DNA of 64,000 nucleotides from Macrostomum hystrix (lineage: Eukaryota; Animalia; Platyhelminthes). Positions 1 through 64,000 of the stretch are shown in pieces (within the stretch, counting starts at the first letter, position 1; the number at the start of each line of letters is the position of its first letter). Both the position numbers and the translations under genes were made by a program. Below the pieces are notes generated by a model, which saw nothing but the letters and a program-made list of their open reading frames with translations, did no database searches and was not told the DNA's origin. The DNA lies in NCBI GenBank assembly GCA_950097015.1, contig CATNEN010000007.1, forward strand, positions 372,001 through 436,000. Direction: 5' to 3'.

Positions 1-476
1 TCGGCCTTTCTAGTCGAGATCGAGTCGTTCAGCGTGAGCACAGGTGTACTCACCGTCAGCTCAGACGGCAAGGTACTGTTCCATGGATCCAGCCTGCGAA
101 AGTTTGAGTCCAGTCTGGTAACGCCCTCTAAATCGCTGAAGGTCCGCTTCGACGCCAACGGCGACCCGTCGCTCAGTTCCGGTGTCACTCTGCGAGTTCG
201 CAGCTTCGGCTCCGACGGCTGCCCGCCCGGCTGGACGAGTTTCAACGGATCCTGCTACGGCACCAGCCGCACCAGCGGCTTCCTGGACTTCGGCGGTGCT
301 CAGAGGGCCTGCAACAGCCTGCGGGCCAACCTCATGCAGCGGCCACCTGGCTACAATGGCAGCATCAGGGCTCTAGTTCGCAGCCTGCCATTCACCTGGA
401 CTTTCTCTTGGGCGGGACTGACGGATTTGGAGAGTCGCTTCTCGCCAAAGTGGATGGACGGCCGATCTGAGGACAG
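1..476 (+). CDS. Internal exon of a CUB-like + C-type lectin domain protein (gene extends beyond window start)
   Basis: Frame is open from base 1. ...LKVRFDANGD..SGVTLRV (CUB-like end) is followed by GCPPGWTSFNGSCY...AQRACNSLRANL...WAGLTD...WMDG (C-type lectin motifs). Probable GC-AG donor AG|GCAAGT at 477. Confidence 0.75.
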
Positions 477-489
477 GCAAGTTTTTTAA

Positions 490-795
490 AACGGTCTATC
501 GCGTTTGCCTCTCGCACCAAAGTCCCTGAGACATTTTTTTGTGGCGCAGCCTCAGATATTAAGGGCTTGTAGTAAAATTTACGCCCCTACGGGCCAACCT
601 CGAAGGCACAGTGGCTATGAGAAAGTCAGGGTAGATGCACACACCTGTGTGAGCGTGTGTCTGCGTACAGTATCTGTGAGTGTGTGCTCAGGAGTCAGCG
701 GAATGGGCAGAATTGCCTCCTCGCTGGCTGCGGGTCTGGTGTCACCAAATGATGTTCCATTGCCCGCAGCCCTCCTGTAATCATCATTATTATTA
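490..795 (+). mobile_element. tRNA-derived SINE, 5'-truncated copy
   Basis: Collinear with the full copy at 58581-58952 (gcgtttgcctctcgcacc...gagaaagtcag...ggagtcagcg..atgggcagaattgcctcc...) and ends in an ATT-type tail. Confidence 0.8.
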
Positions 796-899
796 CAGGC
801 CTGTAAATTATTTGTAATGAAGAAATATATACTTGCGGCATTAAATAAAAAAATGTTGCAAAAGCATAATAAAATAATATTTGTTTAAATATGGTAGTA

Positions 900-3334
900 C
901 TAGCTTTTTTTGCCCGTTGTTTTTGGGGCAGAAATTTAAAGCAAAGCAGTAAGCAATTCACGTCTCTGTATTAACTTTATAGTGAAGGTCACCATTTATT
1001 TATTTACTGCATGAATGAAAAGTGAAGAGTTTGTTTAAGGGCGTACTGGCTCTGACAGCCAGTCAACGTCAGCATATCGAACCATCAGGTTCGGGTAAAC
1101 TTTTGCCTTGAGCTCCTGCACTGACTGCACAATGGTTCCGATTGTAGCGATCGATGACTGCCCATTCTCTGTGCTAATCTCCAGCAGACCATTGCCGATT
1201 CGCAATAGATTGGCAGAGAACTCATGAGCTGTTTCGTCTCCTTGAATTGTAGCTCTCATGTTTGTTCGTAGGTGCAACTTCACAACCGATGGCCACAGGT
1301 GAGATGATTTTAGGAAAGCATTAATCTCATCAGCAGGAGTGCCTCGCGGAATCACAGGCAGCGTCTGTCTAAAGTCTCCAGACAGCAGCAGAGTGACACC
1401 ACCCATCAGTTGATTGCTATTGCGCAGGTCTTTCAAAGTTAAGTTGAGTGCTTCAAATGCCAGTTTGTGGGACATGGTACACTCATCCCAGACGATAAGC
1501 TTGCAAGCCTGAAGCACTCTGGCAGTGCCTGTGTTTTTCTTGATGTTGCACAGCGGATTCTCCGCTCAAGACAGATCAAGCGGCAACTTCAGTGCTGAGT
1601 GGGCAGTGCGACCGCCTGGCAGCAAGGTGGCTGTAATTCCAGAGGAAGCTGCAGCAATGGCAACGTCGCCTCGTTGCCTGACCTTTGCCAGAAGGAGGTT
1701 GATTAGAAATTTTTTTCCTGTGCCACCTGGAGCATCAAGAAAAACCATGCCACCAACGTTGTTGTTGACTCTGCGCAATAGCTCGCGGTACGCCTCTAGC
1801 TGCTCAGGCATGAGTCGGGGCTCATTCTCCTCTATGAACTGTCCCAGCTGCTCCTGGTCATCCAGCTCTTCCAGCAGTCCCAGTCGCTGACATGCTTCAT
1901 GAAAAGTTTGGCAGGTATGGCCTTCCACCGTTCTAATGTGTCTAAATGACGTCGGACCAATCACGGTGTGTAGCAGGTAGTAGCATTCACTGTGGTTTGG
2001 GTGCACCGTGTACTCTGGCTAATGCATCAGTCTGTCGTATTTCAGGATGGCCTGGAACTGCAGCGCCTTGAACCCGCCGCTTCCATCCTTTCGAAGAGGC
2101 GTTCCATGTGTAATAGGCAGGCACCTGGTGGTACAGCAAAGTCCTGGCAAAGGGGTCTTCAGCGCACAACTTGAAGAAAGCAGTAAGAGTAGTGTCCTGT
2201 GGCCTTTGAGCACGCTGCTGGATGTTCTCCTCCGTAAAGTATACTCTCTGACCGTTTTCCAGGTGCACACTGAGGTGCATGACAGTTGGGTGGCGTTCAT
2301 GAATAGAGAATCCGAAGATTCGCCACATTGCCACGTTAGAGCTGATACCTTCCGCTCTTGAAGCGATTGACTTCGTCAAATTCGTTTACTATGCCTCCAG
2401 GTCCCTCAATGTTGAACACTGCTTGGTCGCTACCCTTGTTCACGTACTTGCAAATGTACTTGATTGATTTAACAGAGTTGCAGTACTCAACGTTGATGTG
2501 TGGATTGAACACCTTGGACAGTAGCGGGCAGTAGGGAACGACCCATCTGTTGTCCAGATCGATCTCTTCATTCCCATGGCTGCATAGAATAATGCGAGTG
2601 GTAAAGCCGCCATCCTCACGTGATCTCCGTCGATACAGCGGATAACCGTCTTGTATTTTAGCAAAGCACTGTACGCCAGCCTCTCTCTTTCTTCTATCCC
2701 AGGCTGGCTGGAGAGAAATATTGACCGGAGAGCCCTGCGCACTGGGACGCCACCGCACTCACCGCACTCAGTCTCAGTGCTGCTTGGGGGCCAGTAGACA
2801 GTCTAGGGGTTTGGGCTGTGTACATTCACGGCTTGAAATGCAATGTACAGTCTGGGGCTTCGGCGCCCGGGGAAGGGAGGGGGTGGCTGTATTAAAATTT
2901 GGCCCGCAGAGTGGCGGAGGGGAGTTGGGGTGGCTGTCCTCGGAAAACAAAAAGTGACTCACTTTGAGATGATGCAGCTTTGCTCTGGATTGAGTAGAGA
3001 TGTTCAAAATTGACAGCATTGTTGGAAAACATGTAAAGTGTAAGTGGATCAAATTTGGAGAAAATCTGACAAAGTGGGGCGACGATATGTCGAATTGAGT
3101 GATTTTTTGACGATTTTTGAGCAGTTTTTTGCACTTTTGAGCAGGAAGGAAATGATTTTTCTGGAATTTGAGTAGCCTATTGCACTCAGCGTAGGTGGTT
3201 TTAGGTATGTGCAAAGTTTGGTGCGATTTGGTTGAGCGGTTTCGGCGTCTATAAAGACAAAAGGTTGCACACACACACACACACACACACACAGACAGAC
3301 AGACAGACAGAGTTTTCACTTTTATATATATAGA
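900..3334 (-). mobile_element. Helitron unit 1, internally deleted (Rep and Pif1 helicase fragments)
   Basis: Minus strand starts TCTATATATATAAAA and ends with hairpin tgccc-caaaaacaac-gggca then CTAG. Encodes Rep motif HINVEYCNSVKSIKYICKYVNKG and helicase motifs LDAPGGTGK, ASSGITATLLPGGRTAHS, IVWDEC, GDFRQTLPV, with frameshifts and deletions. Confidence 0.95.
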
Positions 3335-5149
3335 CTAGCTTTTTTTGCCCGTTGTTTTTGGGGCAGAAATTTAAAGCAAAGCAGTAAGCAATTCACGTCT
3401 CTGTATTAACTTTATAGTGAAGGTCACCATTTATTCATTTACTGCATTAATGAAAAGTGAAGAGTTTGTTTAAGGGCGTTTTAAGTAAAAAATAAGTGAA
3501 AAGTTTGTCCAAACAGCCCCCTCTTGATTACTTCTTTAGAAACATGTCTCTTAGCCACTCCTCTATACAGTCAGTGGCAGATCCAGGAATTTTGTTTTGG
3601 AGCGGTCTGTCAGGGGAGCGCCATGAGAATCACAGAGGGGGTGCCAGCGGCCGAAAAAGGGCGCCAGGAGCCAAGAAAGGGCGCCAGCGGCTGAAAAACG
3701 GGAGCCAGCGACTGAAAAAGGGGCGCCAGCGGCCGAAAAGGGGCGCCAGTGCTGTGACTGGCTCTGCGCAATAGCTCGCGGTACGCCTCTAGCTGCTCAG
3801 GCATGAGTCGGGGCTCATTCTCCTCTATGAACTGTCCCAGCTGCTCCTGGTCATAGCCTCTTTCTCGCAGCATCTCCCTGCACAGGTTGTCCTGTTGTCC
3901 TGTCCTGTTTGCTTTTGGGAGTCCAAAAGAATCTAGATAGCGATCGGTCAACTCCAGCACCTTGTCCTCAATGCGCAGCAGGGCCTCGTTAAACACTGCT
4001 TCTGTGAATGGCAACTCTGGCTCCTGAGCCACGAATCGCGCCCGGAAGAGAATGTCTTCGGCCATGGGTTCTTTGAATGTTTCCCAAAGCTGAAGTGGAT
4101 CAGAGAGACCACAGGTGGCAACCATGATGGCAAAGAGATCTCGCAGGTGACTTGGTGAGCGCACCGTTGCCGCTTCCTCCAATGTCGCTCTCCATTGAGC
4201 ATCATCTTCCAGCAGTCCCAGTCGCTGACATGCTTCATGAAAAGTTTGGCAGGTATGGCCTTCCACCGTACTAATGTGTCTAAATGACGTCGGACCAATC
4301 ACGGTGTGTAGCAATATACGCAGGTAGTAGCATTCACGGTGGTTTGGGTGCACCGTGTACACTCTGGCTAATGCATCAGTCTGTCGTATTTCAGGATGGC
4401 CCGGAACTGCAGCGCCTTGAACCCGCCGCTTCCATCCTTTCGAAGAGGCGTTCCATGTGTAATAGGCAGGCACCTGGTGGTAGAGCAAAGTCCTGGCAAA
4501 GGGGTCTTCAGCGCACAACTTGAAGAAAGCAGTAAGAGTAGTGTCCTGTGGCCTTTGAGCGGCCTCTCTCTTTCTTCTATCCCAGGCTGGCTGGAGAGAA
4601 ATATCGACCGGAGAGCCCTGCGCACTGGGACGCCACCGCACTCACCGCACTCAGTCTCGGTGCTGCTTGGGGGCCAGTAGACAGTCTAGGGGTTTGGGCT
4701 GTGTACATTCACGGCTTGAAATACAATGTACAGTCTGGGGCTTCGGCGCCCGGGGAAGGGAGGGGGTGGCTGTAATAAAATTTGGCCCGCAGAGTGGCGG
4801 AGGGGAGTTGGGGTGGCTGTCCTCGGAAAACAAAAAGTGACTCACTTTGAGATGATGCAGCTTTGCTCTGGATTGAGTAGAGATGTTCAAAATTGACAGC
4901 ATTGTTGGAAAACATGTAAAGTGTAAGAGGATCAAATTTGGAGAAAATGTGACAAAGTGGGGCGACGATATGTCAAATTGGGTGATTTTTTGACGATTTT
5001 TGAGCAGTTTTTTGCACTTTTGAGCAGGAAGGAAATGATTTTTCGGGAATTTGAGTAGCCTATTGCACTCAGCGTAGGTGGTTTTAGGTATGTGCAAAGT
5101 TTGGTGCGATTTGGTTGAGCGGTTTCGGCGTCTATAAAGACAAAAGGTT

Positions 5150-5188
<39 letters not shown>

Positions 5189-5221
5189 GACAGACAGAGT
5201 TTTCACTTTTATATATATAGA
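3335..5221 (-). mobile_element. Helitron unit 2, internally deleted, head-to-tail with unit 1
   Basis: Same 5' TC end (5221) and same hairpin/CTAG 3' end (3335). ORF 3610-4641 encodes the Rep-helicase linker (RVYTVHPNHRECYYLR...LLEDDAQWRATLEEA...LFAIM). Outer flanks a899|t5222 restore the AT target. Confidence 0.95.
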
Positions 5222-5419
5222 TAGCATATAGATCAATTGCCCTTTTAGTTAGATATGTTAGCTTTTAGTTTCCTAATTTGCCAGGGACTCAGCTAACTCA
5301 ACAATGGATTTATATGATCCATTGAAACATGAAACATATGAAACATTTCTAAGAAACGATACCTACATGAATTTTACCACCACTTTGACATCAGTGGTTG
5401 ACAGCAAAGTCACTGTTAA

Positions 5420-5507
5420 CCGGTTAACCAGACGAATAATCAAACGGCTATTTGTCCGGTTAACCGGACGAATAATCAAACGGCTATTTGTCCGGTTAAC
5501 CGGACAA
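5420..5507. repeat. 36-bp tandem repeat, about 2.5 copies
   Basis: ccggttaaccggacgaataatcaaacggctatttgt starts at 5420, 5456 and 5492. Confidence 0.85.
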
Positions 5508-8271
5508 ATAACAACTACCTTCTATTTAATGTGAGTCAGGACACAATCTCATTAATCTATATTGTTATAACCTCGAGGACTTAGACAGCTAGAACGATAG
5601 TAAAACTAACAAAAACTTTTATTAATTATTTTAGTTTGCAGTTTGCACTCTTATCTTAGGTACCTGATAGTATGTGTGCACTACACCTTATCTTCTCTGA
5701 TCACGCAAATCCTGTGTGCTTTCTTTATTAGAAAGCAAAATATTACCTACTTTTAATTCAGTAGCAACAATGAAAATAAGGTACGCTCGTGATGATTTAC
5801 TAACAGAAGTGCTGTACAAAAGTATTTGTAATATTTATGGTTAAGGCGACGCCACAAAGTATAAAAGTTTAATAAACTTGTTCATGTTCTTACAAAATGT
5901 ACAACTTTAAACTTACCGTTAAAGATCCTCGCGCCGAGGCGGTGGTGGTCGATCTCGTAACCGTAAATTTTGAGAACGTAAAATTTGATATTTATTATTT
6001 GTGGCCTTGAAACACAAACACGAAGGTTCTACACATATGTCATAGTGACTATAGTAGCTAAAACTTTTCACGAGCTCGTTAGATCTTTTGTTAGACCTAA
6101 ATGCTAAAAAGTGAATACCAAGGTTCGAAGCACACAAGACATTGTATATTGTCTAGATGAAGAATTTTCCTGGGGCTGAAATGGAGTCCACTCCACTTTC
6201 CAGTTCAATCCAGACGTAGGCCTAATCAAGGTTTAGCTAATCCTAGGAGTCATTGTAAATTTGATAAGGGCCTGTAATAGTTAAAGCTGTTGCTAGCATA
6301 GCTTCTTTTAATCTTTCTGTTTGAATAGGCCTATGTCCAGTTTCCAATCCTAGCTAGGCCTATGCCTATAGATAGGCCTAGTCTAGAATTGTATTATTTT
6401 ATAAGCTGTTTCTATATGCGCCATATGTGCCAATAACCAATGTGTGCACTGCATAGTGCCAACGACCACCTTGTGCACTGAGTGTGCGAGGGGCCTCTGA
6501 AATTTTTCATGGCAAAGGTTAGGCCTACCTTCCTGACTTTTGGTGTAGCATTTAATTAGCTCTTATTGGCCTTTAGTTATGTCTAGCATATAATTTAAAC
6601 AAAAACTCTTTTGTTTGAGTTCTGATAGCCAGGCCTATATAATCTCTTTAAAAATATTTTTGGCTTGATAACAATTGCTCCTATGCATAAAGCATAACAA
6701 CACAGTGCTTGCTGAAACACAAACAAGTGGCAGTTGCAGGCTCCAAATGTAGGTCAAAAGAGTGTGCTACCTTGGTTTTAATATGGTATCAAAGTAGCTC
6801 TAGCCTCTGATTAGCATAGCTTAGGGTAATGTATCATCAACCGAACAAGAATGTGTATTTTTTAACCTTGAACCTAAGCTACAGATTTTCTATTTAAGAT
6901 ATGATGATAAATCAAAAGCCAAGTTATAGAAAACTGAGTTTATATCTTTCTAAAAAGTATCTGCTTTTGCTATATTGTCAATAGAAAAAAAGTTATTTGT
7001 TTTTTTCATCTAAAACTGAACAATGATTTTCATGTATCTTCAAACCAAACAGAGAATTAGATGTTTGGTTTTACAATTTGAGTAAGAGGTTTAATATTAT
7101 TTTAAGGAGTGAACTATTGTGAATGCTGTCATTTGAAAGCATTGTTCATGCTCTATAAATAACTACATTTATGGTCATTTAATTGGAAAGCAACTGCATA
7201 CACTCTTAGTCTAAAGTACACACTGAAAAAATGTTGTTAAAAAGTATGCTTTTGCAATAAAATTTTCTACTGAAAAGTCCATATCTTTCTTTCCTCTTAA
7301 TGCTTCATTGCATGTCATGACTCAGCTTGTAGATAATTTATTTGGCTTTTAAATTAGTTGTTCTGTGAAACAGAATAGCTTGTTTCTGTCTTACACAAGA
7401 CCAAGGAAGGATTCAAAATCTTTGTTCGGTTTTGAAGATACACTGTTTAGTTGATGATACCATTACCCTAGTGTTTCTAATTTCTAATTTGTCAAAAAAT
7501 TAAAACAACTTATTTTTGTTGATGATTTTGTAACAGGGCTTGTCTCTATACTTTTCTCTCAAATGGTAGCGTATCACTCGGCACGAGCGGTTTTAGCCTT
7601 CTAAGGCACTGGCTTACTATTCTCCAGTCTTTGCTGGACGTTTTCTGTGAATCAGAGGGTCACAGCCTCAAATAACCAACTCAACACTTTTCTTCTTCAG
7701 TAATAGCTTATTTGCCTTTCGCCACACTGGCACGTTGTATTATCACCACGAAAAACTTCATGCTTATATAGCATTTATCAACTTTGTTTTAATAACGCAT
7801 ATTTACTAAATTATATAAAGTATATAAAATATTTATAATATGTAATATACTATATGTATATAAAATATGTAATAAAATTTTGTAGCGCGAGAAAATAAAA
7901 AAAAACCATCACCAGCTATAATCCAGAAAAATATAGACATATTACAATTTGATTTTTAGTTTTATTAAATGAAAGTTTTGGTATAGCTTTGTGTCATTAG
8001 ATATTTTATTACAATAACATTGGAAATAAAATAAACATTCATATGAGCTGTGTTTCTGAACTCTAAAAGCTACATAAAATTACAAGCCTATGTATCAGGC
8101 CATTTTTTAATTCTCATTTTTTATTTACTTTTTTGTTATCAGGTGTTCAATCTCACTCCTCTTTAACAATTTTTGGAAATGGCGATAGAGTAAATAAATG
8201 GCTATTAAGTAAGCAAATACTGATTGTCATTTTTTATTTTTTTAGTTTTTTGCATGTGACACATAAAATAT

Positions 8272-9518
8272 ATGTATCTAACTTCACAGTCCTCACCCAG
8301 TAAGCTGGTTCGGGCCATCTGGCTCGGCCGCCTCGCCTACAAGGAGGGCCTACTGCTTCAACGATTCCACTCGGCCTTGCTGCGCAGTAGGCCACAATCA
8401 GCTGACTGCCTGCTGCTTCTGGAGCATCGGCCAGTCTACACTGTAGGCATTCGCGGCATTGATTCGGCAAACTCAGCCGACGGAGATGTCGACAGTCTGG
8501 CAGCTCGGCTGCGCGCACTCGGAGCCGAATTCCACCGGGCTGACCGGGGCGGCCTGCTCACTTTTCACGGGCCTGGACAGCTGGTGGCCTATCCCATGCT
8601 GGACCTGAGGAACCACGGCCGCAGCCTCAGGGACTATGTGTGCCGCTTGCAAAGGACCATTGTGGACTTGTGCGCCAGAGGCTACGGCCTGAAGGACGCC
8701 CGAATCACCGAGGATGTGGGAGTGTGGATCGGTGACAGAAAAGTGAGTGTTTCAAAGAAATTTTTTTTTGCTACTCTTGTTTTTCAGGTAAAAATAAATC
8801 CGTTTTTCTTGTTTCTGGTCTGTTTTGTACAAGAATTTGCACGGACAAAGCAAAAAACGGACCAGAAGAGGCTAAAAACTACTGAGCACCACGGCCCACG
8901 GACATATTTGTCCGATTGTTCACTTGCGGACATAAAAAATGGAAACCTTTTGCATTAATAAAAGTGGTCTAAAATAGACAAAATTGGACAGTATTTTCAT
9001 TTACTACATTGCAGAAATAGAAGCAGACATAAATTATGTCCTATTGCGACTGTCGTTTTTTAAGTCGTATCGAAATATCTATTTGAATCGAGGGATAGTG
9101 GGGCAATACCGTAGTGTCACCTTCGCAGATCCTCAATTTTCTTCTGTCATCTCAGATCCTTAGTAGATTTTGTCTTTTATCTGTCATATCGTTAGGTTGT
9201 GTTATCTCTCAGTGATGTAAATTAGTTCGCCCTTTGATAAACCCACTGATTCACCAGGTAGCGGCCATCGGTGTCCACGCTGCCAGCTACCTCACATCAC
9301 ACGGCCTGGCCCTGAACTGCGACGTGGATCTCAGCTGGTTTGAGCAGATCGTGCCCTGCGGCCTAGTGGGCAAGAGTGTCACTTCTCTGTCGCGGGAGCT
9401 GGGCCGGCCAGTTACCGTAGAGTCAGTTGTGCCCGTGTTCCTGAAGTCATTCAGCGCCGAGTTTGATTGCAATGTGACACTGACGCGTGCGGCCACTGCC
9501 GACTTCTGTCTGGACTGA
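8272..9518 (+). CDS. LIPT2: Octanoyltransferase (lipoyltransferase 2, LipB family); exons 8272-8742 and 9258-9518, about 243 aa
   Basis: Motifs LLLEHRPVYTVG, DRGGLLTFHGPGQLVAYP, GVWIGDRK|VAAIGVH..TSHGLALNC, IVPCG. The GT-AG intron joins in frame. The start is uncertain: a ctaac...cag acceptor-like sequence lies just after the ATG. Confidence 0.92.
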
Positions 9519-9974
9519 GTCAAGTTTTTAGAATTATAACTTATTAGGCGGAACTAAATATAGTAGTAAGTGATAACTATTCGCTGCATTGTCTGGGAGA
9601 GTTGAGACAGAGTTGGGCCGCATTCGTGAGCTTCCAGGGTCGTATCGGGTTGCTAACCCCTATTGTTTGCCTATCATTTGGTCATTTATACCCAGATAAT
9701 TCAATAGGAATAGAACACTTCAAAGCTTAGAAGATGTACTGTCTCGCGCTCTTCTGTGTCTTTCCTGAGATTTAATAGCGCATTACTCACTGTTTCCTTG
9801 GATAGTACTGCGCCGCTTGTATGATAAAATTATACTCGTTACCTGTTTAGAAGTGTAATATCTTCTGATTTTTTAAAAATAGAATACGGTTTCTTTTATT
9901 GCTTGCTATGTAGAGAACACAGTCTTTTTACTTTTATACTTTTATACTTTTTTACTGAGCCGCGCCTAATAGTT

Positions 9975-10359
9975 AGGCTTGATCGGTGAAATCGGAGAAA
10001 ATCACATCAGGGTGTCCATAGTGGCCTAGTTCGACCTGTTGTAGCCCTTGAAGGTCCACCAGTCCGTCTAGATAAAGGTTGGTGACCACCCAAGACAGAT
10101 GATGCAGGCACATTCGGGTGACATGCTGATCAATTTTGAAGGCCTGGCAAGGCCGCAGTGCAAATTCGTGTTTAGGGGTGTATGAAATACACTAGCGCTT
10201 ATGGGAAAATCTAATCTTCGGCCAGCTGGCGACTCGATTCTTGTTTCAGAAGATGCGCAACAAAGGTTTCCCGAGTTCTTGAGCTTCGTGGGCTTGCGTT
10301 GTTCCGTTCGGGTGCAGCAAAAAATTTGTCAAAATTTCCATCCTGGTAGTTCTACTGTT
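9975..10359. mobile_element. Foldback/MITE-like element, partial (central part + right arm)
   Basis: Similar to 41660-42065; ends ggtagttctactgtt, the reverse complement of the aacagtagaactacc terminus at 41114. Confidence 0.7.
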
Positions 10360-10390
10360 GACTATATAATTTCAGAATTCAGCAGTCTGC

Positions 10391-13300
10391 ATGGCAACTA
10401 ATTCTTTGTCTGCCGGGCTAACAATAGTCCGCCTGCAACAGCTGCCAGTCATGCGTAAGCTGCTGCTACAGCCTGCCAGACTGCTTGCCACGACCGCGAA
10501 GGACGCCTCGAATCGGGCGCAGCGGCAGCACCGTCTGGCAATATTTGTTGCCGAGAAGGAGCGCCAATTAAAGCTTCGAGAGGCTGCCGCGCCTGCTCGC
10601 ACTATCGAAGTGTCAGTGCCTGCCTCAAAGTTCACCAGCTTCAAGCTGGACGCCGGCGCCACTCCAATGGATGTTGCCAAGAAGCTGGAGGAATCAGGCG
10701 GTCTGGTTGCGCGTGAATCCGCCTTGGCTATGCTCAACGAGCAGCATTACTGGAGCATGCACCGGCCCATTGCTCATTCATGCTCCATCAGATTCTTGCA
10801 GTTGAGCAAGAAACCTGCTGCCGATAAGCAGGAAGCGATGGGTTCGTTATTCTGAACTTCAGTCCTATCAGATTCACAGCTGCCACACCTCTGATTCCTC
10901 AGTTTGAGTCACAGCTGCCACACCTCCGTTTCCTCAGTTTCAGCTGCCACACCTCCGATTCCTCAGTTTCAGCTGCCACAACTCCGATTCCTCAGTTTCA
11001 GCTGCCACAACTCCGATTCCTCAGTTTCAGCTGCCACAACTCCGATTCCTCAGTTTGAGTCACAGCTGCGACGCCTCTGATTCCTCAGTTTGAGTCACAG
11101 CTGCCACACCTCTGATTCCTCAGTTTGAGTCACAGCTGCGACACCTCTGATTCCTCAGTTTGAGTCACAGCTACCACACCTCTGATTCCTCAGTTTGAGT
11201 CACAGCTGCCACACCTCCGATTCCTCAGTTTGAGTCACAGCTGCCACACCTCTGATTCCTCAGTTTGAGTCACAGCTACCACACCTCCGATTCCTCAGTT
11301 TGAGTCACAGCTACCACACCTCTGATTCCTCAGTTTGAGTCACAGCTGCCACACCTCCGATTCCTCAGTTTGAGTCACAGCTGCCACACCTCTGATTCCT
11401 CAGTTTGAGTCACAGCTGCCACACCTCCGATTCCTCAGTTTGAGTCACAGCTGCGACACCTCTGATTCCTCAGTTTGAGTCACAGCTGCCACACCTCTGA
11501 TTCCTCAGTTTGAGTCACAGCTGCCACACCTCTGATTCCTCAGTTTGAGTCACAGCTGCCACACCTCTGATTCCTCAGTTTGAGTCACAGCTGCGACGCC
11601 TCTGATTCCTCAGTTTGAGTCACAGCTACCACACCTCTGATTCCTCAGTTTGAGTCACAGCTGCCACACCTCTGATTCCTCAGTTTGAGTCACAGCTGCG
11701 ACACCTCTGATTCCTCAGTTTGAGTCACAGCTGCCACACCTCCGATTCCTCAGTTTGAGTCACAGCTGCCACACCTCCGATTCCTCAGTTTGAGTCACAG
11801 CTGCCACACCTCTGATTCCTCAGTTTGAGTCACAGCTGCGACACCTCTGATTCCTCAGTTTGAGTCACAGCTGCGACACCTCCGATTCCTCAGTTTGAGT
11901 CACAGCTGCCACACCTCTGATTCCTCAGTTTGAGTCACAGCTGCCACACCTCTGATTCCTCAGTTTGAGTCACAGCTGCGACACCTCTGATTCCTCAGTT
12001 TGAGTCACAGCTGCGACACCTCTGATTCCTCAGTTTGAGTCACAGCTGCCACACCTCCGATTCCTCAGTTTGAGTCACAGCTGCGACGCCTCTGATTCCT
12101 CAGTTTGAGTCACAGCTGCCACACCTCTGATTCCTCAGTTTGAGTCACAGCTGCCACACCTCTGATTCCTCAGTTTGAGTCACAGCTGCCACACCTCTGA
12201 TTCCTCAGTTTGAGTCACAGCTGCGACACCTCTGATTCCTCAGTTTGAGTCACAGCTGCGACACCTCTGATTCCTCAGTTTGAGTCACAGCTGCCACACC
12301 TCTGATTCCTCAGTTTGAGTCACAGCTGCCACACCTCCGATTCCTCAGTTTGAGTCACAGCTGCCACACCTCCGATTCCTCAGTTTGAGTCACAGCTGCG
12401 ACACCTCTGATTCCTCAGTTTGAGTCACAGCTACCACACCTCTGATTCCTCAGTTTGAGTCACAGCTGCGACACCTCTGATTCCTCAGTTTGAGTCACAG
12501 CTGCCACACCTCTGATTCCTCAGTTTGAGTCACAGCTGCCACACCTCCGATTCCTCAGTTTGAGTCACAGCTGCCACACCTCCGATTCCTCAGTTTGAGT
12601 CACAGCTGCGACGCCTCTGATTCCTCAGTTTGAGTCACAGCTGCCACACCTCCGATTCCTCAGTTTGAGTCACAGCTGCCACACCTCCGATTCCTCAGTT
12701 TGAGTCACAGCTGCCACACCTCCGATTCCTCAGTTTGAGTCACAGCTGCCACACCTCTGATTCCTCAGTTTGAGTCACAGCTGCCACACCTCCGATTCCT
12801 CAGTTTGAGTCACAGCTGCCACACCTCTGATTCCTCAGTTTGAGTCACAGCTGCCACACCTCCGATTCCTCAGTTTGAGTCACAGCTGCCACACCTCTGA
12901 TTCCTCAGTTTGAGTCACAGCTGCCACACCTCTGATTCCTCAGTTTGAGTCACAGCTGCCACACCTCCGATTCCTCAGTTTGAGTCACAGCTGCGACACC
13001 TCCGATTCCTCACAGACCGCAGGGCCTGCCACATTGCTCTGTGGCGCTCAGGTGCCATGCTGCTCGGCTCGCTATTCGAGACAGCCTTCAAGGAGGAGTT
13101 CCGAGTGCACCTGATTAGCAGCCCGACGCCTCACTTTCCCACTGGCAGTTTTGTCTACGATTGCCAGGTGAGGCATTCGGCTGAGTTGGGATTTTTCTCC
13201 CAGTGAGTTAGGTCATATTTCATAGGTTTTCCTAATCCCCGCACAGGTGACCAAGAGACTGGGACTGCAGCACAGTGTCCTGCAGCTCAGCGGCGGTCAT

Positions 13301-14449
13301 TGCCTGTCGGCCTGGTCGCCGAGTCAAGCAGAGCTTCGCGCCCTGAGCCGATCGGCCCTGTCGCTGCTGGAGGCCGACGCGGCGTTTGAATGGCTCGACG
13401 TCCCAGTGCCTGTTGCCCTGGAGATGTTCAAGCACAATCCCTACAAACTTGCCATCGCTAAGCGAGCCGCCAATGCTGTAATGGGTGAGGAAATTAGACC
13501 TTCAGACCAGAGATTACCTGGCTGCTGACCCTTCAGACCAGAGATTACCTGGCTGCTGACCCTTCAGTCAGAGATTATCTGGCTGCTGACCCTTCAGATC
13601 AGAGATTACCTGGCTGCTGACCCTTCAGTCAGAGATTACCTGGCTGCTGACCCTTCAGTCAGAGATTACCTTGCTGCTGACCCTTCAGACCAGAGATTAC
13701 CTGGCTGCTGACCCTTCAGTCAGAGATTACCTGGCTGCTGACCCTTCAGTCAGAGATTACCTGGCTGCTGACCCTTCAGACCAGAGATTACCTGGCTGCT
13801 GACCCTTCTGTCAGAGATTACCTTGCTGCTGACCCTTCAGATCAGAGATTACCTGGCTGCTGACCCTTCAGATCAGAGATTACCTGGCTGCTGACCCTTC
13901 AGACCAGAGATTACCTGGCTGCTGACCCTTCTGTCAGAGATTACCTGGCTGCTGACCCTTCAGAATGGATTTGACTTTCTATCGCCATGGATTTCCTCTT
14001 GCCCAACCGCAGGTGGTGAAAGCCTTGGCAGTCAGGCTTCGCTTCAACAGCAGAATGTGAATCGCAAGCAGCAGCCTTCCACAGCTCGGGAGGCCTCCGT
14101 ATTGGTCGCCCGAGTCGGCGACTTCGTCGATCTGTACGGCACGGGCAACCTGCTGGCCCGCACCGGCCAAATCAGCAGCCTGCTGGTGGCAGCCGTGCAT
14201 CGCATCGAGTCGCCCGACTTTGGTCCGCTGACTCGCATTCAGGGCATCGCCGCCGCCGACATGTCAGCAGCCGAGGTGGCCGACTGGGCCGATACCGCGC
14301 TAGAGAAGGCGTCTGTCTTGAATGTCACCTACCCGCCCACCAAGCTGCCTCCTGTCAATGCCACGACGCCTCCGCCAGCGACGCCGACAGCCGCGCCAAG
14401 ACCTGAAGCCAGCCGTAGAGGACCAAAGCGAGCCGAAGGAACTGTATGA
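10391..14449 (+). CDS. MRPL39: Mitochondrial ribosomal protein L39; exons 10391-10841, 13016-13167, 13247-13484, 14013-14449, about 425 aa
   Basis: TGS-like TPMDVAKKL...YWSMHRP; LWRSGAMLLGSLFETAFKEEF..SFVYD; WSPSQAELRALS..VALEMFKHNPYK; RVGDFVDL...AVHRI..RIQG. These match the ThrRS-N-terminal-like mL39 family. Splice phases sum to an intact frame. Confidence 0.85.
10875..13010. repeat. 35-bp minisatellite, about 60 copies, filling MRPL39 intron 1
   Basis: Unit cagctgccacacctctgattcctcagtttgagtca with SNP variants (ctgcc/ctgcg/ctacc; tctga/tccga). Confidence 0.97.
13497..13965. repeat. 31-bp minisatellite, about 15 copies, in MRPL39 intron 3
   Basis: Unit ccttcagaccagagattacctggctgctgac. Confidence 0.95.
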
Positions 14450-15069
14450 GCTAGGTCAACGGAAAATCAAAGTGCAGTCGCCGAAATTCAAATTAATTAT
14501 AAGGCTATTGTTTGATTTTCAGCCTCGATTTGATTTCTAGTTCAGACCACTAGAAAAATTGATAATGAAATTGCATTTTTACCTGTCTCTTAATGAATGA
14601 AGGGTTTAGTGTTTGCTTGTCTCCTTTAGCTTTCTGACTGTCTACTTGTCTTGTGTTTAAAACAATTGCGAATAAACAAGTTTAGACAAAATTTGGCCGC
14701 TGTTGTTGTTAGTTTGGCCTCTCAAAGGCAAATTTAACTCGGTGTTTCCTTGTTTATCTCTTTTAGAGTATATTTGATATATCCCAGCCGATTGTGCAAA
14801 CGAATCTGAGATCCAGCAACAACGCCGGCCCGGACGGCCACCTCCGTGATCTTCGGATCGGTCGCCAGATCTCGCAGCTTGTTTGAATGATCGCGCAGCC
14901 GCGGCTTCCATTAGTCGACCCTCATGATCGACTCGCGAGCAGCTGACAAGCGATATGAGGAACGGCGCCCAAGCCGGCTTGGAACTTGGAACTGATATTT
15001 TGACTGTATTCCGCTAACAATATTCAGCATGCATGCGAAACAGAACTGCGTGATCCCATGTACTGAAGT

Positions 15070-16545
15070 AGTAGTATCTTTTCGCACAACCAGTTGGAAT
15101 TGAAGTTCCGTGTCCCTATGTGGTAGTACGAGGGGTGTCCAAAAAGTAGTGGGAATTTTCAACGTAGCTCATAATCGGATTCAGACACATTAAATTCACG
15201 TTTTATGAAATCGGATTTATGTATCTCTGTAATATTTTTTTTTGCCTTTATCTTCTGGCATTCAAAAGTTATGAACAATTTAGTGCAGTTCCCCAGGATA
15301 CATCTTACAGAAACTTTAACAAGTAGTCATTACGACGAAACATGACAACAAACTATCAATCGTAATCCCATTGAAGTTCATCTTAACGTCAACTCAAATG
15401 TCCTTTTCATCAGGGATTGAGACCTTCTCCACGTAGTCGCCTTTGCAGCTGATGCACTTCTCCCAGCGAGTGCGCAACGAATCAATTGCATGAGCGCATT
15501 GCTTCTTGGGAATCGCAAAAACAAGGATGCGCCGAACCTCTTCTTCAAGGCAGTGACGATTCGCGTAGACTTTGCCTCGAAGCAGCTCCTTCAGTCTCGG
15601 TAAAAGACAAAAGTCTGCTGGCGCCAAGTCAGGGGAGTGGGGTGGGTGAGGCAAGAATTCAAACTTCATGCCCTGAATTGCCTCCACTGTCTTTGAAGCC
15701 GTGTGCGGTCGGGCATTGTCAGGGTGGGGAACTGAGGCTTGATTCCAGTGCGCCGTTTATTGTGGATGTCAGTCTTAAGCTTCTTCAGAGACAAGATGTA
15801 GCGCTCCGCATTGACAGTTGTGTTTGGCTCTAGGAAATCGATTGTCAAGGGGCCGTGACAATCGAAAAAAAGCAGCAGCATCAGTGGATGTCCGACATGT
15901 TTGCACAATCTTCGGATACTTCAAATGCGCAAGTTGACAAATGCTTGGCTGAGCTGACTTGCATCTAAAGCTTGAGATTGCCTGGCTTTGGTGATGCTTG
16001 CATGAGCATAGTTCTCATGTTGAGCCCATAGACATGCTCAAGCATTTCTGTAGGCATCATCGCGTAAACTTAACGCAGAAAAAGTACAAAGCAAAACTTC
16101 CTTCATTGAAAGCCTTCAAAATGTCATCTTCTGTAAGTCGTACCCTGGGGAACTGTACTAAATGGCTCATAACTTTTGAATCCCGGAAGATATTGGCAAA
16201 AAAATGGATAAATCCGCTTTCAAGAAAAGTTAACGAAATTAATGTATCTGAATCCAACTATGAGCTACGTTGAAAATTCCCAATACTTTTTGGACACCCC
16301 TCGTATCTTGTTGCACAACCAGTTGGAACGGGATCATTCTGTGTCCCTATGCGGTAGCATCTTGTTGCACAACCAGTTGGAACTGGATTTCCGTGTCCCT
16401 ATGTGGTAGTATCTTGTTGCACAACCAGTTGGAACTGGAGTTCCGTGTCCCTATGCGGTAGCATCTTGTTGCACAACCAGTTGGAACTGGATTTCCGTGT
16501 CCCTATGTGGTAGTATCTTGTTGCACAACCAGTTGGAACTGGATT
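15070..16545. repeat. 52-bp minisatellite split by the mariner insertion
   Basis: Unit tcttgttgcacaaccagttggaactggatttccgtgtccctatgtggtagta; one copy at 15077-15128 and about 4.5 copies at 16306-16545. Confidence 0.9.
15129..16303 (-). mobile_element. Mariner-type DNA transposon with degenerate transposase
   Basis: TIRs cgaggggtgtccaaaaagta.tgggaattttcaacgtagctcata at both ends; TA duplication at 15127-8 and 16304-5. Frameshifted transposase FFDCHG..TVNAERY, HDNARPH (across the frameshift), HPPHSPDLAPADF, RWEKCI..KGDYVEK. Confidence 0.95.
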
Positions 16546-17855
16546 TTGTAATTAGCTCAACTGGGCTGCTTTTATCAGTGACTGCGCAATTAATGGAGCA
16601 TTCTGACTAAGACTCACTTTAGTTGATCACTTTTTGCCGATGGACTTCGTAGCATATTTTATATCATTTATGCTTTATTTTTTGGAGTTCTGATTTTTCA
16701 TCGCTTATCTTTTCCCATTGATTTTAGAAGACTTTAACACTAATTTAGTTTATTCTGGTCTCGTGTTCTTTACGCAAATGAGTACAGTAATAATGCTTTT
16801 CTAATTAAGTATGAAACAATGTACACTCTCATTCTCGGTCGTTCATGCGAGTAATCCTGAAGCTATTTTTAGCATCGGTTGACCCATGGAAATCCCACGG
16901 CAAGGCCTGGCAGTTCGCTATTACCAGAACACACCAGACTTGGCAAAGTGAAGTTGCTTACTCAGCCCTAGTTGAAAGGTATTTTATTCCGTAAAATGTT
17001 AATGAATTAAAGCTTTAGTTTTTTATTTCGTTTTATATTTGCTCATCATCGCAAAAATGGTAAGTTCTGGAATTGATCGCTTGCAATCTTTTTCGCACTA
17101 AAGCACAACAATAATTTTCTACGAGTATATATCGAATCGAAGTTCAGATTGCATCAAATAGTTGCGTGTATTAAAAACAAATTGGACTAAATACAGCGCG
17201 GAATCCTTCCTTCAACCCTTCTAGTCGCATCTTTTCTATCAGGAAATCCCTGTAGAAGTTCAAGTAGGTAAGAATGACGATCTAAATCCTCGTGTTAATG
17301 AGGGTGCTTATGAAAATTTAAGTACTGAAAATAGTTGCATCTCCATACATTCTCTCCAATTCAATTCTATTAGATTACATTCAACGTCCAGATTTTCCTT
17401 TCCGAAACTAGAAGAGAGAATTTAGCTTCTAGCCGGTATTTCCCGTGGTTTTCCCGCGAGATTGCCATGAAGAAGCCTTAAAGGAAACACGGTACTACGA
17501 GTAAGTGCAGTTGGTGTGCACTGCAGCGATCAGACGCCAGAGAGCGTAAATTAGCGACCGAGCCAATGTACATCGTACAAACTACTATACTCGTAGTATG
17601 TCCATAGCTTTGCCGGGCAATAAAAAGTAACAAATTAACCGCGAATCAACTCCCCTTTATACTACTTCAAAAAGTAACTTCGAACTTCGTCATGCGTTCT
17701 CGTGAAGGAAACTATAGACGTAGGATAATATTTAGTTTTAAAAAAATGTTTGGCAACTTTTTTCTGGGTATTACTCTCTCATGGCTACTCAGAAAGATGA
17801 ATGAAACCCATGTCAGAAGTCAGCAACCACAACCCGTCTGCTCCGCTGGGACACC

Positions 17856-20800
17856 ATGGTACAGGAAGAGTCGCAGAAAATGGGTTCAGTCTTAGTGACT
17901 GAGCCGCAGCTGCCAACGCTGACCATTGTGGAGCAGCCGGCACAGTTCCACCGATTTCGATACGAGTCCGAGGTGGAGAAGGAAGGCAGGGTAGGCGGTC
18001 TGCTGCTCGGAAGGAGCTCCAACAATGGAAGCAAAAGCTACACGAAGGTGCGAATCAGCGGCATCGACCCCGCACAGCACTCTCAGCTGCAGCTCATTGT
18101 GTGTACAGTGAGCGCAGAGGACAAGGCGCCGCACCCGTACTACCTTCACGGAGACAACTGCAGTGACGGCTTCTTTCTGCTCAAGAAATCCGTTAACTCC
18201 ACATTCAAGGGAGACAACTTGGATATCAGGTAACTGTTGAGATATTTAAAATGGCAATCACAGTTCCGTTTTCTCTCCAGCCACAAACCTAAAAGCTTCG
18301 GTGAATGTTTTCAAGCTTCAACAGGCTGGCCGTCATCTGCGTGCCAAAGAAGAGCAAAGATGACATCCGCCGAGGCATGGAGATCAGGCTCAAGAGTGTG
18401 CCGCCTTTGCCAGACTGTAAGTAAGCCCCGATGATTTAGAAAACCTACTTTTAAGCCATACCATTTTTTCTTTATGTAAGCAGCTGAACTTTACTGGACA
18501 GATATCGAGAAGTCGACAGTGAAGTATGACAGCCGGAATATTGACAAAATTCGCCTGGCCTTCTCCTTGTCATTCATTGACACTCTGGATCAGAACTGGT
18601 ATCTTCAAACTGTGTTCAGCGAAGAGATCGTAGCCCAAAGTAAGTCGATCTGGCAGTACCGATTGAATGGTCTTAGAGATTAGCACTAGTATTTGTTATT
18701 AAATAATCTAGGGTTCCTAATAGTAACTTAATTGTAGTTGAGGATGCTGTCATGCCGTAGTCTAATAGCACTCACGTATCGCTTTGCCGGTCAATCTAAT
18801 ATGTACATGCATCACTAACTCTCGCTCACTATGTACATGCCCCCCACGCGCACGTTGATCGTATCGGTTGCACGTTGAGGCAAATATATAAATACTGTCT
18901 CGCCCTACTTGGAGGGCTCACCTTTTTCTTCGCACCTCACACAGCTTGACTCTTGAGCTATTACATTGGCGTCGCAAGGCCGAACCATGGCCTTCCTACA
19001 ACTGCCTCCACCAGCCCACTTTAGCATCAGAGACGACCCTCACTCTGTAAGCAAGCGCTGGCAGGAGTGGTCGACCAACCTTCTGCGGTACCTGGCGGCA
19101 ACCGGCATCAAAGATGAGACGCAGAAACGCCAGATCCTTCTGTATACGGCAGGCAAAGAAGTGAGCGACCTGTAGAACGAGATCCCCACCCAGTCGCAGC
19201 AACAAGAAGGCGAGCCCGCAGCCGAGCCCACGGTCGACCAGCTGATCGCACAGTTCAGCACGCACTTCCAAGGCCGCGATAACGTCGTCTTCATTCGATA
19301 CCAGTTTCGCCACTGTCTCCAGGAAGAAGGCGAATCCATAGACGCTTGGCACAGCAGACTGTGGAGCGCCTCGGAAGCCTGCAAGTTCGAGGGTCTCCGC
19401 CAGTCGCTCATCAGGGACCAAATCGTGGCCAGCTGTCGCAGCGAGTCACTGAGGAAGCGCCTGCTGAATATCCCCAACATCAGCCTGTCGGACACTCTCC
19501 AGCTGGCCAGGACGCACGAGGCAGCAGAGAAGCAGGCGGCCATCATGACCAGGACAGCGGCAGCCTCTGAGGAAGTGGCGCAACTGCGCCGCCAGGGCCA
19601 CCCGCTGCCGGAACCTTCGCGTGAGTCGCAGCAATTTGCTAAGTGCATCCGGTGCGGCGAGCTGGGCCACAAGAGCTGCAGCAGGGCGCAAGGCAAGCGA
19701 TGCAGCAGCTGCGGCAAGGCCAACCATCTGGCCAAGGCCTGCCTCAGCAGCCGCTCGAAGATTAACTCACTGCAGCCCGAGCAGGACCAATCAGCCGACC
19801 AACAACCCAACGAGGTGTTCTGCACGCTCAGCGGCAAGGACGACAGCGCCAAGTTCGTCATCAGAATCAACGGCAGTCCGGTCCGCACACTGATCGACAG
19901 CGGAGCGAGCTGCAACGTGTTGGACATGGCGACGTTCCACAGAATCTGCCGGCCCGGCACGCCGCTTTCGCCGTCCAGCACCACAGTCTTTGCGCTTGGT
20001 GCCAGCGAGCCACTGAAGACAGCCGGCCAAACAACGCTCACTGTCAGAGCGAACCACCGCGAATTGCAGGCTAATTTCATCGTCATCAGCAGCAACTGCA
20101 CACCGATTCTCGGAAGATCGTCCAGCACAAAGCTCGGCATGCTGAGAGTCGGACCTGAAGTCAGCACGAACTCTGCGGTGGTGGCCAGCCTAGCTAAGCC
20201 GGCCAGCAGTGAGGACCAGCACCTGCCCAAGCAGCTGCAACTTCAGACAATCCTGGCGGAATTCAGCGACTGCTTTCAAGGCATCGGATGCGTGAAGGGA
20301 GTCAGCGTCACTATCAGGCTCAGGCCGGATGCCACTCCAGTCTGCCAGCCGCCATCCCGAGTGCCCGTTCACCTAAGGAATGCTGTAATCAAGGAGCTGG
20401 AAGATCAACTGGCACTGGGAATCGTCGAACGAGTGCGTGGTCCAACAGCCTGGTGCTCCAGGATGGTCGCAGTTCCAAAGGCCGAGCAGGGCGAGGTTCG
20501 CATCACCCAGGACCTCCGCGAGGTGAACAAGTACGTCATCCCAGAGAAGCAGCCTATACCCACATTCGAAGAGGTGACGGACGAGATGGCGGGCGCGACG
20601 TATTTCTCGGAGCTGGACGTCGCCAAAGCCTTCCACCAAATTGAAGTCGCCGAGGAGTCTAGAGACGTGCTAACATTCTCCTCACCCATCGGGCTCCTGC
20701 GGCTGCGCCGGCTCTGCATGGGCTTCACATCCGCCTCCGAGATCCTCCAGCGGGTGATGACCTCCGTCCTGAGTGGCCTCCCCGGCGTCCGCTGGGTGCA

Positions 20801-23800
20801 CGACGACATCCTGGTGTACGCGAAAAACATTGAAGAGCACAACCAGCGCCTGCGAGACTGCCTGGCCCGGTTGAAGGCCAGCAACATCACCTTGAACCCC
20901 AAGAAGTGCCGCTTCGCTCGACCAGAGGTCGACTTTCTCGCCATGCGGCTCTCTGCATGCGGCATTCACCCAAGCGCCGAGAAAGTAGCGGCCATCAACA
21001 ACTTCAAGCGGCCGACCAACGCAACCGAGGTGCGCTCCTTCCTCGGCCTCGTCACCTTCGTGGCGCGCTTCATCAGCAACCTGTCTGACAGGGCCCGGCC
21101 ACTCCGCGAGCTGACAAGGCAGGCCGCCGAGTGGACGTGGGGCGAAAAGCAAGAGGCCGCATTCAACGACATCAAACAGACGATCGCCAGCAGCCACGCG
21201 CTGGCATTCTTCAATAGTGAGCTGCAGACTCAGCTGATCGTGGACGCCAGCCCCACGGGTGTCGGCGCCATCCTTGCCCAAGTCCAGCCAGACGGATCGA
21301 CGCGGCCGGTGGCATACGCGAGCCGCAGCCTCAGCCCGACCGAGCAGCGCTACTCCCAGACGGAGCGAGAGGCCCTCGCGGTGAAGTACGGCGGCCTGAA
21401 GTTCTACCACTACCTCAGCGGGGGTGGCAGTTTCAAGGTCATCACCGACCACAAGCCGCTGATATCCCTGTTCAGCACGGGGTCTCGGCCGCCACCCCGC
21501 ATTGACCGCATGGCGCTGCGACTGCAAGACCTTGTCTTTCGGGTCGTGTACCAGCCCGGCGCCGGCAACCCGTCTGACGTCCTGAGCCGCCAGCCGCTGC
21601 CAATGCCACCAAACAACGTCAGCCTGGGCACAATCAAGGCGGCCTCCGAACGAGACGGCACGGTACAAGCAGCGCTACACGCCATCCGCGGCCACCAATG
21701 GGACAAGAGTGACACGTGCCTGCAGGGACTCCATGGCGTATCCCACGAACTATCCGAGCTGAACAGCCTGCTGCTGCGCGGCAGTCAGCTGTACATGCCG
21801 ACGACTCTGTGATACCGGTGCATGCAGCTGGCCCACCAGGGACACCAGGGCGTCAAAAAAACGCTCGACCGCTTGCAAGCGAAGGTCTGGTGGCCAGGCA
21901 TGCGAGCATCCGTGGAGGCGCACGTAGCAGCCTGCACCAGCTGCCTGACCTGCACCAGCGAGACCTCGCCGAAAGCCACGCCGCTAAAGCCGACCGAACT
22001 GCCGGAGGGCCCCTGGCTCGAGCTGGGGCTCGACTTTCTCGGACCGATAAACGGCAAGTCGCTGCTCGTCTGTACGGACCACTTCTCCAGGTTCCCGCTC
22101 GTGGAGGTCATGGCCAGCACCACCGCCTCCGCCGTCATCAACGTGCTACGCCGGTGGTTTAGCATCTTCGGGCAGCCGACAAAGGTGACCACAGACAATG
22201 GCCCACCCTTCGCATCGGCCGAGTTCAGCAGCTTCCTGATGGATCAGGGCGCACGGCACCATCGGATCACACCTCTCTACCCTCAGGCCAACGGCGCAAC
22301 GGAGCGGTGCAATCAAGGGCTGAACAAGGCTATCCGCGCAGCGATCGTCGAAGGCAGGGACTGGACACTGGCCCTGGACGAGTACCTGGCAGCGTACAGA
22401 CGCACTCCGCACTGCTCCACGGGCGTCGCGCCGGCCAGTCTGTTATTTGGCAGGCAGATCAACGATGTGATCCCGAGTCTCCGACACTCGCAGCCCGTCG
22501 ACGCGACTCGAGCGGCCATTGCCGACAGCGACAGACAGGCCAAGGAGGCTATGAAGCGGCACGCCGACCGACGCTTCAGAGCCGCCGACCACGGCATTCG
22601 CGCCGGCGACCGCGTCCTCAGGCGCCAGCAGTCCCGGCAAAAGACCGACGCCTTCTACGAGTCGGCGCCGTGGACCGTGGCCGAGGTGCAAGGCGACTCC
22701 CTGCTCATGCAGCGCGACGACGTCGTCTGCCGCAGGCACGCCACGCAGGTCAAGCGGCTGCCCGGGCAGCCTGAGCAGTCCGATCAGCAGCCGCTCGAAC
22801 CTCCCGACGCCCCTGAGCTCGCGGAGCCAGTCGCAGCCCGGCTCCACCCCCGGCGGGCGAAGGACCCAGAGAGGAACTACAGAGAACCCGACCTGCGCAG
22901 AAGCTGAATTGCTTGATTGACAGACTAAAGTTACAAGGACTGTTCTAAAAACTTATATTGTTGCCTGCTACTACTTCTTTCATTTTATTCCCTATGATTT
23001 TTCATCCACTTGAGGAGGACTGTCATGCCGTAGTCTAATAGCACTCACGTATCGCTTTGCCGGTCAATCTAATATGTACATGCATCACTAACTCTCGCTC
23101 ACTATGTACATGCCCCCCACGCGCACGTTGATCGTATCGGTTGCACGTTGAGGCAAATATATAAATACTGTCTCGCCCTACTTGGAGGGCTCACCTTTTT
23201 CTTCGCACCTCACACAGCTTGACTCTTGAGCTATTACAGATGCATTAGGAAAAGAGGAACTATTGAGGACTAGCGATCTTTGATTGTGCGTCTTTGAGAC
23301 TGGTTCCTTTGTCTGAGCGTGAAATCTGGATTCTGAAATACTAATCAAATCAATCCGAGCCCCAAGTCGATCGAGTTGTATAACCCGTGAGCCCCAATGA
23401 TGGCATTTTCTTGCAGAGGAAAAGAAGTCGATCGATGTCGATAGCCTCAATCCGGCTGAGGTTCCAATAAGCGGTGGCGGCCTTGTTGCCATTCTAACCA
23501 AGACGCCCACGACAGGTACGTCACAACAGGCTTTACTTGAATTATGTTTATGACCAACCAGGCGAGGCTATATGTTTCCTCTTGACTTAAACAAATATAT
23601 TTTAGGAATTTCTAAAGGCAGCGTCCGCATTCATCTCAGTCCGTTGCACGAGGGGTCGAATGTCAAAATGCCTAATTTCTACGACTTGGAGGACATGAAG
23701 AAGGTAATTAGCATTCCTAGGTAATCTCTACGAGCGTGAGTGATATCCATACATGTAGCTCCATGGAAAGTAATAAACTAAACCGTCGAAAATTTTGCAG

Positions 23801-24902
23801 CACCTGCTAGTTTTCCGAACTCCAAAGCTGACACCCTACACAAAGAACGATCGGCTAAAGTGCAGACTGACCGTTCAAAGCAATGGGTTCGTCAGCGAGG
23901 AGCTAGATATAGTCTTCAGTAAAAATGCCTCGAACGTTGGAGCCGGTAAGTCTGCTGCATTCTTTGGACTTGCAGCCAAGTTATTAGAACTTATAGTTAT
24001 TGCTTTTGGTTCTTGGCTCAGTGGTTCTTGGCTCAGTGGTTCTTGCTCTTGGTTCGTGGCTCAGTGGTTCTTGCTCTTGGTTCGTGGCTCAGTGGTTCTT
24101 GCTCTTGGTTCGTGGCTCAGTGGTTCTTGCTCTTGGTTCGTGGCTCAGTGGTTCTTGCTCTTGGTTCGTGGCTCAGTGGTTCTTGCTCTTGGTTCGTGGC
24201 TCAGTGGTTCTAGCTCTTGGTTCGTGGCTCAGTGGTTCTTGCTCTTGGTTCGTGGCTCAGTGGTTCTTGCTCTTGGTTCGTGACTCAGAGGTCTTGCTCT
24301 TTGTTCGTGACTCAGTGGTTCTAGCTCTTTGTTCGTGACTCAGTGGTTCTAGCTCTTTGTTCGTGACTCAGTTGTTCTTGCTCTTTGTTCGTGACTCAGT
24401 TGTTCTTGCTCTTGGTTCGTGACTCAGTTGTTCTTGCTCTTTGTTCGTGACTCAGTTGTTCTTGCTCTTGGTTCGTGACTCAGTTGTTCTTGCTCTTTGT
24501 TCGTGACTCAGTTGTTCTTGCTCTTGGTTCGTGACTCAGTTGTTCTTGCTCTTTGTTCGTGACTCAGTTGTTCTTGCTCTTTGTTCGTGACTCAGAGGTC
24601 TTGCTCTTCGTTCGTGGCTCAGTGGTTTTTGCTCTTCGTTCGTGGCTCAGTGGTTCTTGTTCTTGGCTAGTTGCTAACTGGTTCGTGTTCTTTGGTTCGT
24701 GGCTCAGTGGCTCAGAGGTTTTGTCTTGATGATGTTATTTATTTTGTTATCACTGCTTTGAAATGGAGATCAATTTTGAGGATTTATTCTTATTTGCTGC
24801 TCAGTGGACATATTTTTGGCTGATTTCAATGACATTCAAAAGCTCTTAGCATAAATCTGCATTACAGCAAGTTGGAATGCGCGCAAGAGACCTATCAAAT
24901 AG
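17856..24902 (+). CDS. Rel/NF-kB-like RHD-only gene 1; exons 17856-18229, 18316-18416, 18484-18639, 23417-23515, 23606-23703, 23801-23945, 24868-24902, about 335 aa
   Basis: LTIVEQPAQFHRFRYESE (Rel recognition loop), PHPYYLHGDNCSDGFF (compare RelA PHPHELVGKDCRDGFY), FNRLAVICVPKK, IDKIRLAFSL..TVFSEEI, IPT LNPAEVPISGGGLVAIL, LLVFRTP, then ARKRPIK-stop. All junctions are GT-AG and the total length is a multiple of 3. The true first exon may be upstream (ATG|GTAAGT at 17057). Confidence 0.85.
18748..23238 (+). mobile_element. Ty3/Gypsy (Mag-like) LTR retrotransposon, full length, in intron of RHD gene 1
   Basis: 218-bp LTRs at 18748-18965 and 23021-23238 (TG..CA, identical by eye); 5-bp TSD GATGC; PBS-like TGGCGTCGC at 18967; PPT gaggaggac at 23012-23020. 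Confidence 0.97.
18987..22907 (+). pseudogene. Gypsy gag-pol single frame with two premature stops (TAG 19173, TGA 21810)
   Basis: Two CCHC knuckles, protease LIDSGAS, RT (DLREVN..FSELDV..MGF..VHDD), RNase H (VDASP..ERE..TDHKPL), integrase (HQGHQG, LDFLG, DNGPPF, NGATER). ORFs 18966, 19425 and 21822 are all in the same frame. Confidence 0.93.
24005..24720. repeat. 28-bp minisatellite, about 25 copies, in last intron of RHD gene 1
   Basis: Unit gttcttgctcttggttcgtggctcagtg, drifting to ...ttgttcgtgactcagtt along the array. Confidence 0.95.
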
Positions 24903-26091
24903 GCTGCTGAAGATCCTTGGACACCTGGTGCTGACTACTGCTGCGATTTGCAAGCCAATGAGATGCTAATTTCCATACTTTACTCCTTACTATTTCATTT
25001 TCTTGTAATTTACTCGTAGAATAGTGTCAGCATACGAGTTCGAGCTGGAATTCTTAAAAATGTGAAATTTAGCTCGCATTACCAGTCGTTTTACTTTTAG
25101 CTTGACTTTAACAAGTCGTATGGTGTAGTTCTGTTTGCATGTTTTGTATTTTTTAGAATGCACTTTATGACAACGAGTATAGATAACAGTTAAAATTCAG
25201 ATTGCCAGTCGCTGCTACTGGTAATGCAACAAAAACGATTTAGTTAACTGAAAAAAACTGTTTTTCGTTTTGTGTTATTTCTTAAAGCAGCTATTTTGGG
25301 AAAGAAACTTGTCTTAAACTATACCAAACTGGCTGGGCAAATTCATGGAATTGCCGGGCCTTCCCGCGGGTGCACCGCGGAACCGATCTTCCATTCCATG
25401 AGACGGTTATTTTAACTCTGATAAATTCACGTCGATCTATCGTATTTAGTGACATAAAATACATCTCGTCATTGAAAATGTCTTCATATGCCCAGGTGAG
25501 TATGTAGTCAGGAAGCTGTTTCAATATTTTCACCTTTTGCAACCTTTTCACTTGGGAATTTGGCGCTTCGAAACCTCCCAACACGCCAAAGTTTCAGGAT
25601 ACCAATAATTTCACAATGACTCTTCAATGATTTTTCCCCTCGGTATTTCAAATACCCACAGCCTACTTCACGAGAGCTCCCAAACCGAATGACCGATTTA
25701 GCGAAAGTCCACCATTTGGACCAAGATTGTCTGCCTTTTACGATGAACTAATTTTCAACGCCGTCCGACGTCAGCATCGTCGAGATATTCAGCGATTCTT
25801 GTCGAAGACCCTGGTGACAAGGACGAACAACATTTCTCTGTACAAACCTCTTTGGCGAATCCATATTGATTCAAAATTGTATAAATTAAGAATATAATCA
25901 ATAAAATATAGTCAACTGTAATCGCCCAAATTATCACATCATGAAATTTTGTGAGCAGAAAACGTTTGCCTATATTTGTGGTTTTTGCCACCAGGCATCC
26001 CGACGAGAATTGTTGAATATTCTCAACGATACCGATGTTTTGTGATTCTGGAAGTTGTCTCATCGGCTAGAGCGCAAAATTTAGGCCTGAG

Positions 26092-26916
26092 TGTTGTGAA
26101 TGACCATTGCGTACAATTGCACACACTGTACTTATGTCATCTATTTACATGTGATATTGACAATATATATACGTGCCATGGGTTGACGGCGACGTTCCTG
26201 ACTGGCAATCCAATGTCACCTGCACCAAGGAAGCCTGACGGGAAGCTTCGTCTCTGTGTCGACCTGCGCAGCGTCTACAAGGCGATGTCCAAGACTGCCG
26301 ACATTCGCCGAACTAGTTACCGTGTTTACCAACTCTAAGTTGTTCTCGCGAATCGATCTCAACCAGTCGTACCTGAAACTGCCGCTGCAAGACGACGCCA
26401 AGAAACTGACCTGCTTCCACACCGAATCCGGCCTGGGCCCATTCAAGCGAATGTCGTTCGGAATCAGCTCAGCTCCGGCGGCCTTCCAGAAAGTCATCGG
26501 CAACATCCTGGAAGGTATCGACGGCGTGATGCACTATCAGGACGGCATTGCAGTACACGCGGCAACGGAAGCCGAGCACGACAACCTGCTAATACTTACA
26601 TTATCTGTTATCATCCGGATTTTCTGCTATAAAAGTGCGTCCTGGACGCACGTTCTTCAAGTCCTGGAAAGCTGCTAACTAACCTAATGCATGCGCATAA
26701 TATTGCCATCCCACCCATTGCCTGGTCACCTCTTTGAGGGGGGTGATATGTTGTGAATGACCATTGCTTACAATTGTACTTACAATCACACTGTACTTAT
26801 GCTTTCTGTGTAATTTCCGTGATACTGACAATATATATAAGCACAGCCCTCGCTACACGAGAGAGCACCTCTCCTTCGATTGAATTGACTGTCTCGTCTC
26901 GCTAGCAGCCACAACA
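26092..26916 (+). mobile_element. Internally deleted Gypsy LTR remnant
   Basis: Partial 5' LTR (tgttgtgaatgaccattgc) at 26092; RT fragment KPDGKLRLCVDLR/LFSRIDLNQSY..MSFGISSAPAAFQ; PPT gagggggg; 3' LTR 26749-26916 ending acaaca. Confidence 0.85.
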
Positions 26917-28564
26917 CATAGTTTTATTCCAATGATTCGCTTGATGAAATATGGCAATTGTTTTTATGTTTCTCTAGCATTTTCTGGGTCATCGTGCAAA
27001 ATAGGGACAAGTTTTCGTTTTAGCCGAGTGTATTCCGCGGGAATTCCTTGGCTTTCCCTTGTAACGTCTAACTTTTATCTGTATTCATAATGCCTATACT
27101 TAGAATTTCACAAAAGAGAGAGTTCAAGGTTCCTTATTACCGTGGGCGATTCTCGCCGCCGCTAAATTGTAAGTGTGCAATTGATTGTACATCTATGACG
27201 CTTAAAGCGAATGCTAGTTAGCCTGGTGAAAAAATCCACGGGAATTCCATGGAGCGACCATGGATACGCCTAGTGAAGTCATATGAACTGGAGTCGGCGC
27301 TATTTTAATAGGATTTTAATAGGATTTTAATAGAAATAGGATGCATTCCATGCTAGAAATTAGTTAAGACTTCAAATATCAGGAATGGCTGCATTCACCG
27401 CCTCAATTTACTTGGGTCAGCAGACTACATCGGTAAGTATTCGGTATGTTATAATAACCTTGGCAAGGCTAAGATCGAATCAAGCAGATGAGACCGTTAG
27501 CAAGAAAGCTGAGAAGTGTATGCCCAATAAAACTATATAATAATGTATTAGCTTGCGCGGGAAATATGCGATAATACATCTACTAATAAGAGCAATATTA
27601 TAGCTAAACAACTACACATGAGTTTTGGTTGAATTTAGAAAAAAACTACATTGCAACGCAAAAGGAAAAACATTGCTTCTCTTGAAGGGAAATCCGCGGA
27701 TAGTCCACGAATTTTCCGCGGCCAACCTTGGTCTAAATTTAGCCATTACTTGCAGGAGGTTGTGTGAATGTACAGTAACGTTGGGAGTTATGAACAGCTG
27801 TAAATCTCACTCACTAGTCACTACTTGGCTTTGAATATTTTGCGTAGCTAGGTACATAATTCTGGTGGTCTCTTGTGTAAGTTTGTAGTCCTTGTCCCAG
27901 TCTTGTGTCCCAGTCCACGGACTGAGCTGCTGCACACAGCCTCTGGAAGCGCTGCGTGATCACTGCGTGATCGCCGCCTTGTTCGCCACATATTTGAAAG
28001 ATGAAGCACAGCCGCAGCTATTTCGAGGAGCATTCAATACATTATAGGGAGGGGTGCCACACTATAAGAGTTTCTACTCAATAGCTAAATGCGAGTACTT
28101 ATCTCAGAGGTTCGAACTCCAGACCTCTCTGTTCGGATTCCGAAGCTTTGACCCACCTTGAGACAGAACCTCCCTGTGCTAGCACGCCAGTAACGATAAT
28201 TCGCATTATTACCCTCGCAAGCTGTAAGTAGCAAGTTAGATAGTAATGTTTACAGCTTATTGCACACACAATTCTGCACACAACGCACAACAATTAAAAA
28301 AAATTGAATTTAAGTTGCGCTGTAAATAACGTGAAACTTATTAACACGGTCTCGTGTTAAGGCACTCGTGTTACGAGTGCCTTTGCGAAAAGTACCCAGA
28401 CATAAAAAATAGCATGTCATACTGTGCATACTGGTCTCCATCCGACGGAGCAATTAATAATCGTTACAGGGATTCAGCGCGCTATGTTGATTTAGATTGG
28501 TAACGGCCCTGTCGCTGGGCTAGCCTAAGTCTCCGATCAATCTTGATCGCATTCTTCGTCTAGC

Positions 28565-28790
28565 GGAATTCACTATCTCTGGAATTCCCTCTCTGGAATT
28601 CCCCCCTTTGGAATTTGGAATTCCGTCTCTTTGGAATTTCCCCTCTGGAATTCCCTCTCTGGAATTCCCCCACTTTGGAATTTCCTCTCTGGAATTCCCT
28701 CTCTGGAATTTATTCTGTCTGGAATTTACTCTCTCTGGAATTCACTCTGTCTAAAATCCCATCTTTCTAAAATTCCCTCTATCTGAAATA
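28565..28790. repeat. Imperfect tandem array of GGAATT(T)CCC motifs, 13 units (kB-site-like)
   Basis: GGAATT cores at 28565, 28581, 28595, 28610, 28617, 28633, 28647, 28661, 28677, 28691, 28705, 28721 and 28737. Confidence 0.85.
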
Positions 28791-29291
28791 TTGTGTACAA
28801 TCAGGCCTAAAGTCTAAGCCTTTAAGAAAGTCTAAGTGGCAAAGAAGATTTCAAAAAAGCTTTTAAGAAAATGGTATCTGTCTCTGCGCCTTCCCATACT
28901 TTTATATAGCACTACCTAGCGAAAAAAATGAGTGCAGCGTTAACAGTATTGGCTCAGATGTGGTCAGAGCTTTGATATAGCGTTCGAGTAAAGTGCTCAA
29001 ATATTTTTACATATTTAGAATGTGATATCTCAGATGGCCCGATAATATTAGTGTAACAACTTGTCAGTTTCCGATCGCAAACATACTGCTTAAAAAGTCT
29101 CACGGTGTCGTAAGCAACACTACGAACACAAACAAAAAAACTAACTCCCGATCCGGACTCCTCAAATTATTTCTTTCGCCACCGGAAACCCCTGAGAATA
29201 ATCAGCTACTTATTGTTCACTGTTAAACTAAACTTACAAAATAGTAGTAGGTAACTAACCTCATCAAAATTGTATTCATTCTTCAATTAAG

Positions 29292-32236
29292 ACCCAGCAC
29301 CAGCCGCCAACGCTGTCCATCAAGGAGCAGTCGGATCAATTCTACCAATTTCCGTACGAGTCAGCGGTGGAGAAGCACATCGATCTTGTCACCTACGAGC
29401 TGCCTGCTGAGTCTCAACAGCTCAGTCAAGTTTTGCATGATCCGCCGACGCTGACCATTGTGGAGCAGCCGGCACAGTTCCACCGATTTCGATACGAGTC
29501 CGAGGTGGAGAAGAAAGGCAGGGTAGGCGGTCTGCTGCTCGGAAGGAGCTCCAACAATGGAAGCAAAAGCTACACGAAGGTGCGAATCAGCGGCATCGAC
29601 CCAGCACAGCATTCTCAGCTGCAGCTCATTGTGTGTACAGTGAGCGCAGAGGACAAGGCGCCGCACCCGTACTACCTTCACGGAGACAACTGCAGTGACG
29701 GATTCTTTCTGCTCAAGAAGTCTGTGGACAGGGAAACTTGCAGGACCATTTGGGATGTCGAGTAAGGGCCAACTTGAACTTGTACATAATCGATAATTCT
29801 AGAAAAGTATTCCATTTTTTACCTATTTCACACGCAGATTTGTCAGATTGGCGGTCATCTGCGTACCGAAAAAGAAAAAGGAGGACATCAACAAGGGCGT
29901 GGAGGCCAGGCGCAGAAATGTTCCAGCGCTTCATGACTGTAAGATTGTGATTCTCTTATCCTATTTAAGTGGGTCGACAGTTTTAATCCTTCCTAAGTTT
30001 CCGAGTTTATTTCGAAAGTTTTAAAGAAAACAACAAATTAATGCGCTTAAACTTAAACGCCCTGTTCAACTAGTTGCCTATAAAAAATTAACTAGGACAA
30101 TGTTAGTCTGCTATCTGAAGAAAAAAGAAACTGCACTGGATTAGAACAATAGAACTGTTCAATATCGGGGCCGTATGCATCTACAACGTAACAGTAATAT
30201 TATTTGTTTCTTGGTACAACAGAACCTTTCTGTCAGAACTTGGTAGACTGCCTCAATTGTATGATATACAGAAAAGAAGCTTCCAGTTCTGGTTATCCCT
30301 ATCTCATCGTCCAGACTCCAATTTATCTAAGCTTATAGGGACCCGGAGTACAGCGAAGTAGACATTGCAACACAAATGTACTGCAAAACTGTTCTCTCAG
30401 TTCAAAGACAAAGTCTGTTAAAATTCACAGAGAAAACTTTCTATGTGATTTCCTAGGACACTGGAGACAGAGGGCAAAATTTCTGCAAAGCTCAGCCATT
30501 TCTACTGCAGTTTCAAGAGAGATTTCTGCCGTGAAAAATATCTATCAAATGTTTCAAACCCGGAACACAGGTGCATATTGTCAAATTTTCGTTTAGGAAA
30601 TCACAGATAAGCGAAACGATGCGTTCTGTTCGCCCGAAAATCCCTTATCCAAACAGAATTTTCCTGAAGTGCAAAGTCGGGGTCGAAAATGAAGTGCATT
30701 TTCTTTTCCGGTGCAACTGGGATCCTAATAAGGCGGTCAGGGAAAATTTCGTTGCACAGACATTTCATCCAAAGCTAAGAAATTTCGTGGTCTCACAGAA
30801 GAAGACAAAAGCATTTTTAATGGTGCAAGAAAATACAGATGTGACAGGAAAGCTAGCAAAGTACAGAGAAAACTTAGCACAGTTTGCAGCTGCCCTAAAA
30901 AGTGTAAAAAGTGTTCTTTTAATATGGTTAGCAACATCACAATATGGTAAAAGTATGCGTGCCAAGCTCGTTTTTCGCATTTTATTTCTACCGTGTAAGC
31001 ATTACCAATATGATTCCTTTCGATGCATCCGATTTGAAGTTAATTTTTAACCTTACTATATTGTTACTATTGTTACATTTGAATAATAATAGCGAATAAC
31101 TATTCACAAAATAAAAAAATTTGCACTTTTAAAGCATGCGCAAAGTAATAATAACAACAAAATTATCGCATAAATTTGCTAAAATGATTTCTTTCGAAAA
31201 AAGAATAAAATAAATGAAAAACAACTACTGTAGATCCTACTTTCAAAGTATTCAGTGTGCTACACTGAATACATGCATTGCTGGTATGGATTAGCAGTCA
31301 ATAAAAATCCTAATAGAACCACCCGTGTTCTCTCAGGCCCAGCTGAGCCGACAATGGAATACACCAGCAGCAATCTTGGTCGCATTCGTCTGGCCTTCTC
31401 ACTCTCATTCACGGACACCAATGGTGCCTCCTGGTGTCTTAAAACAATTTTCAGCGACGAAATTTCCAGCGACAGTAAGACCATGACTGTGTTTACTATT
31501 GTACTTGTAAATTAGAAATTATAGTTTTTTATCAGAGCTCATTGTTCCATTAAGTTGCAACGCTCACTTATCTGTCATCAGAAGCAAACAAGACCATTGA
31601 AGTTCAGGACATGAACCCTTACGAACTGCCGATGGAGGGCGGCTGCCTTGTTGCCATCCTCACCAGAACTCCAACCACAGGTGCCTTCTGCTCATTGTTT
31701 CAATGCTTAGTGCAAAGTGGCTCAAATACCAAGAAGACTGCCTTGATGTTTCAGGTCATTCAAAGAAGGACGTGAAGGTACATTTCACTGCGACCAACAC
31801 TCATACGAACGAGAAGTTTGAACTCAGGATGGACTTGTTTGATATGAAAAAGGTAAAGCATTTTACTCGATATACTTGCATTTGAAACTCAGATGAAGGG
31901 ACTGTGGATTGACTTGGCTCGAATGTAATGTTTCGATGTCGATTGCAGCACCTTATGTTGGTCAAGGCACCAGACATGAGACGCATGACTGACAATGAGA
32001 AACTGAAGTGCACAGTGACAGTCCACAGCCAAGGATTCGTCAGTGAGGAACTTCATGTGGTCTTTGTAAGACCTGGCAATTCAAATGTTAATACAGGTAA
32101 GTGGCTTGTTGAGGAACAACATGCGAGCATACCAATTGCGGTTTCCATGTTTTTTTGGAATCTTAAAGACTCAATCAACTTTCGCAACCGTCATTCAGCT
32201 GCAGGAAAAGGGAATCCGCTGAAGCGAAAACGATAA
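29292..32236 (+). CDS. Rel/NF-kB-like RHD-only gene 2; exons 29292-29761, 29838-29938, 31337-31474, 31582-31680, 31755-31852, 31949-32096, 32205-32236; first exon upstream (candidate 27385-27432)
   Basis: Same exon layout and phases as gene 1. EQPAQFHRFRYESE, FVRLAVICVPKK, NLGRIRLAFSL, MNPYELPMEGGCLVAIL, HLMLVKAP, ends GNPLKRKR-stop. Length is a multiple of 3. Confidence 0.85.
30350..30950 (+). mobile_element. Probable 3' remnant of a non-LTR retrotransposon in an intron of RHD gene 2
   Basis: ORF 30571-31050 contains RIFLKCKVGVENEVHFLFRC, resembling the C-terminal C..C..E.E.HF...C knuckle of LINE ORF2; no RT core visible. Confidence 0.45.
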
Positions 32237-33452
32237 CCGCGGAAAGAAGTTCGTCAAGTCCTACCATCGGCTCGGCCTTCCCGGAACATCTTGCACAATA
32301 TTGCGCAAGAAGTCCGTTATTACAACCTTTTGTTGCTCATTGTGTTTTAAATCTGTTTGCATGACTAAAAGAGAGCATTATGATACTTATTCCAGAAGTC
32401 AATTCAAGGCTTGTTTGGCCTATTTTGGAATAAGGTCGTATTATTGAAGCCAGTGCGTTCAATCTCTCAGTGAGAAATCACTGGCTAGAAAATCAGAAGG
32501 ACATCCATCTCTCTCGGTGTTATTATACTGTACACAAGTTTGTAGACAGTGAAAAACAGTTAGACAGTGAAACAAGCTGTTGGAAAGTCAAAAGGACTGT
32601 TACTCAGTGAGGTTAGACAGTGAAACAAACCATTGCGGGTTTTTCGTAACATAAAATTAAATAAACCAGAATTGCTGCGAAATACGACTGTACTTGCCAA
32701 TTTTTTTTTCCTTTTTTCTAGCCCGTGATGTAAAGTTCTTGCTTACATTTTTGCGATATCAATTTTCTCAGCAAATATTTTCCTTCAAATAGTTACCGTC
32801 TTCTAAATTTGATAGCGTTTTGCATTGCGCACACGTTTGAATTTTACTGGAACCGCATTTTTTAACAAAATAAGCTAATTGTCTTTTTGACGACCTGAGT
32901 TGTTTATTAAGGAAACCGAGATTAAATAAAGGTCCAACCGATTCAATTTTAGATTTTAGATAGAAAGTGGTGATAAACAATCCCACTTGCAGAAAATACA
33001 AGTGAAGAATATGTACATTAACGCTAATACGACCGTATTAATAGCCTCGACGTAATTTGCCGATTTTACTCATTCCGTCCGCTGTACACTCAAGACACTG
33101 TACTCAACTGGACAGACAAGACTGTTCACTCTGTCCCGTTTTAGTACTGTTTGATACAAAGTACGTCAGTAGAAGGAGAGTAAATGTTTAGTGCCTTGTT
33201 TTAGTGTCGGTTCGTGGATACAAACTGCGTCCTTAGTTTAGGTACATGTTGGAAAGCATTCAAACACATTCACAGCAAGAGTTAAGTTTTCTGCATAATG
33301 GTAAGTTGCAAATATTCACAGTTCCATTAAAAATGCTTCTGATCGTGACAAAAACTGGTACTGAAATTCTTGATAAATGCCTTTTGCTGCAACTGGGGGT
33401 GTTAAGTCAAGCATCTGATCGATAAAACAGACCCAGTTTTAAATAGCGATTT

Positions 33453-34000
33453 AACAGTAGAACTAGCAAGAGGGGATTTCTCCCCTGAAAACTTTTTGTA
33501 ATGCACCCGAAAGGAGCAACTCAAGGACACGAAACTCAAGAACACGCGCCAAATTTTTGTTGCGCATTTTCAGAAACAAGAATCAAGTCGCCAGCCCTTC
33601 AGACCGTCGAGATATTTAACGGTTCTGACCGAAGGTCTGTTTTTTCCGTAAGAGCTTGTGTATTTCATACACAACTGTACAGAAATTTGCACTGCGCCTC
33701 AGTGCGGCCTTGCCAGGCCTTCAAACTTTATCAGCTTGTCACCCGAATGTGCCTGCATCAATTCCGAGTTTAGGCCAATATCAAGGCTTGATCAGTGAAA
33801 CAAGAAAACTTCGCATTAGGAATTCCTCCATTGCCAGCTGGACAACCCTGCTGACGGTGCTGACGAAGTCGGGGTGGTGACTGATTAGTTGACAGACTAG
33901 GCGAGGGTCCTGTGGTTGAGCTTTGTCTTGAGGCCTGATCAGCGAAATGGAAGAAACTCACATCAGGTTGTCCATATTCGGCTGGTGCCACTTGTTGAAG
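33453..34000. mobile_element. Foldback/MITE-like element, partial (left arm + centre)
   Basis: Starts aacagtagaacta..ggggatttctcccc; collinear with 41114-41720. Confidence 0.75.
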
Positions 34001-35000
34001 GTGGGGGAAAATATCACCTTTGATATAAAAACGGGTGGCAAATTGGCTTGGTGTAGTCCTACTGTTGCGTGAGCATGAGCATGAGCTGGGGCAGCATGTA
34101 ACGAGTACAAGAATACTGAATAATTTAGTGCTATCCTTGGAGTCTCGTCTTGTCGATGTGGACACATCAATTGTGGGACTTGGTGTCCTCGAGTCGACTG
34201 CTCAGTTGAATACGGCACTGGATGCTACCACTGGAATGGACAGTTAGTTAGTCTTCTTTGGCAGGTGCAAAGCGGCCAGCTGATGGAGCAGGGGAGGCTT
34301 ACTTGTACCGCGATCCACGAGGCACTTGGCGGTGGCTGAAGCTTGAGACAAGACAGAGCCTGAAGACAGGGCTGCGTGGTCTCCTTGTCTCCTTTTGCAG
34401 CTGCAGTCGCTTTTGATGCTGTAAGGCTCGTCCTACGATTTCTTGCTTATGCTTCTCGTGATGTCGCCGTAATGAAAACCCTCCTTCGCCACGCCGTCCG
34501 ACAAGATCAAGGCGTCTGTTGGGCCTTTCATAATTCAGGGAGTCCAGCTGCTTCAGGACCCAGATGTACCGGAAATGGCTGGGGATCCAGTGGCTGTTGC
34601 TTGTGGCATGGAGGCATTTTGCTTGTTCACTTTTATAGTTAATTGCTTTGCACACTTGTACAATGTAGATTATCGACCATGGTAATGCGTACCTTATGCG
34701 ACATGGTAATCCAATTCAGACTGGACGATTGCGCGTTGAACTGTCCAGTCCCACAACGAATGTAATGCGATACAAATGCGAATTTTCGATCATCAACGCC
34801 ATATTCTTTGCAAACAATAATAGTTCCAGGGGTAGGCGTTCATGACCTTGACCTATCATGCGACGAAAAATTAATTCTTTTTTCTGTAGACATCCTAAAT
34901 CAATGTCGTAACGTCGGTACTGCCACAGTGTGCAATTGACATCATTTGACATTTATATATGAAGTAATACAAAAGCAAAAAAAATACAAATATATTCTAG

Positions 35001-36930
35001 CCTGCTGACAACGCCGTACAGCCGCCAACGCTGTCCATCAAGGAGCAGTCGGATCAATTCTACCAATTTCCGTACGAGTCAGCGGTGGGGAAGCATATTG
35101 ATCTTGTCACCTACGAGCCGCCTGCTGAGTCTCAACAGCTCAGTCAAGTTTTGCATGATCCGCCGACGCTGACCATTGTGGAGCAGCCGGCACAGTTCCA
35201 CCGATTTCGATACGAGTCCGAGGTGGAGAAGGAAGGCAGGGTAGGCGGTCTGCTGTTCGGAAGGAGCTCCAACAATGGCAGCAAAAGCTACACGAAGGTG
35301 AGAATCAGCGGCATCAACCCCGCACAGCACTCTCAGCTGCAGCTCATTGTGTGTACAGTGAGCGCAGAGGACAAGGCGCCGCACCCGTACAGCCTTCACG
35401 GAGACAACTGCAGTGACGGCTTCTTTCTGCTCAAGAAGTCTGTGGACAGGGAAACTTGCAGGACCATTTGGGATGTCGAGTAAGGGCCAACTTGAACTTG
35501 CACATAATCGATAATTCTAGAAAAGTATTCCATTTTTTACCTATTTCACACGCAGATTTGTCAGATTGACCGTCATCTGCGTACCGAAAAAGAAAAAGCA
35601 GGACATCAACAAGGGCGTGGAGGCCAGGCGCAGAAATGTTCCAGCGCTTCATGACTGTAAGATTTGTGATTTAATTTGCCCAGTTATATAAGTTTTTAAC
35701 TTTCAAGTTTTTTAGCTTTTTAATTACTCGTAATTTAAAAAAGGTAGCAAAGGTAGCTAAATTAAAGCGTTGCAAACCTAAAGGTTGTTCTTTTACTTCA
35801 ATACTTTAAAAACATAGTGACCTAGTTTTAGACGGATATCTTGACGTCCTACGCATTTTCTTTTTTTCATGTAGAAAATATTGTTTTTTTGCCTATTACC
35901 TATCATATGAATATATCTGGATGTATTAATACAATGTTTTTCTATTTTATAGCAGAGAATCCGGATGATAACAGATAATGTAAGTATTAGCAGTCAATAA
36001 AATCCTAATAGAGCCACCCGTGTTCTCTCAGGCCCAGCTGAGCCGACAATGGAATACACCAGCAGCAATCTTGGTCGCATTCGTCTGGCCTTCTCACTCT
36101 CATTCACGGACACCAATGGTGCCACCTGGTGTCTTAAAACAATGTTCAGCGACGAAATTTCCAGCGACAGTAAGACCATGACTGTGTTTACTATTGTACT
36201 TGTAAATTAGAAATTATAGTTTTTTATCAGAGCTCATTGTTCCATTAAGTTGCAACGCTCACTTATCTGTCATCAGAAGCAAACAAGACCATTGAAGTTC
36301 AGGACATTAACCCTCAAGATCTGCCGATGGAGGGCGGCTGCCTTGTTGCCATCCTCACCAGAACTCCAACCACAGGTGCCTTCTGCTCATTGTTTCAATG
36401 CTTAGTGCAAAGTGGCTCAAATACCAAGAAGACTGCCTTGTTGTTTCAGGTCATTCAAAGAAGGACGTGAAGGTACATTTCACTGCGACCAACACTCATA
36501 CGAACGAGAAGTTTGAACTCAGTATGGACTTGTTTGATATGAAAAAGGTAAAGCATTTTACTCGATATACTTGCATTTGAAACTCAGATGAAGGGACTGT
36601 GGATTGACTTGGCTCGAATGTAACGTTTCGATGTCGATTGCAGCACCTTATGTTGGTGAATGCACCAGACATGAGACGCATGACTAACAATGAGCAACTG
36701 AAGTGCACAGTGAGAGTCCACAGCCAAGGATTCAACAGTGCGGAACTTCATGTGGTCTTTGTAAGACCTGGCAATTCAAATGTTAATACAGGTAAGCGGC
36801 TTGTTGAGGAACAACATGCGAGCATACCAATTGCGGTTTCCATGGTTTTTTGGAATCTTAAAGACTCAATCAACTTTCGCAACCGTCATTCACCTCAGGA
36901 AAAGGGAGTCCGCTGAAGCGAAAACGATAA
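35001..36930 (+). CDS. Rel/NF-kB-like RHD-only gene 3; exons 35001-35479, 35556-35656, 36032-36169, 36277-36375, 36450-36547, 36644-36791, 36899-36930; candidate start micro-exon ATG|GTAAGT at 33298
   Basis: Close paralog of gene 2, including most introns; ends GSPLKRKR-stop; frame intact. Confidence 0.85.
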
Positions 36931-38084
36931 CCGCGGTAGGAAATTATTTAATTCTGACATGCATAAGGTCAGCTGTTTGGACAGCGCTACCCCACTGGAT
37001 TTTAATGTTTCGATATCCCTATTGACTATCGCAACCAACATCGAATTGCAGAGCACAGAAATCTGCTAAAGAGAAAGGTCGACACACGAGCTATAACTGA
37101 TAAATGCTTTGACTGTAACTTACGAGTACATCTTAACAAAGACTAAGGACCAAGATAGAGTCAAAGTAATCTGATATTGAATAAAATTGTACTATTGCAG
37201 TTAGTTTTTACCGATAAGTTTATTACTCAAAATCGTAGAAAAAATGCTCTTGGAACCAGTAGAAGGACTGCACTGAAGAACTCGACAATGTACTCGACGC
37301 TGTCTACTCATACAGCATCCAAGATTCTTACACGATCCATTTTTAATCGTATTTGAAAATTGCTACACAAAAGCCCTTTATCTTTCTTTTTGTTATTGGC
37401 GCACCCAAAGAAAAAAATAAATAAACAACAAGTTTTTTCAGTAGAACTCTTTCAGAGTTAATGTTACAACAAGCTATATATATTTACATCGCTTAGTAAT
37501 TTACTGGCTTGGTCTCTTTGTGACAGATACAGAGTAGCACAACAAAGCAATGCTACTTTCGCTTAAGTAGCTTGAGCGAATATGAAAATATTACTTATCT
37601 TCTTTGGCGGTTAGCAAACTGTGATGTTGTGTGTGCAATCACTTTTCTAGAGATTCGTCACGTACAAGATGGAACAACAATGGAACGACCTATTTGTGTT
37701 TTAAATTTTATTTTAGCAGTGACGTGCATTTGAGAAGTTCCATCTACTGTACATATTGAGCAGACCTTATGAGCAATATAGAGACGGGTACTCATATTCC
37801 AACCTGATAACCAGTGCCTTTCTAGTTTTCATTTTAGAAAATACAATAATTTAGTAGACAAGCAAGGACTGCAGCCTGAATAGGTTCAAAAATTGGAAAA
37901 AATGGTAAGCTTAGCATTCACTAAGAGGACATTGTTGAATTTGTAATAAAAATTCTAACTATGGAATTAAGTACCATTATTCTTCCAGATGATCCCGACT
38001 CACAATACTTATATTAGTTCTAGCGCCCCTTCCTTGAAATAAGGGGGTAACTTTTTGTTACAATGGGTTTGTGCCAGATTGGGA

Positions 38085-38385
38085 CTGTGTCATATCGGGA
38101 TTGTGTCATATCGGGATTGTGTCAAAACGTGATTGCATCATAACGAGATTGTGTCATAACGGTATTGTGTCATGACGGGATTGTGTCATGACGGGATTGT
38201 GTCATGACGGGATTGTGTCATAACGGGATTGTGTCATGACGGGATTGTGTCAAAACGGTATTGTGTCATGATGGTATTGTGTCATGACGCGATTGTGTCA
38301 TAACGGGATTGTGTCAAAACGGTATTGTGTCATGATGGTATTGTGTCATGACGCGATTGTGTCATAACGGGATTGTGTTATATCG
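38085..38385. repeat. 16-bp minisatellite, about 18 copies
   Basis: Unit gggattgtgtcatgac, upstream of the first large exon of RHD gene 4. Confidence 0.92.
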
Positions 38386-38592
38386 ACATTGCCTAAAATT
38401 TCACTTCGTGGCAATGGCATTCAGGCAATGGCCAGCCATTGTATAGAATTAATTGCCCCGTAGCAATAGGGTTGATGTAAAATTTAACCAATGATTTTAT
38501 CTAATGAGTCGTAGGAAGTTACAGTATGAGGCAATTTCCTTTGACACCAGCGGCGATAGCCGCTGATTTCCTGTGAACCCTCCATTGTGCAG

Positions 38593-40776
38593 ACAGTGAT
38601 TGTAAACGGAGCTAAGAACAAAGCAATTTGCAATACTCAAAAAAGCTACCGAGTCACAATAGCTGACAATTTCCAGCTTGAACAGGCGGAGCGGGGCCCA
38701 GCCCTGTCAATTCTAGCGCAGCCGGCCAGGTTCTACCGGTGCCTGCCCGAATCCCGAGTCAGGAACGGCAGATTTAAACGGCTGGTCGGCAGAAATCAGG
38801 AGGACTCTACTAACATGTACATGAAGGTGCGCATCGGTGACTTTGACCCAGGCAGTCATCGGCAGCTGCAGCTGACTGTGTGCACTGTCAACGCCGAGGA
38901 CAAGGCTCCGCATCCGTTCCAGCTGTATGGAGACAACTGCGAGAATGGCTACTTTGCACTGGAGAAGTCTGTGGCAAAGCTGGCTGGCAAAGAGTTTTGG
39001 GATATTTGGTGAGCAGAAGCATGTGTTGTTAGCTATACGAGCTACTCTTTCACTTGTGTTTTGCCCTTGTCCGGTCCAGTCTCACTTCCTCCTGTACCCT
39101 CCTGTACTGCTCGCTAAGCCAGAGTTCTCTGATTGGCTGAGGCCCCTCGATCGCCCTCGCCATGCTGCGGCTCTGCTTAGTCATGCCCTACCCTTTTGCC
39201 CTAACCCCAGCCCCAATCCGACGGCCGACACAAACCGGTTTTGCGGGTCGGCGCCTGATTGGTCGGCCTCACCCCACGTTTCTCTTTCTGCCCCGTCAAG
39301 GCGTCACCAGGTATCCCCGTCTCGCACTTTAAAACTCGGCCCTTAACTGAGTATCAACTACAAACGGGCCAAGCGAAGAGAGCTAGTAAATAGGAAATTG
39401 AAACCAGCAGCAAAAATTCTCTCGAGCCGTCGCGCGTATATTTAACGCCTCCAACGAATGAGTAGTGCAACATTTGACCCCTCCCCGGTAAGACTGGCAA
39501 CTACAAATTTATCATTTCCTACACCTCAATCCGTTTTACCTGTTATTGTTACTTTATATTCAGTAGGATCTAATGGGCTGTCCGCTTATCCCTTGTTATT
39601 ATTCCCAGTCGAGTGGCCATCCGCATATTGGGCCACGTTTCAAACTATATTTTCGAGACAAGGAATGTCCGTACGCTTCTTGTCCATTAGTTACCCCCCC
39701 GACGCCGAAGTGTCTGAACGCCTCGAGGGTTTTCGGCCCTCTTTCCTCCTTCTCTCTTCCACAATGAACCCCCGGGCTGTCCAAAACTCGAATCCCATGC
39801 AAGAAAACTTCAACACATACAACAGTACAAAACCTGCTGTCGACTGGCGATAAAAAAATTGAAAATGAGCCGTTGAACTTTCTTTTATTCAGCTTTGACA
39901 ACCTGGCCATCATTAGCGTGCCTAAAACTGCGGATGGAATCGAAGATGGCATGAATACCAGACGCCGCAATGTACCCAAACTGTTTGACTGTGAGTTGGT
40001 CCCATAATTACCCGGAGTTTAGCCTTGCTTCTAAATAAGAACAATTTTGCACTAACTAAATTTGCGTACAGGTCCTATCGAGCCGTTGGCCCAGTACCAG
40101 AGCGACAATTTGGGCCGGATTCGTCTTGCTTTCTCGCTCTCCATCATGAATCCAAATGGGGAGGTCAGTTTCCAGAGGACCCGGTTCAGCGAAGAGATTA
40201 TCAACGAAGGTAGGATCTCAGAAGATATGAGCATAGTTTTAATTGACCTCAAGGTGAAACTCACGCATCTCAATTCGCAGATGACAGAAAGGACATCGAA
40301 ATCCAGAAGCTGAATCCTGCCAAGCTTCCAATGAATGGTCGCTGCACTGTTGCCATCTACACAATGAGAACCACTGCAGGTGCCCCTTTTTGACCATCCA
40401 TTTGCTGTGCATCTAAAATAAACAATGCTTATTGCTGAAGTTTACAAGTTTATACTGCCACGCTTTTCAGGCATCGACAAGACTCAAGTGAAAGTCACAT
40501 TGACTGCAACAGGAGCAAATGCAGGCAATTCACCTCTAGAGTGCAGAGTTTTAACCATGAAAAAAGTATCGCTTTTTGCTGAATTTTCAAGCATGCTTTG
40601 CATTGATTAATGTATTTGGTTGTGCATTTTGGTCGATTCTTTTTCAGCGTCTCTTGGTGGTGGAAACACCGGACATGGCAGGCGAGACCAGTTCTTCCGT
40701 ACTGCGCTGCTTGATCGCCGTCAGCAGCCACGGCTTTGCGGGTACTCAGCATGAGCTGCAGTTTGTGAGAAACTAG
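38593..40776 (+). CDS. Divergent Rel/NF-kB-like gene 4 lacking DNA-contact residues and NLS; exons 38593-39008, 39893-39990, 40072-40209, 40281-40379, 40471-40565, 40648-40776; candidate start micro-exon ATG|GTAAGC at 37902
   Basis: LSILAQPARFYRCLPESR, PHPFQLYGDNCENGYF, FDNLAIISVPK, NLGRIRLAFSL, LNPAKLPMNG, LLVVETP, ends LQFVRN-stop. Phases are consistent and the length is a multiple of 3. Confidence 0.8.
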
Positions 40777-41113
40777 TTCACCAGTCCGACATTTTCTCAC
40801 AGTCTCAGCCTTGTGGCCTTGCTCAGCTGATCTGTGACCACTACGAGAATAGTTTGAGAACACAAAAACGTTTATAGGTACTTCGGAGATAAACTAGGAA
40901 TGATTCTCAAGTCTTATACTTCTCTGCTTACGCTCATAATACAGGTAGATATATAGAAGCGACTAATTGGCTTTCTCCCGGTCATTTCCAAGAAATGGAG
41001 ACGTTGAGTGCAACCTTACAAAATAATTTCTTACGAATAACCAAAATATTTCTACTCGCAATGCCATTCATGAGTTCATTTGAATGCGCATGTGATTTCA
41101 ATGTCACCACTTC

Positions 41114-42065
41114 AACAGTAGAACTACCAGGGGGATTTCCCCTGACCATTTTTGTGCTGCACCCGAACGGAGCAACTCCAGCACACGAAACTCAAGAACA
41201 CGGGCCACATTTTTGTTCAGAAACAAGAATCAAGTCACCAGTTCTTCAGACCGTCGAACTATTCAATTGTTCTGGCCGAAGGTCTGATTTTTTTCGGTAA
41301 GAGCTAGTGCATTTCAAACACCCAATACACAAACTTGCACTGCGCCTCAGTGCGGCCTTGCCAGGCCTTCCAACTTTATCAGCATGTCACCCGAATGTGC
41401 CTGCATCATCTCCAACTTCGGTGGTCATCGATCTCTATCTAGACGGAATACTGGACCTTCAAAAAGTAATCCTTGAGATTTGGCCAACTCGTATCGAGGC
41501 TTGATCAGGGAAACTACGAAGCAAGAAAAATTCACTTTAGGGACTCCTCCATAGCTAACTGGACACGCTGCTGACGGTGCTGATGGCGTCGGGGTGGTGA
41601 CTGATTGGTTGACAGACTAGGTGACAGTCCTTGTGGATGAGCTTCGTCCCCATATTGAGGCTTTTATCAGCGAAATGGGAGAAATTTTCATCAGGGTGTC
41701 CAAATTCGGCTGGTGACACTTGTTGAAGGCCCAGCAGCTCCGTCTAGATAAAGGTCGGTGACCACGGAAGACATAGATAATGCAGGCACATTCGGGAACT
41801 GAGGCGCAGTGCAAATTCGTGTATATGGATGCATGAAATACAGTAGCTCTTACGGAAAATTCTGACCTTTGGCCAGAACCGTTGAATATCTCGACGGTTT
41901 GAAAAGCTGTCGACTTGGTTCTTGTTTCAGAAGAACAAGTTGGGCCGTGTTCTTGAGTTTCGTGTGCTTGCGTTGCTCCGTTCGGGTGCAGCACAAAAAA
42001 ATTCAGGGGGTAAATCCCCGTCGGTTTAAAAACAGCGGCAAAAGGGCTTGGTAGTCCTTACTGTT
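41114..42065. mobile_element. Foldback/MITE-like element with about 350-bp imperfect terminal inverted repeats
   Basis: 41114-41460 is the approximate reverse complement of 41720-42065 (e.g. tgctgcacccgaacggagcaac / gttgctccgttcgggtgcagca); termini aacagtag...ctactgtt; no ORF. Confidence 0.8.
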
Positions 42066-43013
42066 AACTACATTTTGCTAATACTCGTAGAAATAATGCA
42101 TATACCATGTGCCGCGTCGCGCCTTCTTCTTACCCCTCCCCTCAAACGGCGACCCAGCCCTTGTCGTTAACGTACATGGTGAGCTACATTAGGTACTCTG
42201 CAAGAATTAATGTACATCACGTGGGTTGACGAGGAAGGCCTGTTCTGCCCAAGAACGCCATAAGCCATGCCTAAATGTGCAAACAATTTATAGAAAAAAA
42301 CGCAAAACAACAAGAATCTAAGTTTGAATTGCTCATTTTCAAAACTCCTAAAACTGCTACTCATATTAAAGAAGTAGTAAGTAGAGTGTAATCCCTAATG
42401 TTGCTTTATACGAGTATGCGAGGCGTAATTTTGGAAAAATGTATTCATATTAGAAATCTGCATCGAATATTATTTAATATCAAAGCCAGTTTAACATGGG
42501 CTCATGGGCTTACACTGAATACAATGTACAAAATAAGAGCTAACGAACACCTGGCAGTCCCATCATTATTTTAATGGACTAGAAGAAGTAGACAATGGGA
42601 GAAGAGAATGTGAGAGCTAGAATTAACTTTGGCGAAGACACAGGAGCAATTCAGAGTTCATAAAACAGCATTAAAGTTACAGCATTGGGACTTCTAACTT
42701 GTACACTATGTTGGACACTGAGGGAGTGGAATGAAAGAACAGCATTGTAATGTACTCGTACAAAACAGCTTGTGTGTATAATAGCTGTTATTTCGATTGC
42801 TTGCTGCGGGTACGGACGCATCGTAGTACACATTTTTGACAACTATGTGGCGACTTTGCTCATTCTATTGACCACTGAGTGTGCGCTCACATCTGTATGT
42901 GTGTACATCAACCTGACAAGCTCGCTGTTCCCTGTGCTGGCCCTTTAAACAGGCCGGCAAGTCACAAGCCTTTTCTCATCGACTGTGCCATGAGCACGCG
43001 GCTTGATTGAACG

Positions 43014-46000
43014 TCACACGAACCCGTCTTCAAAGACGAAGTCATTGTCGGAGTCGTCTGAGCAGAGGGAGACCCGATTGACCAGACAGTCTACCTGATG
43101 TCGGTGCGGCGACAGCTTCTGAAACTCCGTGTCTAGGATGCTGCTTCGTTCGTCATCCTCGTCATCGGGAGCTACGGCAGCTGATGGGGCGGCAGCGGCG
43201 GCTGCAGCTACGGGGCAGGCAACGGACAGGGAGGCTGTGGTTTCCCAGCTGTTGTGGCCCTCGCCGCATCGGTAGAGCTGGGCTGGCAAGCGCGTGGTGG
43301 AGCTCGAATCCAGCGAGCCATCTTCTGGGGTGAGGGAACAGGGACGGCCAGAGTTTTTTTCTCCCTACGCAAAAGTACATGCAGAATCCAGCCACTCACT
43401 GTGATTGGCGCAGCTGCCGCTGCTCGAGGCCTGCTTGCGGTAGTGGCAGGAGTTGACCGTCAGCCGACGGACATTCTTTTCCGGGTGGAAATAGATCACA
43501 TAGAGCTTCGGCGTGAAGAGGCAGGCCAGTGCCACGCTGGCTGACAAAGAGATGCTCACACAAAGAGTGCAGATTTGCACCTGCGGGCCGCGGGCGGCGA
43601 TGCGGCATCACGTTGGTGAGGGAGTGAGGGAATCTGATGAGGAAGTGAGGGAATCTGGTGAGGGAGTGAGGGAATCTGATGAGGAAGTGAGGGAATCTGG
43701 TGAGGGAGTGAGGGAATCTGATGAGGGAGTGGGGGAATCTGATGAGGAAGTGAGGGAATCTGTTGAGGGAGTGAGGGAATCTGGTGAGGGAGTGAGGGAA
43801 TCTGATGAGGGAGTGGGGAATTTGATGAGGAAGTGAGGGAATCTGGTGAGGAAGTGAGGGAATCTGGTGAGGGAGTGGGGAATCTGATGAGGAAGTGAGG
43901 GAATCTGATGAGGAAGTGAGGGAATCTGATGAGGAAGTGAGGGAATCTGGTGAGGGAGTGAGGGAATCTGATGAGGGAGTGGGGAATCTGATGAGGAAGT
44001 GAGGGAATCTGATGATGGAGTGGGGAATCTGATGAGGGAGTGGGGAATCTGATGAGGAAGTGAGGGAATCTGGTGAGGGAGTGAGGGAATCTGGTGATGG
44101 AGTGGGGAATCTGGTGAGGAAGTGAGGGAATCTGGTGAGGGAGTGAGGGAATCTGATGAGGGAGTGGGGAATCTGATGAGGAAGTGAGGGAATCTGGTGA
44201 GGGAGTGAGGGAATCTGATGAGGGAGTGGGGAATCTGATGAGGAAGTGAGGGAATCTGGTGAGGGAGTGAGGGAATCTGGTGATGGAGTGGGGAATCTGA
44301 TGATGGAGTGGGGAATCTGGTGAGGAAGTGAGGGAATCTGATGATGGAGTGGGGAATCTGGTGAGGAAGTGAGGGAATCTGATGATGGAGTGGGGAATCT
44401 GGTGAGGAAGTCAGGGAATCTGGTGAGGAAGTGAGGGAATCTGATGATGGAGTGGGGAATCTGGTGAGGAAGTGAGGGAATCTGATGATGGAGTGGGGAA
44501 TCTGGTGAGGAAGTGAGGGAATCTGGTGAGGAAGTGAGGGAATCTGATGATGGAGTGGGGAATCTGGTGAGGAAGTGAGGGAATCTGGTGAGGAAGTGAG
44601 GGAATCTGGTGAGGAAGTGGGAATCTGGTGAGGAAGTGGGAAAGGGAGGGAATCCAAAATAAAAAGTTGGGATCTGTGGCACCTGATGTTTTATTGTAAG
44701 TACTTATCTAGAACTTTCCCTTGGCATCTTCCTTTTCTCCTTGGCAAATTCAGTGATTTCAGCATAAGTTTTACATCGAGCTGCATTTTCATATGATTTG
44801 TGGCCCAATTAAATTTTGAAAAAGCCGAGCTATCTTTGGCGCTCTATTCTGAATGCAAGCCAAAGTTAACATCAGAAGGAACTGGATCGCTGAATAAAAA
44901 AAGCATCAGCCCTCAGTCGAGCCTGGAGTTTGCTTCATGGATTGCTCACGCGAGGAAAGTCTCTGTTAGTGCATGCTTCCACCTACAAACCAGACAGTCT
45001 TGGTGAATCTGATTAACGGGACGCTACTCGTAAAACAACCCAAAAAGACGTTGAAAATACAATTTGGGGTAAATATGGTAAGAGCCTCTGGCTACTGACT
45101 GAGAGGTTATGAGTTCGAATCTTAGCCAAAGGGAAATAGTAAATGCATTTGAGCAGGAAAATCACGTGACCTGTGTGCTTCAGTTTACCAAGCTGTAAAA
45201 AGGTTACTAGCATCAGCCGGCTGTAATACTGGCCCTACTGGGGTTGGTTTAACAGCGTAATTTGCATTTCTATTTCTCTGTTGCCAGGCATAATGACATC
45301 CATTCTGATCACCTCAAATGACGACTGAGTACCGAAGTACAGCGGCAGGAAGGCCAGCCAGATGATGCAGGTGGTGTACATGGTGAAGCCGATGAATTTG
45401 GACTCGTTGAAGTTCTCTGGAATCCGGCGAGTCCTCACCGCATAATAGGTGCACACGACAATCAGGAACATGTTGTACACCAGAGAGCCGACGAAGGACT
45501 TCTCGTCGATGCTGCAGCGCAGGATGGCTTCAAGCCGTTGCGGCTGTTGAATGCGCGTGTCGGGCGGGCTGAGCAGCAGCCAGACGGTGGAGCACGCCAG
45601 CTGCAGGCCGACCAGCCCGGCTCCGATGAGCAGCTGGGAGCGTGGCGAGATGAAAGGCGGCCTCCTAGCGCTGCTGTTCGCGGCCTCGAAGATGCGAGCG
45701 ATCCGGTTGGTCTTGGTGAGCAGCGAGGAGTACATCACGGAGAAACCCAGCCCGATTCCCACTCGCTGGAAGCCGCAAGCAGCTGGGGACGGCTTCACAA
45801 GCAGCAGGAAGGTCATGAGGTAGCACAGAAGGCAGCCAGACAGCAGCAGGTAAGAGAGCTCGCGACCTGAGGCCTTCACGATCGGCGTGTCGTTGAAGCG
45901 CACGAATGTTGCTGCGACCAGCAGAGTGCACACAATGCCGATTGAACTCAGGGCCATTGGCACTACCGAGAACCAGCTAGTCCATTGCATGTGCTGAATC

Positions 46001-49000
46001 TATCACCACAATGGGCGGGTTATAATAATAATAATAATTGCAGGAGGGCTGCCGGCAATGGCACATCATTTGGTGACACTAGACCCGCAGCCAGCGAGGA
46101 GGCAATTCTGCCCATTTCGCTGACTCCTGAGTACACACACGCACACCGATACCGAACGCAGGCATACGCTCACACAGGTGTGTACGTCTGCCCTGACTTT
46201 CTCATCGTCAGCAGTGTACACTCTCACTGTGCCTTGGAGGCTCACTTCTTGTCAGGCTTACCTGCAGCGGCAGGCAGCGGGTCTTGTTCCAGTCCGGTCC
46301 CTCGAACTGTCCGCAGTCGACGCAGGCGTCGCGGGTCTCAGCAACTCGCTGATGCGCCAGACAGTCGGTGCAGCTCCAGCAGCACTTGTCTTTCCCCGCA
46401 CCCGTGCGGCCGTACATGCGACGCTGGCCTGGCTCGCAATCCTCGCTGCACCGCGACCTCGGCACGTCCAGCAGCGAGCCGTACCAGTAGATGCGCCGAT
46501 CAGCTCTCCAGGACAGGCCCGTGATGTTGCTCCAGCCGCCCACTTCGCTGTAGTCGTAGTGGCGAGTCTCCCGATTGCGCTGGTAGTTGTAAATGCGGTA
46601 GGCGCCAACGCCGTCGCCGTTCTTTGTGAACTGGACTTTTCGCTTGGCCGAGTCTGCGAATTGATCGATTGTCTGACTCCTGAGCACCTGAGGTATGAAC
46701 ATCTACCCTGACTTTCTCATCGTCAGGCGGAGTACACTCTCACTGTCAGAGTACACTCTCCTTGGAGTTTTTGCCATCAAGGGTGAATATTGCATGAAAC
46801 AAGTCAACCAAGAATTTATGCAGTTAGTGAACCAAGCACTGATGGAGTTGGTGAACCAAGCACGATGGAGTTGGTGAACTAAGCACTGATGGAGTTGGTG
46901 AACCAAGCACTGATGGAGTTGGTGAACCAAGCACTGATGGAGTTGGTGAAACAAGCACTGATGGAGTTGGTGAACTAAGTATCGATGGAGTTGGTGAACT
47001 AAGTATCGATGGAGTTGGTGAAACAAGCACTGATGGAGTTGGTGAACCAAGCACTGATGGAGTTGGTGAAACAAGCACTGATGGAGTTGGTGAACCAAGC
47101 ACTGATGGAGTTGGTGAACCAAGCACTGATGGAGTTGGTGAAACAAGCACTGATGGAGTTGGTGAGCCAAATTTTATGTGGTTGGAGGTGTCAATGAAGT
47201 AATCTGATTGCATTTAACCTTTCGCTGATGTAGTCTTATAATTTCGCAATGCATCGCGAATCGAAGATTGCTTCACAGCTCTGGTGCATCTGCTCCAAAG
47301 CGGATTGACTGACAGCCTTCAAACCTGCTGTCAACAGCCTTAAATTCCATTCTGAAATCTTTCTAGTCACGAAAGAGTTCTGAAATATTCACATGTCAGC
47401 TCAGTCTAAAAGCGAGTTTCAAAATAACCACACAGATCGCACACTGGGATAAAAAGCCATTCGGACTCGTGCGCGCTACTCCACCCAGTAACCCGACCCT
47501 CTCCTGTCGGCATATTCGCCAGAAGCTGTGACGTCATCAAAGTCAAATGAAGCCCTTGGCTGACAGAAAAATACGACAAGCGAATGCTTGGATTGAAACA
47601 AAAGCAAAGCTACCTTGACAACTATTTCTGGCTACAATATCTGGCCCTATTCTTTGTCCTATCGGTTACTGAATAGTACGCTCGTATCAGTGGGAAATTA
47701 ACTGGTTCCAGAGAGGCTATAGGACACGGAGCAATGGGCACAGCCAGCCAGCACAGTGAGCTAAATTATCTTCGAAAATGCTTACAGCAGCTTCCCGCTT
47801 TCACCCTCCGTTCAGTCGGGGTTAGGGAGCAGATCCCATGTCTCCCCACCCCACTATCCAGGGAGCGTTTCGATATAATTGCTCCGCCCGCCGGACCCCA
47901 AGTCCCTGTTCCTCTCTCTCTTCTCTCTTTCACCCATTTTTTCTCAAAGCCTTTCATCTTTTGCGCTGCCCGTGTTTGTGTTTCAGTCTTTTGCCGTTTT
48001 TTTTCTTTCACCAACTGGGATTGGCAGCGAGACGAATTAGGAAAACGACGGATGCAGCCTGTAGCGGATTTACTTTTAGTAGCAAAATCTGGCGCGGGCA
48101 ACGCTGCTTTGCGCCACGATTTTCATTAAACTCGTGGATCACATTCTCACCTCGTTATCTTGCTGATTTTCTGCCCTTCTCCTAACCTTCCTCCTTTCTC
48201 ACACATCTCTCCTTTCACTATCTTATACTATCTCTCCCCTATCTCACCTCTCCTATCTGTCACATCCCTCTCTCATCCACGGGGAGGAGGAAGTGAGGGG
48301 AGAGGAGGTGGTGAGGGGAGAGGAGGAAGTGAGGGGAGAGGAGGAAGTGAGGGGAGAGGAGGAGGTGAGGGGAGAGGAGGAAGTGAGGGGAGAGGAGGAA
48401 GTGAGGGGAGAGGAGGAGGTGAGGGGAGAGGAGGAAGTGAGGGGAGAGGAGGAAGTGAGGGGAGAGGAGGAGGTGAGGGGAGAGGAGGAAGTGAGGGGAG
48501 AGGAGGAAGTGAGGGATAGGAGGAAGTGAGGGGAGAGGAGGAAGTGAGGGGAGAGGAGGAAGTGAGGGGAGAGGAGGAGGTGAGGGGAGAGGAGGAAGTG
48601 AGGGGAGAGGAGGAAGTGAGGGGAGAGGAGGAAGTGAGGGGAGAGGAGGAAGTGAGGGGAGAGGAGGAAGTGAGGGGAGAGGAGGAAGTGAGGGGAGAGG
48701 AGGAAGTGAAGGATGAGGCTATGTCATCTTCACCAAGTGTCGGATTATAATCCTCCAATTCTTCGCCTCTTTTGGGCCTTCGCCTTCGTCTTACGTTTTC
48801 ATGTACTTTTAGTCCCCTTAACACATTAGTTGCAGCTAACCTTATTTATTGTCTGTGACCTCATCCATTTGCGTTTACCACTTTTATATCTATGTACCAC
48901 CGGTACAGGCTCAAGACCACCTCTCCGTTACAGGTTCTCTTAGCGTGTATGCGTGCCTTCAAGCGTGTCCATGTTCCTTTCTATCTGCCTTACCTTTGCT

Positions 49001-51725
49001 TCCACTGCCACTAAATAAACTATATATCTACCAAATTATACTAACTTAGTTGATTGTCAAAACGACACCAAGTTTCAGCAATGGCAAACACATTTGAAGC
49101 AGGCCTTATTATCGGTAAGTGTACAATTCAGAAAAGCACTGATTCGCGCACTTTGAGCAGACTCAGTGCCAAATAGGAAGTGCAGCCTTGCCCGGGTCAC
49201 TAACTCGAGGCAGTGGTGAAATCGGCAAAATAAAAGTTAATACTTGAGAGATAGAGAAAATGAGTTTGAGGGAGGAGTTGAGTAGGCTTGAGTAGACTAA
49301 CACGCAAGATCCCAGCTCAGCCACAAGCCGTGAGCACAGTTGAATAGCTCAAGCTTCAGATCTGTTACAATGGTGGCCGGTGCCCCGGTGCCAGATCTGG
49401 TTCAGTTACACGCCGCACGCGATATTCTCACAGCGAGTCTCTGCCGAGTCTCTCACTTGGCGGTACCACGACAGTCGAGAAGTAGAGAAAAGTTTCAGAA
49501 ACAGGACAACTCAACAGGCTAGACTCAATCCAAACAGAAAAAAATAACTTGTCTATTTGCGGAACAGATTCTCTCTCATTTATCACATTGGGACTTTTCG
49601 ATAAAGTCATCATCTGGCCCAGGTAGAACTGCAAGCTGCAAAGTTACACACAGCGGAGCTGAATAAACGAGTCACTTCGGCTGCTTCAGGAGCTCAGCTG
49701 CTCGGTGCTCGTAAGACTAAAAATAGTACCTGAAAGTGCAACATTGCGGAACTAAAACTGACTCGGTGAGCTGATGACTTGATGACTTGTTGAGTTGATG
49801 TGTTGGTGAGTTGTTGAGTTGTTGAGTTGTTGAGTGAGTGAGTGAGCGAGTGAGTGAGTAAGCAACTTAATAATAATAATAATTGCAGGATAATTGTACA
49901 TCATTTGGTGACACTAGACCCGCAGGAGGCAATTCTGCCCATTTCGCTGACTCCTGAGCACACACGCACAGAGATACCGTACGCAGGCATACGCTCACAC
50001 AGGGTGTCTACATCTGCCCTGTCTTTCTCATCGTTATGCAGTGTACCCGGCCACTGTGCCTTGGAGGTTGGTGCTTAAGGGCATAAATTGCACGACAAGC
50101 CCCCAAGCCTTCTCTCCGCGGCCGCACCCCAAATAAATATGGCCTCGCCGTGGAATCGAACCGTGCTGCGAGAGCGCTCTGCCACCGACCCCTCCCAAGT
50201 GTGAGTGCGTGAGCAACTTACTGACAAAGAAGTTCTCGGGTGCAATGAGCAGGCTGTAGAGCTCCTTGCCGGGGAACTGTGTGAGGTTGGTGACGCACTG
50301 GTCGAACAGGCCGCTGGCTTTGGTATCGGCGCTGCTCGGCTGCTCCGCGCAGGCATGCCGCATCGCCTTCTCCAAGCCGTGAGCGAAGGCATAAACTGCG
50401 TCGTAGACAAACTGGACCTTGTGCTCCTGCCGAAACTTCTCAGCCTCGATGCTCATATCATCGCGACACCTGACCGTGGCATTGCTGACTCCGTTATTTA
50501 ATCGGCAGTTAAATTTCTGTTGCCAGAATTCGTCGAAGAAATGATTTGAGAAGCTGCCATTGCTGGCTAGAGTTCGCGGCTGTGCGGGCCGCAGCTGGGT
50601 AAAGTACTGGCTGAAGCCTGGCACCTCGCTGCTGGCGATCTCCAGCGTCAGCGCCCCGCTAGCCACCTCCGTGTTGTTGGTCACGGGCAGGTAGCTCTTG
50701 CCCCAGCCGTCAGCTGAGAGCCAGACGAAGCCGCTGCTGAGATTGGCTCGACGCACCGCGTCCAAGAATAGCTCGGTGTGGTCCTCTCGGGTGAACATGA
50801 CGACAACTCGGGCGCGCTTCTGCTGCTCTCGAAGCCGCTCGACGCTGGCGTCCAGCTCAACCTTGGTGGGCTCCAAATTGATCAGGAGGCGCTCGGCCAC
50901 GCAGACGTCCATCTTGTCGAGCTCCGCTTCGAAGCTCTGAATGCCACCCTCGCCGTAGTCGCCTTTGCTGAAGACCGTGGACACGAAGGTCCAGTTGAAG
51001 TAGGCCACAATGTCAGCCAAGGCCCGGGCTTGCTCAGTGTCAGACGGAAGGGTCCGGGCGAAGAACTCGAAGCGAGTCTTGTCGCCCAGAGCAGATGAGG
51101 TCGAGGCATAACTGATCTGCGGGATGGCGAACAGGCGCAGCAGGTTCGCCACCTGGACGCTCACCTGGCTGTAAGCGCCGCCGACAACGCCGCGGATCGG
51201 CTTGGCAGCTCTGCCGGCGGGTGTCGCGGTGGCCGCCGCGGCTGCCGAGTAGCGAACCGCTGGCAGGAAGCTTCCGTTGCCATGCCGACACGTATAGCTG
51301 GTGTCCACAACCTCCTGATTGAGTGAGCTTTTTACAAACTCCAATGCCCTCTCCAGCGCGGTGGTGTCTTTCGAGCAGGTGTCAAACAGCAGGCCGCCCA
51401 GGTGGATCTTGTGTCGGCCGTAGCGCAGCAGGCTGGCGTTTGCGTTCACCTCCTGCAGGGTGAAGATCATCGCCTCCATGCGCTGAATGCCCCGATGGCT
51501 GTCCATACGGCCGCAGCGGGCCTCGCCTGTTGAGGTCTCAGCGCTGCTGTGGATGGGGAATAGGCCGCCCAGAATGATGTCACCGTCGATTGACACGCCT
51601 CGGTGGCTGTTGTCCGGCGGCAGCGGCGGCTGCTGCTGCAACGCATCATTTTCCGGTGAGGCAGCGAACAGAACTAGCAGTAAAAGTTCTGCAAAAGGCT
51701 GTCTCCGACCGCGCCGCAGCCTCAT
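43014..51725 (-). CDS. mGluR: Metabotropic glutamate receptor (class C GPCR, group II/III-like); exons 51725-50222, 46653-46262, 45993-45313, 43580-43400, 43324-43014, about 1022 aa
   Basis: [42 protein letters not shown] (Venus flytrap); cysteine-rich CSEDC..CCWSC; 7[57 protein letters not shown]. Summed exons = 3069 nt, in frame. Confidence 0.95.
43612..44645. repeat. G-rich 20-21-bp minisatellite in mGluR intron 3
   Basis: Units gagggagtgagggaatctgat / gaggaagtgagggaatctggt; source of spurious ORFs 43396-44682 and 43608-44657. Confidence 0.95.
46019..46240 (-). mobile_element. SINE 3' fragment in mGluR intron 2
   Basis: Reverse complement of the SINE 3' half with (ATT)n tail. Confidence 0.8.
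46825..47165. repeat. 24-bp minisatellite, about 14 copies
   Basis: Unit tgatggagttggtgaaccaagcac. Confidence 0.92.
48280..48712. repeat. 18-bp purine-rich minisatellite, about 24 copies
   Basis: Unit gaggggagaggaggaagt. Confidence 0.95.
49868..50196 (-). mobile_element. SINE copy with deletion in the tRNA head, just inside mGluR intron 1
   Basis: Minus strand gggaggggtcggtggcagagcg...ggttcgattccacggcgaggcc through to the ATT tail. Confidence 0.85.
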
Positions 51726-52956
51726 GCTGATTTTGTGTGCAACTTGGCGGAAACAAATAAGGCCTCACAGCAGGCTCTATATACTAGTGTTTTTTCTGCA
51801 TTTCCTTCTAGAACCTTCCTCTGTTCAAAGAACTGGCGCTCACCCAGAGCGGAGGCTGAGACGGCTGAGATGGGAGACTGGCAGATGTGAGTTCGTGCTC
51901 AGAGCTATTGGCTACTCCATCCAGGAGGCTGGGGGGATCTTTCAAACTCGAGCTTTCACGTATCGACGTGTGACATTCGAAGACACAGTTTAATATAAAC
52001 CTAAAAACGATGCAGTTCGGTTCAGATTAGCAGAGCGGCTTTGCGGACGGAGAAGCCGGCGTCCAGCTTTAGCCAGCAAGCAATTAAATAAATCAGAAAG
52101 CCAAACTACTGCGCTGCGCAGGAAGCAACGCGACACAGTTTTTTCGGGGCGGGTTTAGAGACAGCAGGATCGGCGCCATAAGCTTGAGAAGTTTTAGAAG
52201 ACGGGAAAAACTTTTATTTGTAGCTTGACACGACTCTGTTAAAACACTGTGCTCCGTTGGCTCAATGGCAAAACACCTTAACAGACAGTTTTTATATGAA
52301 ATAGCTTCAGATAGTTTCAGTTCCAAATCCATGACTGGCCAGATAGAAGCGAATTTAGAAGGTTTCGATTTAACAGAAAGGTTTGTTAAAATGCAATTCA
52401 ATGTCTATTTTTGTGAAAATTTCTGCTTATATTACCAAACCCAGAAGAAGAATGTGTACTCTTGATCAAAACATATAACTCGCCAATGTGCCACTGCCTA
52501 TACATCTGTGCTTCGTGTCTTTTTTACCTGGTATTTATCTATTATATGGCAAAAAGTAAGTCCTGCAATTTTCAGTAAAACCAATCAATAAAATTGCATT
52601 TCAATTTGTTTCAAGAAGAAACTACAAATCACCTTGAAATAAAAGTATACCTTTTTGCAATTGAATTCGCCGAAACTGCAAAACAATTCCCCATAGAAGC
52701 CAATGTGGTTTAAAAATAGTAAGCCCATAGTAATATAGGCATCCGCCTTTGTAAGATTAGTTCGAATATTTAAATTGACCATCGCTTAGACAAAGAGATA
52801 GAGAGAGGGGAGCGAAAAAACGAAGAGACAAGACTTTCCGAGCTGGGATATTGCTATTGACGATTCCATAGAAAAAGCATTGTTTGTTTGTGTGCTCCTG
52901 TCACTTTCGAACTTTGGCTGCTTTCTTTGCACGTGTCGACGCTTTTGCGAATTGGC

Positions 52957-55900
52957 CTACAGACTGCAGCACGAGTTCCAGGACACCACCTGGCTTGCTG
53001 AATAGTAGATGCCATCGTAACAGACTGCAATGAAATCAGGGATGCTGGAACTTTCAGCCCTAGTAACAGCAATAATAAATACCAGGTATTTGCAGGAGGG
53101 CTGTGGACACTAGAGGTTCATTTGGTAACAGTGGAACCGTGGGAGGCAGTTTTTCCAATTGTGCTCACCTCTGAGTTCTGACCAAAACCGCACACAGGTA
53201 AGCAGGCGCACACACAGGGGGTGTAAATCAGCCCTTGACATTGACACAGTCGGGCAGTGTACTGTTTTACTGTACCTTGGGGGTTGGTCGTGAAGGGCGT
53301 AAAATTAACGACAAGCCCCAGGCCTTTCCTCGGCGGGTGCACCTTAAATGAATCGAGCTCATGGACCCTGGTTAGAGAGGCACAGGTGTTAATCGCTCTG
53401 CTACCCACTCCTCCCCAAATTGAGTCCTAACTTCTCAAGATCAGAAGCACACTCCGCATTCATTCATTCAGTTGATATGCGAATCAGGCTTTACATTTCC
53501 AATTGCCGGCACTGTACGCGTTGCAAGCGGCGCCAGTGACCCCGGCGGCAAAGTTGGTGGACACAGTCCAGTTGACAACTTCCCGGTAGACCAGAGAAGT
53601 GGAGGTGGCGGCAGCGGCAATCAATGTGCCTTTGTAGGACTCTGGGTTTGTGGCAGTCCAGGTAACGCCATTGTCCTCGGAAACCAAGAAGGAGCGGTTG
53701 TCTGTGCCATTGCCTGTGCAGCCCTGTGCGTAACCATAGAGACGGTTGGTGGCTTGGTGGTAAGCAACAATGCTGCCTACAGCTGGGCCCAGGTCTGAAA
53801 TCAAGCAGGTTATGTATATTGTTCTTTCAATGCCAAATGTTTTACTCGAATATTGCAGAACTCAGTCAGTTATTCAGACTTACAGAACCACTTCCTCATC
53901 TGAGCGCTGGTGGAACGGAAGCACTTGGCTGTTCCGGTCAGGTCCTCAAGGCTGCTTGGCACATGATCGCAGTAGTAAATGGTCTCACTGGGATCATTCA
54001 GGTACAGGTAGCTGCGGCTGCAGTGGCCTTGATCGTACGGCTGCCGGTTGCACGGGTCTGGCCAAGGTACATTTAGCCAATTAGAAGCACCGGTAATGAG
54101 AGTATCTACTGAGATCAAGCAGAGATCTATGCGCTGTCTGTAAAACTCACCGAAAGCGTAACTGTCGACACTTGACGTGTAGTTGCAGCCGAACAGGTCG
54201 AAGCGGACAATGACCTCGGCGTCTTGCGTGCTGGTATCGCAGACGCTGATGCGGATGCCCCTGCCGACTAGACGAGGCTCAACAGAAAAGTTGGCCACGT
54301 GGCCCACGTAGCGACTGCTGATGTACATCTAGAATTGTGAGTCATATTGAAGCTCTATAGAAAGCATGTTACGTGTATGTGCAGGTTGAGAAGTGTACTC
54401 ACAGTCTTATGCAGACTGTAGGCCCTGCCATCCATTGTCTTGTACACGTTTAGGCAGGTTGGCCGGTTAGAGTCATTGGAGTACATAATGATGCGGCTGA
54501 TTTTCATCAGGGTGCCAAACAGCACGTTGACGTAGCGGAAGTTCTTATAGTCGCCGCCGCGCACGTGCGGCTTCCAGCCGTTCAGCGAGGGACGCACTTT
54601 GTGCACTTCGTAGCCGGCGAAGGGCGCCATGAACGAGGAAATCTGGCAGTCGCGGATCTTGCTTGTGTCGTTCATGCCGAGGTCCAGGCTGCAAGCTGCA
54701 GTAAGCGGAAATCAATAGATCGTTTATCGTTTTTTTTCAACTCAACTCGTACGGGAGAGCAGCTTGGAATTAATAAATAGGCACTCACAGTCAGGTGGCA
54801 TAGAGGCTCCTCGGACCTGGAAGAACACGGAACCTGATTTGCGATACCACTTGTAACTGTTGGGATTGCCAACGCGATCGTACATCTTGTACACAAACTC
54901 GTACACCGATGTGGCATTCGAAGTCTCGCGGCCTCCGGGCAGAATTTGATTTTCCTTCATAGCGATGTTGAAGCTGAAGGTCACAGTCTCGGCCAGAAAG
55001 ATTGTGTTGTTGAACTGGAAGCCATGTGGTGGCAGGTGATAGTAGCTTATTACTGGCTGAACTGTTCGGATTCTAAGCTAAATTCTTGAAAGCTTGGGGA
55101 ACAACTTAACAGATTTGGAAATTATAAACAATAATAATAATAATTGCAGGAGGGCTGCGGGCAATGGCACATCATTTGGTGACACTAGACCCGCAGGAGG
55201 CAATTCTGCCCATTTCGCTGACTCCAGAGCACACACGCACACAGATACTGTACGCAGGCACACATTCAAACTGGTGTGTACATCTGCCCTGACTTTCTCA
55301 TTGTCAGGCAGTGTACACTTCACTGAGCCTTGGGGTTGGCCCTCAAGGGCGTAAATTGCACGACATGCCCCCCAAACCTTCTCTCCGCGGCTGCGCCCCA
55401 AATGAATGTGACCTCGCTGCGGACTCGAACTCAGGTACATTAGTGCGAGAGGCAAACGTGTTAACGTAACAGTGTAACCTTGCAACGAGGGGCTACATCT
55501 ATGAGTATGAACGAATATTAAACCTGAGTCATTTGATAATTTTATCTGAGAATATAAACAGTGTGATAACGAAAGAAAAAATGAGGGGATTTTTTACTTA
55601 AGAACTTTTCAAGACAATAGAAACTGCAGCCCAAGGCGGACTCAGGAGATTTAGTTAAACTACTAATAAGTAGTAGTTAAAGAGCATCTATGCTTGAGTA
55701 CAGTGAAATCTCACCGTAAACTTCATTCCTCCCTCGGGTCGCTCAGTGGCTATGATGGCACCTGAGACGTACGACACACTGCTCAAATTCACCAGCCTGA
55801 CGTAGGGCGGCGTGTGCAGGAAGAACACGGACCTCTGAATCTCGGCCGTGGACCAGTTCGAGCAGCTCAGGTTCACCCATAAGGTGATGATTTCTCTGCA

Positions 55901-58900
55901 ATGCACCAGTCGGAGCATTGAAAATTGAATATAAACTCCGTCTCTGCCTGTGTGCATAACTAATCAAAGTTTCAGGAAGTAGTGGAATAGCAGGAGAGGT
56001 ACAGACGAACTCAAACTCACCCGGCTGAGTAGATGACGTTGGGTAGGGCGGAGATGTTGACACTAGCCGTGGCGTTTGGCCACTCCGTGTTGCTTCGCTG
56101 CACTTTAATATCCCGCAGGCCGACAACAATTCGGTCCAGAAGGTGCAGCCCCAGAGACATTTGGAAAGCGCTGCCGTTGTTAGCGTTGATGTGGTCGGCC
56201 AGGCGCACTGAGTAGGTGACGGTGAAATTGTTGCGAGAATCATTAGCGAATCGGCTCTTCTTGAGACTGCTCAGGCCGCTGTTCTGTATGCTGTAGAGCA
56301 TTAGCTCTCCGGTGTCCAACTGGAATGTGCCCAGACTGCTGCTCCTTTTGAGGATGTAGGCCTCATTGGCCAGCCCCATCATGTTGCTACCAGCGAAGGT
56401 GATGTTGATTATGTTGACGGTGGCCCAGGCTGAGACATTCGTGTCGGCGTTGCGAAGATCGAGGCGCAGCAGGCTGGAGCAGAACTCGGGCACCTGCAGT
56501 TGAAGCTTCACTTGGACGTAGTCGCCAACGCTCACATACAGGTCACTTGTGGAGTCGAACGATGCATTCAGGACGGTGGACTAAAAAAGCAAAAAATATG
56601 TTTACAGACCAATCAGACCCAAAAGTATTTAAAGTTCACAAGACTCACATTTCCCGTCAGACTGAACTGCGGCGGAGTCGCGGACTGGTTGACAGTAATG
56701 TTCATCTGGTTGACATTGATCTGCTGGTCGCTGACAAAGGCTACGGTGCTCAGCAGGATGTTGCCATTGGGCATGGCCGGGCTGGCGGTCCAGACACGGC
56801 CGAACACGTCGATGACAATCTGCGTTGGAGTTGCAGTTAAATTAGCTCACAGCACATAGAGGGTAGCCTCCTTCGCTGCCCTATCCCGCGCACCATTTTT
56901 CTGCCCCTTTGTCGACATCATTTGATTGGCTGGCCCTGTGTTGTCTCTCACTCCACTTTCTCTAAGGAGGGTGCCCGCCCAGCCAATCAGCTCAGTTCAT
57001 TTCAGCGCTCCGTGACCAAGACACATGTGTTCTAATTAGTTCAACCAGTCGCTTATTGGCTGGTGTGTTGCCCGCTTCTACCTGCTCGTAATTCTCTGTC
57101 TCCAATCCCGTTCGCTCTTAACCATTCAGCTTTAATGGATCCCGCGTGCGTTTTCAGGAAGCTCAAAACACTACACTACACTGTACACTACACTGTACAT
57201 CTAAACCCTCGCGATAGCCAATCTGAACATCGATAGGATAGGAAGACTCGCTATCACCAGACCGTGGGGGTGGGTTGGCTAAGTGTACACTACACTGTAC
57301 ATCTAAACCCTCGCGAGAGCCAATCGGAACTGAACACTCGTTTTTCGCAGAGCGAAATTGTCGAGAGACATCAAGCAGAAGCGGCATTCCATTATTCTGA
57401 CAATTATACAAATCGAAATATTTGCTTCTAGCATAGCTGTCTAGGCCAGCCATTGTGTTTGACAAGCCTGAAATCTGTCCTGTGGGAACAATGCCCTCTG
57501 CTGCAGCCGTAGGCACTGAAAAAATATTAGCCTTCCGAGGACAGAAAAAAGCAAACCAAACAATGGCTGCTCTATGACGGAGAAAAAGATTCTGCATTTG
57601 TATTGTCGATTTTTAATCGATTTTTGTTACAGAAAAAGCCGGCACTCCGAATCATTCTTTGCTTCCATCGCGGAACCGGCAGATAATGGGAGTCCCGCAT
57701 CCTTTCAGCCCCATCTGCCCGGCTTGCCTATCCTCAGAAAAATCACCCTGCCTTCTCTTCCCATCTCTCAGCTCCACCCAGCCCTATAGAAAGTGGCGGC
57801 TCTTGCACTGGCGTTGTTTTTCACGGGTTGCCATGGAAACCTGAGCAGTAGCCGGTCTTGCCAGAGTTACTCAGGCCGCAATGTCTCTGCCCCTGCTTCG
57901 CCCCATATTTGCATCATTATTTGCTGTGTAAAAGCAGTGCGGACCGCCCAAGCCTCTGCTATGCTCAAATTGGTCTCAGAGATGGCCATTGTATGCTCCA
58001 CAGCCTATGTGCATTCTACTACCTTTGTTGTAATTATAGACTTGCCATAATTCTTTATAAAGGCTGCTAAAAAATTACTTATGTCCGATGCAATAAAACA
58101 AGCCCGCCGGAACGCATTGAAAATTCCAACAGATTGAACTAAACGTTAAAAAGCTACTTTACTAAAGCTTTCTTTGAGTATCTTTGTGTGTAAAAGGACA
58201 TGGGCTCCACCAGAAGTACTGGGCCCCTCTCGGGTGCTGGACATTGGCAGAATGGATCCTACCTGGTTGTCACTGGCCAGGCTGCTGTCCTGATAGTTGC
58301 AGACCACGCCAAGGTTTACCGCCACCGTGTCGAAGGCCAGGGAGCCGTTGCTTCACGGAGACATATTAGCGATCAGAGTCGGGATATTGAAAAATCGAAG
58401 CCAGGAAATTACAAAATTATAACCAGAACAAAAACGATTGAAGCTAGAAATTCACAGAATCGAAGATAGGAAATTAAAGAGTCGAAGCTAAAAGATTAAA
58501 TAATATAAAATAATCGAAGCTAGAATCACGGGGAATCGAAGCTAGAATGACGGGGAATCGAAGCTAGAATGGCAGGGAATGGGAGGTCGGTGGCAGAGCG
58601 GTTGACGCGCTTTGCCTCTCGCACCAAGGTCCCTAAGTTCGATTCCACGGCGAGGCCTCATTTATTTGGGGCTCAGCCGCTGAGAGAAGGCTTGGGGGCT
58701 TGTCGAGCAATTTACGCCCTTTAAGGCCAACCCCAAGGCACAGTGAGAGTGTACACTGCCTGACAATGAGAAAGTCAGAGCTGACGTACACACCTGTGTG
58801 AATGTGTGCCTGCGTACAGTATCTGTGTGCGTGTGTGCTCAGGAGTCAGCGAAATGGGCAGAATTGCCTCCTCGCTGGCTGCGGGTCTAGTGTCACTAAA

Positions 58901-61900
58901 TGATGTGCCACTGCCCGGAGTCCTCCTGCAATTATTATTGTTATTATTTATCGCAGGGAATCAAAGCTAGAATAGCAGGAATCGATCGAAGCTAGAATGG
59001 CTGGGAATCGAAGCTAGAATGGCTAGGAATCGAAGCTAGAATGGCTGGGAATCGAAGCAGACGCGCTGGAGTCCTCACCGCTTGGTGACGGTGGCCGCAT
59101 CCGCCCATGGAATAGTACACGGCAGATTCTTTCCAACGCTGAACACGCCACTGTCCAGCAGGTCGACAACATTCGCCACGTCAACCGGCGAGACGAACCT
59201 GACTTCGAGCCGCTGCACGGTGTTCGGCTTCGTGGTGACGGTCAGACGTGCGCGGAAGCCTTGGCCGGGAGCAAACTGGCTGCTGCTGGGCATGCCGTCA
59301 ATCAGAGGCACGATGCTCATCGAGAAGGTTGGCGCCGTCTCATTCTGCAATTGAATCGGCGCGTGCTTTTACTGTGTTCGCAGTGACACTGCCATAAATC
59401 TGTCAGCTGCCACTCACTGTGAGCGTCACAGGCCTGACTCCGGCCGCCACCGTCATAGTGGTGACGGCCTCGACCGGTGTGCTACTTCCGCTGTGGAGCA
59501 CCTGAGCCACCAGATTACTGCTGGCGCCAGCGACGGCGTCAGGCGCGGTGCGAACCGTCACTCGGAGCGACACGGTGTTGGCGTCAGTGTTGGTGTCCGT
59601 CGCGAGCACGAACTCACCTGGTAGGTCGAAGGTTTTGTCTGTTAGTAAGCAAACTCAAATTATTAATCTTTCGCGTTTCATTTTCAGAGAGGCGGCTGTA
59701 TTACGCTCGTAGTTGCTCGCCCCCTATTTCTCCCATTCTTGTCGGCTATCACCTGACTTCTCATCTTCCTCCCGGCTCACCCGAGTTGTGTATGTAGCCG
59801 AGATCGTAGGTGACACTCTGGGACAGGAACTCCTTGTCGGTAGTGTTGAACAGGCTGCGCTGGATGCTGTCAGAGATAGCCGTTTGATTGACACAGCTGA
59901 TATTGCCGCCAACGAATGTGATGGTTGCCGAGCAGACGGACCCAAAGCTTGGCGCAATGATCTTCAGGGTGTACTGGCTCTGACTGTAATTGCTGAACTT
60001 GATCAGCAGCCCAACGGACACTGAGTCCTGGGCGTAGACAGTGAGGTTGCTGGATGCAAATGCCACATAGGGCTTCTTGCTGGCGGCCTACGGAGGGAAA
60101 AGGAGGTTTCGATGGGCAAATCGTATTTGCACTTTTATACCGTTTTATACAAGTCACATAAGGGTGTACATATGCCCTGACTTCTCATGGTCAGGCAGCG
60201 TACACTACTCCCACTGTGCTTGGGGGTTGGCCCCCATAGACGTAAATATAAGCCCACAGGCTCAGAGGCTGCGCCCCAAAAGAATGTGGCCTCGCCACTA
60301 CCGGGACTTTATTGAGATGAGACAAATGCGTTAACTCTGGCACTCATCCCCTCCCCTATTGTTGCCCATAGTTTTAATTAGTTTTCATGTTCTTCATCCC
60401 CTAGCTTCTTCCATCGTGTCCTGTGGACTCTTCACCCACCAGTGCTGGCAGGGTGATGCTGGGCTGCGTGAGCACAGCTGACAGCTGCCCGATCCAGATT
60501 TGGTCGTTGCTGAACTGGATTCCGTAGCTCAGCGAGTAGCTGCTGCCGTTGCCGCTGCTGCTGTGGGCCACGTGGTTCAGCATCTTCACGTGGAAGCGCA
60601 TAATGATCTTGTCATTGTCTGACAGTGCCTCAATTGAAGTGCTCGGTCCAACATTGGAGGTGGTGCCAAGGCTGAAGACAGCCTTGTCATAACTCGTGCT
60701 GTTGTTCCTGTGGATTCGGAATGGCCGAACGCAGAACAATATTTTGTTGAATAAATCTAATTTTCAACGATGACTACAAAAGGCCGCTATAAGCCTCTAA
60801 AACCTCTTCTCTGCATTATGATCATCTCGAAGAGCAAGTCGGACTCACTTTGAAGTCAGGCGAATCTTGTTAATCAACGAACTCTTGTCGCTGCAGCCGA
60901 TGTACTTCCCAACAAAGATCACTTCGGCTCTGCAGACGGTCATCACCGCGCTGTCGTTCATGTAGGGCGCAATGAACTCAAAGTCCATCGGGGCGTAGGT
61001 CACACCGCGGCGCAGCGTCGTGACGGCTTCGACCACGGCCGTCTCGTACAGATTGAAGTAGCTGTCGCCAAGGACGTAGGCCAGGGTCACGATAGGAAGC
61101 GACTCGTTCTGCAAGCGAGATTCGGATGGTTGCCTGTCTGTCTGTTGACTGTTTGAGTAAAATTCTAGCGATTTAGTCACACTAATAAGCATGTGCGCTG
61201 GCAGCTCCTACTACGAGTACAGTCCGAACAAATCAAAAACGCTGTGAAGGCATCCCGCAACGAACTTACTGGCAGACTAGAGATGTTGACGGCGCTAGTG
61301 AAGTTGATCTGACTGATTCCTACCCACTGTTTGTCTGCGTAAGAGACTCCCATGGTAACCAATGCGTTCTCGCCGCCAACGTTCAGCGAATGGTTGTTGA
61401 CAGTAGCAACCAGCTTGACAACTACTCGATTAGCCAGCGAGTCTTGCGTAGTGGTGACACTGCCAGTATTGAACAGACGGGGCAGGCTAATCACTGCGTA
61501 GTCGTACTGGTCACTGGGCACAGTGCCGTTGCCGTAGAGAGTCTGGTAGCGGGCCGCAATGCTCGTCATGCGCTGGTTCAGGCAGGGTATGTTGCGCCCG
61601 GCGTAGGTGACATTCATGGAGCAGATTTTCATTCGACCAAGGCTGGCATTGGACGGCATCAGGGCCTGAATTTCGTAGTCGAGAAGGCCCGGCACAGTGT
61701 CCAGGTAGAGCTCAAACAGAGTCGATTGATCCCGACCGAGGACGCCCGGTCCGATGCGAACTAGGCTGATTGTTGGATTGACTGATGTCTGTTAAGAACA
61801 GACATTGATTTGGTTTCATATTCATGGCTCCGATGATAACTGCTAGCAATATATAATCGATTCAAGCTGAATTGTGTAAATTTTAAATTGCCCTACCGTA

Positions 61901-63703
61901 TTAGGCGACATTGGTGCAGCCGAGGCGCTGGCCACCTTGACGGTTTTGTAGCCGGATACCATGGTTGTCCCGCCAATGTCAACTGACGCGCCAACGTAGG
62001 TGTCGGTACCGACAACGGCGGACTCGTTGGGCCTGATGGCGAAGCTGAACGAAATACGATGGTCGTCGCTGGTGGCATTTGGTTTGTAGAAGACTATAAA
62101 TAAACGTGGGTGAGAACTAAATAAAGTAATACTGCACAAGTGCCAAAGTACGTAAGCACTTAATTAGCCATGCACATAAAGACCCTAGTAACTCGCCTTT
62201 GTTAGTAAATAAGGTTGACGTGAAGGACAGCGTGGACCTGTAAAAGTTGGAGGTCGATGCCTTCTGCTTGGACAGGGAAAACTGGTAGGGCCAGCTGCTG
62301 CGCGGAATGCAGCTGTATCCCTCGCCGCTGCTCAGGGTCGAGTAGATGCCGCAAACTGACAGTATTTCGGTGTCGTTCAACGGTCCAAAGATGTCCAGAG
62401 TGAAGTTGGTGTACAGATAAGGCACAGTGAAGTCCAAGTTGAAGCTGCTGACGATGCCAGGGTAGATGTCCGAGCCGCCGGAAATGTTGATGGACGGTGT
62501 AGCTTTCGCAGTGGTAAAATCCGACCTATCCGTGTTGGCCTGTTTCAGGAGTTTTAGTAATTTTTTGTTAGAGTTCATTAGTTCTAGTTCAGAGTTCTTT
62601 ACACAATCAAGCCCCAGGTCATCGTCTTGTGCGTCTAACAACCTCATTCATTCATCGAAGCGGCCTCACCAAGAATGACGTCTGGCCAATCCAGATGACG
62701 CTCTCGTTGTTGTACTCCGCTCCGGCTGACACCCAGTATTCAGAGTTGTTGGCAACAAAGTTGTTGTACAGGAAGATGGCTTCATAGGACACGCTGATCG
62801 TAAAGTCCCCGTCATTATAAGAGCCAGAGGAGGGCAGGCTGACTGTGCCGAAAGGCAGGGCAACGCGCACGTAGGGCCAGGTGCTGGTGTTGCTTTTGCC
62901 TTCGTAAACAGCGTTCGCCATGACGGTGCTGCGGTTCAGGTTCAGCTTGCTTCCAACACTCACAATCTGGACGTCGCAGATCATGATGACAGCTACTGTC
63001 TCATTGTCTGGCGAGAAGATCTCCATGTTCATGGTCGTGTCGCCCTGGTTTTATTGGAATTTTCGTGTCAATCTTCTTATCATACAACAGACTATATAAT
63101 TGCTATAGAATAGGTCAAGGTATCTTTACTTACGACCGGGAATTGGATGTCCACGCGGAAGGTCAGTTTCTCGCCCATCTTCAGGTGAGTCACGCTGCTT
63201 TTCGGGTAAGTTTGCGAGTAGTTAAAAGTCACATTGCTTGGCGGTGTTGCAGCAGCCTGAGAATTGAGTCACCGGGAAAAACTGTGAATTGAACCTGCCA
63301 CTGGTCACAGGTGGATCAATTTTATCAGTAAAAGCTTGCCCACTGCTCACCCTGCGCTGTCGAGACTTCACTTCCTCTACGCTCACGGACACCTCCGTCA
63401 CGGTTGAGCCTGAAGCGGCAAACTGACCCGGGTTCGAAGCCCGCACGCGAACTCGATACTCGCCAATGGCCAGGCCTGTCGACTTCGCCACAGTCACAAC
63501 GCCGCTGCTGGGATCCACGGAGAACAGTCCCTGCGCGCTGTCGGCTGGCTCCAGACCATAGACTATTGTGGAGTGCTCGCTGGCTGGGCTCATGACAATG
63601 TCCGGATCGTGAGCGTGGACGGTGACGACGTAGGCACCAAGGGCGGCTCCCTCGGGCAGGCTGGCCGAGTATCGGTCTGAGTCGAACTTGGGTAGAGAGT
63701 TGT
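52957..63703 (-). CDS. Very large multi-exon secreted/adhesive protein: cadherin-like domain, about 9 beta-rich repeats, F5/8 type C domain, BNR/Asp-box C-terminus; 5' end beyond window
   Basis: 63703-63372 PKFDSDRYSASLPEGAALGAYVVTVHAHDPD (cadherin). Repeated motif C.[IV]..VG.N[IL].C in successive exons. 54690-54100 discoidin-like (GW.P...YVNV.FG..MKISRI, IRI..RFDLFGC). 53800-53500 LVSEDNGVTW (Asp-box). Putative last exon CYDGIYY..W..CC-stop at 52957. The exact exon boundaries are only partly resolved. Confidence 0.7.
53050..53416 (-). mobile_element. Diverged full-length SINE (second subfamily)
   Basis: Minus strand ggggaggagtgggtagcagagcg... head, collinear but diverged body, ATT-type tail. 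Confidence 0.7.
55129..55470 (-). mobile_element. SINE copy
   Basis: Reverse complement of the family consensus with B-box gagttcgagtcc and (ATT)n tail. Confidence 0.85.
58515..59058. repeat. About 20-bp minisatellite interrupted by the SINE
   Basis: Unit ggaatcgaagctagaatggc(a/t)g on both sides of the SINE. Confidence 0.85.
58581..58952 (+). mobile_element. Full-length tRNA-derived SINE with target-site duplication
   Basis: A box tggcagagcgg, B box gttcgattcc, (ATT)n tail, 9-bp TSD gcagggaat at 58572-80 and 58953-61. Confidence 0.92.
60165..60345 (-). mobile_element. SINE fragment (diverged 5'/central part)
   Basis: ctgactttctcat..ggcagcgtacact..ctgtgcttgggg match to the family. Confidence 0.65.
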
Positions 63704-63819
63704 CTGCGGGGGCGAGCGGGATCGTATGTGCAATGCATTTAATGACCGGAGGGCTGTGGGCACTGGCAAATACAGTTGGTGACAGTATAGATCTGCAGCC
63801 AGCAAGAGGCACTGCTGCT

Positions 63820-64000
63820 CATTCCGCTGACTCTTGAGCATACACGCACAGGTGTGCCCTGACTTTCTCATCATCAGGTAGTGTACATTTTCTCTGTGCC
63901 TTGGGCCCTTTCTTTGGGCCCTCTAGTATGTGAATTGCGCAGGCTCAAAAGCCTTCTCTCCGCGGCAGTGCATCGGAGAATTATCGCGGCCTCTTCGCGG
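63820..64000 (-). mobile_element. SINE fragment (central part), runs off window
   Basis: ctgactcttgagca..ccctgactttctcatcatcagg..gccttctctccgcggc. Confidence 0.7.

What the first reader, a model, noticed from the sequence alone, without database searches (positions are those of the whole stretch)
17856..40776. Tandem cluster of four tail-less Rel/NF-kB-like genes (RHD + NLS + stop)
Seen: four same-strand genes with the same exon layout and intron phases, each reading through a full Rel homology domain. Genes 1-3 stop within 0-3 residues of a basic NLS (ARKRPIK*, LKRKR*, LKRKR*). Known: Rel proteins carry a C-terminal transactivation domain and NF-kB p105/p100/Relish carry ankyrin repeats; RHD-only forms (p50/p52) normally arise by proteolysis and act as repressors or partners. 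Motifs (RFRY, PHP..L.G..C.DGF, L..I.V.KK, VFRTP, KRKR) point to Rel/NF-kB rather than NFAT. Inference: this is a lineage-specific expansion of genetically encoded p50-like factors. If the host is a flatworm it is more notable, because canonical NF-kB is generally reported as missing in planarians and parasitic flatworms (needs checking).
Basis: partly seen in the sequence, partly recalled or inferred. Interest (0 to 1): 0.92.

Follow-up and report, generated by a model that had tools for sequence, protein, structure and literature searches.

The report
Tandem short Rel-like genes, flatworm
Four neighbouring genes in a Macrostomum flatworm encode very divergent Rel/NF-kB-type DNA-binding proteins that end right after their nuclear-import signal. 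The same cluster exists, unstudied, in Macrostomum lignano, so this is a real lineage-specific variant of a known family rather than a new kind of system.

Summary
Four same-strand genes (17856-24902, 29259-32236, 35001-36930, 38560-40776) share one exon layout, GT-AG introns and the same intron phases. Exon 1 of genes 1-3 passes Pfam's RHD_DNA_bind cut-off. Genes 1-3 stop 0-3 residues after a basic motif that sits on a terminal mini-exon; gene 4 has neither the RFRY loop nor that motif.

So the host is a flatworm and the proteins are natively 'RHD + NLS only'. This is not wholly new: the M. lignano copies are public, a 2026 paper reports seven divergent RHD genes in a planarian, and this scan flagged another Rel-like gene on another piece of this genome.

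Open points:
- Genes 2-4 have no ATG in exon 1 (spliced leader or a missing 5' exon).
- No transcript data were available for this genome.
- The p50-like role is inferred.

A kB-like motif is strongly enriched around the clusters in both species.

The parts
17856..24902 (+). Gene 1: complete 7-exon ORF (326 aa) with ATG at 17856 and TAG at 24900-24902. It encodes the RHD N-domain, an IPT-like domain and the tail ...NVGAASWNARKRPIK*. Exons: 17856-18229, 18325-18416, 18502-18639, 23417-23515, 23606-23703, 23801-23945, 24868-24902.
   Evidence: Gene model. Pfam RHD_DNA_bind 47.2 bits on exon 1. 58% identity over 326 aligned positions to M. lignano P0002.
18738..23238 (+). LTR retrotransposon (protease, RT, RNase H, integrase-like ORFs at 19425-22907) inserted in intron 3 of gene 1. 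The LTRs lie at 18738-18965 and 23010-23238 and are 99.1% identical.
   Evidence: LTR comparison. Pfam RVT_1, RT_RNaseH and Asp_protease hits. ORFs.
24007..24710 (.). 28-bp minisatellite, 25 copies, in intron 6 of gene 1.
   Evidence: Tandem Repeats Finder.
29259..32236 (+). Gene 2: 7 exons with the ORF open from 29259 and no in-frame ATG in exon 1. It ends ...GKGNPLKRKR* (TAA at 32234-32236). Exon 1 carries a degenerate copy of the PPTL..RFRY segment upstream of the real one.
   Evidence: Pfam RHD_DNA_bind 48.3 bits.
35001..36930 (+). Gene 3: 7 exons. The ORF opens directly after a TAG that could also serve as an AG acceptor at 34999-35000. It ends ...GKGSPLKRKR*. It is 97% identical to gene 2, but only over the gene body (35019-36945 against 29301-32251).
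   Evidence: Pfam RHD_DNA_bind 49.2 bits.
38560..40776 (+). Gene 4: 6 exons, divergent (41-45% identical to the M. lignano relatives). The recognition loop reads RCLP in place of RFRY. The stop falls inside the exon 6 equivalent (...FVRN*), and there is no basic NLS-like motif.
   Evidence: Pfam RHD_DNA_bind 18.8 bits, below the cut-off. dN/dS about 0.3 against g1-g3.
28565..28750 (+). Array of kB-like sites (unit TCTCTGGAATTCCC, about 12 copies), 0.5-0.7 kb upstream of gene 2's exon 1.
16880..16905 (+). Single kB-like site within the extended motif CCATGGAAATCCCACGG, 0.97 kb upstream of gene 1's ATG. Related copies occur at 27240 (- strand) and upstream of M. lignano RHD genes.

Best explanation
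What it is (shown): the locus is a tandem array of four paralogous genes from a Macrostomum-specific, fast-evolving subfamily of Rel-homology-domain transcription factors. Each gene directly encodes only three elements:
- the N-terminal Ig-like DNA-binding domain, with the recognition loop RFRYES..E enlarged by four residues;
- the IPT-type dimerisation domain;
- in genes 1-3, a short basic nuclear-localisation-like motif on a conserved terminal mini-exon, followed at once by a stop. There is no ankyrin or activation tail.

Evolution (shown): the array is shared with M. lignano and evolves in concert, with gene conversion of exon 1 between g1 and g2/g3 and of the whole gene body between g2 and g3.

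How it most likely works (inferred): the proteins enter the nucleus and form homo- or heterodimers that bind kB-like sites of the type GGAAWTCCC. These sites are concentrated around the clusters in both species, so autoregulation is likely. Lacking an activation domain, the proteins would act like p50/p52. They would either compete or repress, or serve as DNA-binding partners for other factors, for example the other Macrostomum RHD paralogues that carry short acidic C-terminal tails.

Gene 4 has lost the R/Y contact residues and the basic motif but has kept an open, constrained ORF. It is most likely a non-DNA-binding dimer partner.

Genes 2-4 probably obtain their AUG either from the Macrostomum spliced leader (which ends in AUG) or from an unrecognised 5' exon.
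For: RHD identity:
- Pfam RHD_DNA_bind on exon 1 and 55-63 bits on full M. lignano relatives.
- The alignment is colinear with canonical Rel/NF-kB across both domains, and the basic motif falls in the NLS column.

Lineage:
- An exhaustive HMMER search of 1.84 billion representatives found only 29 hits. The top 16 (bar one spurious repeat protein, P0014) are M. lignano, and canonical NF-kB/Rel appears only at E 1e-5 to 1e-3.
- g1-g4 fall in one clade with P0002/P0031-35, support 98/93.
- M. lignano loci hold 3-4 same-strand copies.

Tail-less form:
- The stop lies 0-3 codons after the basic motif in g1-g3.
- The same 'cag|...KRARPS*' or 'RKRPRQQT*' mini-exon occurs in four M. lignano genes.
- No Ank or other domain was found in intergenic ORFs.

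Constraint and concerted evolution:
- All ORFs are intact. dN/dS is about 0.3 at dS above 1.
- For g1 against g2, dS of exon 1 is 0.16 and dS of the other exons is 1.46.
- g2 and g3 are identical only within the gene body.

Binding sites:
- All 10 GGAAWTCCC matches in the window lie in or beside the cluster (0.76 expected).
- There are 24 matches in M. lignano locus L002 (0.55 expected).
- The extended motif CCATGGAAWTYCCACGG lies 1-2 kb upstream of RHD genes in both species.

Spliced leader: it ends in ATG, and 20-30% of Macrostomum genes are trans-spliced (PMC8629364, PMC10468722).
Against: - No transcript data for this genome were available, so the 5' and 3' ends are inferred.
- Genes 2-4 have no in-frame ATG in exon 1, and no homologue of the M. 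lignano 5' exon was found.
- Pfam RHD_dimer does not hit any family member. The dimerisation domain is supported by the alignment and by a model of the relative, not of the window proteins themselves.
- The recognition loop has Cys replaced by Ser and a 4-residue insertion. The linker Arg of canonical Rel is not conserved (S/D/K in g1/g2/g4). DNA specificity may therefore differ from kB.
- Most kB-like matches lie inside minisatellites, so they are not independent events.
- g2 against g3 gives dN/dS about 0.9 on very few changes.
- g1 carries a young retrotransposon in an intron.
Confidence: 0.75

Rival explanations
1. Only gene 1 (or none) is functional. Genes 2-4 are 5'-truncated or decaying duplicates kept similar by gene conversion, that is, pseudogenes or non-coding copies.
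For: - Exon 1 of g2-g4 has no in-frame ATG.
- tblastn found no 5' exon.
- g2/g3 similarity stops inside exon 1 and 15 bp after the stop, with unrelated flanks.
- g2 against g3 gives dN/dS about 0.9.
- g4 lost the RFRY residues and the basic motif.
Against: - All 6-7 exons of every copy keep open frames and canonical splice sites.
- g4 differs from the others at dS above 1 but dN/dS about 0.3, which means long-term purifying selection.
- In-frame AG acceptors lie at the very start of each ORF (29291, 35000, 38559), and the Macrostomum spliced leader ends in ATG (PMC8629364, PMC10468722).
- M. lignano P0031-type genes have a separate phase-0 5' exon, so an ATG outside the main exon is normal for this subfamily.
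Confidence: 0.15
2. The short form is not the main product. Transcripts skip the terminal mini-exon and continue into unrecognised downstream exons that encode an activation or inhibitory tail.
For: - The exon 6 donors are strong (CAG|GTAAGT), so they could pair with other acceptors.
- g4 has a possible donor just before its stop.
- More distant M. lignano RHD paralogues (P0040, P0015, P0016) carry 20-50 further residues, with an acidic/hydrophobic motif, after their KRKRP.
Against: - The mini-exon plus immediate stop is conserved in g1-g3 and in four M. lignano genes, although the rest of the coding sequence of the old paralogues (g1 against g2) has diverged to dS above 1.
- M. lignano gene models for this clade end there.
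- Intergenic + strand ORFs show no Ank or other domain, only TE remnants.
- The next gene starts 1.6-4.4 kb downstream.
Confidence: 0.08
3. The genes belong to NFAT/TonEBP or another IPT/TIG family and only resemble Rel superficially.
Against: - No NFAT chain reaches E<=10 by sequence, whereas 27 Rel/NF-kB chains do.
- All non-Macrostomum HMMER hits whose names were looked up (10 of 13; P0024 and P0029 were not checked, and P0014 was later rejected as a spurious repeat) are NF-kB p105, Rel or Dorsal.
- The RFRY, PHP..L.G..C.DG and L.I.CV.KK motifs are Rel-type.
Confidence: 0.02

Closest known systems
Macrostomum lignano 'RHD domain-containing' / hypothetical proteins BOX15_Mlig011721g1 (P0002), Mlig001933g1/g2, Mlig012767g1, Mlig008833g1 (P0031-P0035); contigs NIVC01000109.1 and NIVC01000475.1
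   Same: - 52-58% (g1-g3) and 41-45% (g4) identity over nearly the full length, and the same clade (98/93).
- Same-strand tandem arrays of 3-4 genes.
- The same terminal mini-exon with a basic motif plus stop.
- Only RHD_DNA_bind is recognised by Pfam.
- kB-like motif clusters lie between the genes.
   Different: - It is a different species (60-70% identity even in exon 1).
- P0031-type genes have a recognisable 42-codon 5' exon that was not found here.
- One-to-one orthology is blurred by species-specific duplication or conversion.
Vertebrate NF-kB p50/p52 (processed products of p105/p100)
   Different: - p50/p52 arise by proteolytic processing or co-translationally from ankyrin-bearing precursors with a glycine-rich region (established knowledge). 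Here the stop codon is genomic, and there is no Ank or glycine-rich region.
- Identity is only 22-24%.
- The recognition loop has Cys replaced by Ser and a 4-residue insertion.
Class II Rel proteins (RelA, RelB, c-Rel, Dorsal/Gambif1)
   Different: Rel proteins carry C-terminal transactivation domains of 200-300 residues. The genes here end 0-3 residues after the basic motif.
Seven divergent RHD transcription factors of Schmidtea mediterranea (PMC13563047, Development 2026)
   Same: They are flatworm RHD genes on long branches with no clear NF-kB orthology. Flatworms also lack Toll-like receptors (PMC8609888).
   Different: No planarian protein reached E<=0.001 with the exon 1 profile. The relationship to the Macrostomum clade is unknown. 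Tandem arrangement and tail-less ends were not reported in the passages I read.
Nematostella Nv-NF-kB (natively lacks the ankyrin half; recalled from memory, not checked here)
   Same: It is an RHD protein encoded without an inhibitory ankyrin domain.
   Different: It has canonical NF-kB sequence with a glycine-rich C-terminus and is a single gene. It is not a tandem, concertedly evolving array.

Membership tests
Rel homology domain superfamily | N-terminal RHD DNA-binding domain (Pfam PF00554) above the gathering score | tested here: met
   Exon 1 alone scores 47.2, 48.3 and 49.2 bits for g1-g3 (cut-off 27). g4 scores 18.8 bits, below the cut-off. Full-length M. lignano relatives score 55-63 bits.
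Rel homology domain superfamily | C-terminal RHD dimerisation domain recognised by sequence (Pfam PF16179) | tested here: not met
   RHD_dimer did not hit any of seven full-length Macrostomum family members, whereas canonical controls scored 112-130 bits. Single exons of the window genes gave nothing.
Rel homology domain superfamily | IPT/Ig-like dimerisation fold directly after the N-domain | tested here: met
Rel homology domain superfamily | Recognition loop R-x-R-Y-x-C-E-G | tested here: inconclusive
   g1-g3 read RFRYES-EVEK-EGR: R, R and Y are kept, Cys is replaced by Ser, and there is a 4-residue insertion before EG. g4 reads RCLPESRV, with the second Arg and the Tyr lost.
Rel homology domain superfamily | Basic NLS at the C-terminal end of the RHD | tested here: met
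   RKRP (g1) and KRKR (g2, g3) fall in the NLS column of the alignment with c-Rel and p105. The motif is absent in g4. Its import function was not tested.
Class I NF-kB (p105/p100/Relish) | C-terminal ankyrin repeats (with or without a death domain) and a glycine-rich processing signal | tested here: not met
   The stop follows directly after the basic motif. Intergenic ORFs have no Ank hit. Control p105 proteins show Ank and Death domains.
Class II Rel (RelA/c-Rel/RelB/Dorsal) | C-terminal transactivation domain | tested here: not met
   The proteins end 0-3 residues after the basic motif, as do the M. lignano relatives.
NFAT/TonEBP | NFAT-type RHR closer in sequence and fold than Rel/NF-kB | tested here: not met
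Macrostomum short-RHD cluster subfamily (P0002/P0031 clade) | Clade membership, tandem same-strand arrangement, and a terminal mini-exon with a basic motif plus stop | tested here: met
   Clade support is 98/93. Tandem clusters occur in L001 and L002. The mini-exon is conserved. g4 lacks the mini-exon.

The most novel reading that the evidence does not exclude
In a lineage that lacks Toll-like receptors and canonical p105/p50, Macrostomum flatworms have rebuilt the Rel system as a self-regulating set of natively tail-less RHD proteins. Tandem paralogues are kept alike in their DNA-binding exon by gene conversion. They bind kB-like site clusters placed next to their own genes. Activity would be tuned by mixing DNA-binding subunits (g1-g3), a binding-dead and NLS-less decoy (g4), and distant paralogues with short acidic tails, rather than by IkB or ankyrin inhibition.
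Probability: 0.2. Interest if true: 0.75.

Novelty: new variant of a known kind. Interest (0 to 1): 0.55.

Why it matters
Surveys state that flatworms lack p50/p105 (PMC11432056) and Toll-like receptors (PMC8609888). Clear NF-kB homologues have also been hard to find in planarians (PMC13563047). This locus shows that a basal flatworm genus keeps, and has expanded, genuine two-domain Rel-type proteins.

These proteins have an unusual architecture. They are encoded without any tail, arranged in tandem, homogenised by gene conversion, and flanked by kB-like motifs in two species. Macrostomum lignano is transgenic- and RNAi-tractable, so two questions become directly testable:
- what a Rel factor does without the Toll/IkB context;
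- whether tail-less subunits act as repressors, partners or decoys.

The M. lignano relatives are already in public databases, and related observations exist for planarians. The finding therefore refines current knowledge rather than overturning it.

Tried and rejected
- Pfam on single small exons (exons 3 and 6 of several genes) gave nothing, because they are too short.
- tblastn with the N-terminal 75 residues of M. lignano P0031-P0034 against the window, at word size 2 and E up to 50, found no credible 5' exon for genes 2-4.
- blastn between the four upstream regions found no shared promoter or exon, apart from the g2/g3 conversion tract.
- P0014, a 917-aa ENA protein with ten 'stretches' in the HMMER search, is a low-complexity repeat protein and not an RHD. 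I dropped it.
- The profile search with alignment A2 returned mainly fish RelB/c-Rel and no further flatworm relatives.
- I looked for a basic mini-exon downstream of gene 4 and found only chance K/R runs more than 1.3 kb away.
- AATAAA/ATTAAA signals after the stops are unremarkable, and none occurs within 1.2 kb of gene 4. This is not informative.
- The LTR element's target-site duplication could not be defined cleanly.
Whole-protein tests were therefore made on the M. lignano relative P0002 and tied to the window proteins by alignment in scripts.
- No NFAT sequence was available for the tree, so the position relative to NFAT rests on PDB sequence and fold ranking only.
Full report

The window is eukaryotic, with introns and transposable elements. 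Six-frame reading and junction analysis give four + strand genes with the same layout.

- g1 (17856-24902) is a complete 7-exon ORF of 326 codons, from an ATG to TAG.
- g2 (to 32236) and g3 (35001-36930) have the same seven exons.
- g4 (38560-40776) has the first six.
- Every junction is GT-AG, and the intron phases are 2,1,1,1,0,1 in all four.
- Exon 1 alone hits Pfam RHD_DNA_bind at 47-49 bits (cut-off 27) for g1-g3 and 18.8 bits for g4.
- g1 ends ...ARKRPIK*, and g2 and g3 end ...LKRKR*. In each case the basic motif sits on a 31-35-nt terminal mini-exon.
- In g2 the last intron is also open in frame, so read-through gives the same end.
- g4 stops inside the exon 6 equivalent (...FVRN*) without a basic motif.
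- tblastn with the nearest relatives finds these four genes and nothing else in the 64 kb.

- VFRTP is present only in g1.
- Only g1 has an in-frame ATG in exon 1.
- g1's intron 3 contains a young LTR retrotransposon at 18738-23238. Its LTRs are 99.1% identical, and it carries protease, RT and RNase H domains.

**2. Whose genes are they?**

I searched a profile of the four exon 1 peptides (A1) against 1.84 billion representative proteins with HMMER. It found only 29 proteins at E<=0.001.

[quoted passage not shown] NCBI lists them as 'hypothetical protein BOX15_Mlig...' and UniProt as 'RHD domain-containing protein'.
- Canonical NF-kB p105, c-Rel and Dorsal appear only at E 1e-5 to 1e-3.
- Identity to M. 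lignano is 60-70% even in exon 1 and 41-58% over the full length. The window is therefore from a Macrostomum-like species, not from the public M. lignano assembly.
- In M. lignano the relatives are arranged in the same way. Contig NIVC01000475.1 carries four same-strand copies, and NIVC01000109.1 carries P0002 followed by two more.
- A maximum-likelihood tree puts g1-g4 in one clade with P0002 and P0031-P0035 (98/93). The internal order is unresolved, and each species forms its own subclades. This is the pattern expected under repeated duplication or gene conversion.

**3. Is it a full Rel homology domain?**

Pfam recognises only the N-terminal half in every family member. However, the alignment with canonical proteins is colinear through both halves. 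It covers PHP..L.G..C.DG, L.I.CV.KK, RL.F, the GG..V.IL strand, KKHLL..TP, and the basic motif in the NLS column.

I therefore modelled the nearest relative, P0002, with a 22-sequence alignment. The model has mean pLDDT 83.7 and pTM 0.69.

- Foldseek ranks RelA, RelB, c-Rel, p50 and p52 first (E 2e-21 to 1e-15), then NFAT and TonEBP (about 1e-14).
- By sequence, g1 exon 1 matches 27 PDB chains, all Rel/NF-kB, with RelB and p65 best at 3e-6. No NFAT chain is found at E<=10.

The proteins are therefore two-domain Rel-type RHDs. Two features differ from the canonical loop. The conserved Cys is replaced by Ser, and four residues are inserted (RFRYES-EVEK-EGR). The linker Arg is not conserved. In g4 the loop reads RCLPESRV, so the second Arg and the Tyr are lost.

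**4. Are the proteins truly tail-less?**

- The terminal mini-exon with a basic motif and an immediate stop is present in g1-g3.
- It also occurs in four M. lignano genes ('cag|..SGTAVKRARPS*', '..NSRKRPRQQT*').
- The rest of the coding sequence of the old paralogues (g1 against g2) has diverged to dS above 1, so the conservation of this end is meaningful.
- The larger + strand ORFs between the genes contain only transposon remnants and no ankyrin or other domain.
- Downstream of g4 lie unrelated minus-strand genes.

This argues that 'RHD + NLS + stop' is the selected product. Without transcripts from this species it remains an inference. More distant M. lignano RHD paralogues (P0040, P0015, P0016, P0036) continue for 20-50 residues after KRKRP, ending in an acidic/hydrophobic motif. 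Tails therefore exist elsewhere in the genus.

**5. Are all four genes alive?**

- All ORFs are intact.
- Between old paralogues dN/dS is about 0.3 at dS 1.4-2.3, and this includes g4.
- For g1 against g2/g3, exon 1 is 92% identical in DNA, while the other exons are 50-72% identical. dS is 0.16 in exon 1 and 1.46 elsewhere, which indicates gene conversion of the DNA-binding exon.
- g2 and g3 are 97% identical only from 29301 to 32251 against 35019 to 36945. That is the gene body, introns included, and the flanks are unrelated. This again points to conversion rather than a recent segmental copy.

g2-g4 lack an ATG in exon 1. In M. lignano the P0031-type genes have a separate 42-codon, phase-0 5' exon, but I found no counterpart here.

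A lead from another note of this scan fits the sequence. The Macrostomum spliced leader ends in ...TTGCATG, and 20-30% of genes are trans-spliced (PMC8629364, PMC10468722). In-frame AG acceptors sit at the very start of the open frames: tattctAG|CCT at 35000, gcgatAG|CCG at 38559, and caattaAG|ACC at 29291. This idea is plausible but untested.

**6. How it probably works**

- Shown: the RHD fold, the basic motif in NLS position, the absence of a tail, the tandem arrangement, and concerted evolution.
- Inferred: the proteins dimerise, enter the nucleus and bind kB-like DNA.

One observation supports the inference. The motif GGAAWTCCC occurs 10 times in the window (0.76 expected), and every match lies in or beside the cluster:

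- 16888 and 17242, upstream of g1;
- 27039, 27240 and the 14-bp-unit array at 28565-28750, upstream of g2;
- 41132, just after g4.

In M. lignano locus L002 the motif occurs 24 times (0.55 expected). One is a GGGGGGAATTCCCCCC palindrome 1.3 kb upstream of one gene. The others lie in minisatellites with a different unit, 1.9-2.1 kb upstream of two further genes.

A longer element, CCATGGAAWTYCCACGG, lies 1-2 kb upstream of RHD genes in both species. Matches inside arrays are not independent. Even so, the recurrence across species with unrelated repeat units suggests binding sites and autoregulation.

Lacking an activation domain, g1-g3 would behave like p50/p52, as competitors or repressors, or as DNA-binding partners. 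g4 (loop residues lost, no basic motif, ORF constrained) would be a non-binding partner. These functional statements are hypotheses.

**7. Comparison with what is known**

The architecture equals processed p50/p52 but is genomically encoded. Sequence and fold are nearest to class II Rel proteins. The defining features of class I (ankyrin repeats) and of class II (activation domain) are both absent, so I file the genes only under the RHD superfamily and the Macrostomum short-RHD clade.

Literature:
- A 2024 survey found no p50/p105 in Platyhelminthes (PMC11432056).
- Toll-like receptors are absent from M. lignano (PMC8609888).
- A 2026 paper reports seven highly divergent RHD factors in Schmidtea and no clear NF-kB (PMC13563047).
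- I found no paper on the Macrostomum RHD genes.

**8. Verdict**

This is a lineage-specific variant of a known family. It is conserved within Macrostomum, and its M. lignano counterparts are already visible in public protein sets but undescribed. Interest is moderate. The kB-motif association, the concerted evolution and the possible decoy paralogue are the parts most worth an experiment.

Noticed in passing
window 16888, 17242, 27039, 27240, 28565-28750, 41132; L002 8684, 18235-18543, 19189, 24443-24559, 25205; L001 17445: The kB-like motif GGAAWTCCC is confined to the RHD cluster in the window (10 matches, 0.76 expected). It is also highly enriched between the M. lignano RHD genes (24 matches, 0.55 expected). 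An extended element CCATGGAAWTYCCACGG recurs 1-2 kb upstream of RHD genes in both species. The repeat units of the arrays differ between species, but the core is shared.
   Followed up: partly
window 17910-18229 vs 29442-29761 / 35160-35479; 29301-32251 vs 35019-36945: There is evidence of concerted evolution. Exon 1 of g1 is 92% identical in DNA to g2/g3 (dS 0.16), while the other exons are 50-72% identical (dS about 1.5). g2 and g3 are 97% identical over the gene body only, with unrelated flanks and a different intron 2.
   Followed up: yes
window 29259-29440 and 35001-35158: Exon 1 of g2 and g3 carries an in-frame degenerate copy of the start of the RHD (QPPTLSIKEQSDQFYQFPYESAVEK) upstream of the real PPTLTIVEQPAQFHRFRYESEVEK. 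M. lignano P0031-type proteins keep a fainter trace of it (PQILSLKEPQ).
   Followed up: partly
window 18738-23238: A young Ty3/gypsy-like LTR retrotransposon sits in intron 3 of g1, in the same orientation as the gene. It has 229-bp LTRs that are 99.1% identical, long open gag-pol-like ORFs, and a tRNA-primer-like TGGCG just after the 5' LTR.
   Followed up: partly
window 34999-35001, 38558-38560, 29289-29292: The open frames of g3 and g4 begin directly after a TAG whose AG could serve as a trans-splice acceptor. g2 has in-frame AGs at 29291, 29297 and 29303. With a spliced leader ending in ATG, all would be in frame.
   Followed up: partly
window 38065-38385: A 16/32-bp minisatellite (GGGATTGTGTCATAAC, about 20 copies) lies 0.2-0.5 kb upstream of g4's exon 1. 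Its significance is unknown.
   Followed up: no
window 1035-4641 (- strand): There are two copies of a Helitron/PIF1-helicase-like ORF fragment separated by repeats. These are transposon remnants at the left end of the window.
   Followed up: no
window 45235-51725 (- strand): ORFs resembling a class C (metabotropic glutamate-type) receptor lie downstream of the cluster. A large ligand-binding-domain-like ORF is at 50034-51725 and a 7TM-like ORF at 45235-45990. This was judged by eye only.
   Followed up: no
P0040, P0015, P0016, P0036, P0045 (M. lignano): A second, more distant Macrostomum RHD subfamily is also tandemly arranged (PAA90847-90851 on one contig). After KRKRP it keeps a short tail ending in an acidic/hydrophobic motif (DFMAFLSNP, DLLTSFANQ, MDEFLQIV). 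This is a candidate mini activation motif and a possible partner for the tail-less proteins.
   Followed up: no

What the first reader, a model, noticed from the sequence alone, without database searches (positions are those of the whole stretch)
38593..40776. Gene 4 looks like a DNA-binding-dead, NLS-less decoy paralog
Seen: its loop reads QPARFYRCLPESR against QPAQFHRFRYESE in genes 1-3, so the positions equivalent to RelA R35, Y36 and E39 become L, P and R. It stops at LQFVRN* before the NLS exon. All six exons remain in frame and the IPT dimerisation domain is intact. Known: R33/R35/Y36/E39 make the base contacts, and the IPT domain mediates dimerisation. Inference: a built-in dominant-negative that heterodimerises with the other paralogs, blocking DNA binding or retaining them in the cytoplasm, i.e. 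an IkB-like role performed by an RHD protein.
Basis: partly seen in the sequence, partly recalled or inferred. Interest (0 to 1): 0.8.

Follow-up and report, generated by a model that had tools for sequence, protein, structure and literature searches.

The report
Loop-altered, tail-less flatworm Rel paralog
The fourth gene of a tandem array of flatworm (Macrostomum-type) Rel/NF-kB-like genes has lost the amino acids that read DNA and its nuclear-import tail, yet still looks like a maintained coding gene, so it could be a natural inhibitor of its neighbours; neither its expression nor any activity could be tested here.

Summary
Four Rel-homology (RHD) genes lie in tandem on the + strand. Gene 4 (38593-40776) has six GT-AG exons in one frame. 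Its recognition loop reads RCLPESR where genes 1-3 read RFRYESE, changing the RelA R35, Y36 and E39 equivalents. It stops at a TAG where the paralogs run on to a donor and a mini-exon encoding a KR cluster.

All relatives found are Macrostomum lignano proteins, a lineage-specific family of short RHD proteins. Gene 4 is the only copy without the R/Y pair and, apart from one M. lignano protein with a weak tail, the only one without the KR tail. No M. lignano ortholog was found.

Gene 4 is not an old pseudogene. dN/dS against the paralogs is about 0.3-0.4. Exons 2-6 evolve no faster than in the paralogs, while exon 1 is about 3-4 times faster. An intact frame and splice sites are very unlikely after the neutral divergence needed to remodel the loop.

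The decoy reading is plausible but unproven. No RNA data, dimer test or DNA-binding test was possible. Cytoplasmic retention is mechanistically weak, because a partner's import signal would carry the dimer in. The remodelled loop is unusually basic (+7). A young pseudogene cannot be excluded.

The parts
38593..39008 (+). Gene 4 exon 1: N-terminal half of the RHD DNA-binding domain. It begins at a CAG acceptor in phase 0 and has no ATG of its own at the start.
   Evidence: Pfam RHD_DNA_bind gives only 19 bits (E 0.0015), starting at profile position 26, so the loop part is not matched. The gene 2 exon gives 47.8 bits.
38719..38799 (+). Remodelled recognition loop L1 (QPARFYRCLPESR...VGRNQ). The RelA F34/R35/Y36/E39 equivalents are C/L/P/R, the family motif GRVGGLLLGR is changed to GRFKRLVGR, and the net charge is +7.
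39893..39990 (+). Gene 4 exon 2. The basic patch KK(K/S)K of the array paralogs, aligned with c-Rel/p65 VKKK/VKKR, is reduced to KTAD.
40072..40209 (+). Gene 4 exon 3, the end of the N-terminal domain. The split codon at 40209 plus 40281-40282 encodes D where 15 of 17 family members have K, the residue aligned with the Arg of c-Rel/p65 DNRA (RelA R187).
40281..40379 (+). Gene 4 exon 4, the start of the IPT-like C-terminal domain (IEIQKLNP...VAIYT).
   Evidence: The family profile aligns this stretch with c-Rel/RelB ELRICRVN...GGDEIFILCDKV.
40471..40565 (+). Gene 4 exon 5, the middle of the C-terminal domain.
40648..40776 (+). Gene 4 exon 6, the end of the C-terminal domain. It ends LQFVRN then TAG (40774-40776), 6 to 9 codons before the point where the paralogs reach their phase-1 donor.
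40765..40770 (+). Cryptic donor-like GTGAGA (phase 0), three codons before the TAG. Its use is untested, and the homologous FVR codons of genes 2 and 3 also read GTAAGA.
38065..38385 (+). Twenty copies of a 16-nt unit (GGGATTGTGTCATATC), about 200 nt upstream of the gene 4 exon 1 acceptor. It could be regulatory, but its role is unknown.
17817..24902 (+). Gene 1: seven exons, tail ARKRPIK*, ortholog of M. lignano type A (P0002).
29292..32236 (+). Gene 2: seven exons. The terminal mini-exon 32199-32236 encodes AAGKGNPLKRKR*.
35001..36930 (+). Gene 3: seven exons. The terminal mini-exon 36899-36930 encodes GKGSPLKRKR*.

Best explanation
Gene 4 is a still-coding, old and divergent member of a Macrostomum-specific array of short Rel-homology proteins. 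Its DNA-reading part (exon 1, above all loop L1) has been released from the family's constraint or reshaped, and it has lost the R35/Y36/E39-equivalent contacts. An in-frame TAG has cut off the C-terminal KR (import-signal) mini-exon. The rest of the N-terminal domain and the IPT-type domain evolve at the family's normal rate. The most likely mode of action, which is inferred and not shown, is pairing through the IPT domain with the array paralogs or with itself. Such dimers would have only one competent DNA-reading subunit, or none, so gene 4 would act as an attenuator or dominant negative in the way Id proteins do for bHLH factors. Nuclear entry would then be by piggy-back or diffusion. IkB-like cytoplasmic anchoring is not expected.
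For: Shown:
- The loop and tail changes are real.
- Gene 4 is unique in this respect. Every other aligned member that includes the loop, and all 13 M. lignano loop copies, keep the R/Y pair. All but P0031 (KSLRR) have or can splice to a K/R tail.
- dN/dS of gene 4 against genes 1-3 is 0.27-0.43 in both exon 1 and exons 2-6. Genes 1 and 2 compared with each other give 0.30-0.35 in exons 2-6.
- Relative-rate counts: in exon 1 there are 25-28 gene-4-specific changes against 5-8 in the other copy (p 1e-4 to 3e-3). In exons 2-6 the counts are 30-35 against 22-30, not significant.
- In L1, 7 of 18 family-invariant residues are changed; in the C-terminal domain 1 of 11.
- Many L1 codons differ at two or three bases, read directly.
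- Simulation: the chance of no stop and 20 intact splice bases is 0.01 at 10% neutral divergence and 0.001 at 15%. Changing about 30-45% of residues needs about 15-30%.
- GC3 is 0.60, like the paralogs, against 0.465 in the gene 4 introns.
- The family profile matches c-Rel, RelB and p65 at E 1e-20 into the IPT domain.
- The AF2 model of P0002 (pLDDT 79) matches two-domain RelA/RelB at E 1e-21, and its C-terminal domain matches p52/p50/RelB dimerisation domains.
- The TAG lies in the last exon, so nonsense-mediated decay is not expected (general knowledge).
Against: - There is no expression evidence: no sequencing run was listed, so read laying could not be used.
- No ortholog was found in M. 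lignano. Gene 4 branches outside all other array members with 88% support, so conservation of the derived state cannot be shown.
- A neutral period as long as the gene 2/gene 3 divergence (dS about 0.035) would leave the frame and splice sites intact with probability about 0.18.
- The exon 1 damage is not confined to L1: 10 of 34 invariants elsewhere in exon 1 are also changed.
- No ATG starts the ORF. It depends on an upstream exon or on the spliced leader's terminal AUG.
- No AATAAA or ATTAAA occurs within 1.2 kb after the stop.
- No kB-like site lies upstream of gene 4, unlike genes 1 and 2.
- Dimerisation of gene 4 was not modelled, because the spliced protein has no reference to hand to the structure tool.
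- Pfam does not detect RHD_dimer in any family member.
Confidence: 0.4

Rival explanations
1. Gene 4 is a recently inactivated copy, a young pseudogene. After a long functional history the gene lost its purpose. The TAG and the damage to exon 1 are the first lesions, and the rest has not yet had time to decay.
For: - A premature stop plus loss of family-invariant functional residues is what decay looks like.
- About 29% of the other exon 1 invariants are also changed.
- There is no start codon of its own.
- There is no polyA-signal hexamer within 1.2 kb after the stop.
- There are no kB-like sites upstream.
- No ortholog was found in M. lignano.
- An intact frame is still fairly likely (0.18-0.37) for neutral divergence up to 3.5%.
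- Expression is unknown.
Against: - The L1 remodelling involves many double and triple codon changes and two in-frame deletions. It needs far more divergence than an intact 325-codon frame and ten splice sites tolerate under whole-gene neutrality (P about 0.001-0.01).
- Exons 2-6 show no rate acceleration.
- The only stop falls after the last structural residue, in roughly the last 4% of the ancestral ORF.
- GC3 is maintained.
- The charge shift of L1 to +7 is directional, not random-looking.
Confidence: 0.3
2. Gene 4 is a functional paralog with a new nucleic-acid-binding or other activity, not an inhibitor. The very basic new loop would give a different DNA or RNA specificity, non-specific backbone binding or an internal import signal, and the protein would act as its own factor.
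For: - The L1 net charge is +7 against +1 to +4 in all 15 relatives. Three acidic residues were lost and basic ones gained, including E39-equivalent to R.
- The R33 equivalent is kept.
- The acceleration is confined to exon 1, which fits positive selection as well as relaxation.
- M. lignano keeps milder loop variants (YGFRYESQ) in at least two loci together with intact KR mini-exons, so loop diversification recurs in this family.
- At 324 aa the protein is small enough to enter the nucleus without a signal (general knowledge).
Against: - Pro at the Y36 position and Leu at R35 remove two contacts that are invariant in Rel, NF-kB and NFAT proteins.
- The K aligned with RelA R187 is D, and the KKxK patch is reduced.
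- No classical K(K/R)x(K/R) motif is left anywhere in the protein.
- No test of binding was possible.
Confidence: 0.2
3. The IkB-like cytoplasmic retention model: lacking an import signal, gene 4 would hold its partners in the cytoplasm.
For: Gene 4 lacks the C-terminal KR cluster that the other members carry, P0031 having only a weak KSLRR tail.
Against: - Gene 4 has no ankyrin repeats or any extra domain; it ends with the IPT domain.
- Nothing in it could mask a partner's tail, so a heterodimer keeps one KR tail. In the known IkBa:p65:p50 complex one free NLS suffices for import (general knowledge).
- Absence of a signal is not an anchor.
Confidence: 0.05

Closest known systems
Engineered trans-dominant Rel/NF-kB mutants with substitutions in the RxxRxRxxC recognition loop (p50 and p65 loop mutants; recalled from the literature, not checked here)
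   Same: They have an intact dimerisation domain and a destroyed base-contact loop. Heterodimers bind DNA poorly and inhibit wild-type subunits. Gene 4 carries the natural equivalent of such substitutions at R35, Y36 and E39.
   Different: Those are laboratory constructs that keep the NLS. Gene 4 is a germline gene, also lacks the KR tail, and its dimerisation and inhibitory effect are untested.
Id / Extramacrochaetae proteins of the bHLH family
   Same: They are natural paralogs that keep the dimerisation module, lack the DNA-contacting part and titrate their relatives. This is the mechanism proposed here.
   Different: The fold is unrelated (HLH versus Ig-like RHD). Id proteins lack the basic region altogether, whereas gene 4 keeps the whole N-terminal domain with a remodelled, more basic loop.
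IkB proteins and the ankyrin C-termini of p100, p105 and Relish
   Same: They are inhibitors of Rel dimers encoded within or beside the Rel family.
   Different: They are defined by ankyrin repeats that cover the NLS and the DNA-binding surface. Gene 4 has none, so it is not a member and is unlikely to work the same way.
RHD-only short Relish isoforms MsRel2A/B of Manduca sexta (PMC4742911)
   Same: They are RHD-only proteins. Co-expression with Dorsal-RHD suppresses promoter activation, which the authors interpret as inhibitory heterodimers.
   Different: The MsRel2 isoforms activate promoters on their own, so their DNA-binding function appears intact. They arise by alternative splicing, not as a separate loop-altered gene.
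M. lignano array paralogs with loop YGFRYESQ (L001 about 22279, L005 about 6822)
   Same: They belong to the same family and array type, and their recognition loop is altered at the R33 and E39 equivalents and in the following GRVGG motif.
   Different: They keep R35/Y36 and an intact KR mini-exon (SGT(S/A)(L/V)KRAR..). Gene 4 has lost both.

Membership tests
Rel/NF-kB/NFAT superfamily (Rel homology region) | N-terminal RHD DNA-binding domain (Pfam PF00554) | tested here: inconclusive
   Gene 4 exon 1 alone scores 19 bits (E 0.0015), below the 27-bit cutoff, and the match starts at profile position 26. Gene 2 exon 1 scores 47.8 bits. Full-length M. lignano relatives score 55-63 bits over profile positions 1-168. 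Gene 4 aligns with them over its full length at 42-48% identity, so homology is clear even though its own Pfam score is sub-threshold for the one piece tested.
Rel/NF-kB/NFAT superfamily (Rel homology region) | Recognition loop R-x-R-Y-x-x-E with base-contacting Arg, Tyr and Glu | tested here: not met
   Gene 4 reads R-C-L-P-E-S-R. The R35, Y36 and E39 equivalents are replaced. Every other aligned family member that includes the loop keeps the R/Y pair.
Rel/NF-kB/NFAT superfamily (Rel homology region) | C-terminal IPT/Ig-like dimerisation domain | tested here: inconclusive
   Pfam RHD_dimer and TIG are not detected in any family member. The family profile aligns into the c-Rel/RelB IPT domain. 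The AF2 model of P0002 matches two-domain RelA/RelB and the isolated p52/p50/RelB dimerisation domains. Gene 4 keeps 10 of 11 family invariants there. The spliced gene 4 protein itself could not be folded.
Rel/NF-kB/NFAT superfamily (Rel homology region) | Basic NLS immediately after the IPT domain | tested here: not met
   Gene 4 stops at LQFVRN. No K/R cluster follows, and no K(K/R)x(K/R) motif occurs anywhere in the protein. Genes 1-3 and the M. lignano types A, B, C and D have RKRP, KRKR, KRAR or KRPL tails on a mini-exon.
IkB family | Ankyrin repeat array that binds the RHD and masks the NLS | tested here: not met
   The 324-aa product consists only of RHD-N plus the IPT-like domain. The pieces scanned gave no ankyrin hit, and there is no room for further domains.
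Natural dominant-negative dimerisation partner (Id-like functional class) | Retains the ability to dimerise with family members | not testable with these tools
   No multimer prediction was available and no reference exists for the spliced protein. The only support is conservation of the C-terminal domain.
Natural dominant-negative dimerisation partner (Id-like functional class) | Expressed together with its targets | not testable with these tools
   The look-up of sequencing runs listed no run for 38400-41000. No protein of this species was found in the protein collections searched.
Processed or unitary pseudogene | Frameshifts, internal stops, broken splice sites, neutral substitution pattern | tested here: not met
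   There are no frameshifts or internal stops, and all ten splice dinucleotides are canonical. Omega is 0.3-0.4. Exons 2-6 show no acceleration. Only the terminal TAG and the exon 1 changes could count as lesions. A very young pseudogene is not excluded.

The most novel reading that the evidence does not exclude
Macrostomum flatworms carry a private, expanded family of RHD-only Rel proteins, and one array member has evolved into a germline-encoded 'Id of the Rel family'. This would be a subunit that keeps the dimerisation domain but has lost base contacts and the import tail, and that tunes the activity of its neighbours. kB-like site arrays (GGAATTCCC) sit upstream of at least two of those neighbours. 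It would be a way of restraining Rel factors that does not use ankyrin-repeat IkB proteins.
Probability: 0.3. Interest if true: 0.7.

Novelty: new variant of a known kind. Interest (0 to 1): 0.5.

Why it matters
Rel/NF-kB activity is classically restrained by ankyrin-repeat IkB proteins. Loop-mutant subunits that poison dimers are known mainly as laboratory constructs. A naturally evolved, separately encoded RHD subunit of that type would show a second evolutionary route to negative control. It would sit in a flatworm lineage whose RHD family is uncharacterised: one search of the held paper library for 'Macrostomum' with 'Rel homology' returned a single, unrelated paper. The array offers a compact system for testing this in a transformable, RNAi-amenable model genus: four genes, kB-like site arrays upstream of genes 1 and 2, a homogenised DNA-binding exon and divergent dimerisation exons. 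If gene 4 turns out to be a dying copy, the finding is ordinary.

Tried and rejected
- **RNA evidence.** The look-up of sequencing runs on 38400-41000 listed no run and its cap is one. Read laying was therefore never used.
- **Word-index protein search with gene 4 exon 1.** No hit.
- **Exhaustive representative search.** It gave 12 hits, all M. lignano, with best identity 53-57% and none with the RCLP loop. A profile search including the gene 4 exons again found only M. lignano proteins.
- **P0015/P0003 as a gene 4 ortholog.** They share WDICFD and a model ending without an NLS. I rejected the idea. The tree puts P0015 with the M. lignano C/E types. Its genomic copy (L005 14501-18802) has an intact loop HRFRYESE, a phase-1 donor CTGG|GTGAGG and a candidate mini-exon ending KRPLK.
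- **A compensated frameshift as the cause of the loop change.** Rejected: the codons differ by scattered point changes and two in-frame deletions (read).
- **A remnant NLS mini-exon or an alternative canonical exon 1 near gene 4.** tblastn and a pattern scan over 36.9-43.4 kb found none in the ancestral phase. The only candidates are chance K/R-rich ORFs more than 1.2 kb away, in or near a repeat.
- **The M. lignano spliced-leader sequence in the window.** Absent.
- **Pfam on single small exons.** Uninformative.
Full report
**What is there.** The window is eukaryotic DNA. A motif scan finds four copies of a Rel-type recognition loop on the + strand. Those at 17934, 29466 and 35184 read QPAQFHRFRYESE, and the one at 38719 reads QPARFYRCLPESR. 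I built gene models by hand from tblastn matches between the copies and GT-AG boundaries.

Gene 4 consists of six exons:
- 38593-39008
- 39893-39990
- 40072-40209
- 40281-40379
- 40471-40565
- 40648-40776

Together they give 975 nt in one frame and 324 codons, followed by TAG at 40774-40776. Genes 1, 2 and 3 (17817-24902, 29292-32236 and 35001-36930) have the same six exons in the same phases. After a phase-1 donor (G|GTAAGT) they add a seventh mini-exon of 32-38 nt whose only notable content is a basic cluster: ARKRPIK*, PLKRKR* and PLKRKR*.

**Mapping to RelA.** phmmer of gene 2 exon 1 against PDB sequences aligns EQPAQF-HRFRYESE with p65 EQPKQRGMRFRYKCE. In gene 4 the R33 equivalent is therefore kept. 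F34 becomes C, R35 becomes L, Y36 becomes P and E39 becomes R. That R33, R35, Y36 and E39 make base contacts is established knowledge of the p65 and p50 DNA complexes, recalled rather than tested here.

**What the family is.** The exhaustive representative search with gene 4 exon 1 returned 12 proteins, and a profile search returned 11. Every one is from Macrostomum lignano and annotated only as 'RHD domain-containing' or hypothetical. The window therefore comes from a related macrostomid flatworm that is not itself in the protein collections.

Members are 330-400 aa long. Pfam finds RHD_DNA_bind across the whole N-terminal domain (55-63 bits) but nothing in the C-terminal 130 residues. A profile of the family matches c-Rel, RelB and p65 at E 1e-20 to 1e-18, with the alignment running through the linker into the first strands of the IPT domain. 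It matches NFAT more weakly.

An AlphaFold2 model of P0002, the ortholog of gene 1, has mean pLDDT 79. It aligns over about 320 columns with RelA, RelB and c-Rel (Foldseek E about 1e-21). Its C-terminal domain matches the isolated p52, p50 and RelB dimerisation domains with TM 0.66-0.75. The family is therefore a lineage-specific branch of Rel-type proteins made of RHD-N, an IPT domain and a KR tail, with no transactivation or ankyrin region.

M. lignano has comparable tandem arrays on at least three contigs (L001-L006).

**How unusual gene 4 is within the family.** I aligned 17 sequences: genes 1-4, nine M. lignano array proteins and four more distant M. lignano paralogs. P0015 starts after the loop, so 15 sequences other than gene 4 can be compared there.
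- The motif QPxxxHRFRYE(S/T/K)E...(R/K)(V/L)GG(L/I)L(L/Y)GR is almost invariant. Gene 4 alone lacks the R and Y, and it reads GRFKRLVGR in the second part.
- All thirteen further loop copies read from the M. lignano loci keep F/Y-R-Y.
- Of residues invariant in the 12-13 other array members, gene 4 has changed 7 of 18 in L1, 10 of 34 in the rest of exon 1, 4 of 15 in exons 2-3 and 1 of 11 in exons 4-6.
- When the outgroup paralogs are included, the figures are 8 of 16 in L1 against 4 of 22 elsewhere.
- Every other member keeps 19-20 of about 20 L1 positions.

Two more positions fit reduced DNA contact. A Lys conserved in 15 of 17 members aligns with the Arg of c-Rel/p65 DNRA (RelA R187) and is Asp in gene 4. 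The KK(K/S)K patch of the array members aligns with c-Rel VKKK / p65 VKKR and is KTAD in gene 4. That patch is not conserved in the outgroup paralogs, so it counts for less.

All aligned members except gene 4 and P0031 (KSLRR) end in a K/R cluster. For M. lignano types B and D, and for the loop variants, I found the mini-exon in the genomic loci.

**Is it a gene or a wreck?** Gene 4 is old. At the DNA level only about 150 nt align with genes 1-3, at 75% identity. Protein identity is 42-48%. On exons 2-6 it branches outside all other array members of both species with 88% support, while gene 1 pairs with M. lignano type A at 97%. No M. lignano ortholog was found.

Pairwise NG86 estimates give dN/dS of 0.27-0.43 for gene 4 against genes 1-3 in both exon 1 and exons 2-6. 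dS is saturated at 1.2-2.3. Genes 1 and 2 compared with each other give 0.30-0.35 in exons 2-6.

A relative-rate count, with each column counted once against the four outgroup paralogs, gives these results (one search agrees):

| Region | Gene-4-specific changes | Changes specific to the other copy | Significance |
|---|---|---|---|
| Exon 1 | 25-28 | 5-8 | p 1e-4 to 3e-3 |
| Exons 2-6 | 30-35 | 22-30 | not significant |

The acceleration is confined to the exon that carries L1 and the first half of the DNA-binding domain. The rest evolves as in the paralogs.

A simulation of neutral substitutions gives the probability of keeping the frame free of stops and the 20 splice-site bases intact:

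| Neutral divergence | Probability intact |
|---|---|
| 3.5% | 0.18 |
| 10% | 0.01 |
| 15% | 0.001 |

Changing 30-45% of residues, as seen for L1 invariants, needs roughly 15-30% divergence. Indels would lower these probabilities further. Many L1 codons differ from the paralogs at two or three positions, and the two length differences are in frame (read). GC3 of gene 4 is 0.60, like genes 1-3 (0.61-0.65) and unlike its own introns at 0.465.

Together these results exclude a long-dead pseudogene. They show that the loop was remodelled while the rest of the gene stayed under constraint. They do not exclude a recent death. A neutral period as short as the gene 2/gene 3 divergence would usually leave no trace, and the TAG itself cannot be dated.

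**The 5' and 3' ends.** None of the four first coding exons has an ATG at its start. Each begins at an AG acceptor on a codon boundary. In M. lignano 20-30% of genes receive a 35-nt spliced leader that ends in ...TTGCATG (PMC8629364). The M. cliftonense and M. hystrix genome paper notes that this terminal ATG is probably a start codon (PMC10468722). If the acceptor at 38592/38593 is a trans-splice site, the leader's AUG would be in frame with exon 1. This is an inference only: the leader sequence is not in the window and no reads were available.

At the 3' end the paralogs' phase-1 donor is not recognisable after the TAG. No mini-exon in the ancestral phase lies within the usual intron distance. 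A donor-like GTGAGA sits at 40765, three codons before the stop. The same FVR codons in genes 2 and 3 also read GTAAGA, where they are presumably unused. No AATAAA or ATTAAA lies within 1.2 kb downstream.

**How it most likely works.** The sequence shows a subunit that lacks three of the four L1 base-contacting residues. It also has a charge reversal at the R187-equivalent position and no KR tail. Its dimerisation-type domain is conserved.

The mechanism is inferred. Dimers containing gene 4 would read DNA with one subunit or none, so gene 4 would attenuate genes 1-3. This is the logic of laboratory loop mutants of p50 and p65, and of natural Id proteins among bHLH factors (recalled knowledge). 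RHD-only Relish isoforms that dampen Dorsal in Manduca are a partial natural precedent (PMC4742911).

Gene 4 has no ankyrin repeats, and a heterodimer would keep its partner's tail, so import by piggy-back is expected rather than retention.

Two observations argue for caution about 'DNA-binding dead'. The new loop has eight basic residues and one acidic residue, a net charge of +7, against +1 to +4 in all 15 relatives. That looks directional and could preserve backbone binding, give a new specificity or act as a non-classical import signal. M. lignano also maintains milder loop variants (YGFRYESQ) with intact tails at two loci, so loop diversification is a theme of this family.

**Verdict.**
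- Maintained, DNA-contact-deficient, tail-less subunit acting through dimerisation: 0.4
- Young pseudogene: 0.3
- Functional paralog with a different nucleic-acid-binding or other role: 0.2
- IkB-like cytoplasmic retention: 0.05

It is a new variant of a known kind, a dominant-negative-type paralog within a dimeric transcription-factor family. It sits in an uncharacterised flatworm RHD expansion. A single search of the held paper library for 'Macrostomum' with 'Rel homology' returned one unrelated paper, a review of NF-kB feedback lists decoys only at receptor and adaptor level in the passages found, and a survey reports no p50/p105 in Platyhelminthes (PMC11432056).

My results agree with those notes.

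**Limits.** All gene models are hand-built without transcript support. The spliced gene 4 protein could not be given to the structure tools because it has no reference.

Noticed in passing
window 29304-29378 and 35022-35096: Genes 2 and 3 carry a second, degenerate copy of the loop segment just upstream of the real one in the same exon: PPTLSIKEQSDQFYQFPYESAVEKH before PPTLTIVEQPAQFHRFRYESEVEKK. This is an internal tandem duplication in which both Arg are replaced (Q and P).
   Followed up: no
window 17817-18229, 29292-29761, 35001-35479 versus the later exons: Exon 1 of genes 1-3 is 88-96% identical in protein (dS 0.07-0.16), while exons 2-6 of gene 1 against genes 2/3 are only 48-50% identical (dS about 1.4-1.5). 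This is concerted evolution of the DNA-binding exon only. The same pattern holds within M. lignano. Gene 4 exon 1 has escaped it.
   Followed up: partly
window 31337-32096 versus 36032-36791: In exons 2-6, genes 2 and 3 differ more at non-synonymous than at synonymous sites (pN 0.035, pS 0.015, ratio about 2.4). The counts are small. This could be relaxed or positive selection after a recent duplication.
   Followed up: no
window 28565-28752, 16303-16546, 16888, 17242, 27039, 27240: kB-like sites GGRAWTYCC occur 12 times against 1.7 expected. They are concentrated upstream of gene 2 (an array of GGAATTCCC units) and of gene 1. None lies in the 1.66 kb upstream of gene 4.
   Followed up: partly
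window 38065-38385: Twenty tandem copies of GGGATTGTGTCATATC lie about 200 nt upstream of gene 4 exon 1. Each contains a GGGATT half-site-like motif. The function is unknown.
   Followed up: no
window 19425-22904: A Ty3/gypsy-type retroelement lies inside the 4.8-kb third intron of gene 1, with protease, RVT_1, RNase H, integrase zinc-binding and rve domains.
   Followed up: partly
window 24007-24710: A 28-nt tandem repeat of 25 copies fills most of the last intron of gene 1, before its KR mini-exon.
   Followed up: no
window 41111-42019 and 33450-34000: A dispersed repeat of about 80-85% identity lies downstream of gene 4 and between genes 2 and 3, partly inverted. It is probably a transposable element.
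   Followed up: no
window 45238-45990 and 50037-51725 (- strand); 8272-8955 (+ strand): The flanking genes are a class C GPCR (7tm_3 plus ANF_receptor) on the minus strand downstream of the array and a lipoyl ligase A/B-like ORF upstream.
   Followed up: no
window 17817, 29292, 35001, 38593: All four first coding exons start at an AG acceptor exactly on a codon boundary and lack an ATG there. This would fit trans-splicing of the Macrostomum spliced leader, whose last three bases are ATG (PMC8629364, PMC10468722). It is untested.
   Followed up: partly
L001 about 22279 and L005 about 6822 (M. lignano): Two M. lignano array genes have the loop (V/T)RFYGFRYESQ, with G at the R33 equivalent and Q at the E39 equivalent, and a changed GRVGG motif. 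Both keep an intact KRAR mini-exon.
   Followed up: partly
L005 18780-18905 (M. lignano): The database model P0015 ends GEDANI by reading through a good phase-1 donor (CTGG|GTGAGG). A mini-exon ending SLKRPLK* follows an acceptor about 85 nt downstream, so the deposited C-terminus is probably an annotation artefact.
   Followed up: partly
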